Virus record (IMG/VR): IMGVR_UViG_3300045988_056969
Location: 46,751-110,750 of that record
Source: a virus
Reading direction: 5' to 3' (one strand)
Length of the DNA stretch: 64,000 nt
Shown: positions 1 through 64,000 of the stretch, one piece after another
Position numbering within the stretch: the stretch's first letter is position 1
How the letters are laid out: each line of letters opens with the position of its first letter
Notes under the pieces: model-generated
Database searches by the model: none
What the model was told of the DNA's origin: nothing
What the model saw: the letters and a program-made list of their open reading frames with translations, nothing else
Position numbers and translations under genes: made by a program

Positions 1-308
1 TTACCATTTCTATATATCATAATTTAGCAAAATCTTCCTTGACTTTAGCTTTTATCTATTTTAATATGTTAAGATATTCCTTATATTCATTAATAACTTC
101 AGAATCAGAAGTAAGATTTTCTGAATAGCTATTATATGAATTGATTAAATCAAATTCTTCATCGACTGTAAGGAATCTTCTAACTATAGCTTTTACACAA
201 TCTTTGTAATTAGGCTGTCCATTTAATAATACCTAGATAAAACTATAGTAAGTTTTTTCTTTTATGGTATTGTCTAAATCAAGTACTTCAACACTAATTT
301 CTTTTATA

Positions 309-1589
309 TCATAGTTATAGTAATAAGTACCGTTCCCAAGTTTTTGGATTGTCTAAGGATAAACGTCCATTTGTATTCTATTCGGCTCTAACATAAGGTG
401 TTATTTTAAAATTTATAGGAAATTTGTATCTAAGCAAAGAATAGTGTAATCTCCTATTCTTACTTTTAAAATAGTAGGGTTTATTGTTATACATGAAATG
501 CACTCGAAAATGATTGTCATAATCAATAACCTCTACAATGTGAATATATTTATTATAAAACTTAGATATGTTAACTTCTTTTCCATTCCAGTTAGAGAAT
601 TTCAATCCAGTTAACTCCTCTACCTTTCTCAGCAAGTTCTTAGAGTTGCAAAATTTCATCCATCCAAAATAAGACCTCATTCTTCTATTCAATTCATCTT
701 TATCAATCTTATTCTATTTATATAGATTTATAAGCCTAAACATCCTCATTTTTATAGATTTTCTCAGTAGAACATGAGTATGATAGAATTTATAGCCTAC
801 GAAATTAATACCTCTGCTTTCTACAGGGAATATTTGATAATTAGGCTTCAACTCTAGGTTAAGAACCTGTTTCAAATATAGTTTTATAGATACTAATACA
901 TTTCTCAAATAATTCTTGTCATTACCAAGAATCACAATATCGTCAGCATATCGAAAGTAGTACTTACATTTTAACTCCTCTTTTACCCAGTGGTCAAAAT
1001 ATGTCAGATATAAATTTGCAAAGAATTGTGATAGATAATTTCCAATAGGAACTCCCTTCGCTGAATAAATTATTTCTTTCAACAGTTTTAATAGTTTTTT
1101 ATCCTTTATCTTTCTCTATAACATTTCGTATAAAATGTCGTGAGTTATAGAAGGATAGAATTTTTTTATATCCATTTTCAAGCAATACTTTGTTTCTTCT
1201 GGATGTTTCTATAACACCTTAAACAAATCATACTCTACTTTATGAATACCTCTATTTCGTATAGAGGAATATGTTTGGTCTATAAATATACTAGTCCAAA
1301 TAGGCTCCATAATATTCATTATAGCATGGTGAGTTATTCTATCTGGATAGTATGGAAGTCTAAAGATTAATCTTTCTTTAGGTTCGTATATTATAAAGGT
1401 ACTATATTCAGAGGTTTGATAAATCAAATCCCTTAACTTATCGGATAATTCCTTATTTTCTTTTAATCTATTCTTATCATGCTGCTTGATTCCACATCTA
1501 ATAGACTTATTTCTTCTGGCTTTATCGTCAGCTAGTTCGATGTTATCTTCAGCGTATACTTTCTCGTGCAAATATCCTACACGTTTCAA
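309..1589 (-). CDS. DGR reverse transcriptase; single gene requiring read-through of 4 in-frame TAG codons; real stop TGA at 309-311; start codon uncertain (TTG at 1587-1589)
   Basis: ORF-track fragments 1209-1589, 714-1082 and 378-692 share one frame and are separated only by TAG (plus-strand cta at 1209-1211, 1116-1118, 714-716, 378-380). RT motifs YPDRITHHAIM, FYPSITHDIL, PIGNYLSQFFANLYL (DGR-type I/LGxxxSQ), YADD. Lies next to a TR/VR pair. Confidence 0.8.
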
Positions 1590-1731
1590 TTTTTTATATA
1601 TTTCATCGGAAGCGTTCGAGAATTAACCTACTAACACCCTTCATTCAACACTACGTTATCTTTTGCCTAGAGGCAAGGATATTACTTAGCAAACTAAAAA
1701 AAATAATAAAATGTTTCTAAATATATAATAA

Positions 1732-1827
1732 CTTGACATTGGAATTGGCATTGCTGACGTCATTGTTAGAATTGAAATAGCTGAGACCTGCATTGCTGCC
1801 ATTATTCGCGTTGCTGCCTACTAGCAG
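1732..1827. repeat. DGR template repeat (TR), about 96 bp, non-coding, between RT and target gene
   Basis: Near-identical to 1932-2027 and (as reverse complement) to 29286-29375. Almost all differences fall where TR carries A in the coding sense. Confidence 0.8.
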
Positions 1828-1905
1828 TACTTTTTTGCCAATCAACGGTTTTTAGAAGTAATATCCTACGATTTATCATCTAAATCGATTTTTATATTGT
1901 ATATC

Positions 1906-3723
1906 TTAAGATACTCTATTCAGAGTCCTGAACCCGACATAGGAACCGGCATTGCCGACGCCAGCGCCAGAATAGAAATAGCCGAGACCCGCAAAGCCGC
2001 CATCATTCGCGCCGCCGCCCACCCGCAGCGTGCGAAGCGCTGTGCTGCTTGCGTTGCAGTAATGGTAATCGCAAATATAAGTAGTAGTACTTCCTCCAAC
2101 AGCGGATGGAATTATTTCAGCGGTTTCACCTAAGTCAAATGCCTTAATATAACCATCCGATGCTACTTCGTATCCTGCAACGGTTTTCTCTCCAACTACG
2201 TCTGTAAATTCCGATATGTTAGTAGTTGTATAGACAGTGCTAATCTCATTAGCAGCTGCTCTCACTACAACTACTCCGTCCAGGTTAGTCCAAATGTCTC
2301 CAAACGGATTATCGAATCCTCTCCAGCGAGGTACTTTAAATGTATGAGTTGCTACTGTATTTGTGCCATCTTGAGCTGTACATTCTGGAATAACTAAATC
2401 TTTTACTCCAGTGAAGTTACCAAGTTCATTGCAGTAACCACAAGGTGTAAGTGGATATGTTGCATTATACCCTAACCAACTTGTAGCTGCGTTAGCCCAA
2501 TCTGTAACTCCAGATCCTAAACCTCCTTGATGATATCCATCTGCAATTAACTCTGCATTATATGCAGCCTAAGAATTAAAATTAGCATATTCAATGACAT
2601 AATTCCAGTAGAATATCCATTTGTAATATTCATAGCATAGCAATTCTGAACCAGCATTTGTTGCATATGTTCTCATAGTAGCTCTAGAAATATTAGTTCT
2701 AGGCTTTCCTAAATCACTTCTGAATATATCCTTAGTTTCTAATTCTGTAGTTAGATAATCATCGTAGTTAGCTCTATTTCCTCCACCTCTAAATGCAGTA
2801 GTAGTATTAACTACTGATACAGCTTTTGGAGTTGCGGAGACTGTGGTATCAACTGTACTTCTGTATGCATCTATTAATAGTTCAGGAATTTCTACCCATG
2901 AATCATCAATTTTGACAGTAGAAGTTCTAACCCATCTTTTGTTTCCATCGCTGCCAGATTTTCCATAAAATTTAGGAGTATTAACTCTTACTGTTCCATC
3001 AGTTCCATCTAAGACAGATGGAGTTTCGCCGTCTTCTTTATAAGACCAGTCATCTGGAAACAGATAGTAATTTACTACATCATTGTTTGCTACACAACCT
3101 CTATACGCTGACTGAATAGGAAGAGATTTATGCAACAAAGGATTACCTATTCTAGTAAGTTCCGGAGATGCTACTGTAACATCCCATTCTACTCCATAGG
3201 AATATAAATCCATATTACTATTTAGCTCAGTAACCTACTTATCAAGCTTTTGTTGTGCCTTCTACAATTCTTCCCAAGCCTCATTTAGTGCTGTAAATTG
3301 CTCTTCTAGCTTAGAACTTGAATCTGCCCATTCAGCAGTACCATCTGCTGAGAAAACTAGCATCTATCCAGACGCTCCTCCAGATGGAATATGTTTATTT
3401 CCAGAAGTAGTTGGGTGTACATAATTATTAGCATTATTAGCTATAGTACTTAACTTTTCCTTCTCAGTTTCAGTATAATTGGCTTCAGAAAGTCCCTTTC
3501 CTAACTCCTTATCTACTTTGCCTTCAAGCTCACCCTTAGTAGCTAATTCACTAATATCCTAATGCTCAGTCAAATATCCACTATCATTCTGTAACTAAGA
3601 AGTTTTAGTTGGAATTGCATTAGCTTTGGCATATGTCGTATCTATAACATTTCCAGCACCATCGTAAGTAGCTTTTAAATCGTATGTGGTTTCCCCAACC
3701 TTTATAGATTTGATTGCTGCCAT
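1906..3723 (-). CDS. DGR target protein 1 (tail-fibre/receptor-binding-like, about 605 aa) with C-terminal VR; contains in-frame TAG codons; stop TAA at 1906-1908
   Basis: Frame-0 fragments 1906-2265 and 2569-3213 are joined by TAG (e.g. 2569-2571, 3235-3237, 3262-3264, 3364-3366). ATG at 3721-3723 lies just after an upstream in-frame TAA TAA (3733-3738). N-terminus MAAIKSIKVGETTYDL; Gly/Ala-rich C-terminus covers VR1. Confidence 0.65.
1932..2027. repeat. DGR variable repeat 1 (VR1) in the 3' end of a minus-strand target gene
   Basis: Alignment to TR gives about 25 substitutions, 24 at plus-strand T of TR (coding-sense A to N); one a-to-c change near the end. Confidence 0.8.
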
Positions 3724-3732
3724 ATCATTGTA

Positions 3733-6700
3733 TTATTAAAGTTTCACCAACTACATCGTGATCTATTCTCTCTATGGAAGCAGTTAGGTCCTCAACAGCC
3801 TTCTACAATTCTGCTTTAGTAGCATAGTTCTTGAGAACTTCCTAGTCTACTCCAGAGCCTCCTCCTATACTTCCTCCAACAACTTTTACTGGTTTGGCAG
3901 AACTCTTAAACTGTCCTTCAATATAAATTGTTCCCATATTGTTTAAAATATTAATTGTTCATTTTCTCCATCTACCTCTACACTAGAACCTGGCTATAAA
4001 GCGTCTATCTTTTTCTACAATTCGGCTACGGCCTAGCTAATTAGTTCTTCTACCTCAGCTTTGGTGTAGTATCTCTCTATAAGATATTCGCTCCTAACAT
4101 ATCCAGTATCTTGTAAATCTTTTTCTCCATAGGTGCAATAATAAGTATCTTCTTCAGTCTTACTATTCTCAACTAGGTCATCATAATCAGCTTGTGGTAA
4201 GCATACAAGTTTTGGTACTTCTTCAGTAATAGCAACTTGCTTGCCTCCAGCAAATAGCCTGTTATCTTCTGTGGTAAGTTTAACAGAACTCTCAATAACT
4301 TGCTCAGTTCCTGTTTCCTCAGAAGGTTCTCCAGTTGTTCCCTATTGTACTTCTTTTTCTCCAATTTTCTAAATAGTAATATCAGAAGTTTCTACTGATG
4401 TAGATTTCAAAAGCTCAGTGCTAAATTCTTTAGCAGCAGCAGCCTAATCATCCTGATATTTTTTCTAGGTAACAAATATGAAATCATCATCTCCGGTTTC
4501 AGGAGAGTCTCCCCTTAAACTTTCTTTTGTTACGTAATCTTCGGCTATCTAATCTGATAAATTAGATAATGACTATTGAGTAGCATAAGTAGACTGAGCA
4601 TTTTCCTTAGTAAGAAATTTGTCATCAACCTGCTAAATAGTATAATAAGCCTTAATATCTTCTGTAGTAACGTAGTTTCCAAGTTTTTGCAAACCTTGAA
4701 CTATTTCATCAATCTACTTCTTGGAGTAATAATTTGTAGCAACCCAGGACTGATATTGATTAGTAGTATGATAATTCTAATCCAAATATTCCTTAGTAAT
4801 ATAAACCTTTGCATCATTTGTAACGTCATATACATAGTAATATGTATCAGGCTCTACCGTCCCTTCCTCTACTAACTTTAGATACTCTTCTTCAGTTAAT
4901 GTTACTAAGTTCGGAATATCCGATTCAGTAGCAATCTAATCTTCACCTATAAATAATCCTTCAGACTTAACGTCTACTACTAACTAGCCCTCTCCCTCCA
5001 CTACAGGAGATTTTATCTACCCAACAGTGATGCTTTCTAAGGAGCCATCTCCATCTACCTTAAGAGTTTTATCTAACTCGTCTTGGATAGCCTACTAATC
5101 TTCCTCATATTCTTTCTTTGTAACGAAGACAAAATCATCTCCTTCCATTCCCTCTCCTCTAAGGCTTTCTTTAGTAACGAAAATATCGTTTGTTTCTTCC
5201 TTAGTATAATACTTAGTCAGTGATAGAGCTAAAGAATCGTTAGAGACATAATTAGTAGTTAATTCTTCCAGTGTAGCATAATCTGATAGGCTAGCAATAG
5301 TGTTATCTAAGTCTGTTCTAATCTATACTACAGTAGTATTAAGAGCCTTCTATTTTAATTGCTCTTCTATCTTTTTCCCCCATTCCGCGGATAGGTAAAA
5401 CTAGTTATCGTCTAAGCTATCCTCATATATATAATAATATGTCTCAGCATGAAGATATGGTTTACTTTCATCTATGGGCCTAAAATCGTCTGTAGTATTC
5501 TCAGACCATTCTTTATATTCAGCCTCTGTACAGGTGATTATCTAGATAGATTCATAGGATGCTTTCCATCCTTCCTTGTATTTAATCTTAGACTTATCAA
5601 TCAGCATATAAATATTTCCGTTATCTATGTTAGCAACGGTCATACCTTGATAAGCATACTTCTCTGGAATAGAATAAAGTTCGTCTAAGTTATTAACGAC
5701 TGTTCTATTATCGAGAGGCTTCGGAGTTTCTACGGTTAAAGCGACACCTAAGGTAGCATCACCTGTATATTTAAATGCCATTATTGTGATAGAATAAAGT
5801 TAATTTGATGTGGCAATGCTGAGGAGTAAGTATCTTTCTTAGTCCATACCTTGTAAGTAAATCCATTTATCTACTCGGTAGACGTTTCCCAACCACTTAG
5901 GTCTACATTTAAATATCCAAGTCCTCCATCTACGGTAAATGAATTTAACTATGTGTTACTTCCTGGCAATTTTATAATAGCCTTACCACTTAGTGAAAAT
6001 GTGATAGTTCCAGACGATTGTCCAAAAGGAACTAGCGCCTATTTAATCACACCATCAGTATTACCAGAATACCAAGGATATGTGGCTACTACCTAAGCGG
6101 TAGCGGAAATAGAACCAGCTTCTACTCTCTTATCTGTAACTTCTCCTTTATTATTTATCAAATATTCTCCAGCGGCATAACTCACTGTACCAGAGTGAGT
6201 ATAAGTACCAATAGAATTATATGTATCAGACTCTACAGGAGAACTGTTATAAGTAATAGTTTCTCGTCTGTCAGTTTCTTCTCCAGCATCATTCTTTATA
6301 AATGTAAGTGTAGGAGTTAATAAAGCAGTTCCCACTTCTACTATTTGAGAAGTAAAACTATAATAAAGCTATGGGTATACTAAATCTCTAACTACTGTTG
6401 GAAACAGTAAAGTATCAATAATTTCATTAAAGGGCTTGCCCTTAAGTTTCTCTACTGTAGTCCCTTCAATTACTGTTGAAGTAGTATCATCTGGGAGTTC
6501 CGTCTAATAAGTAGCTATAGTTTCTAAGTTAGTTTGTATATTAGTAATACTTTCAGTATTAGCTTCTACTTTAGTATTTGTCTCTTGTTGTGCTTCCTAA
6601 GTTTTCTATACTTCTTTCTTTGTTTCTTCTAGAGCAGGTTCAAGATTCTTAACATAGATACCTGGAAGGATAATAGAAGAGGTTTCCTCTCCAATCTCCT

Positions 6701-9700
6701 ATTCTATTAAATGAATAGCATTATCTTCCTAAGTAGATAAAATCACCTCTAAGGAATTATTTTCCTTTAGTTCTATAGTTTTGGAATTTTGGAGACTATT
6801 CTTAATCCAATTAAGAATGTTTTTATCAACATCTATATTCTCAATAGCATTGTTCAACTCAACTATAGCTTCATTGATTTTTACTATTTCTTCAGATAGA
6901 TTATTAATTCCTTTTCTATTAGTATCAATTTCTCGCTGTAAATCCTCCTTCAATACAGATATAGAAGTTCTAATATTGCTTATATCGACTTTCAGTTCTT
7001 CTATTGCTTCTGTATTAGATTCATATTCGCTAATAAAGTATAGGGCATAGTCTAGGGCATCCTTCACAGTATTAATGCCTTCTGCAACGTCACTAGTATA
7101 GGTCCATTTTTGTTCTATATACTATACTAGGTCTTTTTGCAGTTCTATGGTTCCACTAATGTTTCCCCACAATAGACTCTACTCATCAGCAATACCTAAG
7201 TTCTTTCTTACTTTAGCTTTTTCTAGTTCTGTCCTATATTCTCCTAAATAGTTATTTCTTAAGAGAGGTATAGGCTCACATTTTATAGGCTTACCCTTTT
7301 TACCACAAGGCACTATATCTGCGTTACTTACCGAAGTGTAAATAGACTGTATCATTCTAGTTTAATAATTGCTATTTAATAAATTCGTGATTATCTAGTC
7401 TTACAGGTAGGTTAATAAAACAAATTAGATTAAGAATATCTTGATAATCTGGTTTATATCCCTTTTTGAGTTTTCTTAGAAAATCCTCATACCTTTTAAT
7501 AGCCTTTCTCTTAAGAGCATCCACAACCTATACGTTTATGTCCATGGTAGTGATTGTCACAGAATCCTCCACAGGTACGGAACATCGCTAGTAATCTTTC
7601 AGCCTCCATGAATTGTTTAAAGCATATTAAATAATCTATAATGTTAAGAGTCATCCATATAAAATCTCGAGCAAATATATCTGCTTCCTAATCTCTAGTT
7701 AGACACTTATTTAGTAAAGCATCAAAGAGTTTCTTACAATAATTAATGTAACACTACTACAAGTTTCCTGTAAAGAAAACATCTACCTTACATTTTTTTA
7801 TAGTAGTTCCTTCTATGTTTCGTTCAAGAACTTCTTTAACTGTACACTCTTCTAGCTTACCTTCTACTTCTTTATATAATTTTTCTCCATCAGTAACATA
7901 GATAGTCTCATAGTATTCCTTGTATTCGTCCGATGAATTTTCATACCATTTCATATTAGGAATAATGATATGGTCTACTACGTAATAACCATCATCCTTG
8001 ACCTTAAACATACACGAGTCTAAGTCTTCTGTATGGTCATTAAGTAGGACATCTATCAGAGTAGCATCGCTTATACTAACTTTGATGATAGTATTCAAGG
8101 TAGCACTCTCACTATACTTATAGGAGTCGTAAGAAGTTACTACCTCTACATCTTCATCAATATACTAGCCATATTCTTTTGAGAAATCTTCTATCAGTAT
8201 TTCCCCATTAATTTGGGTATGTATATCAATACTAAATTCCATATTGCAATAATATTAAGTGTTAGGCCATTGACCGTATTGAGCTGGTGTAGAAAAAGGT
8301 CCCCACTTTCCAGATTGCTTTATACGTCTAGACATAAAAACAGAAGTAAAAGATAAACTAATATCTTGTGGATAGTCAGTCCAGGTATAAGACTATCCAT
8401 CTGGAGTAGGAGGTAATTTATCAATCCCAGAGGAGGGCTGTCCATTCCAGTAGTAGTTATAGTCATAGGCTTTAATAGAGGTTACTTCTGTGGTTTCTCT
8501 CCCGTCAGAATCTATATAGAGAGGATCTCCTTTTTCATTCGTTTTTTGTTTATACTCTATAACTGGTGTTATTCCCTCGGTTCTAGTATATATAGTCTAT
8601 ATAATAGTAGAGACATCACTCGCTACTATTTCATAGATAGTAGTTCCCTATGATTCATCAGCTCCCTAAAAAGTAAATTTAGTTCTTTTCCATATATATG
8701 GATTCTCTTCTGTTGGAAGCTCAAAAGTATCAGACCACTACTTACTTGATAGTTTTATTTCAGATTCATCGGCAGTATTAGCAGGGAGATAATGTATTTT
8801 AATAATAATACTATTAACTGCTTCACTTGAACCGGATAAATCTGATACCTACTTAAATAATTTTTTTAAGTCGTCTTCTACATTTGATTTAGAACCGGAA
8901 GCATTACTTATAATTACTGTCCCATCAGAGATAGGATAAATCTACTACTAATCTTTGTTGTATACAATTGTTCCAGTTGCCATATTAATGTATTTGTCTT
9001 ATTTTGTCATTATATGGATTTCCATCATGAAGCTAAGCCAACTCTATTTCAGTTCTTTTTTCTTCAATATCCATTTGTCTATCTTTATAAGTAGAATCAG
9101 ACTGAGCTTTAAGCCAGTTAACTTTATATTCTAACTGCATCTTCTACTATTCTAATCCCAGTCTCTATTCATCTAAGCTTTCAATCTTTTGCTGAGCTTT
9201 CTATAATTCTTGCTGTAACTACTAAGCCTATTGAGAGGTTTCTTCTAATTTTTCTTGTAGTTGCTGAAGCTGATTATTTTCCTCTTTGCGAACTTGAACA
9301 GCTTTCTTAACCTTATATTTAAGGTCTGTCAGACTCTTAGATGTAAGAGCCTCAAAAATAATATCTGGATCCATCTGTTGACTTTTTACGAACTCTGGAA
9401 TGATTGCTTTTATAGTCTATAGATCTTCCATCACTTCTGAACTAGCAGTAATATGAATATCGTAGTCAGTAACAGTAAAATACTCAGGAAGTGCTGTAAA
9501 TATCTGTTGATATTTATCCCCAAGTATAATAGTTCCAGTTAATCCTTTCTTATAAGTAACTTTAGCCTAATTAAGACTATCTAGTAGTATCTCGCAGGTT
9601 ATTAAATCCATCTGCTAAAAATAGTGCTTAGTTACTATATACGAGTTAGCTACTCCCTACTTAATATTAGTAACTGCATCTCTAGTTTCTATACCGTTAA

Positions 9701-11347
9701 GTCGTTCCCTAAATACTCCAGTTATTGATGATGTAGTTTGTTCTACTGATTGAATAGCTAATTCAATAGCCTATACAGCCTATGCTTTTAAGGTATCATC
9801 AAATCCGTTATATATCTAGTTTGGAGCTTGCTGTCCGTCATTCCTACCTTCTTGGCTTGAGTCTATCCACATGATACCACCTTTTTTATAAGCTAACCAT
9901 TTTTGTACTCGTTCTGGCCATTTAACTCCTAAGTTGGTAGGCAACAGAGACATATCCATAATAACTCCAGCAGTACCACTATTAGCTATTAGATTATCTC
10001 TATAATAGTTTAATAAGTCGTATCTATCCTACAGATGTGCACATTTTAATATAAGAGAATAAGGCTACTAAGAGCGATTTAAGAAATATACTCCATTTAC
10101 CGATAAAGAACAGAAGTTGGGATTATCTTTAGACCTCATAACAGTCTTGTCTAATCCTCTAAGAATATATATCTCTTCTCCTATTCTGATAGTATTGTAT
10201 CTCTACATCACAAAATCATCATCTGTTTCAATCCATTCAACATCATAGACTGGGATTAACTAGAACCTATGAGCACTATATTCATTGTCTGGATAGCCGG
10301 GAATGGTTTCATGATTCTAATCTTCATTTACTACTGTACAAGTATCTCCATATACTCTTCTATAAACAGCAGCTGAATCATCAGCTCGCCATTCATCTTT
10401 TAGTCTTCTTAAATCTTCTCTAGATATTTCTTTGCCATATTTAGCTAAAATCTAACTCTTACTCATCCACTTTCTTACTACAACTCTATATGAGTTCCTT
10501 ACATATGGAGATTCTGGATTTCTATCAACAAATGTATTAAGTGGGTTTAATACCTCTATTTCAATATTAGTTCCAGAAGCCGATGATTTCACTCTAAAGA
10601 ATGTATAACCAGTAATTAATAAGTCTGTTAGTAACTAACGTAACTTAGTAATTAAATCGGTTTCTCTGGATTGCATAATATAATGTACTATATTCTAAGC
10701 TGCAATTTCATATTGAGAAATAAAGGATTGGTCAATATCCTATATAATTTTATCTAACTAAGTCTTTACAGCTTTATCAGTAATATCCTTGCCATCAATA
10801 AACTTAAGAATTGAATTACTTAAATGGTCTTTCAAAAACTTTACTATTCCCTTGGTTATTTCTAGCTATTTTTCTCTTGTTATATTACTGATAGTATCTG
10901 AATCTTTGCAAGAAATTTTCGGAAGTATAGGAGTTCCTAAATATTCTCCAACTAGAGCATCTACGTGTTTCTTTAATAAAGGCGTAAACTCTACCGAAGT
11001 GGGGCTACCTATTCCGAAGTTTTCTTCCAGATAACGGAACTATTCAGGATCTCTTTTACCATTATAATAATTATAAGCTTTCTGTAACTCATACTTATCA
11101 TATACAAGTTCCGCAATAGCCTCGTTTGTCTTGTCTATCAATTCCTTCTCTTTCATAACATAAATTATGTTGTTCTGGAGGAAGTTTAGTAGCGTTATAA
11201 TACTTAACTCTTTGTAACTTCCTACTTCTTAATTCTTCCTTAATAAATGGCAGAAATTCTTCGTCTGGTAAATCTGCTATTATTACTAATGGCATTTCTG
11301 ACCTATCAAAGTTAAAAGAGACTTTATACCCAACTGGGTCTAAACTC
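3733..11347 (-). other. Late virion-structural gene block on the minus strand; genes fragmented by very frequent in-frame TAG; includes coiled-coil fibre-like fragments and a portal-like C-terminal region near 9.0-9.96 kb
   Basis: Only short same-strand ORF fragments (4173-4364, 5542-5781, 6093-6335, 6729-7067, 7757-8098) and none of 60 aa or more between 8.1 and 11.1 kb. Manual translation of 9003-9960 with TAG=Q gives a continuous protein with a portal-like Gln-rich coiled-coil C-terminus. Confidence 0.45.
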
Positions 11348-13711
11348 TCAATATCTAGTCCGCCTATATACTCCATTTTGTACAAGTCCCTCATATATTC
11401 TAGGATCACTTGTTTCAACTCTGTATGGGTCATCATATTCGTTTCTTTGCATATTAAGTTCAGGAGTTTTCTTAGTTGGAATAACTCCAAATCTTTTAAT
11501 TCCTCTCTCGTCGTAATAGTAACCAAAATCTTGGAACTATTCAACTTCTTTCTCCACAAGTACGGGCTGTCTTCCTGATAGCTCTTGGTCTGCTAACTCA
11601 GTCATACCTACAGCGGCTACAATATCATACTTACCCTTATTTTCATCATTATATGCAGTGAACTATTCTAGCATTTCTTCGAACCATATAGTATGGCAAT
11701 AGTCTTCTATAAAGGCGGCTGTTAAATCAGTATGCTATTCGATTATAGTTTTTGTAGCAGGAGTTCCATACTATTTAGTAGTTCCATTTCTAACGTCAGT
11801 TAGAGTAGCTCTTGGGCGCTTCATAAAATAGTTAAGGCATCCTTTTTCTCTAGCCCAAGTAACCATACCCATACGAGTAGCTTCTATATTTATTTTACAA
11901 TTATAATAGCGAGCTAAACACATAGCTATTTTATAGGCTTCTCTGATGTCTCCAGGTCTATCCTTGTACATAGCAACATACTGAGGGTCATTCATACCAA
12001 ACGCACGTTTCTTAATCATTATGCAGAAATCAGACGGGTCTCTGGTTTCCTTAGAAGTCTAATTCGCTCCAATATCAATACCGTCTATACCTGCTACATA
12101 TAAGTCTCGCATCTCTTTATAAACTGGAACTTCAAAATCCTAGCCATTATCTTCTGCCTCCTATCTAAGCTTTTCCATTTGTTCTTTATATAAGTCAGAC
12201 CATATTGGATGCTCTAGAATTTTTACTTTGCCATTGCTGTTAGGAATCCATTTAAAACCATCAATATTATCCTAAGTATGTTTATTATTTTTGTAAAAAT
12301 AATCAATATAACCACATTCGGGTCTTGGGCCAATTTGTTTAAGTCTTATATTAGCTATCTATTCGGCAACTAAAATTTTATTAAACTTATTAACACCTTC
12401 TAGATTAAATGCTTCTTCTGCATTCCAACAACGTTCAGCGCATTTCTTTAGGTAGTCTTCTGGTACAGCTAACAGATTATCTCGCTCCTCCTATAAGAAT
12501 TTCTTATATTCCACAGTATTACATACTCCTCTGTGGTCCATAAATTCTGGATTCAAAGATTGTATAAAGTATGGAATAAAGAATCCACTCTCTATAGTAG
12601 TCCCATCCTAAGTCCAATTATGTCTAAATGGAAGAATCTTATATGCTCTTGGATTATAGTAAATCTTTTTTAAGCCCTCTAGAGGAGCACCCATATCACC
12701 GCCAGTACCTCCAAACAACATTGTTCCACGAGGCATACCTTGAACTTCACAAAGTTCTTGACCTTGTACCACAGCGGTATCAAGTCCAGGCCAGGAACCA
12801 GCTTCATCATATATTAATAAATCTACACGGTCTCCACGAATATTAGATGGTTTAGCTCCGTTAATTGCTACAACCTCAGATTTAAATCCTACGTCTTCAA
12901 ACTAACCATTTATTTTGATTTGTTTACCTGATTTCTTTCTCAAATCCTGGTCAATAAGTCGCAATTTAAAAAATCCTCCTCCAGTACAGGTATTTAAGAA
13001 TGTAAGAGCATTATCAAACTTACTAAAGGTACCCTTAAGGAAGGTATCATTAAAGCAAGTAATCATAACCCTACTTCTTCTAATAACAGAGTACATACGA
13101 GCAGAAAGAGAGGCGTTTATTTCAGAGAATCCAATAGAACGAGCTTTCATTAAAGCTGCGTGCTTGTGTAGCACTCTAGCCATCTATAGATAATGAAAGA
13201 ACATATAATGTGATGCAAAGAATATTGGGAAGTCATTATCAGTACCCTCACCAGAGGCTTTCTGCTAGTCAATAGTAGGTAACTAATAGAAATTTAAGAA
13301 GAAGTAATTATCTCCAGTAATGGTGTATCCATTAACTGTCATTCCATACTTACATCTTCTATATTGCTCTTTCCAAAATTCGTTGTACCGCTTACTATCT
13401 CTAAGGTAGGGACAGTATTGACCAGTTCGTTTATATACTTCCCTAGTCTCGGTAAACCAATCTGGATTAAAGTCCAATCCATGAGTTTCGTCAATAGGTC
13501 TGTATCCAGTTATTTCATAAGATAAGGTAGGGTCAAATACTTCTATTTTATCTCCTATTTTAACATCCCAATAGTCAGAATTTCTGACCCTTTCCTCTCT
13601 TATTTTCTATACTAATTCTCTAGCTTCTTTAGCATCCTCTTTCTATTCTTTTTCTCTTACCTAATCTACAATATTCTATATTTCTTCAGGTAATATCTTT
13701 TTTCTTGGCAT
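11348..13711 (-). CDS. terL: Terminase large subunit (787 codons) with about 25 in-frame TAG codons; stop TGA at 11348-11350
   Basis: Same-frame fragments 11771-12019, 12902-13183 and 13283-13477 are joined by TAG. Walker-B-like VDLLIYDEAGSW; nuclease motif YVAGIDGIDIGAN...DPSDFC; length typical of TerL. Confidence 0.75.
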
Positions 13712-15823
13712 AATTAAAAGTCTCCTGGGTCAAAACCATCCACAGCTCCAGCTCTAACAGTAGATTGTTCAGTAAGTTCTTTCTTAACCTAGTCTTCTAG
13801 TGTTATGAGTTCTTCATGAACTTTGTGAAGAGTAGCCATTTCCTTCATTACTTTTTCAGCCTGGAATACTGGCTTGCCGTTATTATCACGCTCATTTAAA
13901 TCTACAATAGTTTCGAAATAATCAATAAACTAGTCTGCAGCTCTTTTAGCTGCTTCTAGTAATTTTATTGACTTGTTTGAATCTTGTAACGCTCTGTATT
14001 TCCTACAAGCTTCTCTAAATATAGGGTCATTAAATTCTGACTCTGTCAATCCAGAATCACTAATAGCTTCGTCATGTCGTTCATGTTCCGAATACTAACT
14101 GTACGGACTTTTCCAGTCTATAGCTAAATAAATGTAAGATAGTTCTCTAGTAGCTCTATCCTTTTCTGCAGATTTATCCCTCTAGATTAAAGCCTTAAAT
14201 TCCTTAACTAGTAATATCTCTGGTTCATTTATTTCTAGCTATTTAGTTAAAGTGTTATAGTTAAATACATTCATAATCATTAATCATTATCATACACATT
14301 AGATAATCTTATTATTTCTTTTTCATTTTGGAACCGCACTTATTGACTTTCATTTTTGAGCCACAAGCGTCTTTCTTAGCATATTGTTTTCTGTCAGGAA
14401 CCCATTTTCCTCCCTGGAAATTACCCTTATGTCCTTTATTGGCCATAGTTTCCTAATCATTGTATTTATTGATTGATATAGAATCTCTTGAGGCTTCGTC
14501 TCTAGCAGATTTCATATCTTTCTTATACTAAGCTCTTCCTGCCTTAAATTTATCAACTTCATTAGCTTTCTTAGTAACTTTAGTTCCTTTTTGTGCTTTC
14601 TGGCAAGCTTTACAGATTCTACCGCCTTGCTTAAAATATACAAGCTCTTCTCCTTCTGGACATACTCCTTTTAGCTTCTTATAATACTCAAGCTTAGCTC
14701 CAAGCCTAGCCATTACTCCTCCTTGCATTTTCTGCATAAATTCCTGATACTTAGCTTTAATGCCGTCTTCACCTAATTGTTCAGCATAAGCTTGTAAATC
14801 CTGTTCAGACTATATCTGAACTCCCTATGACTGCGCATCCTATATTAAATATGCCACAAACGCTTTTTGTAATTCTTGTTGATTATTCATTGTTCCTCCT
14901 TGTTGAAATTTAGTTGTATGTCCCGGAGATAATGTTAATGGTTTAGCTTCTGATTTTCTAGAATTCCATACATCTCCAAGATAATTAAATAATCTCTATA
15001 ACCCCCTATGTATCCCAAAATCTCCTCCTTGTACTGTATTTCCCATAGTATATCTAATGGTAGAAGGTTGTTTAGGCTTACTTGAAGGCTACTCGGCTCT
15101 TGTCTATTCACTAGCTGGCTAACTGCCTCTTGTAATAGTTGGTATTCCTCTACCCCAAGTAGTTCCTTTTGTTGTAGCAATTAGGTCTGGAGCTTCTATA
15201 CTAATCTAAGTATCTGACTAAGGAATCTGAATGGTAGAAGGTTGTTTAGGCTTACTTGAAGGCTGTCCTAAGTCTGTAGTATATACAGAATTTCCCCACA
15301 TAAACTGTTTTAGTCCTCTCTCTCTAGCAGCCCTAAAAGCTGTCTTAAAATCTTTAACACCTCTTAAATCATCCTAAGCTATTTCAGCAGTAGGAAGAGG
15401 TTCTAATCTTGTGGGTAATGAAGGCATTTCTGGAGCATCAAAATATGCCTCTTGTAACTTAGGCATTTTCTATTGTGCGGTTCTTCTAATAATGTCTGGA
15501 TTAGTTGCCCAAGTCTAATGCAACTACCTCAAGGTTCTCTCATCTAAGTCCGCATCTCCGTAAATAATTTTGATATTACGCATCAATTCAGGGTCAAACT
15601 ACACTTTAGCCATTACTTTTCTACTTTAATTAAATCCTTAGTATTAAACACTGCTTCCTACATAAGTCCGGAATCAGTAAACCATCTACATCTTAATCCT
15701 CGTAATCCTTGGTTATCTTTAAATAAAGCTGCTTCTCTTCTTAGAACAAGCATAACTGGAGAATGCATTACTTTACACTACCGTAAAGTAACACAATCCC
15801 CAGGCTTAAAATAAACTTTTTCA
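13712..15823 (-). other. Additional late genes with in-frame TAG (fragments 14528-14737 zinc-ribbon CxxC..CxxC; 14935-15180)
   Basis: Short minus-strand ORF fragments in several frames; boundaries not resolved. Confidence 0.3.
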
Positions 15824-16426
15824 TCAATTGTTTCCATACTTCAATTCGTTTCTTCTTTCAGTTAGATTTTCGTTAACTACAGCCATAATTCTGTTCTCAT
15901 TAACTACAACAAATCCAAACTTGTAGAACGGAACCATGCACTCGCTAGCTATTGTATAGAATACTATATCTCCAGGTTTTAGGAACTCACACTTGTGCCC
16001 GACCTCAATAACAGTACCCACTTTAATAAATTGTTGTTCTTCTTCTATTTCTCCTGTTTCATTAGATTTATATGTTGGAGCAAATCCACCTAAGTCTGTA
16101 ATTAATCCACTCTTAGTAGTTTTAATTTTTTGAAACGGATTTTGTTCGAAAGGTTTAATTAATGCATACCCATACATAGGCATAATTTCTACACCATTCA
16201 TATCCTCAGATAATGATTTGGCGTAAGATTCTAAAGCTGCATTATGTTTAGAGAATTTATCTTCTAATTCATCTACTGCTGTATTGAATCTTTCCTGTTT
16301 TTCTCTTAATAAAGTTTTATCTGCAGCTTCTCCATTTACTATAAGGTGCTGTCCTGTACCTTCCATACCAGTTATAGCTAGTGCTAGTTTCTCATTACTG
16401 TTCAATTCTGTTCTTAAAGTTTCCAT
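15824..16426 (-). CDS. Hypothetical protein (200 aa), TGA stop
   Basis: Intact ORF in the track; no confident homology. Confidence 0.5.
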   Translation of the reverse strand: METLRTELNSNEKLALAITGMEGTGQHLIVNGEAADKTLLREKQERFNTAVDELEDKFSKHNAALESYAKSLSEDMNGVEIMPMYGYALIKPFEQNPFQKIKTTKSGLITDLGGFAPTYKSNETGEIEEEQQFIKVGTVIEVGHKCEFLKPGDIVFYTIASECMVPFYKFGFVVVNENRIMAVVNENLTERRNELKYGNN

Positions 16427-16434
16427 AATTCATT

Positions 16435-16773
16435 TTACCATTTACATAAATCACAATGTTCATCTTCTATTCTAGTTTTGTTCTCTAGTATACAACCACA
16501 CTCCTCACATACTTCTCCAAATGAAGTCTGTAATTTATGAGGACAAGTATTACAAATATTTAATCTTGTGGTTGCTAAATCTTGATTAATTCCAAATATA
16601 TGGAAATATATACTCTTCAATATTACTAAAGGTTTAGTAAATATTGCTTTAATCCATTTCTTTGACATCTTTTCAGTAGGTTCTTGAGTCATAAGTATAT
16701 AAGCCTTAGTAGGGTTAGCCATTACTGGAGTCCCATATAGTAATAAATTATTTACCATTTCTTCGCAGGACAA
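16435..16773 (-). CDS. Cys-rich small protein (CNTCPH..CEECGC..HCDLCKW), paralog of 16752-16967
   Basis: ORF track; shares its C-terminal Cys motifs with the neighbour; TAA stop. Confidence 0.5.
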   Translation of the reverse strand: MSCEEMVNNLLLYGTPVMANPTKAYILMTQEPTEKMSKKWIKAIFTKPLVILKSIYFHIFGINQDLATTRLNICNTCPHKLQTSFGEVCEECGCILENKTRIEDEHCDLCKW

Positions 16774-16967
16774 TGCTTCTTCTCATTAGGTATCTTTAAT
16801 TCCAGTAGACATCCGCATCCTTTTATATATCCTTCTTTTGGACCAATACTTATGTCATTGTTTTCTGGATTTAAATACAACTGTCCATTACATATTGCAT
16901 CTTCTTGATTACATATTGGACAGCGTCTACATATTTTCCATCTTTCTTCTATTTCCTCTAGTGTCAT
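16752..16967 (-). CDS. Cys-rich small protein (CRRCPICN..GCGC..HCPAKKW)
   Basis: ORF track; paralog of 16435-16773. Confidence 0.5.
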   Translation of the reverse strand: MTLEEIEERWKICRRCPICNQEDAICNGQLYLNPENNDISIGPKEGYIKGCGCLLELKIPNEKKHCPAKKW

Positions 16968-16969
16968 AA

Positions 16970-17884
16970 TTAATATTCAATACGTTGACGTTTCTTTTTA
17001 TTTTCTGCCAATATAGATTCTTTCTTGTAAAAAGAAAGCATTCTTATTACTTCATCTTTTAAATATGGTAAGTGATATACTGTCATGTTGTCACTGTGGT
17101 CGAAGTGTACTAAAACTAAGTCTTCAATTTCAAATTCTGGGTTTTTCTTCTGAATCATCCAGGCGTAAGTACTTAGCTGAAGGGTATAATGCCAATAATT
17201 AACATCATCTAAATTATTTAGAGGATACTTCATCTTAACTGATGTCTTAGTTTTAGAATTAAAGAAACTCTTTGTTTCTATTTTTTTATTAGTCTTCCAG
17301 TCGCCAATAATTATCTTATTACCTCTTTTAACTAATAAGTCAATTTGTCCAGCTATTCTTAGTTTTCCGTCCTCAGATACTCTAGAGATTAGATACTCAG
17401 GATATACCCCATTCTCCAAATCTAGATTGTTATAGTCTTTTATACACTCAAACTTACCACCTATTTGATATTTACTTAGATCTATATCCTTCTTCTTTTT
17501 GTAAAAAGAGTTTTCCAAATCTGCATGGATTCTAGTTCCTCTCTCGCAAGAGTTTCTGTTCTCCATATCCCATGCATCTAAGATAGCTTGTTGTTCTTTA
17601 TTAAACTCGTCTTCTGTAATGTTATGAAGTTCAAGTAGAACTTTGTCAAATTTCTTAGTATTCAGCAGAGATTTTTTCTCGATAGCCCAATCTTCTTTAG
17701 GTAGAAGTTTCTCTAGTGCTTTATAAGCTGACCAGAACTCTTTATCAAAGGGTTGGGTGAAAGAATGAATTAAAGTCGTTACAGATATAAATTTCTGTTC
17801 TGGCTTTGTAACATCATAATAAATATGAGCTTCCTCTTCGAAAGCTATGTTCCCATTTTGTTTTGTAATTTTACTTTTGTCCAT
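16970..17884 (-). CDS. PD-(D/E)XK family exonuclease (RecB/Cas4-like fold)
   Basis: Motifs GQIDLL...GDWKT (D..E/D.K) and TLQLSTYAW (QxxxY); intact ORF, TAA stop. Confidence 0.6.
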   Translation of the reverse strand: MDKSKITKQNGNIAFEEEAHIYYDVTKPEQKFISVTTLIHSFTQPFDKEFWSAYKALEKLLPKEDWAIEKKSLLNTKKFDKVLLELHNITEDEFNKEQQAILDAWDMENRNSCERGTRIHADLENSFYKKKKDIDLSKYQIGGKFECIKDYNNLDLENGVYPEYLISRVSEDGKLRIAGQIDLLVKRGNKIIIGDWKTNKKIETKSFFNSKTKTSVKMKYPLNNLDDVNYWHYTLQLSTYAWMIQKKNPEFEIEDLVLVHFDHSDNMTVYHLPYLKDEVIRMLSFYKKESILAENKKKRQRIEY

Positions 17885-18007
17885 TAGTCATAATTCATTT
17901 AATCATTTATCACATTTATCTATATTTATTTGATACTTTTCAAGTATATTAATATTCTTTGTAAGATACAAATCAATAAATAATACATTATATTAAAAAT
18001 GTCTAAT

Positions 18008-18340
18008 ATGACAAAAATGGTAACATTTGGATGTCCAATTTTTAAAAACGGGTCAGGCATTCATATTAAAGAGAAAAACAAAGGTAAATTTACTGCCTCT
18101 GCTAAGGCTGCAGGATAGTCTGTACAGGAACATGCTAAATCTGTACTAAACAATCCTAATGCTACTTCTCTTCAGAAGAAGCGTGCTAACTTTGCTAGAA
18201 ACGCGGCTAAATGGAAACACGAAGATGGAGCTAAGATACATAAACCAAGTGGACATAGATCTATTCTAGATAATGGATGGATTCCTACTACTAGATTAAA
18301 GAAAGGAAATTATGGATTAATTAAAACAAGAAAGCAATGA
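18008..18340 (+). CDS. Small basic protein (110 aa) with one in-frame TAG (18116-18118); missed by the ORF track
   Basis: ATG at 18008 and TGA at 18338; a continuous reading frame if TAG is sense. Confidence 0.45.
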
Positions 18341-18415
18341 GCGCTGTAGTTAAATTAATTAAAGAATTTATACTTAAGATATATCTTTATTTACTATTTA
18401 TATTTAATAAGTAAT

Positions 18416-18607
18416 ATGGACTATAATAGAGCAACTCTTTATGCGGCTACTGGTCGTACTTTATTACTCCCTGGCTGGAAAGGGTATTTTTATTGGGACT
18501 ATACTAAGAATGAATTAAATTTTAGAAATGGAGACTATCATTTAGATAACAAATAGCTCAAGGAGAAAGGAGTTATGGAACGTAATGATTGGTATTATAT
18601 AATATGA
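18416..18607 (+). CDS. Small protein (63 aa) with one in-frame TAG; ATGA overlap with the next gene
   Basis: ATG at 18416 and TGA at 18605-18607 overlapping the ATG at 18604. Confidence 0.4.
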
Positions 18608-18996
18608 TAATTAAAAATAATATTATACCGTTTGGAGGTTATAAAGTAATTAATCTGTTTGGATTAATATTTACTAAGTCGGATTTGACTGATGAGGATA
18701 AGAATCACGAGAATATCCATTCAGTATAGATTTTAGAATGTGCAATAGCGTTTGCAATACTTATATCTATATTATTTGGATTAGAATGGGTATGGTTAGC
18801 TATTCCATCTTTCTATATCTGGTATGGATTAGAGTATTTAATTATACGACTATTAAGACTTAAAGATTCTCAAAATGATTGCTACAGAGATGTAAGCTTT
18901 GAAGAAGAAGCTTATATGAATGAAGACAATTTACAGTATCTAGAAGGATAGAGAAAGATGTTTTCATGGATAAAATATCTAAAAGTTAATGCATAA
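18604..18996 (+). CDS. Small membrane protein (130 aa, hydrophobic core ILECAIAFAILISILFGLEWVWLAIPSFYIWYGL) with 2 in-frame TAG; holin-like by composition only
   Basis: Manual translation; TAA at 18994-18996. Confidence 0.4.
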
Positions 18997-19040
18997 CAAA
19001 ATAGGCGAACTTAGACAATTAAGTCTAGGCTCGCCTATTT

Positions 19041-19253
19041 TTATTTACTATTATACGTACAAGTGATTCTGTTTGGCTCTTCCCACCAAGGTTTATCTGA
19101 AAGTGGAGTTCTGATGCTATTGGGCCAATTTATAATTGGAGTAGTTTCCTCTACTATAGCCTCCATTATTTTAAATAATGTATCCAAGTCTAGCTCTGGA
19201 AGCAGCTCATGAATATTAGTTATTGTTTTCTTATAATTTATCATACCCTTCAA
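19041..19253 (-). CDS. Hypothetical protein
   Basis: ORF track; no TAG needed. Confidence 0.4.
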   Translation of the reverse strand: MKGMINYKKTITNIHELLPELDLDTLFKIMEAIVEETTPIINWPNSIRTPLSDKPWWEEPNRITCTYNSK

Positions 19254-19599
19254 AAGTGTCGTTAATAATTGCTTTCTCTATTGTAGTATCTTTATATAAA
19301 CCATGTTGTAGTATATTTCTTACTTGATGGTCTACTTGATTCCATATATCTAATAATATAGAAGAATCATCTGAAAGACTATATTGTGGATAGCTAGCCC
19401 TTAAACTGCTAAGTACTTTGCCATTAATGTAAATGTCAAATACGAAATTTTTTATATCATCTGTAGTTTCTCCAGAAATTCCTGCAGCTCTTTGTAAAAG
19501 TTTAAGAGCCTTTTCATATACTTCCCTTTCTTCACGCTCAATTCTTGAAGAATTGAACATCATCATATTTGCGGCTACTGACATATTAGTACGATACAC
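19231..19599 (-). CDS. Hypothetical protein
   Basis: ORF track. Confidence 0.45.
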   Translation of the reverse strand: MYRTNMSVAANMMMFNSSRIEREEREVYEKALKLLQRAAGISGETTDDIKNFVFDIYINGKVLSSLRASYPQYSLSDDSSILLDIWNQVDHQVRNILQHGLYKDTTIEKAIINDTFEGYDKL

Positions 19600-19748
19600 T
19601 TAGCTTATTTAAGTTGTCTAGATAATCTAAGAACCATTGTTCGTTTTGTTTTCCTTCTTCTACAATAGTATTAATTAAAGATTCTGTAGCTAATAGTGTT
19701 ATTTCTGCTAGCTCCTCTAATTCCGATTTAGTAAGTTCGTTATATTTT

Positions 19749-20063
19749 TCAATCAAGTTTAACATAATCCATCCAGTCTTTTATATATGATTTACATTCT
19801 TCCAAATCTGGATAGATACTTGTTATAGAGCATCCAGTTTTCGGATTTTTAAAGTGATGCATCTTAGTCTCTTCTTTTTTCTCCTCTTCTGTATTTCTAT
19901 TTAATGTTCTATTCCAATAGTTGTACTTTTCATCTAACATTTCCATATCACATTCCTCTAATATTTTCATATTAGGGTTATTCATTATCTTGTCGTATTT
20001 TCTCTTTAAATTAGAGACTTTGACAACATCATTTCCATTTAATACAACTGCACACTGTTTCAT
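19749..20063 (-). CDS. Hypothetical protein
   Basis: ORF track. Confidence 0.45.
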   Translation of the reverse strand: MKQCAVVLNGNDVVKVSNLKRKYDKIMNNPNMKILEECDMEMLDEKYNYWNRTLNRNTEEEKKEETKMHHFKNPKTGCSITSIYPDLEECKSYIKDWMDYVKLD

Positions 20064-20287
20064 TTCAATACCTTATAAGTACATATCTTGCCTATCTGTT
20101 TTCCTTGAATTGTTATTTGCGGAAGAAAATAGCAGGCTTGATTCTCAAATTCTTGAGGTACAAAGATATAATCAAACTTACTTCCAACTACCTTCTCACA
20201 AACTTTATTCCAATCGTCTCCCTCTTCTATAATAAGAGTTTTAGCTCCTGTTGGAGTTACTACATAATTCTCATTTAATTTTATCAT
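20060..20287 (-). CDS. Hypothetical small protein (MIKLNENYVV...); the track ORF is trimmed to the first ATG so that it no longer overlaps the tRNA
   Basis: Upstream part of track ORF 20060-20362 overlaps the suppressor tRNA and is judged spurious. Confidence 0.4.
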   Translation of the reverse strand: MIKLNENYVVTPTGAKTLIIEEGDDWNKVCEKVVGSKFDYIFVPQEFENQACYFLPQITIQGKQIGKICTYKVLK

Positions 20288-20304
20288 AACTATTAATTTT
20301 GGCG

Positions 20305-20376
20305 TTGCCCTACTAGGATTCGAACCCAGACTAAATGATTTAGAGTCATCTGTGCTGACCATTACACCATAGGGCA
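20305..20376 (-). tRNA. Suppressor tRNA, anticodon CTA (reads UAG); clean cloverleaf; probably Gln-derived
   Basis: Minus-strand TGCCCTA-T-G-GTGT-AATGGTCA-GCAC-A-GATGA-CTCTAAA-TCATT-TAGT-CTGGG-TTCGAAT-CCTAG-TAGGGCA-A. All stems pair. The D-arm is identical to the tRNA-Gln(TTG)-like gene at 34198. Confidence 0.8.
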
Positions 20377-20514
20377 GTAACTTATTTCTCTTTTAGAGAT
20401 TTATTTTCTGCTGCCAATTTCTCTAGTTCTTTTCTTAATTGTTCATTTTCGTGAAATAAAGCCTGCATAGTAGCGTTGATATTAGCTAATAGTATTCTCA
20501 TTTGAGCAACCTAT

Positions 20515-20916
20515 TCATACATAAGCTTTCAGTTGTTCAATTCTCTTTTTAGCTATATCTGACAATGCCATTTTGAATTTAGCAATACCAGCTCTTACTG
20601 TTTCTAACTTGCCGCTTTCTAAGCATTCTTGTATTTTATGAACTTCAAGCTCTCCTAGATATTCGCATACATCTATAAATAAATCATCATCTAGAGATTC
20701 TAAATATTTCTGGAATTGGTCTACCTCTTCATTAGCTAGACAGCTTTCTTCCTTCTATCTTTCATAAGATATTAATAAGAACAAAGAATCGTCGGTAGAT
20801 TCGGACTTAATAGTTAGTCCATTACCAGACATATAATATTCTTGATTCGTATTAATTGCCCCAATTAGCTATTTAAACTAGTCCTAATTTAACAATGTTT
20901 CTAAGTCTGTAATCAT
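20515..20916 (-). CDS. Hypothetical protein (133 aa) with 4 in-frame TAG; stop TGA 20515-20517
   Basis: Manual translation MITDLETLLN-Q-D-Q-FK-Q-LIG...; continuous only with TAG as sense. Confidence 0.45.
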
Positions 20917-21039
20917 AATTGTTTTCTTTTTAGTTATATACAATAATAACCTCCGAAAAGTTAAACGCAAAGTTAAAAAATTCTAATTCAAATATTATAC
21001 ATATTTTATATATTAAGGGGAAAGCCGGTACAGGTACTT

Positions 21040-21180
21040 TATATAAATAGCCCCCTGGGGTTATTATAAATTCCGACTTTTATATTTGGAGGGCAATTAC
21101 CTAGATTCCAAAAATTCATAGAGTGAGTGTAGTGGCGGTCCACCACTACGTTAGACCCCCCTGGGGTTCGTAGTGGAAAA
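21040..21180 (+). promoter_or_regulatory. Leader of the first early operon with alternative hairpins (GTAGTGG-cggtc-CCACTAC, then a second GTAGTGG) and a duplicated CCCCCTGGGGTT motif; Bacteroides-type -7 like TAtaTTTG at 21078-21085
   Basis: Direct reading of the sequence; attenuator-like mutually exclusive pairing is possible. Confidence 0.3.
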
Positions 21181-21240
21181 TAAATATCCATATATATAAT
21201 CCCTAACCATATAAGAGTAATAATTATAAATTTTATAACA

Positions 21241-21687
21241 ATGGCAACAGAAAGAAACAGCCGAGAAAAGGGTGAAGCACTCGCAGCGGCACAGGGTACA
21301 CAAATCAAGGATTTTGCAGCAGCAGGAAAAACTAATTTACCACCTACGGAACTTGCAAACGTGGAAGTAGGGGAAGAGTTCACAATTCCCAATGACTACA
21401 AAATCTATGAACGTGAATTTAACGGTAACAAATATCAGTTTGTTGTTACCGAAGAAGGAAAATTCTTTTACGTTTCATGGCTCACACGTGGAGCAAAGCC
21501 CAAAGACGGGGGAGATTTTGTAAGACCTAAAGGTACAGTAATCGAAAAATTTTACAAAAATCCTAATGCCTCTTACGATGAGGCATTTAAGGGCATCACT
21601 GGGAAACCTATGATAGTAAAAGAATTTACCAAAGTTGAAGGTGAAAACTTTACCACAAAGGTGGCAACCATCGACTTTGTAAAATAG
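21241..21687 (+). CDS. Early hypothetical protein, paralog of 22121-22579; ends with a genuine TAG stop
   Basis: ORF track; shared motif LTRGA.P.DG.DFVRP.GTV; TAG 21685-21687 followed by a terminator hairpin. Confidence 0.6.
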   Translation: MATERNSREKGEALAAAQGTQIKDFAAAGKTNLPPTELANVEVGEEFTIPNDYKIYEREFNGNKYQFVVTEEGKFFYVSWLTRGAKPKDGGDFVRPKGTVIEKFYKNPNASYDEAFKGITGKPMIVKEFTKVEGENFTTKVATIDFVK

Positions 21688-21696
21688 TTTAACATT

Positions 21697-21719
21697 GGGT
21701 AGGGGTGACAGACCTACCC
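21697..21719 (+). terminator. Stem-loop GGGTAGG-ggtgacagac-CCTACCC followed by a T-rich tract
   Basis: Perfect 7-bp inverted repeat right after the TAG stop. Confidence 0.5.
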
Positions 21720-21735
21720 TATAAATTTAAACATT

Positions 21736-22002
21736 ATGACAAAAGAATACGTTGAAGAAAGATATAACCTATTATTTGAACTTTATGGGGTTCAATCTCG
21801 TGGTTGGTCAATGTTGCATGAGCAATTTAATAGATACGTGTTTTGCCCAGATAACCGCAAATCATTAATAGCGGAATATTTAGTTTGGGAAGACTTTGTA
21901 GAAGACGCAAAGAAATTCAATGTTCCTTATTATATGGGAATTGATAACTTTCTGAAAGAATACAAAAACGCTGTTTATTCATGCTTAACTAACTTACAAT
22001 AA
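21736..22002 (+). CDS. Hypothetical protein
   Basis: ORF track. Confidence 0.5.
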   Translation: MTKEYVEERYNLLFELYGVQSRGWSMLHEQFNRYVFCPDNRKSLIAEYLVWEDFVEDAKKFNVPYYMGIDNFLKEYKNAVYSCLTNLQ

Positions 22003-22120
22003 TATAAAGTTGCGCACGACACGAATTAATATAAAGGTATAAATAGCCTGTATACAGGCCCCAACATTACCCGAGTGAACAATAAATGTATAATTACTAA
22101 CAAAAAAAAATTATTAGATT

Positions 22121-22579
22121 ATGGCAACTGAAAAGAATGCTAGACAGATTAGTGAAGAAAGAGCTGCTGCTCAAGGTGAAGTATTCAACTCTTTCAAAGA
22201 TGCAGGTGTAGGGGCTGTTCGCTCTCTTGAATTGAACAATATCAATGAAGGAGAAACGGTGACGATTCCTAAAGACTTTAAAATCTTCTTAATGCCTATT
22301 AGCGGAACAACCAACAAAGCTGCCAAAGTTATTACTGAAGAAGGTAAGGACTTCTGGATTGGCTGCTTGACTCGTGGCGCTCGTCCTGCTGACGGTAGTG
22401 ATTTTGTACGTCCAACTGGTACTGTTGTTGATGCTGTTCAGAAGCACGCTACAATGGATGAAGCTTTCAAGGAAGAGCTTGCCGGTAAGAAGATTAAGTT
22501 TGAAAAGAAAACCGTTGTGGTAGCCGAGTTCAATGGCGAAACAAGAAACGTCAACGTGTGGACGCTTAACTTCGCTTAA
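22121..22579 (+). CDS. Early hypothetical protein, paralog of 21241-21687
   Basis: ORF track; TAA stop. Confidence 0.6.
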   Translation: MATEKNARQISEERAAAQGEVFNSFKDAGVGAVRSLELNNINEGETVTIPKDFKIFLMPISGTTNKAAKVITEEGKDFWIGCLTRGARPADGSDFVRPTGTVVDAVQKHATMDEAFKEELAGKKIKFEKKTVVVAEFNGETRNVNVWTLNFA

Positions 22580-23343
22580 ACGAAGTTTTGTAACTCTTAA
22601 AGGCAAAATGTATAAGGATTGGTTAGTCACCGGTCCTTATACTCGATACAAAGTGAAAAACGGTGAGAATTATCACTTAAAAAGTGGATATTTTCTTATC
22701 AGAAATCACTTAGTATTGAGATATATTCCTGGATAGAAGTTTACACTGTAACTGTTATTAGTATTTTCAATGTTCAACGCGAAAATTCGGTAAAGGAAGG
22801 AGAAATTGTCCACTAAAAAGACCCTCAATTTCCGGACTTTTTCCGATTTTCAAAAAATCCGCCAGAGTAGGAGTTATATAGCTCACACTCTCTATGGACA
22901 TTATTTAGTATTTAGCCTATAAAAAGGCAACAAAAAGCGAGGCTACGCAGAAGAGCCTAACACCAAAAATAACTGCTACAAATTCTATGTGCATATTCGC
23001 AAACTTGAGCACTATAGGATTTAGGTTGAGCTACAAGGATTGGTCACTTATAGCAATATTATGAGTACTGCTGATATGTCAGTGACCGTACATATCACAT
23101 ATAAAATATGTTATACAATTATGTTAGAAGTTGCCAGGTCTAAGAAGCCTGATTAAAATCTCTAGATAGTAAGAGAGAACCTCATAAGGGTTCATTTTCC
23201 ATCTCGAACCTATTCGCAAGTTTATAGACTAGCTATCTATAAATTTAGTGATGGAATACCAACGAAGTTGGTGTTCCCGCTTTGCGAACGTCCTCAGCAT
23301 AGAAAACTGAGAAATAATCTCCTATCTTATTCTAGATAGGATT

Positions 23344-23413
23344 TCCCTACTAGTATAATGGATTGCGTCTCCCTTTAAAGGAGAAGATTCTGGTTCAAGT
23401 CCAGAGTAGGGAT
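23344..23413 (+). tRNA. tRNA with anticodon TTA (UUA; would read UAA, and UAG by wobble); ochre-suppressor-like
   Basis: TCCCTAC/GTAGGGA acceptor; anticodon arm TCTCC-CTTTAAA-GGAGA; T-arm TCTGG-TTCAAGT-CCAGA. Confidence 0.6.
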
Positions 23414-23448
23414 CTTCATAGTTATATTATTTGTGATTATTACTTTTC

Positions 23449-23474
23449 AGCTACAGTTCGTGAGAATAGTAGCT
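23449..23474 (+). other. Conserved stem-loop motif, copy a (AGCTAC-AGTTCGTGAGAATA-GTAGCT)
   Basis: The same loop sequence recurs at 34165-34190 and 43205-43230 with different, compensatory stems. Confidence 0.5.
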
Positions 23475-23814
23475 TTAACTAGAATATTAATTTAAAACTA
23501 TATAGATATGATAATCATAATCATTTTATACATAATAGCTATCATAGGCTATAAATGTAAGAGTGCAGAAGTATGCCTGTTTTTCGGACTTTTAGCTACA
23601 ATACTACTTTGTTTGAGAATAGGCTCAGAAATAGGACATGCAATATAATTAAAATAAAGTAAAAATGAAAAAGATTAAAACTTATCCAAATCATTTAGAG
23701 ATTATAACCTCAGTCTTTATAAAGATTTTGATTTAGAAGGCATCAGAACAGTTACAGAAACATTTGTGAATGGAAAATTAGCAAGAAAAGATTTAACGAA
23801 TTAAAAAGAAAACC

Positions 23815-24048
23815 ATGAGAAAAAGATTCAAAGCTGCGAGAATAGCATCTTCAGACAACTACGAATTGTCTAGAAGAATACATTCTCAGTATTTAAAGAG
23901 ATGGCACAATGCTAACATCGAGGTAATCACTGAAATTACCACATCATTAGTAATCAAAGAACAAAAATACATAAGAGTATTTGGAGAATTAATTCCGATT
24001 TCGGAAGAGGAATTGAGAATCCATAACACTCTGATAGTTGAGAACTAA
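23815..24048 (+). CDS. Hypothetical protein
   Basis: ORF track. Confidence 0.4.
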   Translation: MRKRFKAARIASSDNYELSRRIHSQYLKRWHNANIEVITEITTSLVIKEQKYIRVFGELIPISEEELRIHNTLIVEN

Positions 24049-24289
24049 TATGGAAGATTTATTAGCAATTGTTAGATGGGGCATTACTTTACCCGTTTGG
24101 TTATTAGAACATATACTGAAAGGTTTAACTTTCATTGTTCTAGTATTTGGACTTGTCGTTATGGCGATTTTATTCCCGCTATTTCGATCTACTTGGCGTC
24201 GTACAGGCGATTCTCGTGTATTTAAGTATGCAACAAAGTGGAGAGGAAACTATCCACTAACAAAAAAAGTATTTAGTTTATGGCAATAA
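24038..24289 (+). CDS. Small membrane protein
   Basis: ORF track; hydrophobic segment. Confidence 0.4.
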   Translation: MRTNMEDLLAIVRWGITLPVWLLEHILKGLTFIVLVFGLVVMAILFPLFRSTWRRTGDSRVFKYATKWRGNYPLTKKVFSLWQ

Positions 24290-24569
24290 TGAGAAAAATC
24301 ACCGAAATAAACGGTGAGATAATTATGGTGGAAACTATGATTATTGTAGGCAATATAATCCTTTGTACAATTCATATTAATGGAGAGCTAGTTAAGTATG
24401 AAATATTATCTGTTGGACAGTTACGGGAAGATCGTTAGGTCTTTCCGTAGCTGGTCAGAAGCTAACAAATTCAGAATAGTGATGAATAGATTGGATTGGA
24501 GGATTGTACCATGACCTATATAGTAGTATTCATAATATTAATTATCATTTGGAAGGCAATTGAAGAACA

Positions 24570-25529
24570 ATGAAGACAATACTTACTCACATAGGAAAGA
24601 TTTATGTTGATACAGAACATAAACTTGAATTTCTAACCGTAGGAGACTATGGAAAAGAGAACAATATCAAAGCTAATTTCCTAGGATTAACTAAGGAGAT
24701 TAACGGAGTAGCTAATACTGAAGTTGACCTTAGTAAGAAGTGGGTTGCAACTATTTCAACTCAGAAAGGCTGTCCTATGCATTGTAAATTCTGTGATGTT
24801 CCCAAGTTTGGATTCTATGGAAATGCTTCTATAGAAGATATGGATAGACAAATCCGAACTATTATAGAAGGCGAAAGTGTCAGAGAAACAGACAGGTTTA
24901 ATGTACACTTTGCTAGAATGGGAGAACCAACATGGAATGATAATGTATTAGCATTTGGACTTGCTCTCAGAGGTGTGGTTAAGTCTGCAGGGTTAATAGC
25001 TAAAACTGTTCATCCAGTAGTTTCCACGATGCTTCCGAAAGCAAATAATAAGCTTGGAAACTTCTTACAGGTTTGGTGTAGCATAAAAAATGAGTTCTAC
25101 AATGGAGAAGCAGGCTTGCAGTTTTCAATCAATTCTACAGACGATGAACAGAGAAATGAGCTGTTTGACTCTAAGAGTTTGTCACTAGCACAAATTTCCC
25201 GGTTGGCTGACGAGTTACCAATGCCAGTAGGCAGAAAGTATACTCTAAATTTTCCAGTAACCTCACAAACTATTCTCGATGCGAAGGAATTGTCAAAGCT
25301 ATTTGATAGGGAGAAATTTATTGTTAAAATCACTCCTATACATGAAACAGCTTCTGCTATAGAGAATGGTTTCCAGGTAACTGGATACTCTGATTATGAC
25401 GTTTATCGTCGCTTTGAACAACCTTTATTGAAAGAAGGTTGGGATGTTATAGTGTTTGTTCCATCTAAGGAGGAAGATTCTGACCGAATTACTTGTGGGA
25501 ACGCACTAATCTCTGAAGAGAAGATTTAA
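24570..25529 (+). CDS. Radical-SAM RNA methyltransferase of the RlmN/Cfr family
   Basis: STQKGCPMHCKFCDV (RlmN GCALECKFC), ARMGEPTWN (MGMGEPLLN), INSTDDEQR (LHAPNDEIR), C-terminal ITCGNAL (AACGQL). Confidence 0.7.
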   Translation: MKTILTHIGKIYVDTEHKLEFLTVGDYGKENNIKANFLGLTKEINGVANTEVDLSKKWVATISTQKGCPMHCKFCDVPKFGFYGNASIEDMDRQIRTIIEGESVRETDRFNVHFARMGEPTWNDNVLAFGLALRGVVKSAGLIAKTVHPVVSTMLPKANNKLGNFLQVWCSIKNEFYNGEAGLQFSINSTDDEQRNELFDSKSLSLAQISRLADELPMPVGRKYTLNFPVTSQTILDAKELSKLFDREKFIVKITPIHETASAIENGFQVTGYSDYDVYRRFEQPLLKEGWDVIVFVPSKEEDSDRITCGNALISEEKI

Positions 25530-25591
25530 CAATTCTTAACTAAGAGAAATCTAGATTATACTATATAATAGTAGGCAAACTCTTAGTTATC

Positions 25592-25663
25592 CTTTCCTTA
25601 GTTCAATGGATAGAACCTCTGTCTTCTAAACAGATAATTCCAGTTCGAATCTGGAAGGAAAGA
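25592..25663 (+). tRNA. tRNA-Arg (anticodon TCT)
   Basis: CTTTCCT/AGGAAAG acceptor; D GTTC/GAAC; anticodon arm TCTGT-CTTCTAA-ACAGA; T-arm TCCAG-TTCGAAT-CTGGA. Confidence 0.75.
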
Positions 25664-25670
25664 CTATTAT

Positions 25671-25742
25671 TCTCCCCTTAGCTCAACGGTAGAGCTTTCG
25701 ACTTTTAATCGAAAGACAAGAGTTCGACTCTCTTAGGGAGAA
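25671..25742 (+). tRNA. tRNA-Lys (anticodon TTT)
   Basis: D GCTC/GAGC; anticodon arm TTCGA-CTTTTAA-TCGAA; T-loop TTCGACT; encoded CCA. Confidence 0.7.
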
Positions 25743-25763
25743 CCAACTTTAAATAATTAAGCT

Positions 25764-26137
25764 ATGATAAATGTAGACGAATTAAGAAACAAAAAGTAGC
25801 TCGGAGAAATAGGAGAGCGTATAGCCATTGGTGAATTATCAAAATATGGATTAGATATTTTATTACCAATGTCTGACAATCTACCATTTGATTTTGTTAT
25901 AATAACAAGTTTTACAGAACTTAGGTGAAAACTACTGCGAGTAAAACTGTAAATAACTCGTTGAACTTTAGTTTAACAAGTAATAATTATAACAAAGGGA
26001 CCGTTCACAAATACAACGAGGATGAAATAGATATTATGATATGTTGCGACCTTCATAACATCTATATATTTCCAGAATGTGATGTTGCTAATAGAAATTC
26101 TATTACTATTAGGGAGGAACCTCCAGCTAATAATTAG
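25764..26137 (+). pseudogene. YraN/UPF0102-like PD-(D/E)xK endonuclease paralog, apparently frameshifted; carries TAG at the motif-III position
   Basis: 25764-25927 gives MINVDELRNKK-Q-LGEIGERIAIGELSKYGLDILLP...FDFVIITSF, then TGA. A different frame (25925-26137) continues RT-Q-VKTTASKT..., parallel to the 27326-27727 protein. Confidence 0.4.
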
Positions 26138-26284
26138 ACAAAAGGTATAAACTTTGCAAAAGATTGCATCATATCTATAGAAAGATTAAATTATACTTTC
26201 TCTAAGATAGAGAAATAATTCCCTATTAATAGGGAAGTCTTTTATTCCGCTAGTAAACATTTGTTGTGAAACACGTGTTTGCAT

Positions 26285-26357
26285 CTGGGTATAGTCGAGT
26301 TGGTAAGATGCTACATTTGGGATGTAGAGACCGCAGGTTCGAGTCCTGCTATCCAGA
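26285..26357 (+). tRNA. tRNA-Pro (anticodon TGG); D-stem irregular
   Basis: CTGGGTA/TATCCAG acceptor; anticodon arm CTACA-TTTGGGA-TGTAG; T-arm GCAGG-TTCGAGT-CCTGC. Confidence 0.6.
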
Positions 26358-26569
26358 CAAGAAGTAATCAACATTCACTATTAGTACAGCAATTAGGACT
26401 GTAGGGTGCCTTTTAGATGAATCCCCGATTACTCCAATTAACAGAGGTGAGTTCCCTTAAAATTGTTACCACGCACTAGTGCGGCTATTAGCTACTAGAG
26501 GACTTGGGGTGCCAAGAGGAAGAATTGTAGTAGCTATGTTAATTAGAACAAATCTGTTAATTGCTTTAT

Positions 26570-26653
26570 GGGATAGCGCCAACGATGGAGAGTTGGGACG
26601 GACTGTAAATCCGTTGCCTTTAGGCTTAGTAGGTTCGAATCCTACCTATCCCA
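26570..26653 (+). tRNA. tRNA-Tyr (anticodon GTA), long variable arm
   Basis: GGGATAG/CTATCCC acceptor; anticodon arm ACGGA-CTGTAAA-TCCGT; 14-nt variable arm; T-arm GTAGG-TTCGAAT-CCTAC. Confidence 0.75.
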
Positions 26654-26680
26654 CAATTATGTAAAATAACTTACCAAAAG

Positions 26681-27052
26681 ATGATAAGAATTTCTAGAAT
26701 TGTAGCTAAGGATAGAATAGCAGATTTGCTAGACTTGAATTTCGTATCTAAGATAACTCTTAGACAAGGTAGACAAGGATTCAAAAATCCTGCAATTTGC
26801 AGAGTGGAAATCTATCTCCAAGTAGATAATGATACAGAATACTTTAATAGTGTTATGAGTAACATTGTTGACTGGGGAAAGGAGCGTAATTGTAATATTG
26901 CTGTTACCACAGCAAATATGGCTCTACATGATGGATTTATTAAAGAGTCTGCATTTGATGACTTTGATTATCCTATGCCAAAAAAGTATAAGGACTTATG
27001 CAGCGTATATTCTGACGAATATTTTAGACTATTTAATAGGAGAAAGATATAA
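26681..27052 (+). CDS. Hypothetical protein
   Basis: ORF track. Confidence 0.45.
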   Translation: MIRISRIVAKDRIADLLDLNFVSKITLRQGRQGFKNPAICRVEIYLQVDNDTEYFNSVMSNIVDWGKERNCNIAVTTANMALHDGFIKESAFDDFDYPMPKKYKDLCSVYSDEYFRLFNRRKI

Positions 27053-27265
27053 TGGAAGACAAATATGAAGGGCTATCTGATGAAGAACTCAAAGAAATCT
27101 TCGAAGATATGCAGGCAGACTATTGGATAGATTATTATCAATCTATCTATGAATAAAACCCTATTAGCGAGACCTAGGATATGGATTTTAGAAATATGTA
27201 TACCCACTGCATATAGGTTAGTCATATTTAAATGAGGAAACCAGGGTTCTCTACTAGGTCGATTC

Positions 27266-27300
27266 GGGATTGTAACCGGTAATTGGTAGCCGCGCAGATT
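27266..27300 (+). tRNA. 5' half (exon 1) of a split type-II tRNA: acceptor GGGATTG, D-arm, 5' strand of the anticodon stem GCAGA
   Basis: Pairs perfectly with the 3' half at 27826-27872 (acceptor 7/7 bp, anticodon stem GCAGA/TCTGC). Confidence 0.5.
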
Positions 27301-27325
27301 AAACTAATAATTAAAAATTAAATTT

Positions 27326-27727
27326 ATGGAATTAAGAGAATTTTCTACTTTTACTAAATAGGGAAATGTAGGACTTGCTTATGCTATTGCCTATTATTCT
27401 AAATTAGGGTATACTATTAGTATTCCCTTAACTGATTCACAAGATTATGACATAATAGTTGATACTGGAAATACCTTACTAAAAGTGTAGGTAAAGACTA
27501 CAACTTGTAGAAGAGATAGTGGAAACTACTAGTTAAACTTAAAAGTAAGTGGCGGAAATAGAAGCGGAACAGGAAAAGTAAAGACCTTCGATTTAAATAA
27601 ATGCGACCTGATATTCGCAATGACTGAGTAGTTTGAATTTTATTCTATTCCGAGGTCTGAAATTTCTGCAGCATCTTCTATTACTCTTGGAGAAAAGTAT
27701 TTACCTTTCAAGGTGTCTTTAATTTAA
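27326..27727 (+). CDS. YraN/UPF0102-like PD-(D/E)xK endonuclease (133 aa) with 4 in-frame TAG; sits inside the interrupted tRNA; absent from the ORF track
   Basis: MELREFSTFTK-Q-GNVGLAYAIAYYSKLGYTISIPLTDSQDYDIIVDTGNTLLKV-Q-VKTTT... fits the G.GE..A..YL...GY.IL...GEIDLI...VEVK pattern; TAA at 27725-27727. Confidence 0.55.
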
Positions 27728-27733
27728 TAAGAG

Positions 27734-27817
27734 GGGAGATTATTCCGTAGATGGTAGCGGGGCGCACTGTAAATGCGCTGCCTAACGGCTCGGGGTGTTC
27801 GACTCACTCATCTCCCA
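27734..27817 (+). tRNA. tRNA-Tyr-like (anticodon GTA) with a long variable arm, lying inside the tRNA-interrupting insertion
   Basis: GGGAGAT/ATCTCCC acceptor; anticodon arm GCGCA-CTGTAAA-TGCGC; T-arm GGGTG-TTCGACT-CACTC; weak D-stem. Confidence 0.5.
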
Positions 27818-27825
27818 CTACTAAT

Positions 27826-27872
27826 AAATCTGCTCTCTTTTGAGACTGGAGGTTCGAGTCCTCCCAATCCCA
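27826..27872 (+). tRNA. 3' half (exon 2) of the split tRNA: TCTGC anticodon-stem strand, variable hairpin CTCTC-ttt-GAGA, T-arm GGAGG-TTCGAGT-CCTCC, acceptor CAATCCC, discriminator A
   Basis: Complementary to exon 1 at 27266-27300. Confidence 0.5.
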
Positions 27873-28112
27873 CACTAATTTCAATATATTATGATGATAT
27901 TTGTATATTCAGCATTTATATACATAATAAGCATGTACATAGTTGGCCTTTATATGGCAGTAAATGAACGATTTGTTACAGTTAGAAGACTCGCAATAAT
28001 GGCATTACCAGTAATAAATACTATATTTGTTATTGTAATACTATTATTTGGTATTAAACCATTTATAAAAACAGTTATAAACGAATTTAAAGAAATTACA
28101 AAATGACAAATT

Positions 28113-28358
28113 ATGAGTACGGAGAAGGATACTTACCAGAAATCTGGTACTAGTGTAGTATTTCAAAAAGAAATTAAGCAGTGTAGAGAATGTCCGCACT
28201 GCTTAATTGTTCCTGACCCAGATCCTAATGACTGGTTCAATGATGACGACGAGAAAGCGCTCTGTAAGGAGTCTGAGAATAAACTAATTGAAGGAATGTT
28301 AAGACCTTACGAAAGGGTATTAATTCCAGATTGGTGTCCATTAAAAACTAATAAATAA
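28113..28358 (+). CDS. Small zinc-binding protein (CxxC...CxxC...C)
   Basis: ORF track. Confidence 0.45.
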   Translation: MSTEKDTYQKSGTSVVFQKEIKQCRECPHCLIVPDPDPNDWFNDDDEKALCKESENKLIEGMLRPYERVLIPDWCPLKTNK

Positions 28359-28359
28359 A

Positions 28360-28827
28360 ATGAATAAAATGAATAAAATGAATAAAACAAAAGCTTGCCT
28401 TGAAATAACTTTAGAACAGGCACGTAAATGGTATGAGAGTGGCAATGAAGACTTGAAAAAATTAGCTCTTACCGCTTTTAGTGAAGAAGTTCTAGTCCCT
28501 TCTCTTGGAGAAATATTAGAATCTGAAAAGGATTGGGATGTGCTATTTTTACCTTTAGGGATATCAGAGCAAACTAAGTCTCTAATTTGTCTACAAATAG
28601 TAGCTAATTACTTAAACAATGGTTGGAATAAAACAGAGAGTAACAGCGGTTATTTCCTTGGAAGGGGTTCTTCTCTATCTGGAAAGACGGAAACTGATAT
28701 AAAAGGAGTGTACGTCGTTATGCATCAAAACGTAAAATATCCAGGTGTTGTTTATTTTAGAACTGTAGCTGATGTACAGAAAGCGGTGAAGATACTAGGA
28801 AAGAAGTTGCTGCCGCTATTCGAATAA
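28360..28827 (+). CDS. Hypothetical protein (N-terminal MNK x3 repeat)
   Basis: ORF track. Confidence 0.45.
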   Translation: MNKMNKMNKTKACLEITLEQARKWYESGNEDLKKLALTAFSEEVLVPSLGEILESEKDWDVLFLPLGISEQTKSLICLQIVANYLNNGWNKTESNSGYFLGRGSSLSGKTETDIKGVYVVMHQNVKYPGVVYFRTVADVQKAVKILGKKLLPLFE

Positions 28828-28834
28828 TTTGATG

Positions 28835-28908
28835 GTGTTATTAGTTCAGTTGGTCAGAACGCTACATTGTGGCTGTAGAGGTCAGCGGTTCGAATCCGCT
28901 ATAACACC
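28835..28908 (+). tRNA. tRNA-His (anticodon GTG) with G-1 and discriminator C73
   Basis: G-1 then GTGTTAT/ATAACAC; D GTTC/GAAC; anticodon arm CTACA-TTGTGGC-TGTAG; T-arm AGCGG-TTCGAAT-CCGCT. Confidence 0.75.
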
Positions 28909-28938
28909 CAAACCATGTTTTATTAAATATTATAACAA

Positions 28939-29499
28939 ATGAAAAGAACTATTGAAATTGAATGTCCAGATGGTTATAAACCCATCTATAATGCCGAAAC
29001 TGGCAATGTTGAAATCGTTCCAGAAAACATTATGGGACGAATAAAGACCTATGAGGACGCTAGAGACTATCTTGGGTACTTATTTAATAGTGAAATCCAT
29101 TACACTGAATCTGTAAAGGCTCTAGCTAAGTTGCAAACAATTCTGGATGCGCTGAACGAAAAGCACAAGTTCAATCTGCTGACTGGTACTATATGGTATC
29201 CCTGGGTTCGCTTCTTTAGAATGAAATCAGTTCCGAAGGATGCAGAAGTCATTGGTCACTTCCGTTATCAGGGCGAGAAATTCGCGTTGGTGGGCGGCGA
29301 CGCGGCTATTGGCGGCACTGCGGGTCTCGGCTGTTTCTGTTCTGCCTTTGGCGTCGGCTTTGCCTATTCCAATGTTGGGATGCTTGCGTGCAAATCTGAA
29401 GAGATTGCCAAATACGTATCAACCCAGTTTGGAAAGCTAGTGTTCGATGCTTGTTTTGCAAGACATTTCAAGGGTGAAGAATTTGAATGGCTTGACTAA
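28939..29499 (+). CDS. DGR target protein 2 (186 aa) with VR2 at codons about 116-146 (FALVGGDAAIGGTAGLGCFCSAFGVGFAYSNVGM)
   Basis: 29286-29375 matches the reverse complement of TR with about 25 differences, all at TR adenines in the coding sense. Confidence 0.75.
   Translation: MKRTIEIECPDGYKPIYNAETGNVEIVPENIMGRIKTYEDARDYLGYLFNSEIHYTESVKALAKLQTILDALNEKHKFNLLTGTIWYPWVRFFRMKSVPKDAEVIGHFRYQGEKFALVGGDAAIGGTAGLGCFCSAFGVGFAYSNVGMLACKSEEIAKYVSTQFGKLVFDACFARHFKGEEFEWLD
29286..29375. repeat. DGR variable repeat 2 (VR2), about 27 kb from TR
   Basis: See the alignment against the reverse complement of TR 1732-1825. Confidence 0.75.
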
Positions 29500-29978
29500 T
29501 GAAAAAGTTCCTTGTAATTATGCTTGCTATGCTCTGGATGAGCGTAGCAGCTTTTTCTCAGATAACTATATCACAAGAAGACTATGATAAGTTGCCTAGT
29601 GATACTAGAACTCAAATTGAGAAGATAACAACAGAGAAAGCTATAAAGGGTGAAATCAAGGAAGTTTCTGAGTATGCTAACCTTGGTAAGGAAATAGGCG
29701 TGGCTGTTAATGAAACTCTTAAAGCAGTTGAAGATTCCGCCATCAGAATAGCAGACTCTAATTTGGGACAAACAGCAATAACTATCGTAGTATGGAAATT
29801 ACTTTACAAAGAGATAGCAGGTGTTGTAATAGGTATCATATTATTAGGAATATCCTTGTTTATGCTACTAACTGGTAGAGGAAAGCTATCTAAGAATGAC
29901 GAAGATGCTGGAGGTTGGATAAGTGTAGTAGGAGGAGCTGTATTCTTTATATCTTCAATGATTTGTATATTTGGCTGA
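29499..29978 (+). CDS. Membrane protein with a signal peptide; translationally coupled (ATGA) to DGR target 2
   Basis: ORF track; N-terminal signal MKKFLVIMLAMLWMSVAAFSQ and a C-terminal TM helix. Confidence 0.5.
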   Translation: MKKFLVIMLAMLWMSVAAFSQITISQEDYDKLPSDTRTQIEKITTEKAIKGEIKEVSEYANLGKEIGVAVNETLKAVEDSAIRIADSNLGQTAITIVVWKLLYKEIAGVVIGIILLGISLFMLLTGRGKLSKNDEDAGGWISVVGGAVFFISSMICIFG

Positions 29979-30072
29979 GGAGCAATCCAGGCTATAGGCT
30001 GGTGTATTCTAGCTATATTCTGTGTAATATTGCTTCTTGTATGATTTTTGGCTAGTCATAAGACTAGCTTTT

Positions 30073-30162
30073 GGAAGGGTGGCAGAGTCAGGTTTATTGC
30101 AACGCTCTTGAAAAGCGTCGGGCGTGATGAGCGTCCCCAGGGTTCGAATCCCTGTCCTTCCG
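30073..30162 (+). tRNA. tRNA-Ser (anticodon TGA), type II
   Basis: GGAAGGG/TCCTTCC; anticodon arm ACGCT-CTTGAAA-AGCGT; long variable arm; discriminator G. Confidence 0.75.
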
Positions 30163-30167
30163 CAAAT

Positions 30168-30241
30168 ACGTCCGTACTCAAGTGGTTTAAGAGGATAGTC
30201 TCCAAAACTATTATTCCTAGGTTCGAATCCTAGCGGGCGTG
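30168..30241 (+). tRNA. tRNA-Trp (anticodon CCA)
   Basis: ACGTCCG/CGGGCGT; anticodon arm ATAGT-CTCCAAA-ACTAT; T-arm CTAGG-TTCGAAT-CCTAG; discriminator G. Confidence 0.7.
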
Positions 30242-30264
30242 CTATTTAATTAATAAATTAGATT

Positions 30265-30492
30265 ATGAAAAGATTAGTAATTGTTTTATTGGGGCTTATG
30301 TTGCTATATAGCTGTGGTCCAGTACCAGAGTCAAAAGCGACTATGAGCGCTCCAGACGGGATTATTCCGTTTGATAACGCAGTTCACTTCAAGTACAAGA
30401 ATCATCAGTACATTAAGTTTGTTGAAGGATTTGGACAGTATAAGATTTCCGGAGTAGTTCATGACCCAGATTGTAAATATTGTAAGAGATGA
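30265..30492 (+). CDS. Small lipoprotein (signal plus Cys: LLYSCG)
   Basis: ORF track; lipobox. Confidence 0.5.
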   Translation: MKRLVIVLLGLMLLYSCGPVPESKATMSAPDGIIPFDNAVHFKYKNHQYIKFVEGFGQYKISGVVHDPDCKYCKR

Positions 30493-31007
30493 GTGAAGTG
30501 TATTATCTTTTGGCAGCCATTTCATATGGCATTTTTCTAGTTCAATTCATTTTATCTTGGTTTGGTGGAGACACTGACTTAGATGTTGATTTAGATGGAG
30601 AACTAGATATGAACGTGAGTGATATTGTCTCATTTAAGGGATTAATCCATTTTATAATGGGAGCTAGTGGATGGCTTTGTGTTAAGCAATCCGTATCTCA
30701 TTCTGTAGAATGGTATGATTATCTAATCGCATTAGTATGCGGTATTCTTTTCGTGGTTATACTTTACTACTTATATAAACTCTGTTTAAAACTCCAGCAT
30801 CAAGTTATTCCAGAAGAGGGTGAAGCCTTGATTGGAAGGGTTGGAATTATCACAGTTCCTTGTGAAAACCATTTCTTCATTACTATTGAAGTAAATGGAG
30901 GTTCTGAGGAAATTGTAGCCTATCCAGAAGTCCCAAAAATGGGATATATGGTTGGTACTCGTGTGGTAATTTCTAAATTTGAGAATGGAAAGTATTATTT
31001 TAACTAA
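30489..31007 (+). CDS. NfeD-like membrane protein (TM helices plus a C-terminal OB-fold beta-barrel)
   Basis: Hydrophobic N-terminus; C-terminus GRVGIITVP...GYMVGTRVVISKFENGKYYF; located directly upstream of the flotillin gene, as in yqiJ-yqiK / yuaF-floT operons. Confidence 0.6.
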   Translation: MSEVYYLLAAISYGIFLVQFILSWFGGDTDLDVDLDGELDMNVSDIVSFKGLIHFIMGASGWLCVKQSVSHSVEWYDYLIALVCGILFVVILYYLYKLCLKLQHQVIPEEGEALIGRVGIITVPCENHFFITIEVNGGSEEIVAYPEVPKMGYMVGTRVVISKFENGKYYFN

Positions 31008-31024
31008 AAAAGAATTTTTAAAAA

Positions 31025-32983
31025 ATGACAACAGAAACTCTTATTGTAGCAGGTGTTATTGTATTGCTAGTAGTTTTAACCTTTATTGGACTTTTGTCAC
31101 GGTATCGTAAGTGTGCTAGTGATGAAATCTTGGTTGTGTTTGGTAAGGCTGGCAAGAAAAAGGTAGTTAACGAAAAGACTGGAAAGTCGGAGGAAGTTAT
31201 TCTGCCGTCCAAAATCATTCATGGTGGAGGTACATTCGTAATGCCAGTAATTCAAGACTGGGCTAAAATGTCCTTGAAACCTATCCAAATTCAAGTAAAT
31301 GTTACTGGTGTTTCCAGTCAAATGATTAAGGTAACTATTCCTGTAACATTGACCACTGGTATTGGAACTACTCAAACATTAATGCAAAATGCTGCAAGTA
31401 GATTCTTAACAGCTAAAACTTCTGAAATCTCAGACCAAATCAAGGATATTCTCATTGGTGAAGTGAGAAGCTTGATGGCTACAATGACGATTGAGGAAAT
31501 TAACGCTGATAGAATCAAGTTTATCGGCAAAGCTAAGGAGAATATTGAGACCGAGTTAAATAAGGTAGGTTTCAGTATTATCAACATTAACAATGCTGAT
31601 ATTTCGGATGATGCAAACTATATCAAGAATCTAGGTCAGAAAGCTGCAACTAAAGCTCTTGCTCAGGCACAAGCAGACATTGCAGAAGAGAAAAAGAAAG
31701 GAGATATTCAGATTGCAGAAACCAACAAGCAACGTGAAATTGCTGTAGCAGACGCTGAGAAAGAGCGTGAAACTACTGTTGCTCAGACTAGACAAGAGCA
31801 AGAGGTTCGTGTGGCAGAGATTAACCAGGAGAAGGAAATCAAACTTGCAGAAGCTGAGAAGAATAAGCAATCAGGTATTGCTAATCAGAAAGCTGAACAA
31901 GCTGCCAATATTGCTAAAGCTAATACTGCAGCGGAATCAGAGAAAGCTAAAGCAGAAGCTGAGAAAATTTCAGCTATAGCTAAAGCTCAAGCAGAAGCCG
32001 ATTCTAACAGAGCAGAGTCTGAATCACTGGCTGAGGCTAATGTAGCTAAGGCTAAAGCAGAAGCTGACTCTAAGAAAGCAGAAGCAGAAGCAGAGAAACA
32101 AACTCGTATTGCTCAGGCTAAACAAAAACAGGAAGCTGAGACGCAAAAGGCAATTAACGAACAGGAAGCTGCAGTTGCTAAGTATGAGTCAGACAAGCGT
32201 GTAAAGGCAGCTGAAGCTGATAAGATTGCAGGAGTGGCAGAACAAAATGCCACAATTGAAGTCTCTAAAGCTAAGGGAGAGGCCGAGAAAGCTAAGGCTG
32301 AAGCTGAAAAGGTAGCAGGAACTTCTAAGGTAGAAGCTCAAATGACTATCGAGAAAACTAAGCAAGAAAAGCAACTGGAAGTAAACGAAGCAGCTGCATT
32401 AGCTATGGAAGCTAAGCTTCATGCTGAGACGATTGTTCCTGCTCAAAAGGAGAAGGAACGTATCACGATTGAAGCAGAAGCTGTTAAGCAGAAAGCTGTA
32501 CTTGAAGCAGAAGCTAAGGCTGCTGAAATTCTGAAAGAAGCAGAAGCTAAAGCGAATGCTACAAAGTTGCAGCTAGAAGCCGAAGCTGAAGGTACAAGAA
32601 AGAAACTGCTTGCTGAAGCTGAGGGTAAGAGAGCATCTTTGATGGCTGAGGCTGATAAAGTCCAGGCTATTGAAATGGCTCCTGCTCTGGCAGTCCAGAA
32701 GATGATTGAATCTGGCTTGACTCCTGAAATGGTGGTTCAGTACAAGACAGTTGACCAGTTGACAGGTATTGCAGAAGCATCTGCTCAGATGTTTGAACAC
32801 GTTCACCTTGGACAGGTTACTGTTTATGGTAATGAGAATACCGCTGGTAATTTCATGGCTAAGACTGCTGAGAACTTGAATCCTGCTCTTGACTTATTAC
32901 GTTCTATTCCTTTCGCTGACACAGTAAAGGAAATGTTCGGAAAGAAGCAAGTAGAAGCTACTGAGTTTGAAGAAGTGAAGTAA
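31025..32983 (+). CDS. Flotillin-like SPFH/band-7 protein (652 aa) with a long Ala/Glu/Lys-rich coiled coil
   Basis: N-terminal TM segment plus SPFH core; EA/AEAEK repeats typical of FloT/YqiK. Confidence 0.8.
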   Translation: MTTETLIVAGVIVLLVVLTFIGLLSRYRKCASDEILVVFGKAGKKKVVNEKTGKSEEVILPSKIIHGGGTFVMPVIQDWAKMSLKPIQIQVNVTGVSSQMIKVTIPVTLTTGIGTTQTLMQNAASRFLTAKTSEISDQIKDILIGEVRSLMATMTIEEINADRIKFIGKAKENIETELNKVGFSIININNADISDDANYIKNLGQKAATKALAQAQADIAEEKKKGDIQIAETNKQREIAVADAEKERETTVAQTRQEQEVRVAEINQEKEIKLAEAEKNKQSGIANQKAEQAANIAKANTAAESEKAKAEAEKISAIAKAQAEADSNRAESESLAEANVAKAKAEADSKKAEAEAEKQTRIAQAKQKQEAETQKAINEQEAAVAKYESDKRVKAAEADKIAGVAEQNATIEVSKAKGEAEKAKAEAEKVAGTSKVEAQMTIEKTKQEKQLEVNEAAALAMEAKLHAETIVPAQKEKERITIEAEAVKQKAVLEAEAKAAEILKEAEAKANATKLQLEAEAEGTRKKLLAEAEGKRASLMAEADKVQAIEMAPALAVQKMIESGLTPEMVVQYKTVDQLTGIAEASAQMFEHVHLGQVTVYGNENTAGNFMAKTAENLNPALDLLRSIPFADTVKEMFGKKQVEATEFEEVK

Positions 32984-32988
32984 TCACA

Positions 32989-33038
32989 GCGAAGGGGCTT
33001 TACAAAGAATTAGTAAAGTATAACAAAAGCCCCTTCGC
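32989..33038 (+). terminator. Large stem-loop GCGAAGGGGCTTT...AAAGCCCCTTCGC after the flotillin gene
   Basis: Perfect 13-bp inverted repeat right after the TAA stop. Confidence 0.4.
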
Positions 33039-33043
33039 AATTT

Positions 33044-33131
33044 GGAGGTATGGGTGAGCGGTCTAAACCAGAGTCCTGCTAAGACTCCGGGCCTCAAAAG
33101 GGTCCCGCTGGTTCGAATCCAGCTGCCTCCG
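33044..33131 (+). tRNA. tRNA-Ser (anticodon GCT), type II
   Basis: GGAGGTA/TGCCTCC; anticodon arm GAGTC-CTGCTAA-GACTC; long variable arm; T-arm GCTGG-TTCGAAT-CCAGC; discriminator G. Confidence 0.75.
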
Positions 33132-33155
33132 CATTAACTTAAATAATTATTAGAT

Positions 33156-33575
33156 ATGAGCGAATGGAAATACATAGATTCAATCGCAGAGCTATCCGAT
33201 TTTGAATGTGCACACTGCGATACAAGAGATTTTTATATGGTTACTTATGATACTATAAGTCAACCTTGGAAAGTATTAAATAAATTCCTGAAAAAGAATA
33301 GAATTATAGTAGAACAATGTTCGTTTAATAAGGACGAGATTATTCCCTTACTAAAGAGTTTAGAGACTGCATCGGGTGGTGAGGGAGACTGGAGGCATTT
33401 GGTATTGGATTCTATTGACCATTGGTGGATAAAGTATATCCGTTTCCAGAGACTTAGTAATGGACAATACTTTTGTTTTACTGATTCTGCTGATACTATT
33501 ATTCCGCTTTATAAGGATAAACTTAAGGCAGAGTTCGTGAATCAGGATGAAAATCATAAAGTTCATGGAAGATAA
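33156..33575 (+). CDS. Hypothetical protein
   Basis: ORF track. Confidence 0.45.
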   Translation: MSEWKYIDSIAELSDFECAHCDTRDFYMVTYDTISQPWKVLNKFLKKNRIIVEQCSFNKDEIIPLLKSLETASGGEGDWRHLVLDSIDHWWIKYIRFQRLSNGQYFCFTDSADTIIPLYKDKLKAEFVNQDENHKVHGR

Positions 33576-33801
33576 AATTGAAATATTTAGAAGCCTTCAT
33601 AAAGAATTTCTCAGTATGCTTCTAGATGATACTTGGCTATGTGAGGAGCCTATTGAACTAGCAGAAGTAGAAGCGTGTTGGCAGTGGGCTATAGAAGTAG
33701 GAGAAGAAGTTGTTCCGTTAGAAGACTTTGAAAAAGAATTTAAGTTTTCTTTACAGGATTTAACTAACTGGTGGAACAAAAAAATACTAGAATTGGAATA
33801 A
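33547..33801 (+). CDS. Hypothetical protein
   Basis: ORF track. Confidence 0.4.
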   Translation: MKIIKFMEDKIEIFRSLHKEFLSMLLDDTWLCEEPIELAEVEACWQWAIEVGEEVVPLEDFEKEFKFSLQDLTNWWNKKILELE

Positions 33802-34056
33802 CTGATAGTTGAAAGTGCACTTAGTAGACTATCGACTGCATAGACCCCTTATGTAGTATATAGAGTGGATGGCTGAGGGATAAATCCAGCAAAACGTTAT
33901 TAGTAGTGCACAATGCTAATAACCTTAAGTCCGTTGAAGTCGCCTTAGTACGTGCGTAACATACTCGGAAATGCATAACTTGCTTTGGGACTCTTTTCCA
34001 TAGATGAAGGTTTTATCCGTTTACTTCATCTATGCCTTTACATTATAAACGGATAT

Positions 34057-34133
34057 GGGACGATAGCTCAGTAGGTAGAGCGCTGGACTGAAAATCCAGG
34101 ACGTTAGCGGCAGTTCGATCCTGCCTCGTCCCA
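34057..34133 (+). tRNA. tRNA-Phe (anticodon GAA); unusual 9-nt variable region
   Basis: GGGACGA/TCGTCCC; D GCTC/GAGC; anticodon arm CTGGA-CTGAAAA-TCCAG; T-arm GGCAG-TTCGATC-CTGCC. Confidence 0.7.
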
Positions 34134-34164
34134 CTTGCATTGTGTGTTTTTCATGGTAAATAGA

Positions 34165-34190
34165 CTTAGTGGTTCGTGAGAATAGCTAAG
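34165..34190 (+). other. Conserved stem-loop motif, copy b (CTTAG-TGGTTCGTGAGAATAG-CTAAG), 7 nt upstream of the next tRNA
   Basis: Same loop sequence as copies a and c with a different stem. Confidence 0.5.
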
Positions 34191-34197
34191 CCAAAAT

Positions 34198-34270
34198 TGG
34201 GCTATGGTGTAATGGTTAGCACTACAGATTTTGATTCTGTCAGTCTAGGTTCGAGTCCCTCCTACCCTAC
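34198..34270 (+). tRNA. tRNA-Gln-like (anticodon TTG); D-arm identical to the CTA suppressor; T-arm and acceptor irregular, so possibly degenerate
   Basis: TGGGCTATGGTGTAATGGTTAGCAC...ACAGA-TTTTGAT-TCTGT; acceptor TGGGCTA/TACCCTA with one C-C mismatch; T-stem pairs only 2-3 bp. Confidence 0.45.
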
Positions 34271-34455
34271 AACTTTTATTTATTAAGTAATATGAAAGAG
34301 TTAAGTGAAATTATTCAGGAGATGGTAGACAATGGCAATTCCATGGGTCAAATGGACCTAAAAACTGCCATAGTGTTTGTTACAGAGGCTTACGAATCTG
34401 GTATGGAAAAGGCTCGTTCTCTCATAACTAATGAACATAACGAGGAGGATTACTA

Positions 34456-35868
34456 ATGACCGTAGAAGAATTAGAAGGTAAGCTGACTAATATCTACCAT
34501 GAATTTGCTGAAACAATCTCTGAAAATGAGACTGATGAGCAAATAGTTGCCCGTTCTAAAGAGTGGTTTGTAAAAAGACTCTCAGAGGAAACTGATAACA
34601 AAGAAGCTATAGAATCTATAGCTAATCAATTAGTAGGATGTCTCAAACAGGCATCTGTTTTAAGTAACCTAGAAAAAGAAAAAATGAACAAAGTTTGGAT
34701 GTGTTCTGGGTCTACATATACCCAGGTAAGCTCAGGCTATAGCGTTGAGCAGTCTCTCCCAGTTGGAATCTACAGTATTTGTCTGACAATGACAGGTTAT
34801 CACCTAGACAGATATGCGGATAAGTTTGTATTCCCGTACAAAATGTATGGTTTGCAGAACGAGTTTATTGACCATGTAATTAAGACGTATCACGCTACAG
34901 AAGGCAATCTCGGAATTATGCTTACTGGTACAAAGGGCACTGGAAAGACTGTTACCGCTAAGGAACTAGCTAACAAGCTAAATCTGCCCATCATTATCGT
35001 AAAGGATATGGGAGACCATAATCAATCTATGATTGAGTTCCTTTCTGGTATTGAAGGAGATTGCATTCTGTTCTTGGATGAATTTGAAAAGAATTTCAGT
35101 GAATCGGATTCTACTATCTTGCAAATCATGGACGGTGTTTACAACTCTAAGTATCGCAAGGTTTTCCTGCTTACTACTAATGCCATGACCATCAATGAGA
35201 ATATGGTAGGACGTCCGTCTAGAATCCGTTATGTCAAGGAATTTGGCAACTTGGATTTGAAGGTTGTGAACGAATATCTGGACGACGCACTTCAAGTGCC
35301 GGAAGCTCGTCAAGATTTGCTTGATTTCATTGATTCTTTGACTATATCTACTATTGATATTCTCAAAACTATAGTTAATGAGGTCAATATTCACGGTATA
35401 GAAGGATTGAGAAGAGCTAAGAGCTTCTTCAATGTAGTAACTAATGAGTATGACTATTCCTGCGTCAGAGGTTATGCATATGCTTATGAGATTTCTGCTG
35501 ATAAGAATAAATTCTCTATTGAAGAGTTCTCTAAAGCTGTTGAGAGATTCAACAATCCGATGCCAAAGCCCATTGTAGACGATGAGGATAACTGTACTGT
35601 TGAGGAAAGAAAAGCTCTTAACGAGTATTATGAATATCGCCGCCACAATTTCCACAGTCTGTCATATTTCTATGTATCCTCGGATATTAAGTTCGCAAAT
35701 CTGTCAGTTGGAGACGACTTCTATGATGAGGAAATCATTGCGATTGACAAAAAGTTGGGAATCGTAGTTACTAAGGAAAATAATGAGGTTAACTACTACT
35801 GGGTTAAAGATCCAAATAGTAAACCGTCTCTGTATCGTAGAGGTACTTACAACTCTTTGGTACTATAA
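34456..35868 (+). CDS. AAA+ ATPase (470 aa), function unknown
   Basis: Walker A GTKGTGKT; Walker B ILFLDEFEK. Confidence 0.6.
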   Translation: MTVEELEGKLTNIYHEFAETISENETDEQIVARSKEWFVKRLSEETDNKEAIESIANQLVGCLKQASVLSNLEKEKMNKVWMCSGSTYTQVSSGYSVEQSLPVGIYSICLTMTGYHLDRYADKFVFPYKMYGLQNEFIDHVIKTYHATEGNLGIMLTGTKGTGKTVTAKELANKLNLPIIIVKDMGDHNQSMIEFLSGIEGDCILFLDEFEKNFSESDSTILQIMDGVYNSKYRKVFLLTTNAMTINENMVGRPSRIRYVKEFGNLDLKVVNEYLDDALQVPEARQDLLDFIDSLTISTIDILKTIVNEVNIHGIEGLRRAKSFFNVVTNEYDYSCVRGYAYAYEISADKNKFSIEEFSKAVERFNNPMPKPIVDDEDNCTVEERKALNEYYEYRRHNFHSLSYFYVSSDIKFANLSVGDDFYDEEIIAIDKKLGIVVTKENNEVNYYWVKDPNSKPSLYRRGTYNSLVL

Positions 35869-35895
35869 AACTTGGGGAGCTAGTCTCCCCTTTAT

Positions 35896-35969
35896 GTCTA
35901 GATGCCCGAGCGGTCTAAGGGAACGGTCTGCAAAACCGTGTTTCGTGGGTTCGAATCCCACTCTAGATT
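35896..35969 (+). tRNA. tRNA-Cys (anticodon GCA), discriminator U
   Basis: GTCTAGA/TCTAGAT; anticodon arm ACGGT-CTGCAAA-ACCGT; T-arm GTGGG-TTCGAAT-CCCAC. Confidence 0.7.
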
Positions 35970-35989
35970 CTACACTAATCTTATTGCTT

Positions 35990-36418
35990 ATGGATAGAGA
36001 ATTGAGAAGAGAACTTTCTAAAAGAAAGTGGATTTCGAGAGCTAAAAAGGTTTACAACGCTTGCGGTAAATTTTACGTACCTGTTGCCGGGATTAAAGCC
36101 AATGTAAGGTATAATGTTCCTATAATAAGGAATAAGGCGTTGAAGGTCTGTGAGTCAATTACGGATTTCCTTGATAGTTCTAAATACGCAAAGATGCTTA
36201 AGAATTGTACTTCTCCTTATAGAAGCAGAATGATGCAATATGAATACAAGAAAGAGAATAGAAAGGACAGATATAAAGCAAAAAGAGATATTCAAGAAGG
36301 TATTCAAGAATATGAATCTAGGGACAATCTTTCGTGTTCATCCTGCATTTTCTATGATAAAGGCTTTTGCGAAAAGGGATTATTAATGACTGAAAACTGC
36401 CCAGAATATTGGGATTAA
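35990..36418 (+). CDS. Hypothetical Cys-containing protein (track ORF trimmed to the ATG downstream of the tRNA)
   Basis: ORF 35783-36418 overlaps tRNA-Cys; the first ATG after the tRNA is at 35990. Confidence 0.45.
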   Translation: MDRELRRELSKRKWISRAKKVYNACGKFYVPVAGIKANVRYNVPIIRNKALKVCESITDFLDSSKYAKMLKNCTSPYRSRMMQYEYKKENRKDRYKAKRDIQEGIQEYESRDNLSCSSCIFYDKGFCEKGLLMTENCPEYWD

Positions 36419-36421
36419 AGT

Positions 36422-36781
36422 ATGGACAAGTATATTAATGGAAGTTTAGTAAAGAGAGTTTTAGTTTTTAAAACTAGAAAGCATCCTGATTGGGTACATT
36501 ATGTGAACGATTACCGATTCTTGTTTTGGAAAATACATCGAGATTATTGGTATTATTGGGACCCATGTTTTGGAACTTATACGGAAGAAAAAATGATTTC
36601 ATCTTTAGAGAAGAGATATGCCTTCTACAAGGATGGAATAGTATATCAGAAACCTCATATCATTTTAGAGTTCTCTAAAAGACATGATGAATCTATCTAT
36701 TTTGATAGTGACGAAGAAATGGAGGGATGGTTTGAATCCTTCATGGAAGAATTTGGAAAACCGTTTATTTACATAGACTAA
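36422..36781 (+). CDS. Hypothetical protein
   Basis: ORF track. Confidence 0.45.
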   Translation: MDKYINGSLVKRVLVFKTRKHPDWVHYVNDYRFLFWKIHRDYWYYWDPCFGTYTEEKMISSLEKRYAFYKDGIVYQKPHIILEFSKRHDESIYFDSDEEMEGWFESFMEEFGKPFIYID

Positions 36782-36902
36782 TACCTTTATCCCAGTTTAG
36801 AGCTTAGCTCAAATAGTGAATAATAGTAGCTATTGGTTAAAACGAGGTGGAGTGCCAGACGAAAGACTGGAATTAACATAGTTTAACTTTGAATCTCTGA
36901 CT

Positions 36903-37247
36903 ATGCGGAGTGTTATTATGGCAGAATTGATTTTCTTAGCTAATGGAAAATGCGACTTGAAGTTCCACGCTCATCCCAAGAATTTCAAAAGGGTTGAGAA
37001 GTTCAACTACAAAAAGAACTTTTTCAAGGTTTACGTTGACCGAAACGACAGCGTTTACGAGATAACTCGCTGCGAGGTGGTTACATGGAAAACCATAGAG
37101 AAAGGCAAGAAGAAATTTAACGTCCCTGACGAGGTGAAAGAAACTCGTGATGCTCACTTGTTTGACAAAATTAAGGGGAATCCGTTCAAAATCGCTATTA
37201 CTAAGATAGCTGGCGAGATTGATATGCAGGAGCTGTTATCTGAGTAA
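36903..37247 (+). CDS. Hypothetical protein
   Basis: ORF track. Confidence 0.45.
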   Translation: MRSVIMAELIFLANGKCDLKFHAHPKNFKRVEKFNYKKNFFKVYVDRNDSVYEITRCEVVTWKTIEKGKKKFNVPDEVKETRDAHLFDKIKGNPFKIAITKIAGEIDMQELLSE

Positions 37248-37282
37248 TTCGTTTAGGAGAGTATCGTAAAACTCTCCATTAT

Positions 37283-37357
37283 GCAGGTGTGGTGTTAATG
37301 GATTGAGCACGCCAGACTTCCAATCTGGAGGGGAGAGTTCGAGTCTCTCTACCTGCA
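37283..37357 (+). tRNA. tRNA-Gly (anticodon TCC)
   Basis: GCAGGTG/TACCTGC; D GTGT/GCAC; anticodon arm CCAGA-CTTCCAA-TCTGG; T-arm GAGAG-TTCGAGT-CTCTC. Confidence 0.75.
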
Positions 37358-37362
37358 CATTT

Positions 37363-37434
37363 GTGGGCATAGCACAACGGTTAGTGCATCGGCTTGCCAT
37401 GCCGAGGATGTGAGTTCGATTCTCATTACCTACT
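37363..37434 (+). tRNA. tRNA-Gly (anticodon GCC); one acceptor mismatch
   Basis: GTGGGCA/TACCTAC; D GCAC/GTGC; anticodon arm TCGGC-TTGCCAT-GCCGA; T-arm GTGAG-TTCGATT-CTCAT. Confidence 0.6.
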
Positions 37435-37449
37435 CAAAATTTAAGTTTT

Positions 37450-37674
37450 ATGAAAATAAAGTGTACAGTATGTAATAAAGAATTTTATTATGGAGACCAT
37501 AACTCTCCAATGTTTATTGATGAGGTTTGGAACAAGATAATAAATTACTTTAAGCTAACCAATTTTGAAAAAGAAGCTGCAAAGAAATTCTCCTCTTATT
37601 ACAAAGGGGAGGTAAAGATTATTATCCAGACCACCATGTGTTTATCTGTAGCGAATGTGCGGAGAAGGCTCTAG
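37450..37674 (+). CDS. Small zinc-ribbon protein; the C-terminal CxxC continues in the -1 frame (frameshift or sequencing error)
   Basis: CTVC...then HHVFICSECAEKALGREITDKD is encoded in another frame around 37615. Confidence 0.35.
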   Translation: MKIKCTVCNKEFYYGDHNSPMFIDEVWNKIINYFKLTNFEKEAAKKFSSYYKGEVKIIIQTTMCLSVANVRRRL

Positions 37675-37752
37675 GTAGGGAAATAACTGATAAGGATATT
37701 AATGATTCATTATTTAATATCCCATTTAGAGAGAAGTACTTTAAATCTTAAT

Positions 37753-37837
37753 ATCCGTGTGGGTGAATGGTTTAGCCATCAGTCTGCAAAACTGAAAAGA
37801 GAAATCTTTAATGAGGGTTCGAATCCCTCCACGGATT
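37753..37837 (+). tRNA. Atypical type-II tRNA with anticodon GCA (Cys), a 17-nt variable arm and discriminator U
   Basis: ATCCGTG/CACGGAT perfect acceptor; anticodon arm TCAGT-CTGCAAA-ACTGA; variable hairpin AAAGA-gaaa-TCTTT; T-arm GAGGG-TTCGAAT-CCCTC. Confidence 0.55.
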
Positions 37838-37848
37838 CTAATTTTAAA

Positions 37849-38493
37849 TTTAAAAATATGGCATATATTTATTGCATTACAAATTTAATTAATAGCAAGC
37901 GATACGTAGGAAAAACTACTACTTCTATAGAAGAGCGCTGGAAGGAACATTGTTATGACTTTTAGAAAGAAAGATGCAACAAAAGACCTTTATATGATGC
38001 CATGAATAAGTATGGTGTTGAGAACTTTATGATAGAGGAATTGGAATATGTAGATAGTAACTCTGAATTATCTGAAAGAGAAATCTATTGGATAAAAGAG
38101 CTAGGAACTTATGGTTCTAATGGGTACAATGCCTCTAAAGGAGGAGATGGCACTATTCTATACAATCATAGTGAAATTGTAGAATTAGCTAGATTGGGAT
38201 ATACTAGTTCTTAGATACAAGAAAAAATAGGGTGCTGTAAAGACACTATTTACAAAGTTTTGAAGGCAAATAATATAAAAATTAGAAAAAGTAACGCAAA
38301 GTTAATTGCTTAGTATGACTTAGCAGGTAATTTTATACAGGTATTCTTTGGTTCCAGAGAAGCTTAGGAATGGTTAATTAATAACGGAATTACTGACAAT
38401 AAATCTGCATAGAGTCATATTATAGGATGCTGTAAGAATAAAACCAAATCATAGTATGGCTACATTTGGAAATATCTTCCAGAGCCTATTTAA
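37849..38493 (+). CDS. GIY-YIG homing endonuclease (about 214 aa) with 6 in-frame TAG; track fragments 37702-37965 and 38002-38214 are pieces of it
   Basis: MAYIYCITNLINSKRYVGKTT...EERWKEHCYDF-Q-KERC...NKYGVENFMIEELE...REIYWIKELGT..GYN is collinear with I-TevI. The C-terminus IGCCKDTIYKVLK...KSQYGYIW (NUMOD-type DNA-binding region) is reached only by reading through TAG at 38212, 38338, 38386, 38428 and 38464. Confidence 0.7.
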
Positions 38494-38610
38494 TCTTTAA
38501 ATCACTGTTTCGACATTTTCAGTCTAAATGCCGTGTCTGAAGACGTTACCAACCAGTCGTGCTATACGGTTAGAATAGTCCGTGCCTCACTGGTGATAGA
38601 GGCATCCCTG

Positions 38611-38634
38611 GGTAGCGGATGTAAAGTGGCTACC
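38611..38634 (+). other. Stem-loop GGTAGC-ggatgtaaagtg-GCTACC immediately 5' of a tRNA (same stem as motif copy c, different loop)
   Basis: Direct reading. Confidence 0.35.
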
Positions 38635-38639
38635 AATAT

Positions 38640-38718
38640 CGTGGAGTAGAGAAGTGGTCATCTCGCTAGGCTCATAACCTAGAAATCGTCATAAACGGTT
38701 CGAATCCTACCTCCGCAA
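38640..38718 (+). tRNA. Initiator-like tRNA-Met (anticodon CAT; C1 x A72 mismatch); T-arm poorly paired, so possibly degenerate
   Basis: CGTGGAG/CTCCGCA-A; D GAGA/TCTC; anticodon arm CTAGG-CTCATAA-CCTAG; the T region AAACGGTTCGAATCCTAC pairs poorly. Confidence 0.4.
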
Positions 38719-38962
38719 CGAAACTCCTTTTGTGGCCCTGAATTAGATTAATTATTAACAATTTTAAACTTTGATGTTATGAAGAAAGTAATTAATGTTG
38801 TGAAGAAAGCTGCTAAGTGGTATTTTGAACAGAGTTCTAAGAGCTATACATGGTTAGTTTCTGGAACTATTCCGCCTCCTTATAGAGGTCTAGAGTAAAG
38901 ATACTACTAAAAGGTAAGTACCAAAGGGGTACTTATCTACACCCGTGGAGAAAATTAACTAT

Positions 38963-39034
38963 TGGGGTATAGTTCAAAGGTCAGAACTTTTGACTGTTAA
39001 TCAAAGAATCATGGTTCGAGTCCATGTGCCCCAG
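38963..39034 (+). tRNA. tRNA-Asn (anticodon GTT)
   Basis: TGGGGTA/TGCCCCA; D GTTC/GAAC; anticodon arm TTTGA-CTGTTAA-TCAAA; T-arm CATGG-TTCGAGT-CCATG. Confidence 0.75.
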
Positions 39035-39559
39035 CTATTGACCTTATATTAGATTATGCATCAGTGTGATTATTGTTGTTGGTACTACAGTGGAAATTGT
39101 GATTGTCCATATGTAATGAAGAAACAAGCGTGTGAAAATGCTTTGAAAACTAAAGAGAGAAATGAAAGACCTATTAGAAAAGTACAAAATGTTTCAAACT
39201 CCAAAACTAGCTAATGAGATTTCATGGAAAGACATGAAGGAATTTAACTCTTATATGAAAGAAGTAGTTCGTGATTATAAGATTAAACAGGCTAAATCAA
39301 TTCAGAGTGCTAGAAACGTAATAATATCCTGACCTGGCAAGGTAAAAATCCATTCGGGGTTTAAGTTGAAGCCAGTCCCTGCGAAATCATAGAGACCTTT
39401 TCTGACACGATAGTCGATGAACTGAGAGTAGCATGGTTGCGGACTTATGCTACTAGAACATGATTCAAACAAAAAAACTTATCTGGTGTTGTTAAGTTGT
39501 GGAATCTTAACAGTGGAAATTTATGGGTATGTCACCAATTAAAAAGAAAATCCCAAAAA

Positions 39560-39632
39560 TGGGCCGTTAGCTCAAATGGCTAGAGCGCTGGTTTTGCACA
39601 CCGGAAGATAGGGTTCGAGTCCCTGCGTGTCC
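39560..39632 (+). tRNA. tRNA-Ala (anticodon TGC) with G3-U70, but acceptor positions 5-7 are not complementary
   Basis: GGGCCGT vs CGTGTCC; D GCTC/GAGC; anticodon arm CTGGT-TTTGCAC-ACCGG; T-arm TAGGG-TTCGAGT-CCCTG. Confidence 0.5.
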
Positions 39633-39841
39633 ACAAACTTTATTTAAAAAATTATGAAAGTATATGTAGTTGTAGTAAATTATCACCAGCTAATGCTCCT
39701 CAAAATTATGAAACTGATTGCCAAATCTTCTTAGACAAGAAACAGGCAGAGAAGTATAAAGAGGCTAAGGAAAAAGAGTTTCCTATTAGATGGGGAGGAG
39801 AGTATAATCATTGTAAACTAATTAAAAAGCATTTGTAATAT

Positions 39842-39915
39842 CGCGGGATGATAGCAGAGGTAGCTAGTCAGGCTCATAACCTGAAGGTCGTCGGTTCGAA
39901 TCCGAGTGGGGGATC
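39842..39915 (+). tRNA. fMet-like tRNA (anticodon CAT), close to E. coli initiator up to the T-loop, but the 3' acceptor strand TGGGGGA is not complementary to 5' CGCGGGA
   Basis: D TAGC/GCTA; anticodon arm TCAGG-CTCATAA-CCTGA; AGGTC-GTCGG-TTCGAAT-CCGAG, then TGGGGGATC. Confidence 0.4.
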
Positions 39916-39941
39916 TTAACCATTAAATTAGATTAATTTTT

Positions 39942-40616
39942 ATGACTAGATTAGAAAAGTATTTAGTGGCAACTGCTACTGAGATTATCGAAGCGGAAAC
40001 AACTGTTTCTCGCTACTTTGTCATTGGAAACGTCAAAGTTAGAGTATCAGACCATTTAAGTAAAATGAGTGATGCAGACTTACAAGTGATTATTCCATTG
40101 AACGGAGGGACTAAGTATATAGTTACTGTTAAGGATAGTCCTGGAAAATTTCTTGTATGGAATGCAACTCAAATAAAAGACTTTATTCCTTCATTGCAGA
40201 TTATTAAGGGCTTGAAGGAAGGAGTGCAACTTAAGCCAAAACCTAAAGACTCTGCAGTTCAGAAGATTCAGCTAGCATTAAATAATAGTAATACCGATGG
40301 AGGTTCGTTAACGTTTGATGGTACTATTATTGAGTCTAGATTGAAAGAAAAGCAACTTACTTCCAAACAGCGGGAAGTTTTCAGGAGAACTAAATCTACT
40401 TGGGATATTTCTCAGATTGGGACATTACCCAGTATGATTAAAGTAGATTTAGGATTGTCAAATGGTTCTGTAAACGAAGATGTGCAGATATTTCTAACTT
40501 GTACATCTTTAACCTACAAAGAAATTCTGAACATTTATAAAATAATAGTTGTTGATAACCGTATGGTTCCAACTATTAAACTGTTGCAAGAAGCTTATAG
40601 CTTGATTGTGCAGTAG
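39942..40616 (+). CDS. Hypothetical protein (224 aa)
   Basis: ORF track. Confidence 0.5.
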   Translation: MTRLEKYLVATATEIIEAETTVSRYFVIGNVKVRVSDHLSKMSDADLQVIIPLNGGTKYIVTVKDSPGKFLVWNATQIKDFIPSLQIIKGLKEGVQLKPKPKDSAVQKIQLALNNSNTDGGSLTFDGTIIESRLKEKQLTSKQREVFRRTKSTWDISQIGTLPSMIKVDLGLSNGSVNEDVQIFLTCTSLTYKEILNIYKIIVVDNRMVPTIKLLQEAYSLIVQ

Positions 40617-40619
40617 GAT

Positions 40620-40691
40620 AGCGCCATCATCTAATGGTTAGGATTCAGGCTTTTCACGCCTGCCATACGGGTTCGAATCCCGTTGGCGTTA
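40620..40691 (+). tRNA. tRNA-Glu (anticodon TTC)
   Basis: AGCGCCA/TGGCGTT; D ATCT/GGAT; anticodon arm CAGGC-TTTTCAC-GCCTG; T-arm ACGGG-TTCGAAT-CCCGT. Confidence 0.7.
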
Positions 40692-40741
40692 CTATGTACC
40701 CCAGCAGCGAAAGTTGTTGGGTATTTTTTGTTTAATTTAAT

Positions 40742-41068
40742 TTGTGTTTAATGCGAAAAACATTTGAATTTGTAAAAGTGGGAGGAGTCTGGTTTTATTG
40801 GTGGCCAGACTTCGATGGAGACCCAGGAGAGTTGGCTATGGTTGGCGGGGCTGACGATCTTCTTGATTCTCTTGATGATAGATTTGTTAGGTTGCAGATG
40901 GTTGACCCTTCTGTAGCTAAGATTGTTCTATCTAAGATTGAAGAAGATGAGAATGGAGCTACTTACTTGTGTAAAAGTAAGAATTATAACGATAGAGTTT
41001 GGATTTGTCCAGTAACTCTACTAGTATTTAACGAATATCCTCAAAACATTTATTTGTCTGAATTATAA
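40742..41068 (+). CDS. Hypothetical protein
   Basis: ORF track. Confidence 0.45.
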   Translation: MCLMRKTFEFVKVGGVWFYWWPDFDGDPGELAMVGGADDLLDSLDDRFVRLQMVDPSVAKIVLSKIEEDENGATYLCKSKNYNDRVWICPVTLLVFNEYPQNIYLSEL

Positions 41069-41517
41069 TGAAAACATTAGATGAAATCGTAAACAATTAC
41101 GAAGAATGGTCTGTATTTCTTGACGATAGATTTGGAGTTAGATTAGCTCAATTTCTGACACAGGAACAGTTAGAGAAAATAGGTTTTAAGTGGAATAGTG
41201 ATGAACCTTATCCTGAACCCAAAGAGTGGACTAGAGAGAATATTCTTTCCCAACTTAAAGAAGATGTAGAGTTCGGATTTGAAAAAGCCCTTGACAAGAG
41301 AGGTATTTCTGCAAGTCTGATGTTTGCTGTAGTTCTTAGATGGAATAGAGTTCTTGAGGAAGGCTTGGAGGATTATCCAGAGGATAACTATGCTATGTAT
41401 TTGCCATTATTTAAGGCTACTGCGGAAAAGTATGGCTGGGAGAATCCTATCGGAGATGATAGTGGAAGCGAGGACTATTATAACGAAGAGTATGATGAAG
41501 GATTGTACTGCGATTAA
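41068..41517 (+). CDS. Hypothetical acidic protein
   Basis: ORF track. Confidence 0.5.
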   Translation: MKTLDEIVNNYEEWSVFLDDRFGVRLAQFLTQEQLEKIGFKWNSDEPYPEPKEWTRENILSQLKEDVEFGFEKALDKRGISASLMFAVVLRWNRVLEEGLEDYPEDNYAMYLPLFKATAEKYGWENPIGDDSGSEDYYNEEYDEGLYCD

Positions 41518-41683
41518 AGTCATTGCCGAAGCTCTGGAAGAATATGAAAATAATTTCAACCATAAGATAAATATCTTAGAAAGCAAGATTATTCTCTATG
41601 AAAAGGAGAGAAAAGCTATTATAAGACATCTTAAGGAAGGGAATATAGAATTATTAAAGAGTTATTTTGGAATTGAAAAATGA
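41492..41683 (+). CDS. Small coiled-coil protein (track ORF 41354-41683 trimmed to the internal ATG)
   Basis: The upstream part overlaps 41068-41517 in another frame. Confidence 0.35.
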   Translation: MMKDCTAIKVIAEALEEYENNFNHKINILESKIILYEKERKAIIRHLKEGNIELLKSYFGIEK

Positions 41684-41840
41684 AGGAATACTACCTGATT
41701 AAGTGCAGAAATAATATCCCATTCATTATAGGTCAGTATGATACCGAAGAAGATGCCAGGAAGGCGAAGAATCGTGAGAATCCTAATTCCGAGCTTATGA
41801 TAGTAGTTAACATAGAAAAGGATAAGCCTGAGAAAACATC

Positions 41841-42137
41841 ATGATTACTGAGATTTCATACGATAAGGACTTATTAGGAAAGGAAGTTAGGGGTACAAAT
41901 ACTTCCTACTGGGGTATATCAGCTTTACAGGCAGGCCACGATGACATCCGCCAAGATATTTCAAAATATTTATTTAGAGACTGTGTGGTAGATAGTGGAC
42001 ATAAAGGGATAATTATAGGGTTCGAAGATAATAACCAATTCTTTGATTACTATTATATAGTCTATGTCCCAGAACTTGATAAAGTTGTTTATCAACTATG
42101 TAATGATGCAAGATTTATTAATTCTATTGAGATATGA
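41841..42137 (+). CDS. Hypothetical protein
   Basis: ORF track. Confidence 0.45.
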   Translation: MITEISYDKDLLGKEVRGTNTSYWGISALQAGHDDIRQDISKYLFRDCVVDSGHKGIIIGFEDNNQFFDYYYIVYVPELDKVVYQLCNDARFINSIEI

Positions 42138-42631
42138 AAAAGAGAGTTTTAATTATTTTAATGATTAGTATTGTATTCGGATTTGCAACTGGTTATTCCT
42201 TGCACCACTGGATACATTCTGCGAGGTTTCTAGAGGAGAAAATTATGCTGATGCCGGAACATCCATTCTATTTGATGGAGGAGGTGAATGAGGAAGTATT
42301 GTATAATACTCTTAAACACTATGATTTCCCAAGTCCTGCTATCATAACAGCTCAGGCTATTCTAGAATCTGGTAACTTCAAGTCTAAACTTTGTAAGGAC
42401 AACAATAATTTGTTCGGACTGTATAATTCAAGAACGATGTCCTATTTCAAGTTTGATAGTTGGATAAGCTGTGTATTTGCTTATAAGCAATTTATTCTAA
42501 GTAGGTACGATCCAGAAGAGGACTATTATAGATTCCTAGATAGGATTGGATATGCCGAAGATCCTCTATATGAGAGTAAGGTTAAAGAATTAGAGTTAGA
42601 TATTATCAACAAGTATGGAAGCCCAGATTGA
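42134..42631 (+). CDS. Peptidoglycan hydrolase, N-acetylglucosaminidase family (FlgJ-like), with an N-terminal TM anchor; endolysin/SAR-endolysin candidate
   Basis: AQAILESGNFKSKLCKDNNNLFGL matches the glucosaminidase signature AQAxLESGWG...NNLFGI. Confidence 0.65.
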   Translation: MKKRVLIILMISIVFGFATGYSLHHWIHSARFLEEKIMLMPEHPFYLMEEVNEEVLYNTLKHYDFPSPAIITAQAILESGNFKSKLCKDNNNLFGLYNSRTMSYFKFDSWISCVFAYKQFILSRYDPEEDYYRFLDRIGYAEDPLYESKVKELELDIINKYGSPD

Positions 42632-42836
42632 AAAGGCTATTGAGCTTAGAAAACAAGCTAACTTTAAGATTTTAACTAGACTAGCTCAAATCATAGAATG
42701 CAGTCCGCATTTGCGATTCCAGCAAATATTATCCAATTACAAAGTCTGTGAATTAGGTAAGGATAAGTTCTATGAAGAGAGTATAGAAACTCTTAGGAAT
42801 TTAGAAGGAGAAATGAACAAAAAGTTGAACACTTAA
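42615..42836 (+). CDS. Hypothetical protein
   Basis: ORF track. Confidence 0.4.
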   Translation: MEAQIEKAIELRKQANFKILTRLAQIIECSPHLRFQQILSNYKVCELGKDKFYEESIETLRNLEGEMNKKLNT

Positions 42837-43204
42837 TAGATTTAAAATGGAATTTAAGAATTTTAAGAAAGATGTAGAAGCTGCTTTCAATAATATGATT
42901 GCAGAAAATCTGTTTGTTGCGAATTTGAAGGAGTAGCCTGGTTGACATTCAGTCCTGGACTACCCTTTGATATTCATGGAGAGGGTTACGATTTTGAAGA
43001 GCTTGGGTTAATAGGCACAGAAGCTAATCTAAGATACTTTGAAAAAGTTACCCCTAACTATATTGATTGTGGAACTGATGTTGATAAGTTTATTAACACC
43101 TGTCTACAGTTTAAGTAAGTTAACAGTTTTTAACTTTGAATTTAACAATTCGGAGACTAATCTAGTAAGAAGATTAGAAAAATGATACTTTAGGATTATC
43201 TCTC

Positions 43205-43230
43205 GGTAGCGGTTCGTGAGAATAGCTACC
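43205..43230 (+). other. Conserved stem-loop motif, copy c (GGTAGC-GGTTCGTGAGAATA-GCTACC), overlapping the 5' end of tRNA-Leu
   Basis: Same loop as copies a and b; stem differs by compensatory changes. Confidence 0.5.
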
Positions 43231-43312
43231 GGATGGTGGAATTGGTAGACACGTCAGATTTAAGCTCTGATGCCCATTGAGGGCGTGTGGGTTCGAGTCC
43301 CACTTCGGGTAC
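43227..43312 (+). tRNA. tRNA-Leu (anticodon TAA), type II
   Basis: TACCGGA/TCGGGTA (one G-G mismatch); D GTG/CAC; anticodon arm TCAGA-TTTAAGC-TCTGA; long variable arm; T-arm GTGGG-TTCGAGT-CCCAC. Confidence 0.6.
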
Positions 43313-43328
43313 TATAAAATGTTTTGAT

Positions 43329-43505
43329 ATGGAAAGATACATAAAAGAACTAGTAGAGATTTATACTAGCAATACTCTTAAGTCAAAAGAGGAGCTAGAA
43401 AGTTTGAAGAAACTTATTATGAATGCTCATAGAGCTGGTTTCATAGCTGGTTTCATAGCTGGAGAAGAATCTATAGTAAATGTAATTGATAAGTTAACAA
43501 AATGA
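43329..43505 (+). CDS. Small protein with an AGFI tandem repeat (track ORF 43287-43505 trimmed past the tRNA)
   Basis: 12-bp tandem duplication gctggtttcata x2 at 43427-43450. Confidence 0.35.
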   Translation: MERYIKELVEIYTSNTLKSKEELESLKKLIMNAHRAGFIAGFIAGEESIVNVIDKLTK

Positions 43506-44416
43506 AAGAAAGTGTATTTTTTGGAAACGAAGGATTGACTTCTACATCTGCTAACTATTATGCTAATGTTGCGCAGGAAATGATTCAGGCTGCTACTGAG
43601 CGTCTGAATAGTGTGAGGTTCTATCAAGTGTTTGTAGCCTCTATAGGAGGTGGGGAGAAGCAATTAATGACAGTAGGTCAAACTTCCCTAGACTTTATTA
43701 AGGACGACTTAGAAAAGTCAGCGGAAATGAATAGCTTCTGTGCTTGGGTGCGGGAGGCTATTAAGAAAAAGGAGGAATTGATTTCCTATACTACTGCTTG
43801 CTCTATCGAAAAATGGGCTAGAGAAAACAATGTCGAGATTCCAGAACAACCTCAATATCCTGATTCACCTATTAAGGCGGATGAGAAAGAGGTAATGGAT
43901 TCATGGGATGCCAATAAGAGAAACAAGTACCTAAGACTTGAAGCGTTTGCTTCTACTTATGGGAAATATATTCACCCAAAAGGAGCTTTTAGCAAAGCTA
44001 GAAAAGATGTTCATGCTGCTGAAAACTGCCCAATCTACAAGGAAGGAACTGGTAGAGACTTAATTCTCTATTACCAAGACCCGACTATTAAGGTAGAGGA
44101 TGTTGATGCGATGTTTATGTCTCTTCAAGATACGTATCGTTCTTATGAAAAAGAACTGAACGCTATGAAGGCAGAACTTAAAGAGACTGTAAATAAACTT
44201 GATATGACTAGAGAAAGGGAATATCAAGATAGAGTAGCAGAATTTAAGGCTGACTATGAGAGATATAATTCTAAAATGCAAGAGTTTAGAAGTCAGTTTA
44301 ATAACTGGAGAACGTCTGAACAGGAGAGAATCTCTCAACTAAAGATTACCTTGCCAACGAATCTTCTAGGAATTTTCGAAGAAATTAGGAAACAAGGCGA
44401 TCCCTCCTCTAAGTAA
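43502..44416 (+). CDS. Hypothetical protein (304 aa)
   Basis: ORF track. Confidence 0.5.
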   Translation: MKESVFFGNEGLTSTSANYYANVAQEMIQAATERLNSVRFYQVFVASIGGGEKQLMTVGQTSLDFIKDDLEKSAEMNSFCAWVREAIKKKEELISYTTACSIEKWARENNVEIPEQPQYPDSPIKADEKEVMDSWDANKRNKYLRLEAFASTYGKYIHPKGAFSKARKDVHAAENCPIYKEGTGRDLILYYQDPTIKVEDVDAMFMSLQDTYRSYEKELNAMKAELKETVNKLDMTREREYQDRVAEFKADYERYNSKMQEFRSQFNNWRTSEQERISQLKITLPTNLLGIFEEIRKQGDPSSK

Positions 44417-44419
44417 TTA

Positions 44420-44805
44420 GAGGAATTTTCTGTAGGAAGCTAACAATTTATATATACGTTAGGAATAATATATGAATCTTTATTTGGAAATCTAAGGATT
44501 TCTGACTTACACATTCGCTGGTCTCACAAAAATCTTGAAATTACTCTCTTATTGAGAGTCTTTGTCTTAGTCTTCGCTAGTGTGACCAGGTCTTCGACTT
44601 TGATTTCATCTTTGCCTGCGTGTTAGCTTCCTACTATAGCTCACCAACCAAGTTGTTGGAGGAGTTACGAAGCCCTGTTAAGGGTTTCAGCATTTGCTTC
44701 AGTTACAAGTAATCTTTAAACTTGGTGACTATTATCCCAAATTCTCAACAAGATGAAGAGGGAGGTTGGCCGACCTAATAACGGTACAAGCTCTTCGGAG
44801 TGATA
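44420..44805 (+). ncRNA. Candidate structured non-coding RNA (about 390 nt) with several strong hairpins, e.g. GAAGCCCT-gtta-AGGGTTTC and a UUCG-type loop
   Basis: No ORF on either strand even when TAG is allowed as sense; ends at the nested terminator. Confidence 0.3.
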
Positions 44806-44858
44806 GGAGTGGGGAAAGTATCTGAGAAGCACAGATACTGGAACCACTCTTTTTTTTG
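44806..44858 (+). terminator. Nested hairpin (GAGTGG...GTATCTG-agaagca-CAGATAC...CCACTC) followed by T8
   Basis: Inverted repeats plus the U-tract tttttttt at 44851-44858. Confidence 0.5.
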
Positions 44859-44894
44859 ATAGATAAAATGTTTAACTAATTAAAAATTATTAAA

Positions 44895-45053
44895 ATGAAG
44901 AAGTTACTATTGCTTTTTGTGTTAGTTGCCGCTATGTCGGCTTGCACACACAAGACTCAACCAGCAACTGCAGAGGACTCTGTTGTAGTCGTTGAGAATG
45001 TTGTAGACACAACTGCTGTCGATTCTATAGTATCTAACGATAGTATTCAGTAA
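44895..45053 (+). CDS. Small lipoprotein (52 aa; MKKLLLLFVLVAAMSAC)
   Basis: Manual translation; lipobox AMSAC. Confidence 0.45.
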   Translation: MKKLLLLFVLVAAMSACTHKTQPATAEDSVVVVENVVDTTAVDSIVSNDSIQ

Positions 45054-45055
45054 GT

Positions 45056-45370
45056 ATGGATTTCATCGCAACTAGAGTCAGTGAACTCTTAGAAAAGGTT
45101 TCACCCATTAGACGATGGCTTATTTCCGATGTTGCGAATGAATACTACCGTGAAGGTTATCAAGATGGTCAGAAGCTAGTCTATAGAAATGTATTGAAAG
45201 GTAACGCATTGAAAGAGTTTATCGAAATTCTTAATCATTGCGGAATCAAATTGAGTTACAATCTGCGGAAAGGAGGTTTAATTGTCAGTGTGAGAACTGA
45301 CAAACTTCCCAATCTGCAACGCCTCGTTGAATGTTATAAAAATGAAAGTAAAGAAGACAAGAAATTTTAG
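45056..45370 (+). CDS. Hypothetical protein
   Basis: ORF track. Confidence 0.45.
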   Translation: MDFIATRVSELLEKVSPIRRWLISDVANEYYREGYQDGQKLVYRNVLKGNALKEFIEILNHCGIKLSYNLRKGGLIVSVRTDKLPNLQRLVECYKNESKEDKKF

Positions 45371-45716
45371 TGATGCCCCACCTCTTGATGTTCAGTGTGA
45401 CTACATCATGAAGAACTTTGACTTTGATAAGGTTCTAGAATACATGAGTTGGGACAAGAGTCATAGAACATATGACGATGATGGGAAATGTGTAGGAAAG
45501 TCTCCTTGGAGGATGTATATAAGTCCTGGAGAGTATAGAGTTCCATCTATTTCTGACCTAAGAGCACTAGCTAGAGACTTACTTACGCAAGTAATAAGAA
45601 ATTATAGAAACAGTAAATCAACATTTGTTTCTATATCTACTGGGCCATTTAAGGCTATGTGTAGATATGGTATGCTAGAGTTGATTGGTGTTATAGAATC
45701 TTGGAGCGGTGATTGA
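45327..45716 (+). CDS. Hypothetical protein
   Basis: ORF track. Confidence 0.45.
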   Translation: MNVIKMKVKKTRNFSDAPPLDVQCDYIMKNFDFDKVLEYMSWDKSHRTYDDDGKCVGKSPWRMYISPGEYRVPSISDLRALARDLLTQVIRNYRNSKSTFVSISTGPFKAMCRYGMLELIGVIESWSGD

Positions 45717-46104
45717 GTTCAATGAAGTGTTCTGTTTAGATTTAAAAGATGATTTTGAGGAATTAGGAAGGCATGAGAGAAATTTCGAGCTAGATGAATT
45801 CATTCAGAAGGATTTGAGTAGAGCTTTTGCTTTTGGTTATTGTCACTTAGATTGGATAAAAGAAAAAATGTGGTTTCCAGTCTCTATTAGAAAAGCCTTG
45901 AGGCATCTTGGAGATAATTTGGAAGACTTTATTCCACAAATTAAGTGGCTTAATGGGAAGTATGGAGCTGTAGGAAAGAGAGTTAGAATAAGTGATTACG
46001 CAAACTATATTTTAGATAATATATTTTGTGATAACCAAGACGACCTGCTAAAGATAGCAATACTACTAGGAACTAATCTCAGGACTAATACTCAGAATGA
46101 GTAA
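45709..46104 (+). CDS. Hypothetical protein
   Basis: ORF track. Confidence 0.45.
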   Translation: MIEFNEVFCLDLKDDFEELGRHERNFELDEFIQKDLSRAFAFGYCHLDWIKEKMWFPVSIRKALRHLGDNLEDFIPQIKWLNGKYGAVGKRVRISDYANYILDNIFCDNQDDLLKIAILLGTNLRTNTQNE

Positions 46105-46558
46105 TTTAGAGGTCTTTACTGACGGAGCTTTTAGTTCATCTAGAAATACAGGAGGAGTAGGAGTTGTATTCGTAATTGATGGGAAAAAATCCTATGAATT
46201 TAGCAAGATGATTCCAAATACTACTAACAACAAATGTGAGTTGTTAGCTGTAATATATGCTCTCAATGCAGTAAGCCGTAAGATAGAATCTCTTACTATC
46301 TATTCAGATTCTCAGTATGTCATAGGATGTGCTACAAAAGGATGGAAAAGAAAAAAGAATGTAGAGTTGTGGAACTTATATGACAAGGTTTTTGCTAAGG
46401 CAAGCCAGTTTTGCCCTGACATAAAATTTTGTTGGGTTAAGGGACATACTTCAAATTCTGATTTCTTTTCTGAGATGAATAATTTAGCAGATAAATTAGC
46501 AGTTGAAGCAAGTCAAGAATATGAAACTAAGAAAGAACAAAAACAAGAGACTCATTAA
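46097..46558 (+). CDS. rnhA: Ribonuclease H
   Basis: TDGA...NNKCELLAVIYAL...YSDSQYV...WVKGH...LADKLA collinear with RNase HI. Confidence 0.8.
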   Translation: MSNLEVFTDGAFSSSRNTGGVGVVFVIDGKKSYEFSKMIPNTTNNKCELLAVIYALNAVSRKIESLTIYSDSQYVIGCATKGWKRKKNVELWNLYDKVFAKASQFCPDIKFCWVKGHTSNSDFFSEMNNLADKLAVEASQEYETKKEQKQETH

Positions 46559-46565
46559 AGAGGCT

Positions 46566-46937
46566 ATGAAGTTCTATCCGTTTGATTATGGTTTTGTTCT
46601 CTCCCTAGAGAAACAAGCTTTAATTAGAATGTATGAATACTTCAAAGTATCTAGAATTGCTGAAGGTAACGAAGTTGTTGAAAAGAATCTAAAACTCGCA
46701 CTAGGACTTTTAGATATTGTTCTAGAGATAGATTCTGCCTATCATTGTGATTTCAGACCTGGGTCTGAAGGATTCGTAGATAGGCACATAAACATTAAGA
46801 ACTGGAAACGATTCTGGCCTAAAGCTGCTGATCTTGATTTGAGTAAACCTATTCTTCAAGACCATTTGAGAAGAGAAAAAGCCTGGTACTTGTACAATAA
46901 ACTTAGGTTTGAACGTATGAGAACTTGGTGGGATTAA
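46566..46937 (+). CDS. Hypothetical protein (track ORF 46503-46937 trimmed to the ATG after the rnhA stop)
   Basis: Same frame as the track ORF; the upstream part overlaps rnhA. Confidence 0.4.
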   Translation: MKFYPFDYGFVLSLEKQALIRMYEYFKVSRIAEGNEVVEKNLKLALGLLDIVLEIDSAYHCDFRPGSEGFVDRHINIKNWKRFWPKAADLDLSKPILQDHLRREKAWYLYNKLRFERMRTWWD

Positions 46938-46953
46938 TTTAACTAATTTAATT

Positions 46954-47970
46954 ATGAAGAGAATTTTTAGTATTATTTGTTTGTGTTTGATGTGTGCATT
47001 TGCTAGCGCACAAGTTGTTGAGACTGGAAGTATGAAGGATAACTGGTATATTTCTGGTAATGTTGGAACTACTATTTGGGATAACCATAGAAGTTGGGCA
47101 GAACCAAATGATGTACTAGTAAACATTGCTATTGGTAAGGAGATTACTCCTATCTTTGGCTTGGAGTTAGACATGATGGCTGGAATGAACCAAGGAAATA
47201 AAACATTCTTTGATTCACATAATTTGACAGCTAACGTTACTACCAATCTTACTAACCTGATATGTGGATATAACGGAGATAGACGTCTGTTTGAGCCTAT
47301 ATTAATCATTGGTGCTGGTTGGTATCATACTTATGGAGGTGTCTATAATAATGTATCCGCCCGTGGAGCCGTTAGATGTAACTTTAATATCTCTAATAGA
47401 TGGGCATTAAATGTTACTCCTGAGTATATGTTACTTCCCAAGACTTCTCCTCTGAATCATGAGTTTAACGTCTATATTGGTGCTACCTATCGCTTTAAGT
47501 CTAGCAAAGGGGACTTTCCAATTATGAAGTTGTATAGTGATGCCGAGGTTGAAAGCCTAAACGCTTCTATTAATGAGTTGAGAGCCAAGAATGAGGAACT
47601 TATGGCTCGTAAACCAATAGAAATTGTTAAGACGGACACAATCGAAATTACTAAAGTAGAGCTTTTGACTCCAAAAATTCAATTCCTTCAAAATTCTTCA
47701 GAGATTTCTAAAACTTCCAATGTGGCTGTCTCAGAACTAGCTTCCTATATTTCTAATAGTGGAAAAACTTATGTGATTGAGGGATATGCTTCGGAAGAAG
47801 GTCCAGAAGAGTTTAATAATAACCTTGCTGTAGCTAGGGCAGAATCTATGAAGAAGGCTCTGATTAGCTATGGTGCTCCAGAGGATAAATTGGTTGTTAA
47901 GGGATGCGGAATTACCACTGAATTTGGAGATAATGAATTTAATCGTATCGTAATAATTTCCGAACAATGA
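46954..47970 (+). CDS. OmpA-family outer-membrane protein (signal peptide, beta-barrel-like N-domain, C-terminal OmpA peptidoglycan-binding domain)
   Basis: Signal peptide MKRIFSIICLCLMCAFASAQ; C-terminus YVIEGYASEEGPEEFNNNLAVARAESMKKAL...VKGCG. Confidence 0.65.
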   Translation: MKRIFSIICLCLMCAFASAQVVETGSMKDNWYISGNVGTTIWDNHRSWAEPNDVLVNIAIGKEITPIFGLELDMMAGMNQGNKTFFDSHNLTANVTTNLTNLICGYNGDRRLFEPILIIGAGWYHTYGGVYNNVSARGAVRCNFNISNRWALNVTPEYMLLPKTSPLNHEFNVYIGATYRFKSSKGDFPIMKLYSDAEVESLNASINELRAKNEELMARKPIEIVKTDTIEITKVELLTPKIQFLQNSSEISKTSNVAVSELASYISNSGKTYVIEGYASEEGPEEFNNNLAVARAESMKKALISYGAPEDKLVVKGCGITTEFGDNEFNRIVIISEQ

Positions 47971-48211
47971 AGTATAAGAAAAAAGTAGCTTGGTTAAAAG
48001 CAAAGCAAGCATGGTGGGATAAACAAGGAAAAGACTTTCAGGCTGCAACTACCAGACCTGGGTCTATTAAAACTCGATAAATCATGATTGCGTTTATAAT
48101 TGTGTGCATAATGTTTGCCGCGTATATTTATTATGACCCGTATGTAGATATTACAGAGGATAATGTACTACTATGGTATAATAAAAGCGGCAATAGAGAA
48201 TATATTATTCT

Positions 48212-48424
48212 ATGGTCGAGAAAAACTTAATTAAGGCATTTGTTGCCGTTCTATTAATCGTTGTAATTTACAACATCAGCTTATGGTTATTATCCGAATC
48301 ATTGTATGCTGCAAATATCTTGGGGTTGTTACTATTACTAGTGGCAATCCCAAGTTTAGTTTATAGGATATTCAAATATATTAAGAAACATTACTTAAAT
48401 AAGGAAAATGAAGACAATTATTAA
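48212..48424 (+). CDS. Small membrane protein (2 TM)
   Basis: ORF track; hydrophobic. Confidence 0.4.
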   Translation: MVEKNLIKAFVAVLLIVVIYNISLWLLSESLYAANILGLLLLLVAIPSLVYRIFKYIKKHYLNKENEDNY

Positions 48425-49235
48425 GATTTTGTGCGTATTAACTTTAGTGTTTGGCTTATCTAGTTGTGGCTATGAGAGAATTGATGCTGGTTATGAAGGC
48501 ATCAAGGTAAATCTATACGGAGATGGTAAAGGAGTAGACGATGTGTCTCTTGTTACTGGTGCGGTATGGTACAATCCTGTTACTACGGCTGTATATGAAT
48601 ATCCTACATTCGTACAGACTGTGGACTATCCTCCTTTCAGTATTAATGCTAAAGATGGATCATCATTTACTGTAGACCCTACAATTTCTTTGAAGATTGT
48701 TGACGGGAAATCACCAGAAGTATTTAAGAAGTATAGAAAGGAAGATATTGTAGAGGTAATTAACACTACTTTGTATAATTACGTAAAGAATGCTTTTCGC
48801 ATTCAGCTGAATAACTATACTACTGATGAACTAGTAAGTAAACGTGAGGAGTTTGAGAAGTCTATAGAAGATAGACTGTCAAAGGAACTCTTGGCTGAGA
48901 ATTTTCAGCTTGAACAAATGACTTCTGGTCTTCAATATCCACAGACGCTAGTCAATTCTATTGATGCTAAGAATGCTGCAATTCAACAGGCTTTGAAGGC
49001 AGAGAATGAAGTTAAGACTATTGAGGCAGAAGCTAAAAAGAAAGTAGCAGCTGCACAAGGAGAGGCAGAAGCTCTTAAGATTAAGGGTGATGCAGAAGCT
49101 GAATATAATAGAAAGATTTCAGCATCTTTGTCAGTTCTCATAGTTCAGCAGGATATGATTAAGAAGTGGGATGGAAAACTTCCTACTTATGGTCAGGTTC
49201 CCACCTTATTTAAAGATGTAGCTAATAACAAATGA
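48408..49235 (+). CDS. SPFH/band-7 (HflC/prohibitin-like) lipoprotein
   Basis: Lipobox LSSCG; SPFH-like core with a C-terminal Ala/Glu/Lys coiled coil (EAEAKKKVAAAQGEAEALKIKGDAEAE). Confidence 0.55.
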   Translation: MKTIIKILCVLTLVFGLSSCGYERIDAGYEGIKVNLYGDGKGVDDVSLVTGAVWYNPVTTAVYEYPTFVQTVDYPPFSINAKDGSSFTVDPTISLKIVDGKSPEVFKKYRKEDIVEVINTTLYNYVKNAFRIQLNNYTTDELVSKREEFEKSIEDRLSKELLAENFQLEQMTSGLQYPQTLVNSIDAKNAAIQQALKAENEVKTIEAEAKKKVAAAQGEAEALKIKGDAEAEYNRKISASLSVLIVQQDMIKKWDGKLPTYGQVPTLFKDVANNK

Positions 49236-49579
49236 TGTATCTAGTAATATGCACTGTGATGGTAATCATCACGGTGCTTATCTTGAAAGATACCCATGTA
49301 ACCGTTTATTACAATGGGTATAGCAGAAGTGTGGCACTTATAGAAGAAGACTATGACCTTAAAGTTCCAGTGTGGCTAGTTTTAGTAATACTAATCCTAG
49401 GATTTATCCCAGTACTGAACATTATGCTATACACAGTAGGATATTTATTCTATATAGTTCATGCTGTGTGGAATCCAGATAAGTTGTCTGGATATACACA
49501 TAAGTTCAATCTAAGAGGAAATAATTTTCTAACTAGAATAGTGAAGAAGATATGGAAATTCTTAAATGTATGTGTATAA
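49232..49579 (+). CDS. Small membrane protein
   Basis: ORF track; 2 TM helices. Confidence 0.4.
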   Translation: MMYLVICTVMVIITVLILKDTHVTVYYNGYSRSVALIEEDYDLKVPVWLVLVILILGFIPVLNIMLYTVGYLFYIVHAVWNPDKLSGYTHKFNLRGNNFLTRIVKKIWKFLNVCV

Positions 49580-50076
49580 CACTGAAACATCTTAGGCGAA
49601 TACTTAGACATAAGTTTTGGGTAGCTTATTACTGTTTTCAGTTAGGTTTATACAAACAGGGCATCTTGCACGACTTATCTAAATTCGGATGGTATGAGTT
49701 CTCTCGTTCTGTAAAATTTTACGATGATAACACATCTCCCTTAAACAAGGAAAAAGAAATTCTAGGATATTCTAGGTCTTATTTACATCACAGAGGAAGA
49801 AATCCACACCATTATGAATACTGGGTAACTAAGCTAGACATTGGCGGTGTTCCAGTGAAGATGCCTAAAGAGTATGCTCTAGAATTGGTATGCGATTATC
49901 TGGCTGCTGGTAAAGTATACAACGGTAATAGTTTTCAAGGAGAATATAACTGGTGGATTAAGTATATAAATTCTCCTAGGGCTATCCATCCAGAAACGAA
50001 GGAATTTATCACTCAGTGTTTTAAGAATTTAGCTAGTGGTAAAGGCATGAAAAGTTTATTAACAATTAGTTATTAA
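49552..50076 (+). CDS. Hypothetical protein with HD-like His/Asp motifs (LHDLSKF...HHRGRNPHH)
   Basis: ORF track; motif-level resemblance only. Confidence 0.3.
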   Translation: MEILKCMCITLKHLRRILRHKFWVAYYCFQLGLYKQGILHDLSKFGWYEFSRSVKFYDDNTSPLNKEKEILGYSRSYLHHRGRNPHHYEYWVTKLDIGGVPVKMPKEYALELVCDYLAAGKVYNGNSFQGEYNWWIKYINSPRAIHPETKEFITQCFKNLASGKGMKSLLTISY

Positions 50077-50089
50077 AATAATTTTTAGA

Positions 50090-50839
50090 ATGGAAATAAT
50101 TAATGCTACAGATGGTTACAAGTTGGGCCATCACAGAATGTACCCCGAAGGTACTGAACAAGTTTATAGTAACTGGACTCCTAGAAGTAATAAATACTTC
50201 CCAGAAGCAACCGAAGGTTCAGTAGTATTTGGTATTCAATACCTAATCAAAGAATATCTCATTAAACAGTTTGAGAAAAACTTCTTTAATCTACCAAAGA
50301 AGGAAGCTGTGGAGATGTTCTATCGTAGAGTAAACAACTTTGTTGGTATTGAATCCGTTGGGTACAGACATATTGAAGCTTTATATGACCTTGGGTATCT
50401 ACCAATTCGCATAAAGGCTCTTCCTGAAGGTTCTGTGTGCCCTATTCGGGTTCCCATGATGACCATTACAAATACTCTACCCGAGTTCTTTTGGTTAACT
50501 AACTACTTAGAGACTATTATCAGCTGTACCTTGTGGATGCCATGCACATCTGCTACTAGAGCTAGGCTTTATAAGAAAGAGCTACATCGTCATGCTTGCA
50601 AGACTGGTTTTCCAACAGATGTAAATCTTGGTTTTTGTTGTCATGATTTCTCAATGCGAGGTATGGCGGGAATGGAAGCCGCAATTATATCTGGTATGGC
50701 GCATATGACTTCTTTTGTGGGAAGTGAAACTATTCCAGCTATTGCTGCTTTGGAAGAATATTATGGAGCTAATTCAGACTATGAAATCTTAAAATATGTA
50801 GTAGATGAAATTAAACTTAATCAACAAGGAAATCAGTGA
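50090..50839 (+). CDS. Nicotinamide phosphoribosyltransferase (NAMPT/NadV)-like, N-terminal half only (249 aa): truncated, or frameshifted against the next ORF
   Basis: NATDGYKLGHHRMYP (ATDSYKVTHYKQYP), ...EFFWLTNYLETI..., HDFSMRGMAGMEAA...EEYYG collinear with NAMPT residues 1-245; ORF ends inside the Prs-like gene start. Confidence 0.55.
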   Translation: MEIINATDGYKLGHHRMYPEGTEQVYSNWTPRSNKYFPEATEGSVVFGIQYLIKEYLIKQFEKNFFNLPKKEAVEMFYRRVNNFVGIESVGYRHIEALYDLGYLPIRIKALPEGSVCPIRVPMMTITNTLPEFFWLTNYLETIISCTLWMPCTSATRARLYKKELHRHACKTGFPTDVNLGFCCHDFSMRGMAGMEAAIISGMAHMTSFVGSETIPAIAALEEYYGANSDYEILKYVVDEIKLNQQGNQ

Positions 50840-51614
50840 AATTAAGTACGATGTTACTAGATTTCCTGATGGAGAGCCTCAGTTTTTCCTTACTGAGGAA
50901 TTAAACAGAAAGGAATCTATTGATGTCATTTGTAGAATATCTAATACTGAGGATTTATTCCTCTTAGTGCAAGTAGGAGATATTTTAGATAGACAAGAAG
51001 TAGAATGGGATTTACACATTACTTATTTAATGTCTATGCGTATGGATAGAGTAATGAGTTTTAATCGTCCATTCTCCTTGAAAGTAGTATGTAATATGTT
51101 AAATAGCTTAGGCTATAGAAACATATATGTTCTTGAGGCACATTCTAGTAGAACTTTTCATCTTCTTGGTGACAGATGTTTACCTTGGGAATTTGGACAC
51201 CACTCTTGGATTCCAGCCCAAAGTAATATCGTGTTCCCAGACCATGGGGCGAAGGACAGATATGGAAGTAACTATTCTCACTATGGTTATTTAGTCTTCA
51301 AAAAGGAAAGAAATCTAGAGACTGGAAGAATTGAGTCCTTTGAAATAGAGGAGTCTAAGAATTGCTACTATTCTACATTTGTGTTCATTGATGACTTGTG
51401 TGATGCCGGAGGAACTTTCCTAGGAGAGCTTAAGGTTCTCAAAGAGAGATATCCAAATAGCAAGTTTATCATAATCGTATGTCACGCAGTTAATGATAAA
51501 GGTCTGATTAATATGTGTAATAATTTTGACCAGGTTATTGTATCTAATTCTCATAGGGATATTAATTATCGTCCCAGCAACGAGAACTTAACTGTAATAG
51601 ACGTTTGTAAATAA
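50805..51614 (+). CDS. Ribose-phosphate pyrophosphokinase (Prs)-family protein; could be an ADP-ribose pyrophosphokinase of a phage NAD-reconstitution pathway
   Basis: RFPDGE (RFSDGE), LHITYLMSMRMDR (PYFGYARQDR), FIDDLCDAGGTF (VDDMIDTGGT). Confidence 0.65.
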   Translation: MKLNLINKEISEIKYDVTRFPDGEPQFFLTEELNRKESIDVICRISNTEDLFLLVQVGDILDRQEVEWDLHITYLMSMRMDRVMSFNRPFSLKVVCNMLNSLGYRNIYVLEAHSSRTFHLLGDRCLPWEFGHHSWIPAQSNIVFPDHGAKDRYGSNYSHYGYLVFKKERNLETGRIESFEIEESKNCYYSTFVFIDDLCDAGGTFLGELKVLKERYPNSKFIIIVCHAVNDKGLINMCNNFDQVIVSNSHRDINYRPSNENLTVIDVCK

Positions 51615-51624
51615 CAAAATAAAA

Positions 51625-51927
51625 ATGGTAATTGAAGGTCCTTTTTACAGACTTACTCCCATTAGTGAATCTTCTCCGAGGTTTGACTTGGAATTGTTGT
51701 ATGATATTGGTGGGAAAAATCCGAGAAAAGAATTTAAAGTGGAAGGCTATGGCTATCCCCTAGAAGCTGCTATAGAGCGATGTCGCCATTATGCAGTAAG
51801 AAAAAAGTTCGGAAAAGATGAAGTTATAACTTTAGGTAGGTACTTAGATGAGTTTAAAAAGGCAAAGGAGGAAATTAAACTCGAAGTCTCAGGAGATTCA
51901 GGAGATTCTAGCGGAGAGGCTGAATAA
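51625..51927 (+). CDS. Hypothetical protein
   Basis: ORF track. Confidence 0.4.
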   Translation: MVIEGPFYRLTPISESSPRFDLELLYDIGGKNPRKEFKVEGYGYPLEAAIERCRHYAVRKKFGKDEVITLGRYLDEFKKAKEEIKLEVSGDSGDSSGEAE

Positions 51928-52321
51928 GCTTTGTAGATTCTTAGATGAGGAATATGACGTTAATTGTGGAGGGTGTTGCTATATAGCATACTGTCTAGCT
52001 AGGCTACTAAGTAGAGATAAATTCAAGTTCAAAGTCATTATTTACGAGGATTATGAACTAGAAGAAAAGTTTAGCGAAGTAGCGAGAAGTCATTATCATT
52101 ATGCGATTTCTATTGGAAAGTACACCATAAACGCAGCAGATTGTGATGATGACGATAGCTTTTGCAGAAATGTGTATACTGGCGTAAAAGCTTCCGAACT
52201 ACTATCTCACTATCAGAAATGTAGCTGGAATGACTGTTATAATACTCAAAAGAATCAATTCATTTTTAAGACTATAAAGGTGTTTTATGACGACCTCACG
52301 GAGGACTTACGAGAAGGATAA
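51848..52321 (+). CDS. Hypothetical Cys-rich protein
   Basis: ORF track. Confidence 0.4.
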   Translation: MSLKRQRRKLNSKSQEIQEILAERLNKLCRFLDEEYDVNCGGCCYIAYCLARLLSRDKFKFKVIIYEDYELEEKFSEVARSHYHYAISIGKYTINAADCDDDDSFCRNVYTGVKASELLSHYQKCSWNDCYNTQKNQFIFKTIKVFYDDLTEDLREG

Positions 52322-52551
52322 ACAAATTGTGCATACGCACGATAAGTTTATCTACTGTAGTTCAGTATATCAAATATGGAGCTGGGGAGCTGCTCTAATG
52401 GAAGAAAAATACTACTCTTCTAATAAACCTATTGTATTGAAAAAGAATCAACTATGTTGTAAGAGGAAGAAGTACTCTTTGCATAGATTCTTTGAATTAC
52501 AATTTGCTCCCGAAGAATATTTAATTAATAACGGTTTTAAAATTGTAGAAA

Positions 52552-53136
52552 ATGAAACAGGATGTGATTGAGTACATGGTAGACTCATTTGTAGACTTTA
52601 AGGGTGAAGAACGTAAAATTGTAGCTTGTGCTTTAAGTCAGGCTGCTGAAGTAAGTGAGGATGATTGTGTCTTAGCAGTAGGTTGGGTAGCTCCCGATGA
52701 ATACATATGCACAAATGATCCGGACTATGCTAGAATCTGTAGAGTAGTAACCGTTGGTATTGCAGTATGTAATCCTAGTGATACCTTCGATTTGGCTAAG
52801 GGACAGAAGAAGGCTTACGATAAGGCTCTTCATGATCCAAAGTGTCCAGCTATTTATACTACATCTAGAGGTGTAGCAGGTAAAGTGCTGGTAAAAGCAT
52901 TCTTGGAACAGGAGCTTACTTTCTTGAAAGAAAATCCAGAGCGTATCATTAAGGGGTATAACCAAATGAAAGCTCGATTCGAAAGAAAAGAAGCCCTCAA
53001 GAACGAAATCAAAAATCTCTCTGATAAAGAGAAGCAAGCTTTGAATCTAGCTAAAGAAGGTATAGATGTAGTTAAATGCGCTGAACTGGTAACTAAAGCC
53101 AAGGCAATAGGCGTTGAGCTAAATGAACAGGACTAA
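52552..53136 (+). CDS. Hypothetical protein
   Basis: ORF track. Confidence 0.45.
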   Translation: MKQDVIEYMVDSFVDFKGEERKIVACALSQAAEVSEDDCVLAVGWVAPDEYICTNDPDYARICRVVTVGIAVCNPSDTFDLAKGQKKAYDKALHDPKCPAIYTTSRGVAGKVLVKAFLEQELTFLKENPERIIKGYNQMKARFERKEALKNEIKNLSDKEKQALNLAKEGIDVVKCAELVTKAKAIGVELNEQD

Positions 53137-53318
53137 GTTTTGCTATATCTTAATAGCCTTGATGGGATTGCTAATTATTTATTTGCTAATACCTAAGAAG
53201 GAAACCGCAGTTTCTCCGCCTAATGTGCAGGAAATAGTAAGGGATTCTATAATTAGAGATAGCATCTATATAGTTAACGATTCCATCGTGGAGAAAATTA
53301 AGTATATAGACAAAGAGT

Positions 53319-53693
53319 ATGATGAGAAAGTATCTACTATTATGTCTAGTTCTGATAGCATCAATTTGTGCTTTTTCTCAGAATACATCGACCGTTACAA
53401 TAACCAGCGAGCAACTAAAAACAACTAATCTGATATTTGCTGAGCATCAGAAGTTGTCTGAAACTGTTCCGTTATTGAATAAGCGAATAACTAATCTAGA
53501 ACTAATAAATAAGAGTTGGGAAAAAACGGATTCTCTTCGTAGAGTTCAGTTACTGTATTATGGAAACATAATTGAAGATAAAAATAGATCTATTGAAGGT
53601 CTTAATAAGTCTTTAAAAAAGAAGCAGAATGTCATTAAATATGGCACTGCTGGTTCATGTGTATTAATATTATTATGCCTATTACTGAAGTAA
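53319..53693 (+). CDS. Secreted/membrane-anchored coiled-coil protein
   Basis: ORF track; signal-like N-terminus and C-terminal hydrophobic tail. Confidence 0.35.
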   Translation: MMRKYLLLCLVLIASICAFSQNTSTVTITSEQLKTTNLIFAEHQKLSETVPLLNKRITNLELINKSWEKTDSLRRVQLLYYGNIIEDKNRSIEGLNKSLKKKQNVIKYGTAGSCVLILLCLLLK

Positions 53694-53847
53694 TGTTTAA
53701 GGACAAAGATGGTTTTCACTACAAACATCCTGAACGTAGCTGCACTAGGTGTAAGAATTACCCTTGCTTGCCTAACATGGATAAGCTGCAAGGAGACTTC
53801 GCTTCTTATGGTTGTAGGAAGTTCAAGGATATTAATACATTTGAAGT

Positions 53848-54171
53848 GTGGAAACCAAAGAAGTAACTTACCATGTCAAATTTGTTGCTGAATGTGAGGA
53901 CGGGATGGGATACGCTAATTATGTCTTTGAAAGGCTAGAATATGATAATCTAGATTACAAGGATATAATGTGTGTTCGATTCCCGAATTGGAACCAGTGT
54001 TCTATGAAATTAGGAGATGTCGGCTATGTTTCACTAAGATACGTAGAAGAAGGCATCGATAAATGGTACGATGGTAAAGATTTTGTTCCATACAAGGATA
54101 GTAATATAATTTTCTTGAAATTTATTCATGAAAAGCCTATCATTGAAGATGGACAAATATTATTAGATTAA
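53848..54171 (+). CDS. Hypothetical protein
   Basis: ORF track. Confidence 0.4.
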   Translation: METKEVTYHVKFVAECEDGMGYANYVFERLEYDNLDYKDIMCVRFPNWNQCSMKLGDVGYVSLRYVEEGIDKWYDGKDFVPYKDSNIIFLKFIHEKPIIEDGQILLD

Positions 54172-54215
54172 CATTAAAAAGGAGATAAACTATGAGTATT
54201 TTTAAAGAATAATTT

Positions 54216-55079
54216 ATGACTGTATTAGGAGATAAGCTGAGAGAGGCTTTGAGCGATAAAGCAAACGACGTTAATAGCTATGTATGGAAAGGACCTAAGG
54301 TAAATGGGGTCCAGGAGGAAATTAAATTGGTAGACGCAGGTTATGACCAGCTAAGACGATTCTACAATCATTGTGAACAAATGTTGTACAACTCTGATAC
54401 CAAGAATCCGGGTCGTGTAACATTACTCGGAATTGTGTCCGACCAAATACAAAGATGTCGTGCAGAGCTTCTTATTAGATGGCTTAGAGCTGAAAAGCAA
54501 TACACAAACACACGTTGTTTGGAAGACTTGAAAGCTGTTATCAAAAACAATAAGGAAGTGTTAACTAATGAGGCTATTAAGGTCTATCCAATTGGAGAGA
54601 TTCTTAATGGAATCCCTGTAGAGTTTAGAGAAGTACCAGTAAGTTTAGTTATGGATGCTTGTTTAGATTCCTTGGGATTGTTTGACAACTCTCATTTGAC
54701 GCTTAACTTCATTGTAAAAATGGGACTGTGGTTTACACAGCAAGAAATGCAGAAAGACTTGTATCGTAAAGACCCAGTGACAGGTAAAGCTGTTAACAGA
54801 CTGTTAGTAGTAAGTAAGGAACTTCGTTTGAATCCTTCTATAGCTCTGAAAATCTGTGATACTGGATTAAGTTATGCTGAGTTTAGATCTATGTGTAGAT
54901 TGAAACGAGATAAATATGCTAACTTAACTAGTGATCAGCTCAGACTGCTATCAAACAAAGTTCTTTATCGCTTCCAAAATCAATGCGAGAACCAGGCTAA
55001 ACAATGGAAGGATAAGATGGAAGAAATCAAGAAAGTTGCAGAACTTAAAGGATGGGACATCACTAGGAATATAGATTGA
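54216..55079 (+). CDS. Hypothetical protein (287 aa)
   Basis: ORF track. Confidence 0.5.
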   Translation: MTVLGDKLREALSDKANDVNSYVWKGPKVNGVQEEIKLVDAGYDQLRRFYNHCEQMLYNSDTKNPGRVTLLGIVSDQIQRCRAELLIRWLRAEKQYTNTRCLEDLKAVIKNNKEVLTNEAIKVYPIGEILNGIPVEFREVPVSLVMDACLDSLGLFDNSHLTLNFIVKMGLWFTQQEMQKDLYRKDPVTGKAVNRLLVVSKELRLNPSIALKICDTGLSYAEFRSMCRLKRDKYANLTSDQLRLLSNKVLYRFQNQCENQAKQWKDKMEEIKKVAELKGWDITRNID

Positions 55080-56353
55080 TGAAAGACCTCTTTACTCCTG
55101 TTACTCGTGACGAGCGGCAGGAGCAATGTAAGAGAGCCTGGTTATTACATAAAGGAAGAGGCACCATAGAAGCCTGTACAGGCTTTGGTAAAACACGATG
55201 TGCTATTAATTGTTTAAAGGCTGTTCTATCTAAATATCCTACTATTAGAGCATTGGTAGTAGTCCCCACGGAACTTTTAAAGAATCAGTGGGTAGATATA
55301 TTAGATAAGGAAGGTCTAGGGTTAAATACAGAGGTGCAAGTTGTAAATACTACAGCAAAGAATGGATACGAATGTGACTTTTTAATCATTGATGAAATCC
55401 ATAGAACTGCTGCTGAGACTTTACAATTTGTATTTAGTAAGGTTAAATACAAGTTAATTCTTGGACTAACTGCTACTCTGGAAAGACTTGACGGTAGACA
55501 TACTATAGTCGAGAAATATTGCCCTGTAGTTGATAGTGTAACTATTGAAGTAGCCAAAGCCAATGGTTGGGTATCTGATTTTACTGAATATCAAGTAATT
55601 ATCACAGCAGAAGACATCGAAAGCTATCGAGAGCAAAATAGGGAATTTATAAGACATTTTGAATTCTTTAACTTTGATTTTAGACTCGCAATGAGTATGG
55701 TTGGTAAAGACGGCCTCAGAAATAGGCTTAATTACAGAAATCAGATTTGTAGTAGTTCGGATAAAGCTGAGCTGTCTAATGCTTTGAAGCAGATTACCTT
55801 TCATTCTACGGCTTTTATGAGAGCTTTACAAGCTAGAAAAAAGTTTATCCATAATCATCCGGCTAAATTAGAAGTGGCTAGGGAGATTATTGCTCACAGA
55901 GCAGACAAGAAAATTATTACATTCTCTGCCAACACTGCAATGGCAGAGAAGATAGGAGTAGGATATGTTTACACTGGCAAAGAAAGTAAAAAACAAAACA
56001 GAATTACACTTGAGGAGTTCGCCCTACTAGACAAGGGCGTAATTAATAGCTGTAAATTGGCTATTGAAGGTTTTGATTGTCCCGGTCTATCGGTCGGGAT
56101 AATGCTTGGAGTTGACTCTAGTAGCACAAAAAGCACTCAAGCCGCTGGTAGGGTCATTAGAAAAGAAGGTTCTAAATACTCTGAAATATTCACATTAGTG
56201 CTAGAAGATACCGTTGAACAAGAATGGTTTAAGAAGTCTCATCAAAAGAGCGAGTATGTTACTATTGATGTAGATAACTTACGAAAGTTACTTAATGGAG
56301 AGCCTTGGGAACCTTACAAGAAAAAATTGCAGAATTTTACCTATCGTTTTTAA
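55076..56353 (+). CDS. Superfamily-2 DNA helicase (DEAD/DEAH-box type)
   Basis: Motif I ACTGFGKT, II DEIH, III TAT, VI QAAGRVIRK. Confidence 0.8.
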   Translation: MMKDLFTPVTRDERQEQCKRAWLLHKGRGTIEACTGFGKTRCAINCLKAVLSKYPTIRALVVVPTELLKNQWVDILDKEGLGLNTEVQVVNTTAKNGYECDFLIIDEIHRTAAETLQFVFSKVKYKLILGLTATLERLDGRHTIVEKYCPVVDSVTIEVAKANGWVSDFTEYQVIITAEDIESYREQNREFIRHFEFFNFDFRLAMSMVGKDGLRNRLNYRNQICSSSDKAELSNALKQITFHSTAFMRALQARKKFIHNHPAKLEVAREIIAHRADKKIITFSANTAMAEKIGVGYVYTGKESKKQNRITLEEFALLDKGVINSCKLAIEGFDCPGLSVGIMLGVDSSSTKSTQAAGRVIRKEGSKYSEIFTLVLEDTVEQEWFKKSHQKSEYVTIDVDNLRKLLNGEPWEPYKKKLQNFTYRF

Positions 56354-56355
56354 TT

Positions 56356-56523
56356 ATGGAAACTTATTACACTAAAAAAGAGTTTAATGAGATGAAGTCT
56401 GCTTTGACTAAGAAGTGCAAAGCATTGGAAACTAAAGTTAGTAAGCTTACTGCTGAATTGAAGGAATTAAAGAAGGACTATGCAGTACTTCTTGAAACTG
56501 CCAGCGAAAAAGTTGAGGACTAA
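56356..56523 (+). CDS. Small coiled-coil protein
   Basis: Track ORF 56305-56523 trimmed to the ATG after the helicase stop. Confidence 0.35.
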   Translation: METYYTKKEFNEMKSALTKKCKALETKVSKLTAELKELKKDYAVLLETASEKVED

Positions 56524-56610
56524 AGTTTATCACGTAACCAAGTTTTAACGCTTTAACAAGTAAACTAGACTTGGTGTATAGATTAGTAGAAAATCTATTA
56601 ATTTGTACAC

Positions 56611-57216
56611 GTGAAAAATCTTGAACTGAAACAGCAACTTTTGTTTTGTGAAAAATATAGCATAAACCCAAGTGAGCTGTTGTTGTTAGAAATTCTTCTT
56701 ATCGCCCAAGAGGGTGATGAACCCGAAATTGTCCACGAGTATTTCTCTTCTAGAGTATGCGCTCGTGGTTTTACAATAGAACTATTAACTGGACTTCGCG
56801 ATGCTGGAGTTATTCATAAATCCTATAAGATTCCTGAGAAAGGGTCTGTATTTAACCCACTAGATGTTCCTCTAAATAAGTTAGTTGTGAAAGACTTTTA
56901 TAAGTGTTCATTCGACTTAGGTAAGGAATTGTGGGATACTTATCCATTATTTGGAATAGTTAATAATACACAAGTGGGTCTGAAAAGCGTATCTAAGAAA
57001 TTTGATACAATTGAAGACTTCTATAGGTTTTATGGTAAAACTATCAGATGGAAGCCAGAAACTCATAACCATATTATAGAGTTAGTTAAGTGGGCTAATG
57101 AACACAATATATTGTGTACCACAATAGCTAATTTTGTAATAGACCATAAGTGGGAAGAACTAGAGGCATTAAAGAATGAAGGCGGAGTTAATTATGATTC
57201 TATGAGATTACTATGA
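56611..57216 (+). CDS. Hypothetical protein, replication-module
   Basis: ORF track. Confidence 0.45.
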   Translation: MKNLELKQQLLFCEKYSINPSELLLLEILLIAQEGDEPEIVHEYFSSRVCARGFTIELLTGLRDAGVIHKSYKIPEKGSVFNPLDVPLNKLVVKDFYKCSFDLGKELWDTYPLFGIVNNTQVGLKSVSKKFDTIEDFYRFYGKTIRWKPETHNHIIELVKWANEHNILCTTIANFVIDHKWEELEALKNEGGVNYDSMRLL

Positions 57217-58307
57217 TTTCTGATAAACTTCTCAATGAAATTGATAGAGGTAGACAGGGACTAAATCATGGTATTTCTATGAAACTTCCTAAGCTAGAGA
57301 GTATTATTGATGGAGTTACTAGGGAAACCTATACTTTAATTCTATCAAACTCTGGTGCAGGTAAGACTTCGTTTGCCTTATATGCTTATGTATATCGACC
57401 ACTAATGGAACATCTTGATGATGATGATTTTAAGGTATTGTATTTCAGTCTTGAAATGGGAGAAGTAGCTTTGTATATTAAGCTGTTATCCATATATATA
57501 TTTGAGACCTATGGAATCCAACTATCTTTTAAGAAGATATTGTCAAGAGAAAAAGAATATATTTTATCTGATGAGCATTATGACTTAGTTAAGCAATGTA
57601 TGCCTTGGATAGATAAGATTAGTAAGAAGTTAGAAATCTATGACAAGAAGGTAACTCCGAAGAAGGTATATGCCATCTTGAAAACTAGGTTGGAGGAAAT
57701 GGGAACCTTTTCTGAAAGTGAAACCCGCCTCGTCTATACTCCAAATAATCCTAATCTTATTTATAATGTAGTTGTAGACCATATTGGTCTTGTTGGTACA
57801 AAGCCTGATATTGATTTGTTGTCTAGCTATCTTCTTTTTCTTAGAGATAAGTGTTTTATTAGTCCTGTAGTAATACAGCAAGCTAATAGGGAGCAAGGAA
57901 ATATTGAGAGGTTTAAACAAGGCAAAAGTGCGTTTACTATTCACGATGCTAAGGATTCAGGTAATACTGTGCAAGATTGTAATATCATGATTGCATTGTA
58001 TAATCCTCACAGAGATGGATTGAAGACTTATAAACATTACAATATTGAGTATCTAGGCTCTTATTATAGGAGTATTATGGTACTTAAGAACCGATATGGG
58101 GATTGCGATGTTGAGGTTGGAGTAAACTTCTTTGGATGGATTAATATGTTCTACGAGCTGCCGAAGCCCGATGAAATTTATGATTATGAGAGATATACAA
58201 GTCCAAACTATATATTAGAAGATAATAGTTCTATTGTAGAACAGGAGCTAGATGATATTACAGAATTAGATAATTCAAATTCGAATTTTAATTTTGCATT
58301 AGAATAA
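57213..58307 (+). CDS. DnaB-like replicative helicase (C-terminal RecA-like domain)
   Basis: LNHGISMKLPKLESIIDGVTRETYTLILSNSGAGKTSFALY resembles the DnaB Walker-A region. Confidence 0.65.
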   Translation: MISDKLLNEIDRGRQGLNHGISMKLPKLESIIDGVTRETYTLILSNSGAGKTSFALYAYVYRPLMEHLDDDDFKVLYFSLEMGEVALYIKLLSIYIFETYGIQLSFKKILSREKEYILSDEHYDLVKQCMPWIDKISKKLEIYDKKVTPKKVYAILKTRLEEMGTFSESETRLVYTPNNPNLIYNVVVDHIGLVGTKPDIDLLSSYLLFLRDKCFISPVVIQQANREQGNIERFKQGKSAFTIHDAKDSGNTVQDCNIMIALYNPHRDGLKTYKHYNIEYLGSYYRSIMVLKNRYGDCDVEVGVNFFGWINMFYELPKPDEIYDYERYTSPNYILEDNSSIVEQELDDITELDNSNSNFNFALE

Positions 58308-59002
58308 TGGCTGCTGAAACAATTGCTATCGTAGGTGAATCAGGTACTGGAAAAAGTACAAGTTTAAGAAATCTTAATCCCGAAACTACTTTTATTATAA
58401 GTACTACGGGTAAACCCCTTCCCTTCCGTGCATGGAAGAAGAAGTATATTCCCATCAAAATCGAAGGAAAGAACGTGAGTGGTAACTACTATGTAAGTTC
58501 AAAGTGGGACCAAATACTGAAAATTCTTCAAATTATTGATAAGATGATGCCACACATCAAGCAGGTAATCATTGATGACTTCCAATATGTTCTCTCTTAT
58601 GAGTTCGTTGATAGAGCAACTGAAGTTGGTTATACTAAGTTTAGTGAATTAGCTCAACACGCTATGGAAATTCTGAGATATTCAGAAAAGATGAGAGAGG
58701 ATTGCAAAATGATCTTCTTGACTCACTCAGAAAATGTTGGAGACAACGTTAATCCTAAGTATGTTATCAAGACTGTTGGTAAGTTGCTGTCTGAAAAAGT
58801 AACCTTGGAAGGTTTGTTTACATATATCTTCTTTACTAAAGTAAACGAAGGAGACTCCGGTAGAATGGAGTATAAGCTTATCACTAACAATGATGGTAGC
58901 TGTGTAGCAAAGACTTCTTTGGGAATGTTTGAAGACTTAGAAATTGATAATGATTTGGATGAGATTATTAAAGTTATTGACGCTTATAACGAAGGGGAAT
59001 AA
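58307..59002 (+). CDS. P-loop ATPase (AAA_24/Sak4-like or RecA-like recombination ATPase)
   Basis: Walker A GESGTGKST at the N-terminus; about 230 aa. Confidence 0.5.
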   Translation: MAAETIAIVGESGTGKSTSLRNLNPETTFIISTTGKPLPFRAWKKKYIPIKIEGKNVSGNYYVSSKWDQILKILQIIDKMMPHIKQVIIDDFQYVLSYEFVDRATEVGYTKFSELAQHAMEILRYSEKMREDCKMIFLTHSENVGDNVNPKYVIKTVGKLLSEKVTLEGLFTYIFFTKVNEGDSGRMEYKLITNNDGSCVAKTSLGMFEDLEIDNDLDEIIKVIDAYNEGE

Positions 59003-59577
59003 TGAAATTAGACATACTGTTTCACTATGATGTGAATGAGCAAACGGGTGAAATCACCTATATTGGTAAAGAAGAAATCCATGTTGACACCGTAGCTACT
59101 AAGAAAGCTGCAAGTAGTAAATCTTCATCTGCTAAGGTAGATGAAAATCCTGAACCTATTATTACGCTTGATTCTAACAAGTTGATTTTGACCCAAGGGG
59201 CAGTAGACTTGTTACAAGTCTGTGCAGATTGTCGTGTAGACATCAAGTATAAGAAAAAGGATAAGAAGGCAGTTCCTATTATTGGAACCGATGCCGCTTT
59301 CGGAACTAAAAGTGGAAACAAGTTAACGAAGAGTAATACTGTAAGTTATAGAGGTGCAGCTAATGAAAAGCTCTCAGCTTATGGTACTACCTTTAAACTA
59401 GAGCCTACAGAGGATAAAGGAATTTATTATCTAGTAGGAGATAAGATACAGGAAGAAAACTCTGTACCTGATGAGATAATTGATATTGAGAATGAACTCG
59501 ATATAGAATCATTAGATAATATAAACATAGACGAAGATGACAAAGACTTAGAAAAATTTGATTTTAATTTGAATTAA
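59002..59577 (+). CDS. Hypothetical acidic protein
   Basis: ORF track. Confidence 0.45.
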   Translation: MKLDILFHYDVNEQTGEITYIGKEEIHVDTVATKKAASSKSSSAKVDENPEPIITLDSNKLILTQGAVDLLQVCADCRVDIKYKKKDKKAVPIIGTDAAFGTKSGNKLTKSNTVSYRGAANEKLSAYGTTFKLEPTEDKGIYYLVGDKIQEENSVPDEIIDIENELDIESLDNINIDEDDKDLEKFDFNLN

Positions 59578-59579
59578 TT

Positions 59580-60275
59580 ATGGCATTTAATTTTGGTATA
59601 TCAGCAGACTCAGCAGTAAGAAACACACGTCGTCCTTTAACTCCTTGGAACATCCATGATGTAAAATTCATGGGATGTGAAATCAAAGAATTTGATGGTA
59701 AAAAGGATCCAACGGCTCATTATAAAGTTCTAGCAATCAACTTTGAGAACGAAGAGGGTTACTTCTCTGTAACCCAATTCTTCCCTAAAGCTGGCGATGA
59801 TGAGAGACGTGAGTTTGATAGTAAGAATGGTGGAAAGGTTATCATGCCTTCCAACTTCGAGACTTTGATGGCTGTAGTTAAGCAGACTGCACAGGTTCTC
59901 AATCCTGCAGGATTTGAAAAGATGCAAGCAGCTAGCTCTAAATTTAGGAGCTTCGATGATGTAGCTAAGGCTCTGATTACTATAACTGAAAAAGTTAAAG
60001 GTACAGAGACTAAGTTGAAGTTGATTGGTAGAAACCGTGATGGTAAAGTAGTTGCTGATATACCTCGTATCGTAGGTATTAACAAACAAGGTGAGTCGTT
60101 CATCTCTGATAACTATATTGGTGACAAGCTGTTCTTCTCTGACTATGAGGAGGGAGAACGTCAGAAGTATCTGAAAGCTAAGCCTACCGAAATGAAGTCA
60201 GAAGACCCGATTGCAGATGTTGCCGGTGTAGATGCTGCACCAGGAAATGACTTCGATCTTGACAACTTGCTATAA
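59580..60275 (+). CDS. Possible single-stranded-DNA-binding protein (acidic C-terminal tail DFDLDNLL)
   Basis: Position in the replication module and the acidic tail only. Confidence 0.35.
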   Translation: MAFNFGISADSAVRNTRRPLTPWNIHDVKFMGCEIKEFDGKKDPTAHYKVLAINFENEEGYFSVTQFFPKAGDDERREFDSKNGGKVIMPSNFETLMAVVKQTAQVLNPAGFEKMQAASSKFRSFDDVAKALITITEKVKGTETKLKLIGRNRDGKVVADIPRIVGINKQGESFISDNYIGDKLFFSDYEEGERQKYLKAKPTEMKSEDPIADVAGVDAAPGNDFDLDNLL

Positions 60276-60309
60276 TGATTTGTTAGTAGAGTAATTCATA
60301 AATTCCTTA

Positions 60310-61329
60310 GTGACTATGTTTGATTATACTTTTGAACCCAAAATTACTAAGGAATTTCTTCTATCTAAGAACAATGAGGAGACTTACATGACTTATTATC
60401 TGGGTATTCCAGTTAAGAAAGGACTGTTCAAGTCTCCTTTGCGTAGTGACAGTCATGTCACCTGCAGCTTTTTTAGAGGAAAATCTGGAAACTTATATTT
60501 TAAGGACTTTGCTTCCGGAAAATGTTTGACATTCGAAGGGGTAGTTATGGAAAAGTATAATTGTAACTATCACACTGCTTTAAAGATTATAGCTAAGGAC
60601 TTTGGATATACTAAGGATTCTCCTGTAAAGAAGATTGCAGTAAAAATCCAGCCGAAATTTGAGGAAGAAAAACAAACCTTCATCCAAATAGAAGCTAAGG
60701 AGTTCTCAGAACCTGAGTTGAAGTGGTGGGGAAGCTTTGGTATTACTAAAGATATTCTACATAGGTTTAAGGTATACAGTTGTAGTACTGTATTCTTAAA
60801 TGGAAATATATATGCACAGTCTGCCCAACATAGTCCTATCTATGGATATTATTTTGGGAAGAAAGAGAACATCGAGCAATGGCGTATTTATATGCCAAAA
60901 CGAAAGGAGTTTAGATTCATAGGTAATGTTTCTACTAAGACTATTCAAGGCTATAAACAATTAGCTAAGACTGGAAAACTGGTAGTAATAACTAAGTCTA
61001 TGAAAGATGTAATGTGTTTATATTCTTTAGGAATACCAGCTATAGCTCCCAACTCTGAGACTCAGTTTGTTTCTGACAAAGTTTTAGAAGAATTAAAGCA
61101 GAGATTCAAATACATTGTGTTGCTATATGATAATGACCTAACTGGAGTTCGTTTTACTAATAAGATTAGGAAACAACATCCAGAATTAATCGTATCAATG
61201 ATTCCCAGAAACACAGGAGCTAAGGATATAAGTGATTACTATAGGGACTATGGAAGAAAAGCTACTCAGGAGCTGATTAAGTTAACTATTGACAAATTTA
61301 AAAGAAATGGTATTTTACGTAGTAATTAA
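60310..61329 (+). CDS. DNA primase (zinc-binding plus TOPRIM domains)
   Basis: SDSHVTCSFFRGKSGNLYF...GKC zinc motif; TOPRIM region LVVITKSMKDVMC...LLYDNDLTG. Confidence 0.7.
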   Translation: MTMFDYTFEPKITKEFLLSKNNEETYMTYYLGIPVKKGLFKSPLRSDSHVTCSFFRGKSGNLYFKDFASGKCLTFEGVVMEKYNCNYHTALKIIAKDFGYTKDSPVKKIAVKIQPKFEEEKQTFIQIEAKEFSEPELKWWGSFGITKDILHRFKVYSCSTVFLNGNIYAQSAQHSPIYGYYFGKKENIEQWRIYMPKRKEFRFIGNVSTKTIQGYKQLAKTGKLVVITKSMKDVMCLYSLGIPAIAPNSETQFVSDKVLEELKQRFKYIVLLYDNDLTGVRFTNKIRKQHPELIVSMIPRNTGAKDISDYYRDYGRKATQELIKLTIDKFKRNGILRSN

Positions 61330-61524
61330 TGATACTGGAGAAAACTTTATTTCTGGAGACGAAGAAGCACTAATATCCAAATTTCCTAGACAGACAGTAT
61401 ATAGGTGTGAGCTTCCAGCCGGAGCGTGTGTAAATACACAAGACTTATTGGACTTTATAAATGAGCAACTCGTTATTGACTAGAGAAACCCTAGAGATGT
61501 AAAGTTAATGAAAAAATAAATAGA

Positions 61525-62079
61525 ATAAACGGAATGAAAAAGTAGACTAATACAAGTGTTACAGCTACATTTAAAAATGGAGAAAAGAAAACCTTCGAAA
61601 CTATAGAAGAAGCCTCAGAAGTAACTGGCTTAGAGATAAACTCTATTAAAGCTAGGGCTAATAAACCTGGCTCTGGAGCTAAATCGAAAGATGGAATTAC
61701 CTTTGAATGGGCAGATCCTGCAGTTAGAAGAAGTAAGCAAGCGAAGAAAAGTAAACAAAAAGGTTCTCAATATGAGTTAGAAATAATTCATAAATTGAGA
61801 GATGTTGGATATGAAGGATGTGTATCTAGTAGAAGCCAGAACAAACTGGCTGATGCTGACAAAATAGATATTGTTGATATGAACAATGAACTTCCAGTTA
61901 ATATCCAAGCCAAGTTTACCCAAAATATGCCAAACTATTTTGACATTAGGGACGCTTGTAGTGATAAATCTAAACCGTTCTGTATATGTTGGAAGAAGGC
62001 AGGAAAGAACGGGGCACCTAGCGTGGGTCAAGTAGCTGTAATACCTATAGAATATTTTTATGAATTGCTTAAGAAATGA
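61525..62079 (+). CDS. NUMOD1-containing nuclease-like protein (185 aa) with TAG at codon 4; track ORF 61795-62079 is its C-terminal part
   Basis: MKK-Q-TNTSVTATFKNGEKKTFETIEEASEVTGLEINSIKARANK (NUMOD1 helix-turn-helix pattern) continues in frame into YELEIIHKLRDVGYEG...KIDIVD. Confidence 0.4.
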
Positions 62080-62324
62080 AAAAGTTAATAGTTAAAGGTC
62101 CAATTCCTACGATTAAGAACTGTGTAGTTAATGACTTTGATGACGAGTATGCCCTCTATTTGAGGACAGCTAAGAAGAATTGGAGAACTGAGGAAGCATT
62201 TTCTCTAGAATTTGACTCTACATTATCTGATTTGAAAAAGAGTCACTTTGTCTACGTGGATAGAGAAGACCTTGAACTTTTAATTAAGAAGCGATTAAAT
62301 GTTATTGAAGTAATCGAGTTATGA
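62076..62324 (+). CDS. Hypothetical protein
   Basis: ORF track. Confidence 0.4.
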   Translation: MKKLIVKGPIPTIKNCVVNDFDDEYALYLRTAKKNWRTEEAFSLEFDSTLSDLKKSHFVYVDREDLELLIKKRLNVIEVIEL

Positions 62325-62542
62325 ACACATATTTATTTCCATGGCATACAGATGAAGTCTGTAGAATTGGTAAAGTGGTAGCTAGAAGCTACGAGGATTG
62401 TGAAGAAAAAATAAAGAGTATGTATATAAATAAGTACGACGATTTAGATGATCTTCTGGATTATGATGATTTCTGCGAAGAACTTGCCGATAAACATGGG
62501 ATATATTTAGGAGAAGTATCTGAGATAAATGAATTTATGTAA
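62321..62542 (+). CDS. Hypothetical acidic protein
   Basis: ORF track. Confidence 0.4.
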   Translation: MNTYLFPWHTDEVCRIGKVVARSYEDCEEKIKSMYINKYDDLDDLLDYDDFCEELADKHGIYLGEVSEINEFM

Positions 62543-63047
62543 TCCATTAAGGATAGCGTTAGACTTGGATGACACAATCTTCGATTTCTGGGGAGCATAT
62601 AAAACACTATTCCCTAGAGAATCAGATTTAGTCGAGCACGTAATTACACGAAACGTAGTAAGTCTTCGCTACAACAAGGAGTTTTGGGAAAATTTACCCT
62701 TGCTAGAAAAGCCGAATTTCGAGCCGCATATTTATGCGACTAAAAGAATTAACAGTAAAACTTATACTCGAAATTGTCTAGCTAAATACAATTTACCCAT
62801 AAGACCTATTTATCAAATGTATTATCAGCACGGAAACAAGGCTGACTTGATAAAAGGCAAATGCGATGTATTAATCGACGACAGTATTAGTAATGTGACT
62901 ATGGCAATAAACTCTGGACTTCCAGCATTGCTAATAGATAGGCCACATAACCAGAATGGAGATCCTTTATTCCGCATTTATAGTTTAGATATTGACGAAA
63001 TTAGATTTGCATATGAATTAGAATTAGCAACTTTAGGATGGAATTAA
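62529..63047 (+). CDS. HAD-superfamily 5'(3')-deoxyribonucleotidase-like
   Basis: Motif I ALDLDDTIFD (DxDxT) and a distal LIDDS. Confidence 0.5.
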   Translation: MNLCNPLRIALDLDDTIFDFWGAYKTLFPRESDLVEHVITRNVVSLRYNKEFWENLPLLEKPNFEPHIYATKRINSKTYTRNCLAKYNLPIRPIYQMYYQHGNKADLIKGKCDVLIDDSISNVTMAINSGLPALLIDRPHNQNGDPLFRIYSLDIDEIRFAYELELATLGWN

Positions 63048-64000
63048 AAGATATCAAGCTTAGGCCGCTGCTAGACACACTAAGATTGGAGAAGATAAGT
63101 GATAAGGTATATTTTTCTGAACAGTACAGTGGATACGTTAGTAATTCCCGTTTAGGATTAATTAATCCTCGGCAGGATGGTAATCCAGATAAATTCTTTA
63201 CTGGGTTTAAAAATACTTTCTCTTCTGCTCTGGAACTTGGAAGTGCTGTACACGAATTGGTGCTACAGCCAGATAGTTTTGAACTGTCAGAAGACATTGG
63301 TAAACCTACTGCAAAGTTAGGAGCAATGGCTAATGAACTCTATCCCGTTTTTCTAAAAGGAGAAGTGACATTTGACGATGTAAAGAAAGCATCAGACAAG
63401 GTCGAATATTATAAGGGAAAGCTTACCAAGGAACTAGCTAAATCTGTGATTGAAGCTTCTACTAACTATTGGAAGAATAGACAGCTAAAAGAATTTGATT
63501 TAACACAAGATAAGGAAATTATATATCTTGACAACAAATCACTAGAAATCGTAAAGTCTTGTGTATCAGCATTAAATAGCAATAAGCAAGTGCAGAAACT
63601 TTTACATCCTGAAGGGATAACTAAAACACCTATTTCTGAAAATGAGCAAGCTATTTTATTGGACGTGGAAGCTACTTGTCCCAACGGCAAGAAGTTCATT
63701 TTGCACTTAAAGTCCAAATTAGATAATTATACCATAGATATGGAGACTAACACTATTGTAGTGAATGATATAAAAACTATTGGTAAGATTGTCAGTGAAA
63801 TCGACAATAATATCAAGAAGTTTCATTACAGTAGAGAGTTTGCAATGTATTTATATCTTCTGAAGCTATGTGCTGAGAAGTTCTATCACCTAAAGAATCC
63901 TAAAATCCAAGCTAATTACTTGGTAGTTTCTACTATTCCAAACTTTTATAGTAAGGTTAGACCGGTTACTTATGGAGAATTACGTGAGGGATTTCATGAG
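63038..64000 (+). CDS. Hypothetical protein, possibly a PD-(D/E)XK-type nuclease; runs off the window end (partial)
   Basis: ATG at 63038 and an open frame to the window end; D...E.K-like LLDVEATC...LHLKSK. Confidence 0.35.
   Translation, partial: MELKDIKLRPLLDTLRLEKISDKVYFSEQYSGYVSNSRLGLINPRQDGNPDKFFTGFKNTFSSALELGSAVHELVLQPDSFELSEDIGKPTAKLGAMANELYPVFLKGEVTFDDVKKASDKVEYYKGKLTKELAKSVIEASTNYWKNRQLKEFDLTQDKEIIYLDNKSLEIVKSCVSALNSNKQVQKLLHPEGITKTPISENEQAILLDVEATCPNGKKFILHLKSKLDNYTIDMETNTIVVNDIKTIGKIVSEIDNNIKKFHYSREFAMYLYLLKLCAEKFYHLKNPKIQANYLVVSTIPNFYSKVRPVTYGELREGFHE

What the first reader, a model, noticed from the sequence alone, without database searches (positions are those of the whole stretch)
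23449..43230. Conserved 14-nt loop GTTCGTGAGAATAG presented on three different stems, next to tRNAs
Copy a is AGCTAC-AGTTCGTGAGAATA-GTAGCT (23449-23474, about 34 nt after the UUA tRNA). Copy b is CTTAG-TGGTTCGTGAGAATAG-CTAAG (34165-34190, about 33 nt after tRNA-Phe and 7 nt before tRNA-Gln-like). Copy c is GGTAGC-GGTTCGTGAGAATA-GCTACC (43205-43230, overlapping the 5' end of tRNA-Leu). The loop is identical and the stems differ completely but stay complementary. That is the covariation signature of a functional RNA element. A related stem with a different loop (38611-38634) abuts another tRNA. Possible roles are a tRNA-processing signal, a mini-ribozyme, or a protein-binding site.
Basis: seen in the sequence. 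Interest (0 to 1): 0.6.

Follow-up and report, generated by a model that had tools for sequence, protein, structure and literature searches.

The report
Capped RNA hairpin beside phage tRNAs
The three copies belong to a widespread, apparently undescribed RNA hairpin of gut phages and Bacteroidales, whose variable stem carries a strictly specified cap and which sits at transcript ends or just upstream of tRNA genes; the cap looks like a docking site for an unknown factor.

Summary
GTTCGTGAGAATA occurs exactly three times on the + strand, each time between complementary arms of unrelated sequence. The "14-nt loop" is actually structured: a purine·A mismatch, a 4-bp helix (GUUC/GAAU, starting with G·U) and a GUGA tetraloop.

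Relatives keep the hairpin with compensatory changes in both helices. Exact-word scans of IMG/VR work as natural mutagenesis, counting hits with at least 6 bp of complementary flanks:
- Wild-type cap: 116/140.
- Compensated cap (GUAC/GUAU): 67/119.
- Broken cap: 0/103.
- GAAA loop: 0/120.
- UUCG loop: 1/120.
- G-C in place of G·U: 5/120.

The cap is therefore specifically recognised and does more than add stability.

Family members are intergenic and usually co-oriented with the upstream gene. About 46% carry a terminator-like U tail, including copies after ordinary Bacteroidales genes. About 22% lie within 20 nt (mostly 2-13 nt) upstream of a tRNA. Bacteroides phage crAss001 has one.

There is no Rfam family, no literature hit and no HDV-like (theta) ribozyme signature. 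My best reading is a 3'-end or terminator-type hairpin with a factor-binding cap. The window copies lack U tails, and two precede tRNAs. The function is inferred, not shown.

The parts
23449..23474 (+). Capped hairpin a. Lower stem 23449-23454/23469-23474, A·A mismatch 23455/23468, cap helix GUUC 23456-23459 / GAAU 23464-23467, GUGA tetraloop 23460-23463. It lies 34 nt after tRNA(UUA) and 33 nt before the ATG (23508) of a small hydrophobic ORF.
   Evidence: Orthologues in L037/L039/L110/L060 and in L045 (stem ATGTTAC/GTAACAT, loop GGGA) are shown.
34165..34190 (+). Capped hairpin b. Lower stem CUUAGU/GCUAAG, G·A mismatch 34171/34184, cap helix 34172-34175/34180-34183, GUGA loop 34176-34179. 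It lies between tRNA-Phe and tRNA-Gln, 8 nt before tRNA-Gln.
   Evidence: It is present in 32 of 34 related loci, with loops GUGA/GAGA/GGGA and compensatory stem changes.
43205..43230 (+). Capped hairpin c. Lower stem GGUAGC/GCUACC, G·A mismatch 43211/43224, cap helix 43212-43215/43220-43223, GUGA loop 43216-43219. It is fused to the 5' end of tRNA-Leu(UAA) by an 8-nt deletion.
   Evidence: Orthologues in L005/L008/L026 have cap helix GUAC/GUAU and stem GAUUAGC/GCUAAUC.
34137..34162 (+). Spacer GCAUUGUGUGUUUUUCAUGGUAAAUA between tRNA-Phe and hairpin b. It is nearly invariant in relatives, differing only in the length of the U run, even where tRNA-Phe itself is replaced. It contains the UUGUGU word enriched upstream of family members.
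   Evidence: No function has been tested.
34199..34270 (+). tRNA-Gln(UUG), immediately downstream of hairpin b (context).
43227..43312 (+). tRNA-Leu(UAA), immediately downstream of hairpin c. Its acceptor stem is damaged by the deletion (context).
23344..23414 (+). tRNA with anticodon UUA (ochre-suppressor type), upstream of hairpin a (context).
34057..34134 (+). tRNA-Phe(GAA), upstream of hairpin b (context).

Best explanation
What it is. The three copies belong to a family of cis-acting RNA hairpins, transcribed as part of the + strand operons. A freely variable 6-10 bp basal stem carries a fixed cap. The cap consists of a Y-G pair, a purine·A mismatch, a 4-bp helix whose first pair is G·U, and a C-G-closed G-N-G-A tetraloop.

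What it most likely does. The hairpin marks or forms RNA 3' ends. Where a U tract follows, it acts as an intrinsic terminator; this is true of about half of the family, including copies behind ordinary Bacteroidales genes. Where a tRNA follows within 2-13 nt (copies b and c here), RNase P cleavage at the tRNA 5' end would leave the hairpin as the 3'-terminal structure of the upstream RNA. There it would pause RNA polymerase, insulate tRNA folding and block 3' exonucleases.

The cap. It is the docking site for a trans-acting factor: a protein, RNA polymerase with its elongation factors, or an RNA receptor for GNGA loops. That factor would modulate termination, stability or processing.

Shown: the structure, the specificity of the cap, the strand, the genomic positions, and the association with U tails and tRNAs.
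Inferred: termination or 3'-end protection, the RNase P scenario, and the existence of a binding factor.
For: Structure and covariation.
- Folding of the three copies.
- Orthologues: (98.9% of cells paired, 5 pairs with double changes).
- 88 distinct hairpins: (95.6% paired; 11 of 12 pairs show double changes; covariation score 0.83 against 0.18 in shuffles).

Cap specificity, from whole-collection word scans (hits with at least 6 bp of complementary flanks).
- Wild type 116/140.
- Compensated GUAC/GUAU 67/119; broken pair 0/103.
- GAAA loop 0/120; UUCG loop 1/120.
- G-C instead of G·U 5/120.
- Bacterial and archaeal genome background 16/120.

Strand. In the stems G·U outnumbers A·C 38:16. The first lower pair is U·G in 45 of 92 sites. 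G·U at the base of the cap helix occurs in 87 of 88 hairpins.

Position. 70 of 81 are intergenic. The upstream ORF is co-oriented in 55 of 70. Convergent (+,-) contexts number 19 against 8 divergent.

U tail. 33 of 72 have a terminator-like tail, against 8.3 +/- 2.9 at random positions and 3 on the opposite strand.

Bacteroidales chromosomes. Copies lie after GH57/glycogen-synthase genes, between a convergent fucosidase and phosphorylase, and in similar places. All of these have U tails.

tRNA adjacency. 16 of 72 against 1.4% at random positions, in unrelated phages and for at least seven tRNA identities. Bacteroides phage crAss001 has a copy at 1877-1910, 6 nt before tRNA-Glu.
Against: - None of the three window copies has a U tract, and none is called terminator-like. 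In this phage termination is therefore unproven and may not occur.
- In arrays such as L172, a U-tailed hairpin sits 7-10 nt before each tRNA. That is awkward for an efficient terminator inside an operon.
- 26 of 72 members have neither a U tail nor a tRNA.
- 8 members lie in divergent (5'-side) contexts.
- No binding factor was found, and no gene family recurs next to the hairpins.
- No transcript-end data were available.
Confidence: 0.45

Rival explanations
1. Regulated read-through element, boxB/nut-like or an attenuator. A phage or host protein binds the cap co-transcriptionally and switches the hairpin between terminating or pausing and read-through. This would time the expression of downstream tRNAs and genes.
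For: - The loop and wobble requirements are strict and go beyond stability.
- U-tailed copies lie directly in front of tRNAs inside arrays.
- There are one to three copies per operon region, co-oriented with transcription.
- By established knowledge, lambda N recognises GNRA-like boxB loops.
Against: - The cap is nearly identical across very different phages and also occurs on chromosomal Bacteroidales genes. N-type antiterminators and their boxB sites diverge quickly.
- No boxA-like partner motif was looked for systematically, and no candidate protein was found.
- 19 copies lie between convergent genes, with nothing downstream to regulate.
Confidence: 0.2
2. Dedicated tRNA-precursor processing signal. 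The hairpin in the 5' leader, or in the inter-tRNA spacer, guides RNase P, RNase Z, RNase Y or a phage nuclease to cut tRNA precursors correctly.
For: - A tRNA starts within 20 nt (mostly 2-13 nt) after the hairpin about 16 times more often than at random positions.
- Copies b and c are conserved in front of tRNA-Gln and tRNA-Leu in relatives. The crAss001 copy lies in front of tRNA-Glu.
- UUGUGU is enriched in the trailer upstream.
Against: - About 78% of unique members have no tRNA next to them, and the copies followed up on Bacteroidales chromosomes lie behind protein-coding genes.
- Only 2 of about 21 tRNAs in the window, and 1 of about 25 in crAss001, have a hairpin.
- The spacing to the tRNA varies from 2 to 18 nt.
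Confidence: 0.12
3. DNA-level element. The hairpin would be extruded from single-stranded or supercoiled DNA and serve as a promoter (N4-like), a replication or priming site, or a recombination hot spot that shuffles tRNA cassettes.
For: - In L034 the homology with the window breaks exactly after GAATAG, and the 3' arm is replaced.
- The regions downstream of copy b plus tRNA-Gln are variable among relatives.
Against: - G·U wobble pairs are frequent on one strand only, and G·U at the cap base is nearly invariant. These would be A·C mismatches on the other strand and weak G·T pairs in DNA.
- GNGA tetraloop specificity is an RNA feature.
- The orientation follows that of transcription.
Confidence: 0.05
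4. Small self-cleaving ribozyme, or part of an HDV-like theta ribozyme that trims the 3' end of the upstream tRNA.
For: - Theta ribozymes are common directly after tRNAs in recoded gut phages (PMC10879173), and this window is TAG-recoded.
- Copies a and b start 30-34 nt after a tRNA.
Against: - The window has no P3/L3 signature (RCC-U-CC-NCGY-GGY) with a matching P1.
- The spacer cannot be threaded onto the HDV fold (my manual attempt).
- No ribozyme family appears at E up to 5-10.
- The motif is absent from the theta-ribozyme supplementary tables.
- Only a plain hairpin is conserved. Many copies have no tRNA upstream.
Confidence: 0.03

Closest known systems
Rho-independent (intrinsic) transcription terminators
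   Same: A stable stem-loop in the nascent RNA. It is intergenic and co-oriented with the upstream gene. It often lies between convergent genes. A U tract follows in 46% of family members.
   Different: Ordinary terminators have no sequence-specific apex. Here a 14-nt cap with a mismatch, a G·U pair and a GNGA loop is required. The three window copies, and about half of the family, lack the U tract.
Lambda-type nut boxB hairpins (N-dependent antitermination)
   Same: A short phage RNA hairpin whose GNRA-type loop, rather than its stem sequence, is the recognition element. It is co-transcribed inside operons.
   Different: boxB has a 5-bp stem and a pentaloop, works together with boxA, and is phage-specific. 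This cap is shared by very diverse phages and by bacterial genes. No boxA or N-like partner is known here.
Phage T7 RNase III processing hairpins between early genes
   Same: Conserved intercistronic hairpins in a phage polycistronic transcript, which after cleavage leave a protective 3' hairpin.
   Different: T7 sites are longer (about 20 bp), with an internal loop that is itself cleaved. Here the helix is 11-15 bp with a 1x1 mismatch, and no cleavage has been demonstrated.
HDV-like theta ribozymes next to phage tRNAs (PMC10879173)
   Same: The same ecological and genomic niche: tRNA clusters of recoded gut phages, mostly of Bacteroidota.
   Different: Theta ribozymes are 55-nt double pseudoknots that start at the tRNA 3' end. 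This is a simple hairpin, usually before a tRNA, and it lacks the ribozyme core.
GUCCY-hairpin motif (Weinberg et al. 2010, PMC2864571)
   Same: A short hairpin candidate motif reported in Bacteroidetes. It is too small for confident homology search and has no Rfam accession in that paper's table.
   Different: In GUCCY the flanks (GUC...CY) are conserved and the hairpin is variable. Here the apex is conserved and the base is variable.

Membership tests
Intrinsic (Rho-independent) terminator | Stable RNA stem-loop formed by the transcribed strand | tested here: met
   MFE structures; covariation and the strand test.
Intrinsic (Rho-independent) terminator | U-rich tract immediately 3' of the stem | tested here: not met
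   Window copies: a is followed by UUUAAC, b by CCAAAAUU, c by GGAUGG. None is called terminator-like. In the wider family 33 of 72 meet this feature, against 8.3 expected.
Intrinsic (Rho-independent) terminator | Position at the 3' end of a co-oriented transcription unit | tested here: inconclusive
   Family: the upstream ORF is co-oriented in 55 of 70, and 19 lie between convergent genes. Window copies lie inside a long + strand gene and tRNA series, so unit ends are unknown.
HDV-like theta ribozyme | P3/L3 core RCC-U-CC-NCGY-GGY flanked by complementary P1 strands, with catalytic C in J4/2 | tested here: not met
   A pattern scan of both strands of the window found none. The architecture was taken from the supplementary tables of PMC10879173.
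HDV-like theta ribozyme | Cleavage site (start of P1) within +/-5 nt of a tRNA 3' end | tested here: not met
   The hairpins start 30-34 nt after the upstream tRNA, or have no upstream tRNA at all (copy c).
Any Rfam 15 family | Covariance-model match at the gathering score, or a suggestive sub-threshold match | tested here: not met
   Searches give no match on any hairpin at E up to 5-10.
GNRA-tetraloop hairpin | Four-base loop G-N-R-A closed by a Watson-Crick pair, varying only at N | tested here: met
   The loops seen are GUGA, GAGA, GGGA and GCGA, closed by C-G. The family is narrower than GNRA: GAAA is not used (0/120).
Lambda-type nut site | boxA element and a cognate N-like antiterminator protein | not tested
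   No systematic search for boxA was done. No recurrent neighbouring gene was found.
tRNA or tRNA-like element | Cloverleaf, or a T-arm with the U54-A58 type 7-nt loop | tested here: not met
   ARAGORN and Rfam do not call the hairpins. Loop position 2 varies (U/A/G/C), so a UUCGA T-loop is excluded. A tRNA T-arm is only a 16-bit match to the hairpin model.

The most novel reading that the evidence does not exclude
The cap (R·A mismatch, G·U-based 4-bp helix, C-G-closed GNGA loop) is the recognition element of an undiscovered, conserved trans-acting factor. The factor could be host- or phage-encoded, and either a protein or an RNA receptor. It would control termination or read-through, 3'-end stability, or maturation of phage operon and tRNA-cluster transcripts in Bacteroidales and some Firmicutes. 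That would be a new layer of post-initiation control, shared by gut phages and their hosts.
Probability: 0.3. Interest if true: 0.75.

Novelty: new variant of a known kind. Interest (0 to 1): 0.6.

Why it matters
- Bacteroidales and their phages dominate the human gut, yet their transcription termination and RNA processing signals are poorly known.
- A small hairpin whose apex is fixed down to a wobble pair and one loop base, and which is re-used on hundreds of unrelated stems, implies a specific reader that nobody has named.
- It gives a concrete handle (a bait RNA and clean mutant designs) for finding that factor.
- It offers a compact part for engineering Bacteroides and phage operons.
- It is a new annotation feature for phage tRNA clusters, next to theta ribozymes, RAGATH RNAs and group I introns.
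- A member in the cultivable phage crAss001 makes the question directly testable.

Tried and rejected
- HDV-like/theta ribozyme. I tried to thread the tRNA-Phe/tRNA-Gln spacer onto P1-P2-P3-P1.1-P4 by hand and with a pattern scan. No P1 or P3 fits. The GAAUAGC shared with the commonest theta P1 is a coincidence, because theta P1 sequences vary freely.
- T-arm or T-loop mimic. Rejected because loop position 2 varies and the upper helix covaries as Watson-Crick pairs.
- Sarcin-ricin-loop mimic. Only the C-GNGA-G part resembles it. The flanking pairs covary as ordinary pairs (my reasoning).
- Promoter readings (sigma-70-like, or Bacteroides TTTG/TAnnTTTG) in the spacers. There are single suggestive matches only, with nothing consistent across copies (my inspection).
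- Shared neighbouring gene that might encode a partner. All-against-all BLAST of flanking ORFs found no family at more than 8 of 68 hairpins.
- Literature. Full-text search for the sequence returned only primer coincidences. The phage structured-RNA survey has no supplement held as text, and the GUCCY hairpin is a different motif.
- Annotated relatives in GenBank phages. Only unannotated gut fragments were found.
- Extra diverged copies in the window. None were found with either covariance model with filters off.
- Small in-frame ORFs running through the spacers. The frames are not conserved among relatives (my inspection).


Full report
1. THE OBSERVATION

The 13-mer GTTCGTGAGAATA occurs exactly three times in the window, at 23456, 34172 and 43212, all on the + strand. 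About 0.002 exact copies of a given 13-mer are expected by chance in 2 x 64 kb (my arithmetic).

Each copy sits between 6-nt arms that are complementary within a copy but unrelated between copies.

One correction is needed. The "14-nt loop" is itself structured. ViennaRNA folds all three copies as a lower stem, a 1x1 purine·A mismatch, a 4-bp helix GUUC/GAAU that begins with a G·U pair, and a GUGA tetraloop. The same fold dominates in the full spacers.

2. RELATIVES OF THIS PHAGE

The window comes from a human-gut phage of about 185-190 kb. Its left 17 kb (- strand) is readable only if TAG is a sense codon.

34 related IMG/VR loci were fetched through the AAA ATPase at 34456-35868, and 80 through the radical-SAM-like protein at 24570-25529.

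- Copy b is present in 32 of 34 loci. The tetraloop is GUGA, GAGA or GGGA. The lower stem changes with compensation (CUUAGU/GCUAAG to CUUAAC/GUUAAG, and similar). One cap helix has U-A replaced by U·G.
- Copy c orthologues in L005, L008 and L026 have a doubly compensated cap helix (GUAC/GUAU) on yet another stem.
- Copy a orthologues include L045, with stem AUGUUAC/GUAACAU and loop GGGA, and with no tRNA upstream.
- On nine distinct sequences, 98.9% of cells pair and five pairs show double changes. No shuffle or slid register comes close.
- Covariance models find only the three copies in the window.

3. THE MOTIF IS WIDESPREAD

- 116 of the 140 sites have at least 6 bp of complementary flanks, on dozens of unrelated stem sequences and often with two or three copies per locus.
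- The same word in bacterial and archaeal genomes is mostly background: 74 of 120 sites have 0-1 flanking pairs. Sixteen sites have stems of 6 bp or more; of those whose record title was listed, most are from Bacteroidales.
- An alignment of 88 distinct hairpins gives 95.6% pairing, and 11 of 12 pairs have changes on both sides. The central six stem pairs were selected for pairing; the outer two and the cap helix were not.

4. NATURAL MUTAGENESIS OF THE CAP

I scanned IMG/VR for single variants of the word and counted how many hits sit in a hairpin context (at least 6 bp of complementary flanks).

| Variant | Hits in hairpin context |
|---|---|
| Wild type | 116/140 |
| Compensated third pair (GUAC/GUAU) | 67/119 |
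| Same pair broken (GUUC/GUAU), complete scan | 0/103 |
| Loop GAAA | 0/120 |
| Loop UUCG | 1/120 |
| G·U replaced by G-C | 5/120 (two distinct hairpins) |

Within the loci, other compensated cap helices occur (GCUC/GAGU, GUCC/GGAU, GUGC/GCAU, UUUC/GAAA). The loops are GUGA, GAGA, GGGA or GCGA.

So the cap helix must pair, the loop must be G-N-G-A, and the wobble pair is strongly preferred. GAAA and UUCG loops are at least as stabilising (established knowledge of tetraloop thermodynamics). The constraint is therefore recognition, not stability.

5. STRAND AND GENOMIC POSITION

Strand. Without any structural filter, stem positions 2-7 hold 38 G·U against 16 A·C. The first lower pair is U·G in 45 of 92 sites. 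Runs of 6 or more pairs number 61 under the motif-strand rule and 42 under the opposite-strand rule. The structure therefore belongs to the strand that carries the motif, which is the transcribed strand in the window.

Position. Of 81 unique hairpins, 70 are intergenic. The upstream ORF is co-oriented in 55 of 70. Nineteen lie between convergent genes and eight between divergent ones.

U tail. T is enriched at +1 to +4 after the stem. 33 of 72 unique hairpins meet a terminator criterion, against 8.3 +/- 2.9 at random positions and 3 on the reverse strand.

tRNA adjacency. 16 of 72 are followed within 20 nt by a tRNA-like gene, against 1.4% of random positions. Thirteen of these sixteen lack a U tail.

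Bacterial chromosomes. The capped hairpin with a U tail follows ordinary genes: a GH57/glycogen-synthase pair, a fucosidase convergent with a phosphorylase, and others.

Model phage. Bacteroides phage crAss001 has one member at 1877-1910 (30.2 bits, cap helix GUCU/AGAU). It lies 6 nt before tRNA-Glu, and there is none in the 50-100 kb segment searched (the last 2.7 kb of the genome were not searched).

6. WHAT IT IS NOT

- No Rfam 15 family matches, even at E up to 5-10.
- It is not an HDV-like theta ribozyme, the known tRNA-linked RNA of recoded gut phages (PMC10879173). The core signature is absent from the window, the motif is absent from that paper's sequence tables, and the spacer cannot form P1/P3.
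- It is not a T-arm mimic or a sarcin-ricin mimic, because the relevant positions covary as plain pairs.
- The sequence is not mentioned in the searchable literature.
- The GUCCY hairpin of Weinberg et al. 2010 has the opposite conservation pattern.
- No gene family recurs next to the hairpins.

7. MOST LIKELY MECHANISM

The common denominator is a co-transcribed hairpin followed either by a U tract or by a tRNA. Either arrangement would leave the hairpin at an RNA 3' end. A U tract does so by intrinsic termination. A tRNA does so through RNase P cleavage at the tRNA 5' end (established knowledge of tRNA processing).

I therefore read the family as 3'-end or terminator-type hairpins whose cap is read by a trans-acting factor that tunes termination, pausing, stability or processing (confidence about 0.45).

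In this window the three copies lack U tracts, so they probably do not terminate on their own. Copy b lies 8 nt before tRNA-Gln. Copy c was 4 nt before tRNA-Leu until an 8-nt deletion fused them. Copy a separates the RAGATH-14/tRNA(UUA) unit from a small ORF.

Everything beyond structure, specificity, strand and position is inference.

The rivals, with evidence and refutation tests, are listed separately:
- a regulated read-through (boxB-like) element, 0.2;
- a dedicated tRNA-processing signal, 0.12;
- a DNA-level hairpin, 0.05;
- a ribozyme, 0.03.

8. NOVELTY AND VERDICT

The tRNA link is partial, and the ribozyme idea is unsupported.

As far as Rfam 15 and the searchable literature show, the element is undescribed. 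It is a terminator-like hairpin with a sequence-specific GNGA/G·U cap, enriched in gut phages and also used by Bacteroidales. Its function and its reader are unknown, but they can be tested directly in crAss001.

Noticed in passing
window 23126-23323 (+): Near-threshold match to RAGATH-14 RNA (RF03145): 145.1 bits against a gathering score of 149.1, E about 1e-26 to 1e-28, over the full model length. It lies directly upstream of the tRNA with anticodon UUA.
   Followed up: partly
window 1-17900 (- strand); tRNAs at 20304-20376 (-) and 23344-23414 (+): The left part of the window has long ORFs only if TAG is read as sense: 8 ORFs of 250 aa or more, against 1 under code 11. The phage carries a tRNA(CUA), and also a tRNA(UUA) of ochre-suppressor type whose role is unclear, since TAA-as-sense does not open ORFs.
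   Followed up: partly
window 43225-43240 compared with L030 17200-17225: tRNA-Leu(UAA) in the window has lost its native 5' acceptor strand through an 8-nt deletion. The 3' arm of hairpin c substitutes for it, with two mismatches, so this tRNA (42 bits) may be impaired.
   Followed up: partly
L026 about 19866-20714: In one relative, tRNA-Leu(UAA) is interrupted in the anticodon loop, and a group I intron match follows at 20460-20714 (41.8 bits, E 7e-9, below the gathering score of 50). This resembles the classic tRNA-Leu(UAA) intron arrangement, here in a gut phage.
   Followed up: partly
window 38500-38640 (+): Conserved non-coding stretch upstream of an 80-nt tRNA-Met. A hairpin at 38583-38604 (UGCCUC/GAGGCA) covaries to UGUCUC/GAGACA in L018. 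A short hairpin ACGG-UUAGAAUAGU-CCGU looks like a decayed cap. The 38611-38634 hairpin keeps its pairing through wobble changes only.
   Followed up: partly
window 34137-34162 and the 60 nt upstream of family members in L115-L234: UUGUGU-type words are enriched upstream of the hairpins (TTGTGT in 18 of 72 against 1.3 expected, partly from related phages). The 26-nt spacer before copy b is nearly invariant in relatives, differing only in U-run length, even where the upstream tRNA-Phe is a different gene. A similar UUUCAUG word occurs in the crAss001 spacer.
   Followed up: partly
L172 1700-2450; L159 about 5200-5350: In some phage tRNA arrays every tRNA is preceded by a U-tailed capped hairpin. 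A second mini-hairpin, GCUC-GUGA-GAGU, sits 1-2 nt after the 3' end of the preceding tRNA, giving a repeated spacer module of about 90 nt.
   Followed up: no
window 39561-39633 and 39851-39906 (+); 27736-27872 (+): Rfam calls two further tRNA-like sequences that ARAGORN misses (39.5 bits, and a partial one at 32.9 bits). It also gives a 137-nt alternative alignment for the second tRNA-Tyr.
   Followed up: no
L034 21023-21055: Homology between this relative and the window ends exactly after GAATAG of hairpin c. The 3' arm is lost, and a different tRNA-Leu(UAA) follows about 110 nt later. A recombination breakpoint therefore falls inside the hairpin.
   Followed up: partly

What the first reader, a model, noticed from the sequence alone, without database searches (positions are those of the whole stretch)
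24570..25529. Phage-encoded RlmN/Cfr-family radical-SAM methyltransferase at the head of the tRNA island
The conserved Cys cluster, the MGEPxxN motif and the C-terminal catalytic Cys all match RlmN. RlmN methylates A2503 of 23S rRNA and A37 of tRNAs. A phage copy beside about 22 phage tRNAs (including suppressors with A37) could tune decoding accuracy or read-through, or modify host ribosomes.
Basis: partly seen in the sequence, partly recalled or inferred. Interest (0 to 1): 0.6.

Follow-up and report, generated by a model that had tools for sequence, protein, structure and literature searches.

The report
Divergent one-cysteine RlmN-like radical-SAM enzyme
The gene is real and resembles the RNA methylase RlmN, but it belongs to a separate, uncharacterised enzyme family that lacks two parts RlmN needs, so the usual label "23S rRNA/tRNA methyltransferase" is probably an over-annotation.

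Summary
The ORF at 24570-25529 (+, 319 aa) is real and under strong purifying selection (dN/dS about 0.08).

It is not an RlmN or Cfr orthologue:
- It scores 31.9 bits on TIGR00048, where the cut-off is 290 and E. coli RlmN scores 594.
- It lacks the N-terminal RNA-recognition domain.
- The resolving cysteine (RlmN C118, Cfr C105) is Thr61 here, and is never Cys in 355 family sequences.

It belongs to PHROG 24834 (unknown function). Sister clades point to small-molecule chemistry. One is a QueT-transporter / radical-SAM / MTA-nucleosidase fusion. The other sits in a three-gene module with an isochorismatase-type hydrolase and a thioredoxin-reductase-like flavoprotein.

It is not homologous to the known queuine lyase QueL. 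Phage relatives have no conserved neighbour. One is in a temperate Bacteroides phage with no tRNA island, although several do sit beside tRNA or tRNA-repair genes.

The substrate is unresolved. A small purine-like molecule is my preferred guess, and RNA is the main rival.

The parts
24570..25529 (+). ORF of 319 aa: radical-SAM enzyme with an RlmN/Cfr-like core, PHROG 24834
24771..24794 (+). Codons for C68-P-M-H-C72-K-F-C75, the CX3CX2C motif that binds the [4Fe-4S] cluster
   Evidence: Read from the translation. All three Cys are invariant in family alignment A3; in A1, C68 and C75 are invariant and C72 is nearly invariant. The motif aligns with RlmN C125/C129/C132.
24750..24752 (+). Codon for Thr61, the position equivalent to the resolving Cys118 of RlmN (Cfr C105)
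   Evidence: phmmer alignment to wild-type RlmN 3rf9 and hhalign. None of 355 family sequences has Cys at this position: T 226, I 59, L 22, and others.
24918..24938 (+). Codons for M117-G-E-P-T-W-N123, the SAM-binding 'GEPxxN' motif shared with RlmN and Cfr
   Evidence: G118, P120 and N123 are invariant in both family alignments; M117 and E119 are invariant or nearly so. The motif aligns with RlmN MGMGEPLLN.
25473..25508 (+). Codons for E302 to L313, including C309-G310-N311: the C-terminal Cys loop equivalent to RlmN C355 (AACGQL)
   Evidence: hhalign pairs ITCGNAL with AACGQLA. C309 and G310 are invariant in A3 and nearly invariant in A1. A CG[Q/N/K] motif is present in 277 of 321 family sequences long enough to test.
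24645..24719 (+). Clade-specific insertion (about residues 26-50, DYGKENNIKANFLGL...). It is conserved in the phage clade and the QueT-fusion clade and absent from the environmental clade and from RlmN.
   Evidence: Alignment A1. pLDDT is below 50 for residues 28-49 despite the sequence conservation.
25592..25745 (+). tRNA-Arg(TCT) and tRNA-Lys(TTT), the first genes of the downstream tRNA array (context only, possibly co-transcribed)
   Evidence: ARAGORN. No terminator-like site on the + strand between the stop codon and these tRNAs. The same arrangement is seen in the 87%-identical relative L007.

Best explanation
The ORF encodes a functional radical-SAM enzyme of a distinct, uncharacterised branch related to RlmN and Cfr (PHROG 24834).

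Shown:
- It has the RlmN/Cfr core fold, the [4Fe-4S]/SAM site and the C-terminal Cys loop that carries the methyl group in RlmN.
- It lacks the N-terminal RNA-recognition domain and the resolving cysteine. It therefore cannot run the canonical two-cysteine RlmN/Cfr cycle and is not an orthologue of either enzyme.

Inferred:
- It reductively cleaves SAM to the 5'-deoxyadenosyl radical.
- It uses Cys309, either as a methyl/methylene carrier or as a hydrogen-atom donor, to modify or cleave a purine-like heteroaromatic substrate.
- That substrate is more likely a free small molecule (a salvaged base, nucleoside or cofactor precursor) than 23S rRNA A2503 or tRNA A37. Both sister clades are wired to small-molecule handling: one is fused to an ECF transporter S-component of the QueT family and an MTA/SAH nucleosidase, and the other sits in an operon with, or is fused to, an isochorismatase-type cysteine hydrolase and a thioredoxin-reductase-like flavoprotein that would supply electrons.
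- In the phage it acts as a stand-alone auxiliary gene working on host-supplied substrates. It is expressed from the early/accessory region that also holds the tRNA array.
For: Closest relatives are RlmN and Cfr:
- Foldseek E 1e-9 to 1e-10.
- hhalign probability 97.5%, pairing C309 with C355 and T61 with C118.

It is not a member of either family:
- TIGR00048 scores 31.9 against a 290 cut-off. E. coli RlmN scores 594.
- None of 355 family sequences has Cys at the C118 position.
- The match to RlmN starts at RlmN residue about 100-109, so the N-terminal domain is absent.

Sister clades point to small molecules:
- 58 clusters have the architecture QueT (PF06177) + radical SAM + PNP_UDP_1. They are 41-43% identical to the window protein over its whole length. 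The C-terminal domain passes the NCBIfam MTA/SAH nucleosidase cut-off (223.9 against 169).
- In the environmental clade, 27 of 35 loci have an isochorismatase-family gene and 30 of 35 have a thioredoxin-reductase-like flavoprotein, either adjacent or fused.
- An isochorismatase-family gene also lies directly upstream of a 71%-identical homologue in an alphaproteobacterial NAD-salvage cluster.

The gene behaves as a stand-alone unit:
- No neighbour family recurs in more than 6 of 45 phage-clade loci.
- It lies in the replication module of temperate Bacteroides phage Versailles, which has no tRNA island.

The gene is functional: dN/dS is 0.08-0.09.
Against: - The substrate is not identified.
- The small-molecule inference is transferred from clades that are only 30-43% identical.
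- The QueT Pfam scores are only just above threshold (37-40 against 33.7).
- No queuosine genes, TGT or preQ1 riboswitch were found near any member.
- The strictly conserved C-G-(Q/N) loop is exactly the RlmN/Cfr methyl-carrier loop, which fits retained methyl-transfer chemistry.
- Phage-clade genes are often near tRNA genes (21 of 44 loci, against 4 of 35 in the environmental clade). Some sit next to tRNA-processing genes: Thg1-like, RlaP and the CCA-adding enzyme.
- Other phages carry similarly N-terminally truncated RlmN-like genes that do keep both cysteines. RNA-directed RlmN-like enzymes without the N-terminal domain may therefore exist.
Confidence: 0.5

Rival explanations
1. One reading: an RNA C-methyltransferase that methylates an adenosine in phage or host tRNA (A37) or in 23S rRNA. 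It would use RlmN-like chemistry, with the covalent intermediate resolved by something other than an internal cysteine.
For: - The closest fold and sequence relatives are RlmN and Cfr.
- The C355-equivalent Cys loop is conserved, and probably the E105-equivalent Glu (E20) as well.
- The gene sits directly upstream of 19 tRNA genes with no terminator-like site in between.
- Relatives lie beside RlaP, the CCA-adding enzyme and 9 tRNAs (L027), and near a Thg1-like gene (L025).
- tRNA genes occur within 6 kb in 21 of 44 phage-clade loci, against 4 of 35 environmental loci.
Against: - There is no Cys at the C118 position in any of 355 sequences. The equivalent Cfr C105A mutant shows no methylation (PMC2836569), and RlmN C118A was crystallised cross-linked to tRNA (PDB 5hr7 title).
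- The N-terminal RNA-binding domain is missing.
- Sister clades are fused to a membrane transporter component or to a small-molecule hydrolase.
- Versailles phage has the gene but no tRNA island.
- The nearby tRNA species differ between loci.
- tRNA arrays and accessory genes commonly share the same region of large phage genomes, so proximity is weak evidence.
Confidence: 0.3
2. A specific version of the small-molecule idea: a salvage enzyme for queuosine precursors that is not homologous to QueL, for example converting queuine to preQ1. It would raise preQ1 supply for the host tRNA-guanine transglycosylase, and so Q34 on the phage GUN-anticodon tRNAs (Tyr x2, His, Asn).
For: - The sister clade is fused to a QueT-family ECF S-component and a nucleosidase domain. 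This mirrors the C. difficile queK-qrtT-queL operon (PMC11477304, PMC11130926).
- Most phage-clade and fusion-clade members come from gut or rumen samples, where queuine salvage is common (PMC11130926).
- A missing non-orthologous QueL has been postulated for streptococci (PMC12632869).
- The window encodes tRNA-Tyr(GTA) x2, His(GTG) and Asn(GTT).
Against: - No preQ1 riboswitch was found upstream of five fusion genes or in 11 other loci.
- No TGT, QueA, QueT or IU-nucleoside hydrolase was found in 79 loci.
- No que or tgt domains were found in the + strand ORFs of the window.
- The QueT scores are marginal, and the nucleosidase domain looks like an ordinary MTA/SAH nucleosidase, which could simply remove 5'-deoxyadenosine.
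Confidence: 0.12
3. An enzyme acting on a pyridine or adenine nucleotide linked to NAD salvage, for example modifying nicotinamide, nicotinate or the adenine of NAD or ADP-ribose.
For: - In four alphaproteobacterial MAG loci, a 71%-identical homologue lies in the order pncB, isochorismatase (PncA-like), radical SAM, nadE, DUF5662, NrtR.
- The window itself carries DUF5662, a NadV fragment and a Prs-like gene at 49.5-51.6 kb.
- A different phage RlmN-like clade lies next to NadV and Prs in Vibrio phages.
- The environmental clade is paired with isochorismatase-family amidohydrolases.
Against: - The four NAD-cluster loci are one closely related lineage (88-93% identical neighbours).
- In the window the NAD module is 24 kb away.
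- The environmental-clade hydrolases are not specifically nicotinamidase-like.
- No radical-SAM step is known in NAD salvage (own knowledge).
Confidence: 0.08
4. A DNA-modifying enzyme (C-methylation of adenine in phage DNA) used against host restriction.
For: - In temperate phages and prophages the gene sits in the replication/recombination region: a ParB-like gene upstream and a Holliday-junction resolvase downstream in Versailles.
- The most frequent neighbour family, in 6 of 45 loci, looks like a DNA methyltransferase. This was judged by eye only.
Against: - No DNA substrate is known for any RlmN/Cfr relative (own knowledge).
- There is no conserved DNA-binding partner.
- It does not explain the transporter and hydrolase fusions.
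Confidence: 0.04

Closest known systems
RlmN (dual-specificity 23S rRNA A2503 / tRNA A37 C2-methyltransferase; TIGR00048; PDB 3rf9, 5hr7, 6fz6)
   Same: - CX3CX2C cluster and GEPxxN motif.
- Core motifs SxxS(T)D..R and (I/L)TPxNP in the same order.
- C-terminal Cys in a C-G-(Q/N) loop aligned with C355.
   Different: - Scores 31.9 bits against a 290 cut-off.
- No N-terminal helical RNA-recognition domain.
- Thr replaces C118, and no family member has Cys there.
- Carries a clade-specific insertion of about 23 residues before the core.
- Sister clades are fused to a transporter and a nucleosidase, or to a hydrolase and a flavoprotein.
Cfr (23S rRNA A2503 C8-methyltransferase; TIGR04432, NF000424; PDB 9p0p)
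   Different: - Scores 23-25 bits against cut-offs of 530-550.
- Lacks the Cfr C105-equivalent Cys and the N-terminal domain. C105A and C338A each abolish Cfr-mediated resistance, and N-terminal domain mutations reduce it (PMC2836569).
Two-cysteine, N-terminally truncated RlmN-like proteins of Vibrio, Salmonella (Arash), Xanthomonas (JGB6) and Aeromonas phages
   Same: - Phage-encoded, about 300 aa, with no RlmN N-terminal domain.
- 23-30% identical to the window protein.
- Located in accessory regions, next to NadV and Prs in Vibrio phages.
   Different: - They keep both catalytic cysteines: Cys at position -7 and GGGCGQLW.
- They score about 116-119 bits on TIGR00048 over the whole core.
- They are better candidates for true RNA methylases than the window protein.
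QueL, queuine lyase (PDB 6p78; C. difficile CD1684)
   Same: A radical-SAM enzyme. A sister clade of the window protein is fused to a QueT-family transporter component, which echoes the queK-qrtT-queL operon (PMC11477304).
PHROG 24834 (unknown function)
   Same: Full-length match: E 1e-106, residues 2-316 against profile positions 5-324 of 336. This is the family to which the ORF actually belongs.
   Different: Nothing differs. The family has no assigned function.

Membership tests
RlmN (TIGR00048 equivalog) | Whole-protein score at or above the curated cut-off (290 bits) | tested here: not met
   31.9 bits, matching only residues 52-157. E. coli RlmN scores 593.9 bits on the same model.
RlmN / Cfr (class A radical-SAM methylases) | CX3CX2C [4Fe-4S] motif and GEPxxN SAM motif in an RlmN-type core fold | tested here: met
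   [not shown]
RlmN / Cfr (class A radical-SAM methylases) | C-terminal methyl-carrier cysteine (RlmN C355, Cfr C338) | tested here: met
   C309 aligns with C355. It is invariant in alignment A3 and nearly invariant in A1, and present as CG[Q/N/K] in 277 of 321 sequences.
RlmN / Cfr (class A radical-SAM methylases) | Second, resolving cysteine seven residues before the cluster motif (RlmN C118, Cfr C105) | tested here: not met
   Thr61 in the window protein. None of 355 family sequences has Cys at this position. The only other Cys, C170, is not conserved.
RlmN / Cfr (class A radical-SAM methylases) | N-terminal helical accessory domain for RNA recognition | tested here: not met
   Alignments to RlmN start at RlmN residues 100-109 and at TIGR00048 profile position 99. 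The 60 residues before the core are beta strands plus a disordered insertion in the model.
RlmN / Cfr (class A radical-SAM methylases) | Formation of m2A or m8A at 23S A2503, or m2A at tRNA A37 | not testable with these tools
   Needs expression and nucleoside mass spectrometry.
QueL (queuine lyase) | Homology to the solved QueL (PDB 6p78) | tested here: not met
   [not shown]
QueL (queuine lyase) | Genomic linkage to queuosine salvage genes or to a preQ1 riboswitch | tested here: inconclusive
   A QueT-family domain is fused in the sister clade. However, no riboswitch and no TGT, QueA, QueT or nucleoside hydrolase was found in 79 loci or in the + strand ORFs of the window.
PHROG 24834 | Full-length profile match | tested here: met
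   E 9.9e-107, 357.8 bits, residues 2-316.
Radical SAM superfamily (PF04055) | Pfam gathering score (29.5 bits) | tested here: not met
   22.8 bits, residues 62-100 only. The motif and the fold nevertheless place it in the superfamily.

The most novel reading that the evidence does not exclude
The ORF is a phage copy of a new functional class of RlmN-like radical-SAM enzymes. These would use only the C-terminal cysteine and act on a free purine-like metabolite rather than on RNA. The most concrete version is a second, non-homologous route from queuine or queuosine to preQ1, which the phage would use to keep Q34 on its own Tyr, His and Asn tRNAs. The same family would then explain two other things: the QueT / radical-SAM / nucleosidase fusion proteins of gut Firmicutes, and the hydrolase-flavoprotein-radical-SAM module found widely in environmental bacteria and Asgard archaea.
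Probability: 0.15. Interest if true: 0.8.

Novelty: new variant of a known kind. Interest (0 to 1): 0.5.

Why it matters
Pipelines label thousands of these proteins "23S rRNA (adenine2503-C2)-methyltransferase" (JGI names). On that label, one would conclude that gut phages remodel host ribosomes or tRNAs.

The evidence here says the family lacks a residue and a domain that RlmN and Cfr need for that reaction. The label should not be used to infer translation control by the phage.

If the family has different chemistry or a different substrate, it would be the first class-A-like radical-SAM enzyme outside RNA methylation. It would also assign a function to a widespread phage auxiliary gene, to a conserved three-domain fusion protein in gut Firmicutes, and to a conserved three-gene module in environmental bacteria and archaea.

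If it does methylate RNA without the resolving cysteine, that would be mechanistically new in itself.

Tried and rejected

2. preQ1 or other riboswitches near family members. None found in 11 phage or bacterial loci at gathering thresholds, nor in five fusion-gene loci at E up to 1.

3. Queuosine-pathway or nucleoside-hydrolase neighbours. blastp with E. coli TGT, QueA and RihC and with the fusion-derived QueT domains found nothing in 79 loci. No such Pfam domains were found in 56 + strand window ORFs. Distant DpdA-type transglycosylases could have been missed.

4. Defence or anti-defence assignment. PADLOC gave no meaningful hit for the ORF or for the hydrolase / flavoprotein / radical-SAM module.

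5. A conserved partner gene in phages. Clustering the neighbours of 45 loci found no family in more than 6 loci.

6. Net charge or pI as an indicator of RNA binding. Uninformative: window pI 5.65, E. coli RlmN 6.56.

7. Literature. The primary QueL paper and the 7-deazaguanine review are not held. No paper on this family was found.

8. Retrieving the C. difficile QueL sequence. Not possible with the available collections. The PDB entry of its C. spiroforme homologue served instead.

9. Pseudogene or chance ORF. Rejected by dN/dS of 0.08-0.09 and by family size.

Full report
**Observation.** An ATG-initiated ORF of 319 codons lies exactly at 24570-25529 on the + strand. Its translation contains CPMHCKFC (C68, C72, C75), MGEPTWN (117-123) and a C-terminal RITCGNAL (C309). 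ARAGORN finds 21 tRNA genes in the window. Nineteen are on the + strand from 25592 to 43312, beginning 62 nt after the stop codon. A tRNA(CTA) lies at 20304-20376 (-) and a tRNA(TTA) at 23344-23414. No terminator-like site lies on the + strand between the ORF and the first tRNAs. The gene is real:
- PHROG 24834 matches at E 1e-106.
- More than 7000 relatives exist in the large protein database, the closest on contigs of about 180-190 kb.
- dN/dS against two relatives about 86% identical is 0.083 and 0.089.

**What it resembles.** The only curated families it touches are RlmN and Cfr, and only weakly:
- TIGR00048 gives 31.9 bits (cut-off 290) over residues 52-157.
- The Cfr models give 21-25 bits (cut-offs 468-550).
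- Pfam Radical_SAM gives 22.8 bits, below its threshold.

**Why it is not RlmN or Cfr.** Three defining features fail.
1. The curated score cut-offs are missed roughly ninefold for RlmN and more than twentyfold for Cfr.
2. The N-terminal RNA-recognition domain is absent. All alignments start at RlmN residue about 100-109. The first 60 residues are modelled as beta strands plus a disordered, clade-specific insertion.
3. The second catalytic cysteine is missing. RlmN C118 (Cfr C105) lies seven residues before the cluster motif. Here that position is Thr61. None of 355 family sequences has Cys there. The only other cysteine, C170, is not conserved.

In Cfr, C105A and C338A each abolish resistance. 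C105A gives a reverse-transcription stop at A2503 without methylation (PMC2836569). RlmN C118A was crystallised cross-linked to tRNA (PDB 5hr7 title). By contrast the C355-equivalent Cys309 is invariant or nearly so, and sits in a C-G-(Q/N) loop. The enzyme thus keeps the methyl-carrier loop but not the residue that releases the product.

**The family and its three clades.** A search of 1.84 billion representatives found 680 clusters at E up to 0.001.

- *Clade a (the window protein).* It is found in phages and prophages, and as a stand-alone chromosomal gene in gut Alphaproteobacteria and Bacilli MAGs, at 66-87% identity. Bacteroides phage Versailles carries a copy at 53%. This clade carries a conserved insertion, GDYGKxxNIKAxFLG.
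- *Clade b.* It is 41-43% identical to the window protein over its whole length and shares the insertion. It consists of three-domain proteins: a QueT-family ECF S-component, the radical-SAM domain and a PNP_UDP_1 domain. The last domain passes the NCBIfam cut-off for MTA/SAH nucleosidase. There are 58 clusters in Bacilli and Clostridia MAGs, encoded as isolated genes among housekeeping genes.
- *Clade c.* It is 30-37% identical and comes from environmental bacteria and archaea, including Asgard lineages. It sits in a compact module. An isochorismatase-family hydrolase is present in 27 of 35 loci. A thioredoxin-reductase-like flavoprotein is present in 30 of 35; the examples read by eye have no CxxC. 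No other neighbour recurs. Fusions of the radical-SAM domain to either partner also exist.

A membrane transporter component, a nucleosidase and a cysteine hydrolase are all small-molecule machinery. The flavoprotein is a plausible electron donor for the cluster (inference).

- no preQ1 riboswitch;
- no TGT, QueA, QueT or nucleoside hydrolase in 79 loci;
- no que or tgt domains among 56 + strand ORFs of the window.

An analogous function is not excluded. A missing QueL replacement has been postulated for streptococci (PMC12632869). The support is limited to the fusion and to the gut origin of most members.

**Context in phages.** Neighbour clustering over 45 clade-a loci shows no partner family in more than 6 loci, so the gene behaves as a stand-alone unit.

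- *tRNA-related context recurs.* The window lineage has it. A Flavonifractor locus has the order radical SAM, RlaP, CCA-adding enzyme, 9 tRNAs. A Dysosmobacter prophage has a Thg1-like gene two genes upstream. tRNA genes lie within 6 kb in 21 of 44 clade-a loci, against 4 of 35 clade-c loci.
- *But the link is loose.* The tRNA species differ between loci. Versailles, a temperate Bacteroides phage, has the gene between a ParB-like gene and a Holliday-junction resolvase. Its only tRNA annotation sits beside the integrase.
- *One alphaproteobacterial lineage points elsewhere.* There the gene is embedded in the order pncB, isochorismatase, radical SAM, nadE, DUF5662, NrtR. The window has DUF5662, a NadV fragment and a Prs-like gene 24 kb downstream.

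These contexts are compatible with a general accessory region and do not identify the substrate.

**Other phage RlmN-like genes.** The weaker tblastn hits belong to different types.
- Vibrio, Salmonella Arash and Xanthomonas JGB6 proteins keep both catalytic cysteines and score about 116-119 bits on TIGR00048. The Aeromonas hit was not examined further.
- Ounavirinae and Kehishuvirus proteins lack the C-terminal Cys region.

Phages therefore carry at least three kinds of N-terminally truncated RlmN-like genes. The window protein is the one-cysteine kind.

**Conclusion.** The ORF is a functional member of an uncharacterised one-cysteine branch of RlmN/Cfr-like radical-SAM enzymes. I regard it as shown that it is not an RlmN or Cfr orthologue, and that the automatic name "23S rRNA (adenine2503-C2)-methyltransferase" is not justified. 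The substrate is inferred, not shown.
- I favour a free purine-like small molecule, on the strength of the two sister clades (about 0.5).
- RNA methylation with a non-canonical resolution step is the main rival (about 0.3).
- Queuosine-precursor salvage, an NAD-related role and DNA modification are more specific or less likely options.

**Novelty.** This is a new variant of a known kind.

Noticed in passing
window 1-16000 (- strand), 20304-20376 (-), 23344-23414 (+): The late or structural genes on the minus strand give long ORFs only if TAG is read through: 12 ORFs of 200 aa or more in the first 21 kb, against 4 with the standard code. An amber-suppressor-type tRNA(CTA) and a tRNA(TTA) lie just downstream of this block. 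The radical-SAM gene and the + strand genes use the standard code.
   Followed up: partly
window 11348-13711 (-): With TAG read through, this ORF is a large terminase subunit. It is 26-29% identical to TerL of Crassvirales phages and 43-44% identical to unannotated human-faecal phage contigs. The window therefore comes from a divergent crAss-like phage. Related contigs are about 180-190 kb.
   Followed up: partly
window 49552-51614 (+): An NAD-salvage module: DUF5662 (49552-50076), an ORF matching only the N-terminal half of NadV/Nampt (50090-50839, 46% identical to Vibrio phage NadV residues 10-236), and a Prs-like ORF (50805-51614). NadV appears truncated or split.
   Followed up: partly
window 31025-32983 (+) and a second ORF not located: Two SPFH/Band 7 proteins are encoded in the window. 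SPFH genes also lie next to the (different) RlmN-like genes of Kehishuvirus 'tikkala' and Xanthomonas phage JGB6. The recurrence is unexplained.
   Followed up: no
L051-L085 (e.g. L054 4391-6864, L074 4323-6825): A conserved three-gene module in environmental bacteria and archaea, including Heimdallarchaeum and Promethearchaeum: an isochorismatase-family hydrolase, a thioredoxin-reductase-like flavoprotein (no CxxC in the examples read by eye) and the one-cysteine RlmN-like radical-SAM enzyme. The parts are sometimes fused (P0197, P0255). I found no description of this module.
   Followed up: partly
P0131, P0134, P0386-P0441; loci L093-L097: Three-domain proteins of about 815 aa (QueT-family S-component + one-cysteine RlmN-like radical SAM + MTA/SAH nucleosidase) form 58 clusters from Bacilli and Clostridia MAGs. 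They are encoded as isolated genes with no riboswitch detected upstream.
   Followed up: partly
L013 1030-6120 (also L015, L016, L048): In gut alphaproteobacterial MAGs ('Candidatus Enterousia' and relatives), a 71%-identical homologue lies inside an NAD cluster in the order pncB, isochorismatase (PncA-like), radical SAM, nadE, DUF5662, NrtR.
   Followed up: partly
L004 4896-5822, L005 4878-5807, L002 4902-5966; L003 4938-5813, L006 4842-5630: Other phages encode different truncated RlmN-like proteins. A two-cysteine type occurs in Vibrio, Salmonella Arash and Xanthomonas JGB6 phages, next to NadV and Prs in the Vibrio phage. A type lacking the C-terminal cysteine region occurs in Ounavirinae (Arno18) and Kehishuvirus. 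In JGB6 the gene is annotated 'prohibitin family protein', which looks like a mis-annotation.
   Followed up: partly
L090 15494-15904, L091 17107-17517, L092 19491-19901: Close relatives of the window phage encode a 136-aa protein with a tRNA_lig_CPD (cyclic phosphodiesterase) Pfam hit a few kb downstream of the radical-SAM gene. This suggests tRNA repair functions in the same island. I did not locate a counterpart in the window.
   Followed up: no

Follow-up and report, generated by a model that had tools for sequence, protein, structure and literature searches.

Introduction

I-Ssp6803I, a PD-(D/E)XK homing endonuclease encoded by the group I intron of the Synechocystis tRNA-fMet gene and known from a crystal structure (2OST), is the nearest described relative of the genes considered here. 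Genes of its Pfam family, PF11645 (PDDEXK_5), occur in introns that interrupt tRNA-fMet at position 33/34 (PMC13011429). A second system of relevance is SegB of phage T4, a free-standing homing endonuclease of the GIY-YIG type, which resides in the T4 tRNA gene cluster and, in co-infection, promotes inheritance of its own gene together with the flanking tRNA region (PMC2330249). Moreover, crAss-like phages using genetic code 15 read TAG as glutamine by means of a phage suppressor tRNA (PMC9523058, PMC7886860, PMC12386605), and this assignment has been shown by proteomics in two crAss-like phages other than the present one (PMC9523058).

The subject of this study is a stretch of viral DNA of 64,000 nucleotides, hereafter the window, which harbors two related endonuclease genes, ORF A and ORF B. 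In our reading, which we hold with a probability of about 0.9, the window belongs to a crAss-like phage with genetic code 15, in which UAG is translated as glutamine by means of the phage's own tRNA(CUA), and the window contains two PF11645 endonuclease genes in whose motif the TAG codon would be an ordinary amber-coded Gln. The unusual part of the locus is that ORF B, accompanied by its own tRNA-Tyr gene (Tyr2), interrupts a second tRNA-Tyr gene within the anticodon loop (Table 1).

ORF B has in common with I-Ssp6803I the Pfam family, the fold and a D...QVK motif featuring Gln, as well as the size of approximately 130-150 aa and the association with a tRNA gene, including insertion within the anticodon loop. 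On the contrary, I-Ssp6803I is surrounded by a group I intron, whereas Rfam detects none around ORF B, whose element includes an entire tRNA-Tyr gene in place of an intron. The two further differ in their targets, tRNA-fMet and tRNA-Tyr, respectively, and the host of ORF B is a recoded phage in which Gln is written TAG. With SegB, ORF B shares the location of a free-standing endonuclease gene within a phage tRNA array, but the folds differ (GIY-YIG versus PD-(D/E)XK) and SegB does not lie within a tRNA gene.

Table 1. Positions in the window of the endonuclease genes, their in-frame TAG codons and the associated tRNA genes.
Feature	Coordinates	Strand	Evidence or remark
ORF A, second, distant predicted PDDEXK_5 homing endonuclease gene, frameshifted	25764..26218	+	PF11645 68.1 bits (frameshift repaired)
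ORF A in-frame TAG codons	25797-25799; 25922-25924 (motif RT-TAG-VKTT, frame 3); 26135-26137	+	
Interrupted tRNA-Tyr(GUA), 5' part: acceptor, D arm, 5' strand of anticodon stem	27266..27298	+	
526-bp insert (ORF B and Tyr2), replacing CTG (nt 32-34) of the resident tRNA-Tyr anticodon loop	27299..27824	+	Comparison with L028
ORF B, intact predicted PD-(D/E)XK homing endonuclease gene, I-Ssp6803I family, 133 codons, stop TAA	27326..27727	+	
ORF B TAG codon 12 (K-Q-G, near-invariant Gln column)	27359..27361	+	Q in 105/107 aligned homologues
ORF B TAG codon 55, Gln of D...QxK motif (LLKV-Q-VKTT)	27488..27490	+	Aligns to Q of I-Ssp6803I LLKVQVKSS
ORF B TAG codon 69, variable column	27530..27532	+	CAG in L001 orthologue
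ORF B TAG codon 102, variable column	27629..27631	+	
Tyr2, tRNA-Tyr(GUA) carried with ORF B	27734..27818	+	ARAGORN
Interrupted tRNA-Tyr, 3' part: loop TAAA, 3' stem, variable arm, T arm, acceptor	27825..27872	+	
Stretch of intact tRNA-Tyr gene: …GCGCAGACTGTAAATCTGC…			
Stretch of Tyr2: …GCGCACTGTAAATGCGC…			
tRNA, anticodon CUA (amber suppressor), likely decoder of in-frame TAG	20304..20376	-	ARAGORN and Rfam, 66.3 bits
tRNA-Gln(UUG), nearest kin of the CUA tRNA in the window	34199..34270	+	tRNA comparison

Genetic code and suppressor tRNA of the phage

The portal protein encoded in the window matches that of crAss001 (7QOG, E 1e-11), in an alignment too distant for the residues opposite TAG to be informative as a calibration of this codon, while a PDB sequence search with a terminase-like ORF returned no relative. 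In agreement with the described code-15 crAss-like phages, in-frame TAG codons are concentrated in the late or virion genes of a single strand, a gene for tRNA(CUA) is present, the early block comprises tRNA genes as well as homing endonucleases, and a reverse transcriptase of the DGR type is located within the late block; nothing essential distinguishes the window from these phages. The late genes contain 124 TAG compared to 123 CAA and CAG codons, which amounts to approximately half of their Gln-type codons, and single structural genes feature up to 28 in-frame TAGs.

The phage-encoded tRNA(CUA), which is well formed and presumably charged with glutamine, would decode UAG as Gln. Among the tRNAs of the window it is closest to tRNA-Gln(UUG), with an identity of 71% to a tRNA that itself scores poorly (31 bits), while the others do not exceed 64% and no tRNA-Glu is found among the six nearest ones. 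By itself, this identity suggests a glutamine type of the suppressor. A familiar parallel is the amber suppressor supE (glnV) of Escherichia coli, a derivative of tRNA-Gln with the anticodon CUA which inserts Gln at UAG; supE, however, is a laboratory or host mutation, whereas the tRNA of the window represents a phage-encoded recoding device.

Affiliation of the endonucleases with the I-Ssp6803I family

Both genes encode free-standing predicted homing endonucleases of the I-Ssp6803I family. PF11645 was the sole Pfam match, reaching 67.3 bits for ORF B and 68.1 bits for ORF A after repair of its frameshift, with a cut-off of 26.1. The only significant PDB sequence match of ORF B was 2OST (E 2.3e-7), in which LLKVQVKSS aligns without gaps to LLKV[TAG]VKTT of ORF B. 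The AF2 model of ORF B (pLDDT 91.1) retrieved four 2OST chains as best PDB folds (TM up to 0.75, E 2e-8 to 2e-7), followed by Hjc at E 2e-3, and the Foldseek structural alignment with 2OST_A gave 29% identity. According to the model, D42 is located just ahead of strand 43-46, while Q55 and K57 lie within strand 51-58. D42 and Q55 are invariant across an alignment of 62 sequences, and the position of K57 is occupied by K or R among the homologues listed.

A preliminary description of this DNA had noticed the TAG codon in the motif of both genes, which is confirmed by direct reading (LLKV-TAG-VKTT in ORF B and RT-TAG-VKTT in the frameshifted ORF A), and had termed the genes YraN-like, a label that had to be abandoned. 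Membership in UPF0102/YraN (PF02021) is ruled out by the Pfam profiles and the fold search: only PF11645 was matched in Pfam, UPF0102 gave no match at E<=1, nor at E<=10 even when the TAG codons were read as Glu, and no YraN structure is listed among the top 50 PDB fold matches of the ORF B model. The likeness between the two families consists of the common PD-(D/E)XK superfamily and of a hydrophobic beta-strand bearing x-(E/Q)-x-K, but YraN has Glu where PF11645 has Gln. In annotation, the endonuclease family is labeled 'unknown function' in PHROGs and 'hypothetical protein' in GenBank phages, and assigning these genes to PF11645 corrects this trap.

Nuclease activity of ORF B is predicted from its sequence. 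ORF B and its nearest relatives possess Asn at residue 14, and full activity is not guaranteed because this residue replaces the Asp that is usual in most of the PF11645 family.

Glutamine at the motif position

The comparison of TAG with Gln residues of standard-code homologues covers the endonuclease genes. In searches with X at the TAG positions, the position of codon 55 of ORF B is occupied by Q in all 120 homologues and that of codon 12 by Q in 105 of 107. Likewise, Q-x-K/R appears in the expected context at 18 of 19 non-recoded bacterial loci, which were gathered with a pattern leaving out the motif, the remaining locus (L081) being a doubtful regex match only; in standard-code bacteria, the motif Gln is written CAA or CAG. 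As judged from these sequences, PF11645 natively possesses a D...Q-x-K motif, and the TAG within it is most likely an ordinary amber-coded Gln. We take the Gln of the I-Ssp6803I motif, also in view of its position in the motif, to act in catalysis, while most PD-(D/E)XK nucleases have Glu or Asp at this fold position. Two invariant or near-invariant Gln columns are occupied by TAG in each paralogue. Seven of the eight Gln-type codons of ORF A and ORF B are TAG, so that the motif TAG is no special coincidence and is conspicuous only because nearly every Gln of the two genes is written in this way.

The preliminary description had placed TAG at the conserved Glu of an ExK motif. The register is correct with respect to the fold position, but the conserved Glu is not, as PF11645 has Gln there; the suggestion that the enzymes are Q-variants thus turned out to be apt in that the family, which had been assumed to be YraN, has an invariant Gln at the acidic position of (D/E)xK. 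The opposite suggestion, an amino acid at UAG that is not simply Gln, finds no support in view of the conserved Gln columns, the alternation with CAG, the advantage of Gln in the Pfam score and the proximity of tRNA(CUA) to tRNA-Gln.

Decoding of UAG as glutamate or another residue would give back the canonical ExK motif and would agree with the acidic residue that is typical of PD-(D/E)XK nucleases at this fold position. This reading is nevertheless highly improbable, given that every homologue, including crystallised I-Ssp6803I and the proteins of standard-code bacteria, has Gln at this position. Furthermore, orthologues alternate TAG with CAG at the same codons (the motif of ORF A in L065, codon 69 of ORF B in L001) and not with GAA or GAG, and the Pfam score of ORF B falls by 5.5 bits, from 67.3 to 61.8, when its four TAG codons are read as Glu instead of Gln. 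The suppressor tRNA is also nearer to the poorly scoring tRNA-Gln (71%) than to the other tRNAs of the window, and mass spectrometry of crAss-like phages gave Gln (PMC9523058).

Equally remote is a reading in which the TAGs are real stops, translation does not proceed beyond codon 11 and both genes are decaying pseudogenes, even though decay is common among homing endonuclease genes and a 7-bp deletion does disrupt ORF A in the window. Against such decay, dN/dS amounts to only 0.03-0.04 over the whole ORFs, including the parts downstream of the TAGs (0.036 for ORF B compared with L001, 0.026 for pairs of ORF A orthologues), which shows purifying selection across the TAG codons. ORF A is open in 13 relatives with TAGs at the same three codons, apart from CAG at the motif in L065, ORF B is intact in the window as well as in L049 and L069, and late structural genes also contain in-frame TAGs in large numbers. 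With UAG read as Gln, the apparent anomaly is removed and the finding, as originally posed, is of little weight; an invariant active-site Gln written TAG nonetheless confirms once more, from internal evidence, that UAG stands for Gln in the lineage of this phage.

A homing endonuclease gene inserted together with a tRNA gene

The related contig L028 is identical to the window at 300 of 300 positions upstream and at 299 of 300 positions downstream of the insert and features CTG in its place. The junctions of the insert are identical in three independent assemblies with different flanks, namely the window, L049 and L069. An exact search of IMG/VR with the left junction returned no match, and the junction is found in one assembly from ENA and one from GenBank. 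The intact tRNA-Tyr target occurs in 36 related viral contigs, to which the 5' half of the interrupted gene is identical, and ARAGORN recognizes the two halves as a tRNA once they are joined. ORF B thereby shows the hallmark of a homing gene, presence or absence at a single, exactly defined site when closely related genomes are compared.

The non-ORF part of the insert comprises approximately 125 nt, of which 85 nt constitute the tRNA gene, and its 3' junction lacks a preceding G. The anticodon stem of Tyr2 (GCGCA/TGCGC) is unlike that of the interrupted tRNA-Tyr, and the alignment of Tyr2 with L001 contains two compensatory stem changes. Beyond the window, the endonuclease clade of ORF B adjoins tRNA-Tyr, lying just upstream of it, in other phages as well as in bacteria.

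The possibility that ORF B lies within a group I intron was ruled out by Rfam (at gathering thresholds and at E<=1) and ARAGORN, and no intron-containing tRNA was found in the intron mode of the latter. The non-coding regions 27157-27265 and 26359-26569 fold no better than shuffled sequences (z -0.4 and -1.7) and match no Rfam family.

As a natural footprint, the insert points to where enzymes of an uncharacterised endonuclease clade would cut, which could matter more than the identity of the motif residue, and it suggests an intron-free lifestyle for a homing element inside an essential RNA gene. At slightly less than even odds, the locus may exemplify a widespread, undescribed class of mobile elements, in which a PD-(D/E)XK homing endonuclease would target the anticodon stem-loop of tRNA-Tyr, while a cleavage-resistant tRNA-Tyr of the element itself, in place of an intron, would replace the function of the interrupted gene; in recoded phages, such an element would be amber-gated until the switch to code 15.

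TAG codons in the endonuclease genes of the early block

Three endonuclease genes, i.e., ORF A, ORF B and a GIY-YIG gene at 37858-38493, contain 13 TAG versus 3 CAA/CAG codons, whereas the 34 remaining genes of the plus strand in the interval from 21.7 to 63 kb contain 5 TAG versus 247 CAA/CAG codons. The endonuclease genes hence appear as TAG-rich islands within a TAG-avoiding early gene block, for which no description was found in the literature on code-15 crAss-like phages that was examined.

As a complement to the reading of UAG as Gln, it is tentatively proposed, with somewhat less confidence than the element class outlined above, that Gln written as TAG delays the nuclease until the suppressor tRNA is active, which would restrict the cutting of DNA to co-infection or the late phase of infection. 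The contrast in TAG usage among endonuclease (13:3), early (5:247) and late genes (124:123) is in line with such timing, as is the position of the first TAG, at codon 12 in ORF A and ORF B alike, and a late role of code 15 is backed by proteomics (PMC9523058). On the other hand, the same pattern is expected if mobile genes simply circulate among recoded phages and bring along the codon usage of another expression class, and the sample comprises three genes. The locus would offer a possible case of stop-codon recoding that times a potentially toxic enzyme.

The frameshifted paralogue ORF A

The reading frame of ORF A opens at 25764 (frame 1), and its remainder, up to the TAA at 26216-26218, lies in frame 3; the stop that follows ELR in frame 1 is TGA and not TAG. 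In comparison with 13 related contigs, in which ORF A is an intact gene of 153 codons, the window lacks 7 bp (TTATATA) between 25896 and 25897, a deletion by which ORF A is inactivated in this genome. A programmed frameshift was ruled out, since the difference from the relatives is simply an indel of 7 bp flanked by TTATA repeats. Of the related contigs, 12 have TAG as the motif codon, and L065 has CAG. An empty site is seen for ORF A as well: an allele devoid of the gene, found in L040, has 77 nt between tRNA-Lys and tRNA-Pro. ORF A and ORF B share 25% identity and are distant paralogues.

Family assignment and the motif glutamine

PF11645 (PDDEXK_5) is the only Pfam family that either protein matches, with scores of 67.3 bits for the intact gene ORF B and 68.1 bits for the frameshifted gene ORF A at a cut-off of 26.1. 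UPF0102/YraN was absent from the Pfam results of both at E<=1, and remained so at E<=10 after Glu had been put at the TAG codons. Hence, the YraN-like label of the preliminary description is to be replaced by PF11645. In the PDB, the only significant sequence relative is the homing endonuclease I-Ssp6803I (2OST; E 2.3e-7), with LLKV-TAG-VKTT of ORF B lying on LLKVQVKSS in a gap-free alignment. An AlphaFold model built from 62 homologues (pLDDT 91.1) found its best fold matches in the four 2OST chains (E about 1e-8, TM up to 0.75), followed by the archaeal resolvase Hjc and restriction enzymes at E>1e-3. In this model D42 lies just before strand 43-46, and both Q55 and K57 within strand 51-58.

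Direct reading of the window confirms TAG at the motif of both paralogs, and the proposed register at the catalytic Glu position also holds, since codon 55 of ORF B aligns with the Q of LLKVQVKSS. Accordingly placed, the TAG falls where (D/E)xK has its acidic residue in the fold, but the PF11645 residue at this position is Gln. The motif Gln of I-Ssp6803I presumably takes part in catalysis.

For a search of 5.8 billion proteins, the four TAG codons of ORF B were entered as X to keep them from seeding it. Among the best 120 homologues, the column of codon 55 holds Q in 120/120 and that of codon 12 in 105 of the 107 sequences aligned there; the columns of codons 69 and 102 are variable. Close matches may themselves be code-15 translations of recoded phage genes, so the DNA of homologues was checked: in three, two of them from bacterial assemblies, both conserved Gln are CAA or CAG and in-frame TAG is absent. 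In addition, a genome scan covering one genome per bacterial species, with a peptide pattern omitting the motif, gave 19 loci without in-frame TAG, 18 of which carry Q-x-K/R in the expected context; the remaining one (L081) is only a doubtful match for Q-x-K/R. The suggestion of Q-variant enzymes thus stands with respect to Gln at the motif, though not as variants of YraN, since PF11645 is natively Gln. The motif TAG is real as a sequence observation, and known biology accounts for it fully once the family is correct: a Q-x-K family encoded in a phage reading TAG as Gln would produce this motif.

Coordinates of the features discussed (window positions)
Feature	Position	Strand	Remarks
YADD ORF	315-1319	-	4 in-frame TAG
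Ten late genes	315-15613	-	
tRNA, anticodon CUA	20304-20376	-	well formed, 66 bits
Early TAG-ending ORFs	21241-21708, 39942-40634, 45056-45373	+	TAA or TGA shortly after
tRNA, anticodon UUA	23344-23414	+	Rfam 57 bits
ORF A	25764 to TAA at 26216-26218	+	N-terminal third in frame 1, remainder in frame 3
ORF A, missing TTATATA	between 25896 and 25897	+	
ORF A, motif TAG	25922-25924	+	RT-TAG-VKTT, frame 3
Split tRNA-Tyr(GUA), left half	27266-27298		
Inserted segment	27299-27824		526 bp
ORF B	27326-27727	+	133 codons, stop TAA, in-frame TAG at codons 12, 55, 69, 102
ORF B, codon 14	27365-27367	+	Asn
ORF B, codon 55	27488-27490	+	LLKV-TAG-VKTT
Tyr2, tRNA-Tyr(GUA)	27734-27818	+	
Split tRNA-Tyr(GUA), right half	27825-27872		
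tRNA-Gln(UUG)	34199-34270	+	31 bits
tRNA-Cys	37753-37838		
GIY-YIG gene	37858-38493	+	PF01541, E 6e-13
Rfam tRNA match	39561-39633	+	39.5 bits, no ARAGORN call
Rfam tRNA match	39851-39906	+	32.9 bits, partial, no ARAGORN call

Reading of UAG

The alternative that the residue inserted at UAG is not simply Gln was not supported, given TAG/CAG exchanges between relatives and the effect of Glu on the Pfam score, which falls from 67.3 bits with Gln to 61.8 bits at the TAG codons. At the motif of ORF A, 12 contigs have TAG and L065 has CAG; at codon 69 of ORF B, the window has TAG and L001, a 186-kb viral contig, has CAG. With TAG taken as Gln and dS above 1, dN/dS amounts to 0.036 for ORF B (window vs L001) and 0.026 for ORF A (the related contigs L056 vs L065); these low values indicate that the ORFs are translated and constrained on either side of the TAGs. 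Moreover, the tRNA with anticodon CUA is closest to tRNA-Gln(UUG), at 71% identity versus at most 64% for the rest of the window's 22 tRNAs, and the D arms of the two are almost identical. The tRNA-Gln(UUG) itself scores poorly and shows acceptor- and T-stem mismatches. For two crAss-like phages, metaproteomics has demonstrated that TAG is read as Gln (PMC9523058). A portal-like ORF of the window matches the crAss001 portal (7QOG, E 1e-11), and the layout resembles that of zeta crAss-like phages, one strand carrying the virion genes and a reverse transcriptase, the opposite strand the replication genes together with a tRNA array and homing endonucleases (PMC12386605).

The YADD motif of the ORF at 315-1319 is typical of reverse transcriptases, and this ORF probably derives from a diversity-generating retroelement. 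A tRNA of the ochre-suppressor type (anticodon UUA) is also present even though the window uses TAA most often as a stop, and two further tRNA matches were obtained from Rfam.

Two distant endonuclease genes

At 25% identity, ORF A and ORF B are distant relatives within one family and do not stem from a recent duplication. ORF A is open in L001 and in twelve more related contigs, two of which have short in-frame deletions, and its relatives carry TAG at the same three codons, with the motif codon of L065 as the sole exception. Since the relatives are open and the window lacks 7 bp compared with L001, ORF A is either a dead copy here or contains an assembly error; this deletion also rules out a programmed frameshift.

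Codon 14 of ORF B encodes Asn, as in its closest relatives, whereas Asp is usual in the family (K-Q-G-D) and ORF A carries Glu here. This Asn may bear on activity, though purifying selection on the gene is strong.

An endonuclease/tRNA-Tyr element within a tRNA-Tyr gene

Tyr2, a complete tRNA-Tyr(GUA) gene, starts 6 nt past ORF B, and a second tRNA-Tyr(GUA) gene lies in two halves around the pair, split in the anticodon loop by a segment comprising ORF B and Tyr2. The intact target tRNA (…GCGCAGA-CTGTAAA-TCTGC…) occurs in 36 related viral contigs, one of which, L028, is identical to the window at 300/300 upstream and 299/300 downstream positions, differing otherwise only by CTG (anticodon loop nt 32-34) in place of the segment. 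Both junctions recur identically in L049, an ENA assembly that differs in its upstream flank and has lost part of the 3' half, and in L069, a GenBank contig labelled Bacteroides sp. with another downstream flank; the arrangement is therefore real and has reached different backgrounds either by entry or by inheritance. In L001, the ORF B-Tyr2 pair stands where the target tRNA is otherwise found, and no split halves remain beside it.

Known PF11645 genes are carried by group I introns that interrupt tRNA-fMet genes at position 33/34 (PMC13011429), while no intron ribozyme was detectable around ORF B. The anticodon stem of Tyr2 (GCGCA/TGCGC) differs from that of the interrupted tRNA (GCAGA/TCTGC), and Tyr2 shows compensatory changes between window and L001, as would be expected of a working tRNA. 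We infer that the ORF B product would cut the resident tRNA-Tyr gene in or near its anticodon loop, and that the element would provide its own resistant tRNA-Tyr rather than rely on splicing. This tRNA-nested cassette deserves further study, as do the amber-rich endonuclease genes.

Members of the PDDEXK_5 clade were located at L050, L052, L054, L070-L088, L003-L005 and L089 (Vibrio phage Chester). In 17 of the 20 genome-scan loci (19 bacterial ones plus the recoded L069), which belong to Anaerolineae/Chloroflexia, Patescibacteria and others, tRNA-Tyr(GUA) follows the endonuclease gene at a distance of 1-89 nt and in the same orientation. In Anaerolineae, the gene lies in a conserved tRNA-Thr/Tyr/Thr-rpmG-tRNA-Trp-secE-nusG region; it also precedes tRNA-Tyr(GUA) in several viral contigs and Vibrio phage Chester, and neighbours tRNA-Ser in the T5-like coliphage SelmaRatti. 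These phage genes are annotated as 'hypothetical protein', and PHROG 5018 as 'unknown function'.

ORF A, like ORF B, is an insertion polymorphism: from tRNA-Lys to tRNA-Pro the related contig L040 has an empty site of 77 nt, compared with about 540-550 nt including ORF A in the window and ten relatives, and the insertion adjoins the hairpin CCCTATTAATAGGG.

TAG usage across gene classes

TAG is not special to the motif codon. It accounts for 124/247 Gln-type codons in the ten late genes and for 5/252 in 34 genes of the plus strand from 21.7 to 63 kb; the only TAG-rich exceptions inside this block are ORF B (4 TAG vs 1 CAA), ORF A (3 TAG vs 0 CAR) and a GIY-YIG gene adjoining tRNA-Cys (6 TAG vs 2 CAR), all three of them homing endonuclease genes. 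On one reading, the amber codons hold back synthesis of the endonucleases until the suppressor tRNA acts; on another, these mobile genes just bring the codon habits of a recoded gene pool. Few early ORFs end in TAG, and in these a TAA or TGA follows as another stop 1-7 codons further on, a pattern described for zeta crAss-like phages.

Follow-up and report, generated by a model that had tools for sequence, protein, structure and literature searches.

To our knowledge, homing endonucleases have been thought to persist in essential genes only by means of self-splicing introns or inteins, or else to lie between genes. The nrdA gene of Aeromonas phage Aeh1 is reportedly split by mobE, a free-standing nuclease gene. 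I-Ssp6803I is a tetramer with a 23-bp pseudo-palindromic recognition site (PMC3384342), and nucleases of the PF11645 family are the homing enzymes of group I introns that occupy the anticodon loops of tRNA-fMet(CAU) and tRNA-Arg(UCU) (PMC13011429). SegB of phages T4 and T6 resides in neither an intron nor an intein; it lies among phage tRNA genes, is polymorphic and moves with neighbouring tRNAs, of which tRNA-Tyr is a prominent passenger (PMC2330249; PMC13096335). In Aeh1 nrdA/mobE, and reportedly in the split-intein ‘fractured genes’ (the subject of PMC2677866), a free-standing nuclease gene sits between the halves of a host gene, and the halves are functional, through subunit assembly or trans-splicing inteins. 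In archaeal split tRNAs, i.e., Nanoarchaeum-type halves and genes with bulge-helix-bulge introns, the halves are parted at the anticodon loop and can be paired through the acceptor and anticodon stems.

The locus described here has traits in common with all of these systems. It agrees with the intron nucleases of the I-Ssp6803I/PF11645 type in nuclease family, in the D...Q-x-K motif and in the position of the insertion within a tRNA anticodon loop, and both presumably recognise the anticodon stem as a pseudo-palindromic site. Whereas those elements rely on an intron ribozyme and splicing, here there is no ribozyme and a second complete tRNA gene would compensate; the target is tRNA-Tyr (in relatives also tRNA-Ser), and the element resides in a TAG-recoded phage and also occurs in a free-standing form. 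SegB differs in having a GIY-YIG fold, in recognising a T-arm motif and in being intergenic, in contrast to a PD-(D/E)xK enzyme encoded inside the anticodon loop of its target; in addition, the passenger tRNA here shares its identity with the gene that was destroyed. The interrupted halves, unlike those of the fractured genes, appear to be dead, with a spare copy supplying the function. Unlike the archaeal split tRNAs, the locus has no bulge-helix-bulge motif and lacks anticodon nucleotides; it belongs to a bacterial and phage setting, and a mobile cassette of nuclease and tRNA lies between its halves. In the literature searched on nested or interrupted phage tRNAs and on PF11645, we found no description of an architecture that combines a nuclease with a cargo tRNA.

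The window analysed, i.e., the whole stretch of 64,000 nucleotides at positions 46,751 to 110,750 of IMG/VR record IMGVR_UViG_3300045988_056969, carries one tRNA gene in two halves with 526 bp between them (Table 1). The halves pair at 7/7 positions of the acceptor stem and 5/5 positions of the anticodon stem, the latter being extendable to 7 bp (GCAGATT/AATCTGC), and when they are joined artificially ARAGORN returns tRNA calls spanning 27266-27872. Apart from only about 40 nt, the insert consists of an ORF of 133 codons, interrupted by four in-frame TAGs, and of a complete tRNA-Tyr(GTA); anticodon base G34 has been lost with the CTG that the insert replaces. The preliminary description of this DNA, a tRNA gene split in its anticodon loop by an insertion carrying a nuclease and a tRNA-Tyr, is thus borne out, with the elements essentially where it had placed them: the split gene is real and not a product of chance. 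The split gene and the nuclease ORF with its TAG codons escape tRNA finders and ORF callers. The Rfam tRNA model matched 27736-27872, but this hit is chimeric, combining the 5' portion of the inner tRNA with the outer T arm, and has acceptor mismatches. An 8-nt direct repeat, ACTAATAA, bounds the insert. A target-site duplication was ruled out, the repeat being absent from the intact target; it may instead represent the junction that a tandem or circular form of the cassette would have. The homing model set out below does not account for its origin.

Table 1. Positions of the split tRNA gene, its insert and associated tRNA genes in the window.
Feature	Position	Strand	Details
Outer tRNA-Tyr(GTA), 5' half	27266..27298	+	Acceptor 5' strand GGGATTG, D arm, anticodon stem 5' strand GCAGA
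Inserted cassette	27299..27824	+	526 bp, in place of tRNA nt 32-34 (CTG); BLAST breakpoints
Direct repeat ACTAATAA, 5' copy	27303..27310	+	8 nt, bounds insert
Homing-endonuclease-like gene	27326..27727	+	133 codons + TAA; Pfam PDDEXK_5 (I-Ssp6803I family)
Cargo tRNA-Tyr(GTA)	27734..27817	+	ARAGORN (call end 27818); 6 nt downstream of nuclease gene
Direct repeat ACTAATAA, 3' copy	27820..27827	+	Final three bases overlap retained loop nt TAA
Outer tRNA-Tyr, 3' half	27825..27872	+	Loop nt 35-38 (TAAA), TCTGC (27829-27833), variable-arm hairpin TCTC-TTTT-GAGA, T arm GGAGG-TTCGAGT-CCTCC, acceptor 3' strand and discriminator A (CAATCCC-A, up to 27872)
Second resident tRNA-Tyr(GTA), ‘Tyr_A’	26570..26654	+	ARAGORN; intact here
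Amber-suppressor tRNA (anticodon CTA), Gln-derived	20304..20376	-	ARAGORN

Relatives lacking the insertion, with which the preliminary description had proposed a comparison, were found: 31 IMG/VR phage contigs carry an uninterrupted 84-nt tRNA in which both halves are identical to those of the window (33/33 and 44/44 nt), which speaks against a chance pairing more decisively than the artificial joins do. There the halves are joined by the loop CTGTAAA, which makes the gene a tRNA-Tyr(GTA) and replaces the Leu-UAA-like identity suggested previously. The breakpoints, 27298 and 27825, were placed by BLAST against relatives that are >99% identical (L019, L032, L034, L012, L016 and others) and have the 3 nt CTG in place of the insert; in L019, L032 and L034, the flanks are likewise >99% identical. 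The same nested allele is present in two other genomes, L073 (UMKK01001295.1) and L074 (DXLM01000001.1), so that 31 empty alleles stand against 3 filled ones among near-identical genomes, a sporadic distribution typical of selfish elements. The nested allele is found in three genomic backgrounds. L074 is a mosaic of sequence matching two genomes with an intact gene, L019 (upstream flank, 100% identical) and L001 (downstream flank, 99.8% identical), and the switch point is the 3' end of the split tRNA; as a sign of homing this boundary is suggestive only, since the phage group is mosaic in general. A 7-kb identity profile against L073 gave a mosaic pattern with no distinct co-conversion tract, and a collection of annotated phages yielded no relatives beyond generic tRNA matches.

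The inserted ORF matches PF11645 (PDDEXK_5) over residues 11-121 with 67.3 bits (cut-off 26.1) and E=1.8e-18. Its best solved relative is PDB 2OST (E=2.3e-7), which we take to be I-Ssp6803I. These matches uphold the earlier assignment to the PD-(D/E)xK nucleases. The YraN-like affinity proposed with it was not recovered, in that PF11645 was the only significant family; NCBIfam matches were insignificant and gave no name, and PHROGs places the protein in phrog_5018, ‘unknown function’. The catalytic D ... (E/Q)-x-K motif is kept, with D42 and K57 invariant and Q55 nearly invariant among aligned homologs. Relative to the copy in L038, pN/pS is 0.07, and comparison with L073 and L074 shows 7 synonymous and 0 nonsynonymous changes, a pattern indicating that the nuclease is under strong purifying selection.

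In-frame TAGs occupy codons 12, 55, 69 and 102. The TAG at codon 55 falls on the nearly invariant Gln of the catalytic Q-x-K motif, which has its counterpart in VQVK of 2OST, and codon 69 is CAG in L038; reading of TAG as Gln in the nuclease is supported by these alignments. Late genes of the phage contain 4-28 in-frame TAGs each. The CTA suppressor tRNA has the sequence CTATGGTGTAATGGTyAGCAC in common with the tRNA-Gln(TTG) at 34199-34270, and it is needed for translation of the four TAG codons of the nuclease. The previous claim that the inserted ORF depends on recoding by the phage therefore stands, on the grounds of codon 55, codon 69 and the Gln-derived suppressor.

The inner tRNA has a perfect 7-bp acceptor stem (GGGAGAT/ATCTCCC), discriminator A, a long variable arm and the anticodon stem GCGCA/TGCGC, and scores about 34 bits on its own against the Rfam tRNA model. 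Among 16 aligned tRNA-Tyr genes that are linked to such nucleases, compensatory changes occur at 13/14 predicted pairs and none of the anticodon-stem or T-stem pairs is broken; such changes are also found between the cargo tRNA and the L038 copy. Judged by this pattern, the cargo tRNAs appear to be functional and under selection. The tRNA-Tyr-like element noted before is accordingly confirmed as a tRNA-Tyr(GTA), and given the abundance of compensatory changes it is not merely ‘like’ one. Compared to the outer tRNA, it has the same anticodon loop with a different stem and flanks, 8/23 bp around the anticodon being different. The lineage of the cargo tRNA tracks that of the nuclease.

Nested cases recur in other genomes. 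The intron mode of ARAGORN (-i0,700/900) was unreliable for nested architecture, missing both the outer tRNA of the window and the Tyr_A of L025 with its precise split. An all-joins detector was therefore used, which demanded 7/7 acceptor pairing and excluded ends shared with intact tRNAs. Early calls of the detector proved to be chimeras of neighbouring intact tRNAs and were removed by this filtering; in its strict form it recovers the nested cases and gives 0/12 in control windows. The L025 ortholog of Tyr_A is split at about nt 37/38, precisely, by a related cassette whose nuclease has 58% amino-acid identity to that of the window, and split Tyr genes were also found in L057 and L058. L025 in addition has a tRNA-Ser(TGA) split by a nuclease and an inner tRNA-Ser(TGA), the intact version of which is the window's own tRNA-Ser at 30073-30163; L039 is a probable further Ser case, its outer Ser-like halves not being convincingly foldable by hand. 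Every nested case has a nuclease of the PDDEXK_5 family inside and a break in the anticodon loop of a tRNA of the same identity as the inner one. Junctions vary: the insertion is precise in L025a, 1 nt is lost in L058, 3 nt in the window and the whole loop in L057, where an inverted repeat of 13 bp adds to the stem. This heterogeneity counts against classical homing into an identical empty site, from which uniform junctions would be expected. L038 carries the same cassette (91% amino-acid identity) in free-standing form, with no outer halves. A tRNA-Tyr lies just downstream of the nuclease at about 17/23 viral and 18/22 bacterial loci. The bacterial homologs, which come from several phyla, lie directly upstream of the tRNA-Tyr and on the chromosomes are always free-standing, with no split genes there. 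This bacterial adjacency could also reflect functional coupling unrelated to homing. The free-standing copy, the tracking of lineages and the three backgrounds support movement of the cassette as a unit.

Taken together, these observations are probably explained by a homing-endonuclease cassette without an intron, which breaks the tRNA gene that it targets and brings along a replacement of divergent sequence; the alternative of an HEG-mediated insertion in the preliminary description fits the evidence. According to this model, the 526-bp mobile cassette would have disrupted the DNA of the resident tRNA-Tyr(GTA) gene midway through the anticodon loop, and the nuclease of the cassette would be translated only where the Gln-inserting amber suppressor of the phage is active. 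From homology and the positions of insertion, we infer that the nuclease would recognise the pseudo-palindromic anticodon stem-loop DNA of an uninterrupted tRNA-Tyr in co-infecting relatives and cut near its dyad, and that repair of the break from the cassette-bearing genome would copy in the nuclease and the cargo tRNA. The insertion would destroy the recognition site, and the cargo tRNA, with the same loop and a different anticodon stem and flanks, would escape cleavage. It would take over the lost tRNA-Tyr function, making a self-splicing intron unnecessary, and the outer halves would be left behind without a function.

We weighed this homing reading against others in which the outer tRNA is restored at the RNA level. 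The insertion site, a nuclease family known from the group I introns of tRNA-fMet and tRNA-Arg, the precise insertion into L025 Tyr_A and the fact that standard tools can miss anticodon-loop introns (PMC13011429) would all suit a self-splicing intron, of group I or another kind, with a homing endonuclease. A group I covariance-model search of the insert had been proposed previously along with this idea, and when Rfam was run on 27100-28000 no intron model matched at E<=10, nor did any in 20 homologous bacterial loci; moreover, the ORF, which is embedded in neither an intron nor an intein, and the inner tRNA leave about 40 nt to spare as against the 184-894 nt of bacterial tRNA group I introns (PMC13011429). 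There is no G in 27802-27828 and hence no omega-G, excision cannot regenerate GTA with nt 32-34 absent, the whole loop is gone in L057, and the L038 cassette has no exons at all. The insert is not an intron, given the lack of a group I match and of spare sequence, and the self-splicing reading is largely refuted; the chance we leave it is very remote. Alternatively, RNase P and RNase Z might free the inner tRNA, and the paired outer halves might serve as a split tRNA or be re-ligated by an RNA ligase. Splicing or ligation of this kind would join ...GCGCAGA to TCTGCTCTC.... In a predicted fold of the 607-nt precursor, the outer helices (acceptor, 7-bp anticodon, variable and T) are indeed retained around the insert, the outer halves are unaltered in all three nested genomes, L025a is precise, and the stem in L057 is lengthened by its inverted repeat. 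With the first anticodon base and nt 32-33 missing, however, no Tyr-decoding loop is possible, and the 400-nt nuclease mRNA would remain on the 5' half; the predicted anticodon helix is a continuous 7-bp stem with no bulges, and so no bulge-helix-bulge motif; zero changes in 77 nt of outer halves are not significant where nested copies are about 1% divergent; and the L038 form stands free of any halves. Such RNA-level excision is therefore a remote prospect for this locus. We regard as very unlikely, too, a version confined to precise cases such as L025 Tyr_A, in which nuclease and tRNA would form a ribozyme-free, protein-processed ‘tRNA-punctuated intron’ whose halves are trimmed and re-ligated or act as a nicked pair, the window copy having decayed; if true, one locus would give two tRNAs and a nuclease mRNA.

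A different possibility is that the insertions were not brought about by the nuclease. General recombination between paralogous tRNA-Tyr genes at a recombination hot-spot would then have produced the nested structures incidentally, and the PDDEXK_5 protein would have some other function tied to tRNA-Tyr; for example, as a domesticated nuclease it could, like SegB, amplify or exchange tRNA alleles that counter defences. The tight linkage of nuclease and tRNA-Tyr in bacteria of many phyla in which no gene is split would be compatible with such a role, as would the strong purifying selection indicated for the nuclease, the heterogeneous junctions, a terminal repeat that hints at tandem forms, and the precedent of SegB, which amplifies tRNA-Tyr against Septu and so serves the phage (PMC13096335). 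We nevertheless consider this reading unlikely: all nested cases contain this one nuclease family and are always broken in a same-identity anticodon loop, the exact site at which characterised family members act, and the scatter of few filled among many empty alleles is what selfish elements produce. A homing role and a tRNA-Tyr-linked role for the phage are not mutually exclusive. The source is metagenome-derived and repeated tRNA genes can mis-assemble, yet an assembly artefact joining two tRNA-Tyr regions has a negligible probability, since L073 and L074 are independent assemblies with the same junctions and different flanks, and analogous nested structures occur in other contigs.

If the homing reading is right, a third solution for a homing endonuclease in an essential gene emerges from this locus and its relatives, i.e., to break the target gene and carry a spare copy that is immune to cleavage. 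A nuclease gene that brings a replacement tRNA with it thus suggests a route by which a tRNA gene can be invaded without a self-splicing intron, and this would explain duplicated and fragmentary tRNAs in the tRNA arrays of large phages. It would also give a function to the unannotated phage family phrog_5018, and widen the range of the I-Ssp6803I family beyond cyanobacterial introns, to include recoded gut phages and the tRNA-Tyr loci of many bacterial phyla. The two paralogous tRNA-Tyr genes and the tRNA-Ser would provide natural nuclease/target pairs of differing specificity, as material for the study of retargeting. Since phages are known to counter tRNA-cleaving defences with tRNA-Tyr, a nuclease driving the replacement of tRNA-Tyr alleles could also shape the conflict between phage and host.

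The window lies in a large genome of a tailed phage and has 21 tRNA genes called by ARAGORN; a minus-strand block includes the genes for the portal protein and for the large subunit of the terminase. The preliminary description was correct that two complementary tRNA halves, which base-pair along the acceptor stem (7/7) and the anticodon stem (5/5), flank a nuclease ORF and a tRNA-Tyr. ARAGORN in intron mode left the outer gene uncalled, and on artificially joined halves it returned tRNA calls covering 27266-27872. Scanning IMG/VR with an exact pattern of each outer half gave 36 and 32 loci, and at 31 of these both halves were 100% identical to those of the window and joined as a single 84-nt gene, GGGATTGTAACCGGTAATTGGTAGCCGCGCAGA-CTGTAAA-TCTGCTCTCTTTTGAGACTGGAGGTTCGAGTCCTCCCAATCCCA, with the loop CTGTAAA. 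By its uninterrupted homologs the split gene is a type II tRNA-Tyr(GTA), not a tRNA-Leu; the earlier reading of a split tRNA gene stands, and its possible Leu-UAA-like identity does not. In BLAST comparisons with five related contigs (L019, L032, L034, L012 and L016; flanks 98-99.7% identical to the window), homology stops at 27298 and restarts at 27825, and the relatives carry CTG (3 nt) there, so that 526 bp (27299-27824) stand in place of tRNA nucleotides 32-34, the first anticodon base included. The resident tRNA-Tyr is thus broken at the dyad of the anticodon stem-loop by a cassette of nuclease and tRNA-Tyr, and the window holds three tRNA-Tyr genes: the intact Tyr_A, the split outer gene and the inner gene within the insert.

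Features of the split tRNA-Tyr locus and of the genes discussed with it (window coordinates)
Feature	Position	Strand	Description
Structural block	318-15625	minus	TAG-rich late genes
Portal	8988-11228	minus	within the structural block
TerL	11351-13729	minus	within the structural block
CTA suppressor tRNA	20304-20376		visibly tRNA-Gln-derived
TTA-anticodon tRNA	23344-23414	plus	ochre-suppressor-like
Tyr_A	26570-26654		intact tRNA-Tyr(GTA)
Outer 5' half	27266-27298	plus	GGGATTG-TA-ACCGGTAATTGGTAGCCGC-GCAGA
Nuclease ORF	27326-27727	plus	between the outer halves; four in-frame TAGs
Inner tRNA-Tyr(GTA)	27734-27818 (ARAGORN)	plus	between the outer halves
Outer 3' half, from anticodon stem	27829-27872	plus	TCTGC-TCTCTTTTGAGAC-TGGAGGTTCGAGTCCTCC-CAATCCC-A

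The insert had also been read as a possible tRNA intron, and the 607-nt precursor is indeed predicted to fold with the outer cloverleaf helices around it, which demonstrates the complementarity of the halves and nothing more. As a group I intron, the element failed every test. The covariance search proposed for such introns, run with Rfam over 27100-28000 at a permissive E<=10, found no intron family, and its sole significant hit was a chimeric tRNA alignment that joins the 5' part of the inner tRNA to the T arm of the outer one. Group I introns of bacterial tRNAs span 184-894 nt (PMC13011429); this insert leaves 27 + 6 + 7 nt, about 40 nt, outside its ORF and its inner tRNA. There is no G residue in 27802-27828, and hence no terminal G. 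G34 is missing at both junctions, so that the GTA anticodon could not be rebuilt by any excision; the outer gene is incapable of giving a Tyr anticodon.

The 133-residue protein of the insert (TAG read as Gln) scored 67.3 bits against Pfam PF11645 (PDDEXK_5; cut-off 26.1) and matched PDB 2OST (E=2.3e-7), the structure of I-Ssp6803I, a homing endonuclease from the tRNA-fMet intron of Synechocystis. I-Ssp6803I is a tetramer that recognizes a 23-bp pseudo-palindrome (PMC3384342), and the nucleases of tRNA-fMet and tRNA-Arg(UCU) introns are PF11645 proteins (PMC13011429). These matches place the nuclease in the I-Ssp6803I/PF11645 family, with one copy in the window; the preliminary description was right about an insertion-borne PD-(D/E)xK nuclease and wrong to call it YraN-like, NCBIfam giving it no name and PHROGs assigning it to phrog_5018, ‘unknown function’. 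Among ten aligned homologs, D42 and K57 do not vary and Q55, encoded by TAG in the window, is nearly invariant. The copy in the related contig L038 is 91% identical, with 52 synonymous and 14 nonsynonymous differences (pN/pS 0.07), and has CAG at codon 69 where the window has TAG; all seven differences from L073 and L074, the other contigs with the insertion, are synonymous. Such ratios indicate strong selection on the nuclease gene.

The inner tRNA reads as a working gene: its acceptor stem (GGGAGAT/ATCTCCC) pairs perfectly over 7 bp, and it has discriminator A, the loop CTGTAAA and a long variable arm. Across 16 nuclease-linked tRNA-Tyr genes from different contigs, double compensatory changes occur at 13 of the 14 pairs predicted, the anticodon and T stems are without a broken pair, and the anticodon loop is essentially invariant; comparison with the L038 copy also shows compensatory changes in three stems (acceptor, T and variable). 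Selection acts on both the nuclease and the cargo tRNA. Cargo tRNAs sort by the lineage of their nuclease and not with the resident tRNAs, except for that of the contig L058, which is 85% identical to Tyr_A.

TAG recoding in this phage genome is real. Late genes of the structural block carry 4-28 in-frame TAGs each, whereas plus-strand genes (24000-61000) nearly lack them and most genes around the tRNA array have none; the nuclease is the plus-strand exception, with a TAG density like that of late genes. Its four TAGs, those of the late genes and the Gln-derived CTA suppressor bear out the claim that the ORF depends on the phage's own recoding, in a late-gene-like way, and this dependence may delay nuclease expression. 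Beside the amber suppressor lies a TTA-anticodon tRNA, despite which TAA still terminates the nuclease ORF and others.

In L038 the cassette is free-standing (cargo tRNA 89% identical to the window's): both outer halves are absent and the cargo tRNA takes the resident gene's position. Empty, filled and free-standing states thus coexist. Of 23 viral loci found by profile, about 17 have a tRNA-Tyr that starts no more than ~20 nt past the nuclease stop codon, and in 3 others the tRNA-Tyr immediately precedes the nuclease. Homologs (40-56% identity) in bacterial MAGs of Anaerolineae, Chloroflexia, several CPR lineages, Gammaproteobacteria and Solirubrobacterales lie directly upstream of tRNA-Tyr(GTA) in 18 of 22 cases, for example in the order Thr-nuclease-Tyr-Thr-Trp, and these MAG loci contain no introns and no split halves. 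By gene order, the linkage of the nuclease to tRNA-Tyr is general. In L077, L079, L085-L089 and L091, contigs from CPR and ‘Gammaproteobacteria’ MAGs, the tRNA-Tyr(GTA) after the nuclease is short (73-75 nt) and has no long variable arm, contrary to expectation for bacterial tRNA-Tyr.

The nested design occurs repeatedly. L025 belongs to this phage group; there, Tyr_A is split precisely at about nucleotide 37/38 (...ACGGA-CTGTAA / 505 bp / A-TCCGT...) by a nuclease gene with one TAG codon (58% amino-acid identity) and the cassette's own tRNA-Tyr downstream of it, and at 5509-6115 a tRNA-Ser is split by a nuclease (43% identical) with an inner tRNA-Ser(TGA); the uninterrupted counterpart is the tRNA-Ser(TGA) at 30073-30163 of the window (91 versus 607 nt). 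In the contig L057, the split gene is of the Tyr_A type and contains a nuclease (60% identical) and a tRNA-Tyr, and the outer anticodon loop is wholly lost; the insert termini (1141-1153 / 1664-1676) form a perfect 13-nt inverted repeat, TAATATTGTAATA / TATTACAATATTA, which adjoins the outer anticodon stem, so that an 18-bp helix would result. L058 has the order 5' half, cargo tRNA-Tyr, nuclease, 3' half; it lost C32 alone, with the 3' junction again at G34/TAAA. Junction precision is variable, losses falling mainly 5' of the break, with TAAA or AAA kept 3'. A strict all-joins detector recovered the nested cases and gave 0/12 in control windows. What looks like a further case, with Ser(GCT), lies at 406-1014 of L039, a contig of a TGA-recoded phage, its outer halves not cleanly foldable. 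At 1468-1965 the same contig has a nuclease homolog with in-frame TGA codons and, after it, an aberrant element resembling a Tyr(GTA) tRNA, uncalled by ARAGORN, with no normal D arm and a very long variable region. The window's own array contains odd tRNA calls at 37753-37838, 38640-38719, 39561-39633 and 39851-39906, among them an oversized Cys (86 nt) and Met (80 nt), one Rfam-only hit and one partial match (model positions 9-63), which may be more tRNA remnants or unusual tRNAs.

The nested allele is in the minority, with 31 empty sites in IMG/VR and filled ones in the window, L073 (UMKK01001295.1; 96.3% identity over 7 kb) and L074 (DXLM01000001.1). L074, a contig of 186,052 bp whose deposit names it a MAG of Bacteroides sp., evidently represents the complete, or nearly complete, genome of a phage from this group, and suggests that the window has a Bacteroides-associated human-gut origin. 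Its 99% identity to the window extends as far as 27875, where the split tRNA ends; the flanks of L074 match contigs with the intact gene, L019 upstream (100%) and L001 downstream (99.8%). This is the pattern expected of a remnant of a conversion event resolved inside the 44-nt 3' half, and can be supportive only, because mosaicism is general in this phage group and comparison with L073 gave no distinct co-conversion tract. Around 27160-27900, many relatives, L002, L035 and L001 among them, switch abruptly between ~75-85% and ~95-99% identity to the window at this tRNA-Tyr gene or close to it, which gives the locus the look of a recombination boundary for the entire group. An 8-nt direct repeat, ACTAATAA, marks both ends of the window insert; it is not in the target and looks like a junction from a cassette in tandem or circular form; the tandem reading recalls the SegB-driven tandem amplification of segB and tRNA-Tyr (PMC13096335).

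By analogy with its characterised relative in tRNA-fMet, the nuclease would cut the empty allele in the anticodon stem-loop, and the cassette would be copied in by repair, destroying the target site. Of the 23 bp around the anticodon, 8 differ between cargo and target, none of them in the loop, so the cargo tRNA would be immune to cleavage and take over the lost tRNA-Tyr function. The window nuclease and that splitting Tyr_A in L025 would have different specificities, one for each paralogous tRNA-Tyr gene; in each genome the other paralog is intact. We found no description in the searchable literature of a nuclease and a same-identity tRNA inside a split tRNA. Like SegB (PMC2330249), the cassette would behave as a free-standing homing endonuclease; unlike SegB, it has a different nuclease fold, sits within its own target and bears a replacement tRNA of the same identity. 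The architecture appears to be a variation on a known homing-endonuclease theme, with its biochemical steps predicted from sequence.
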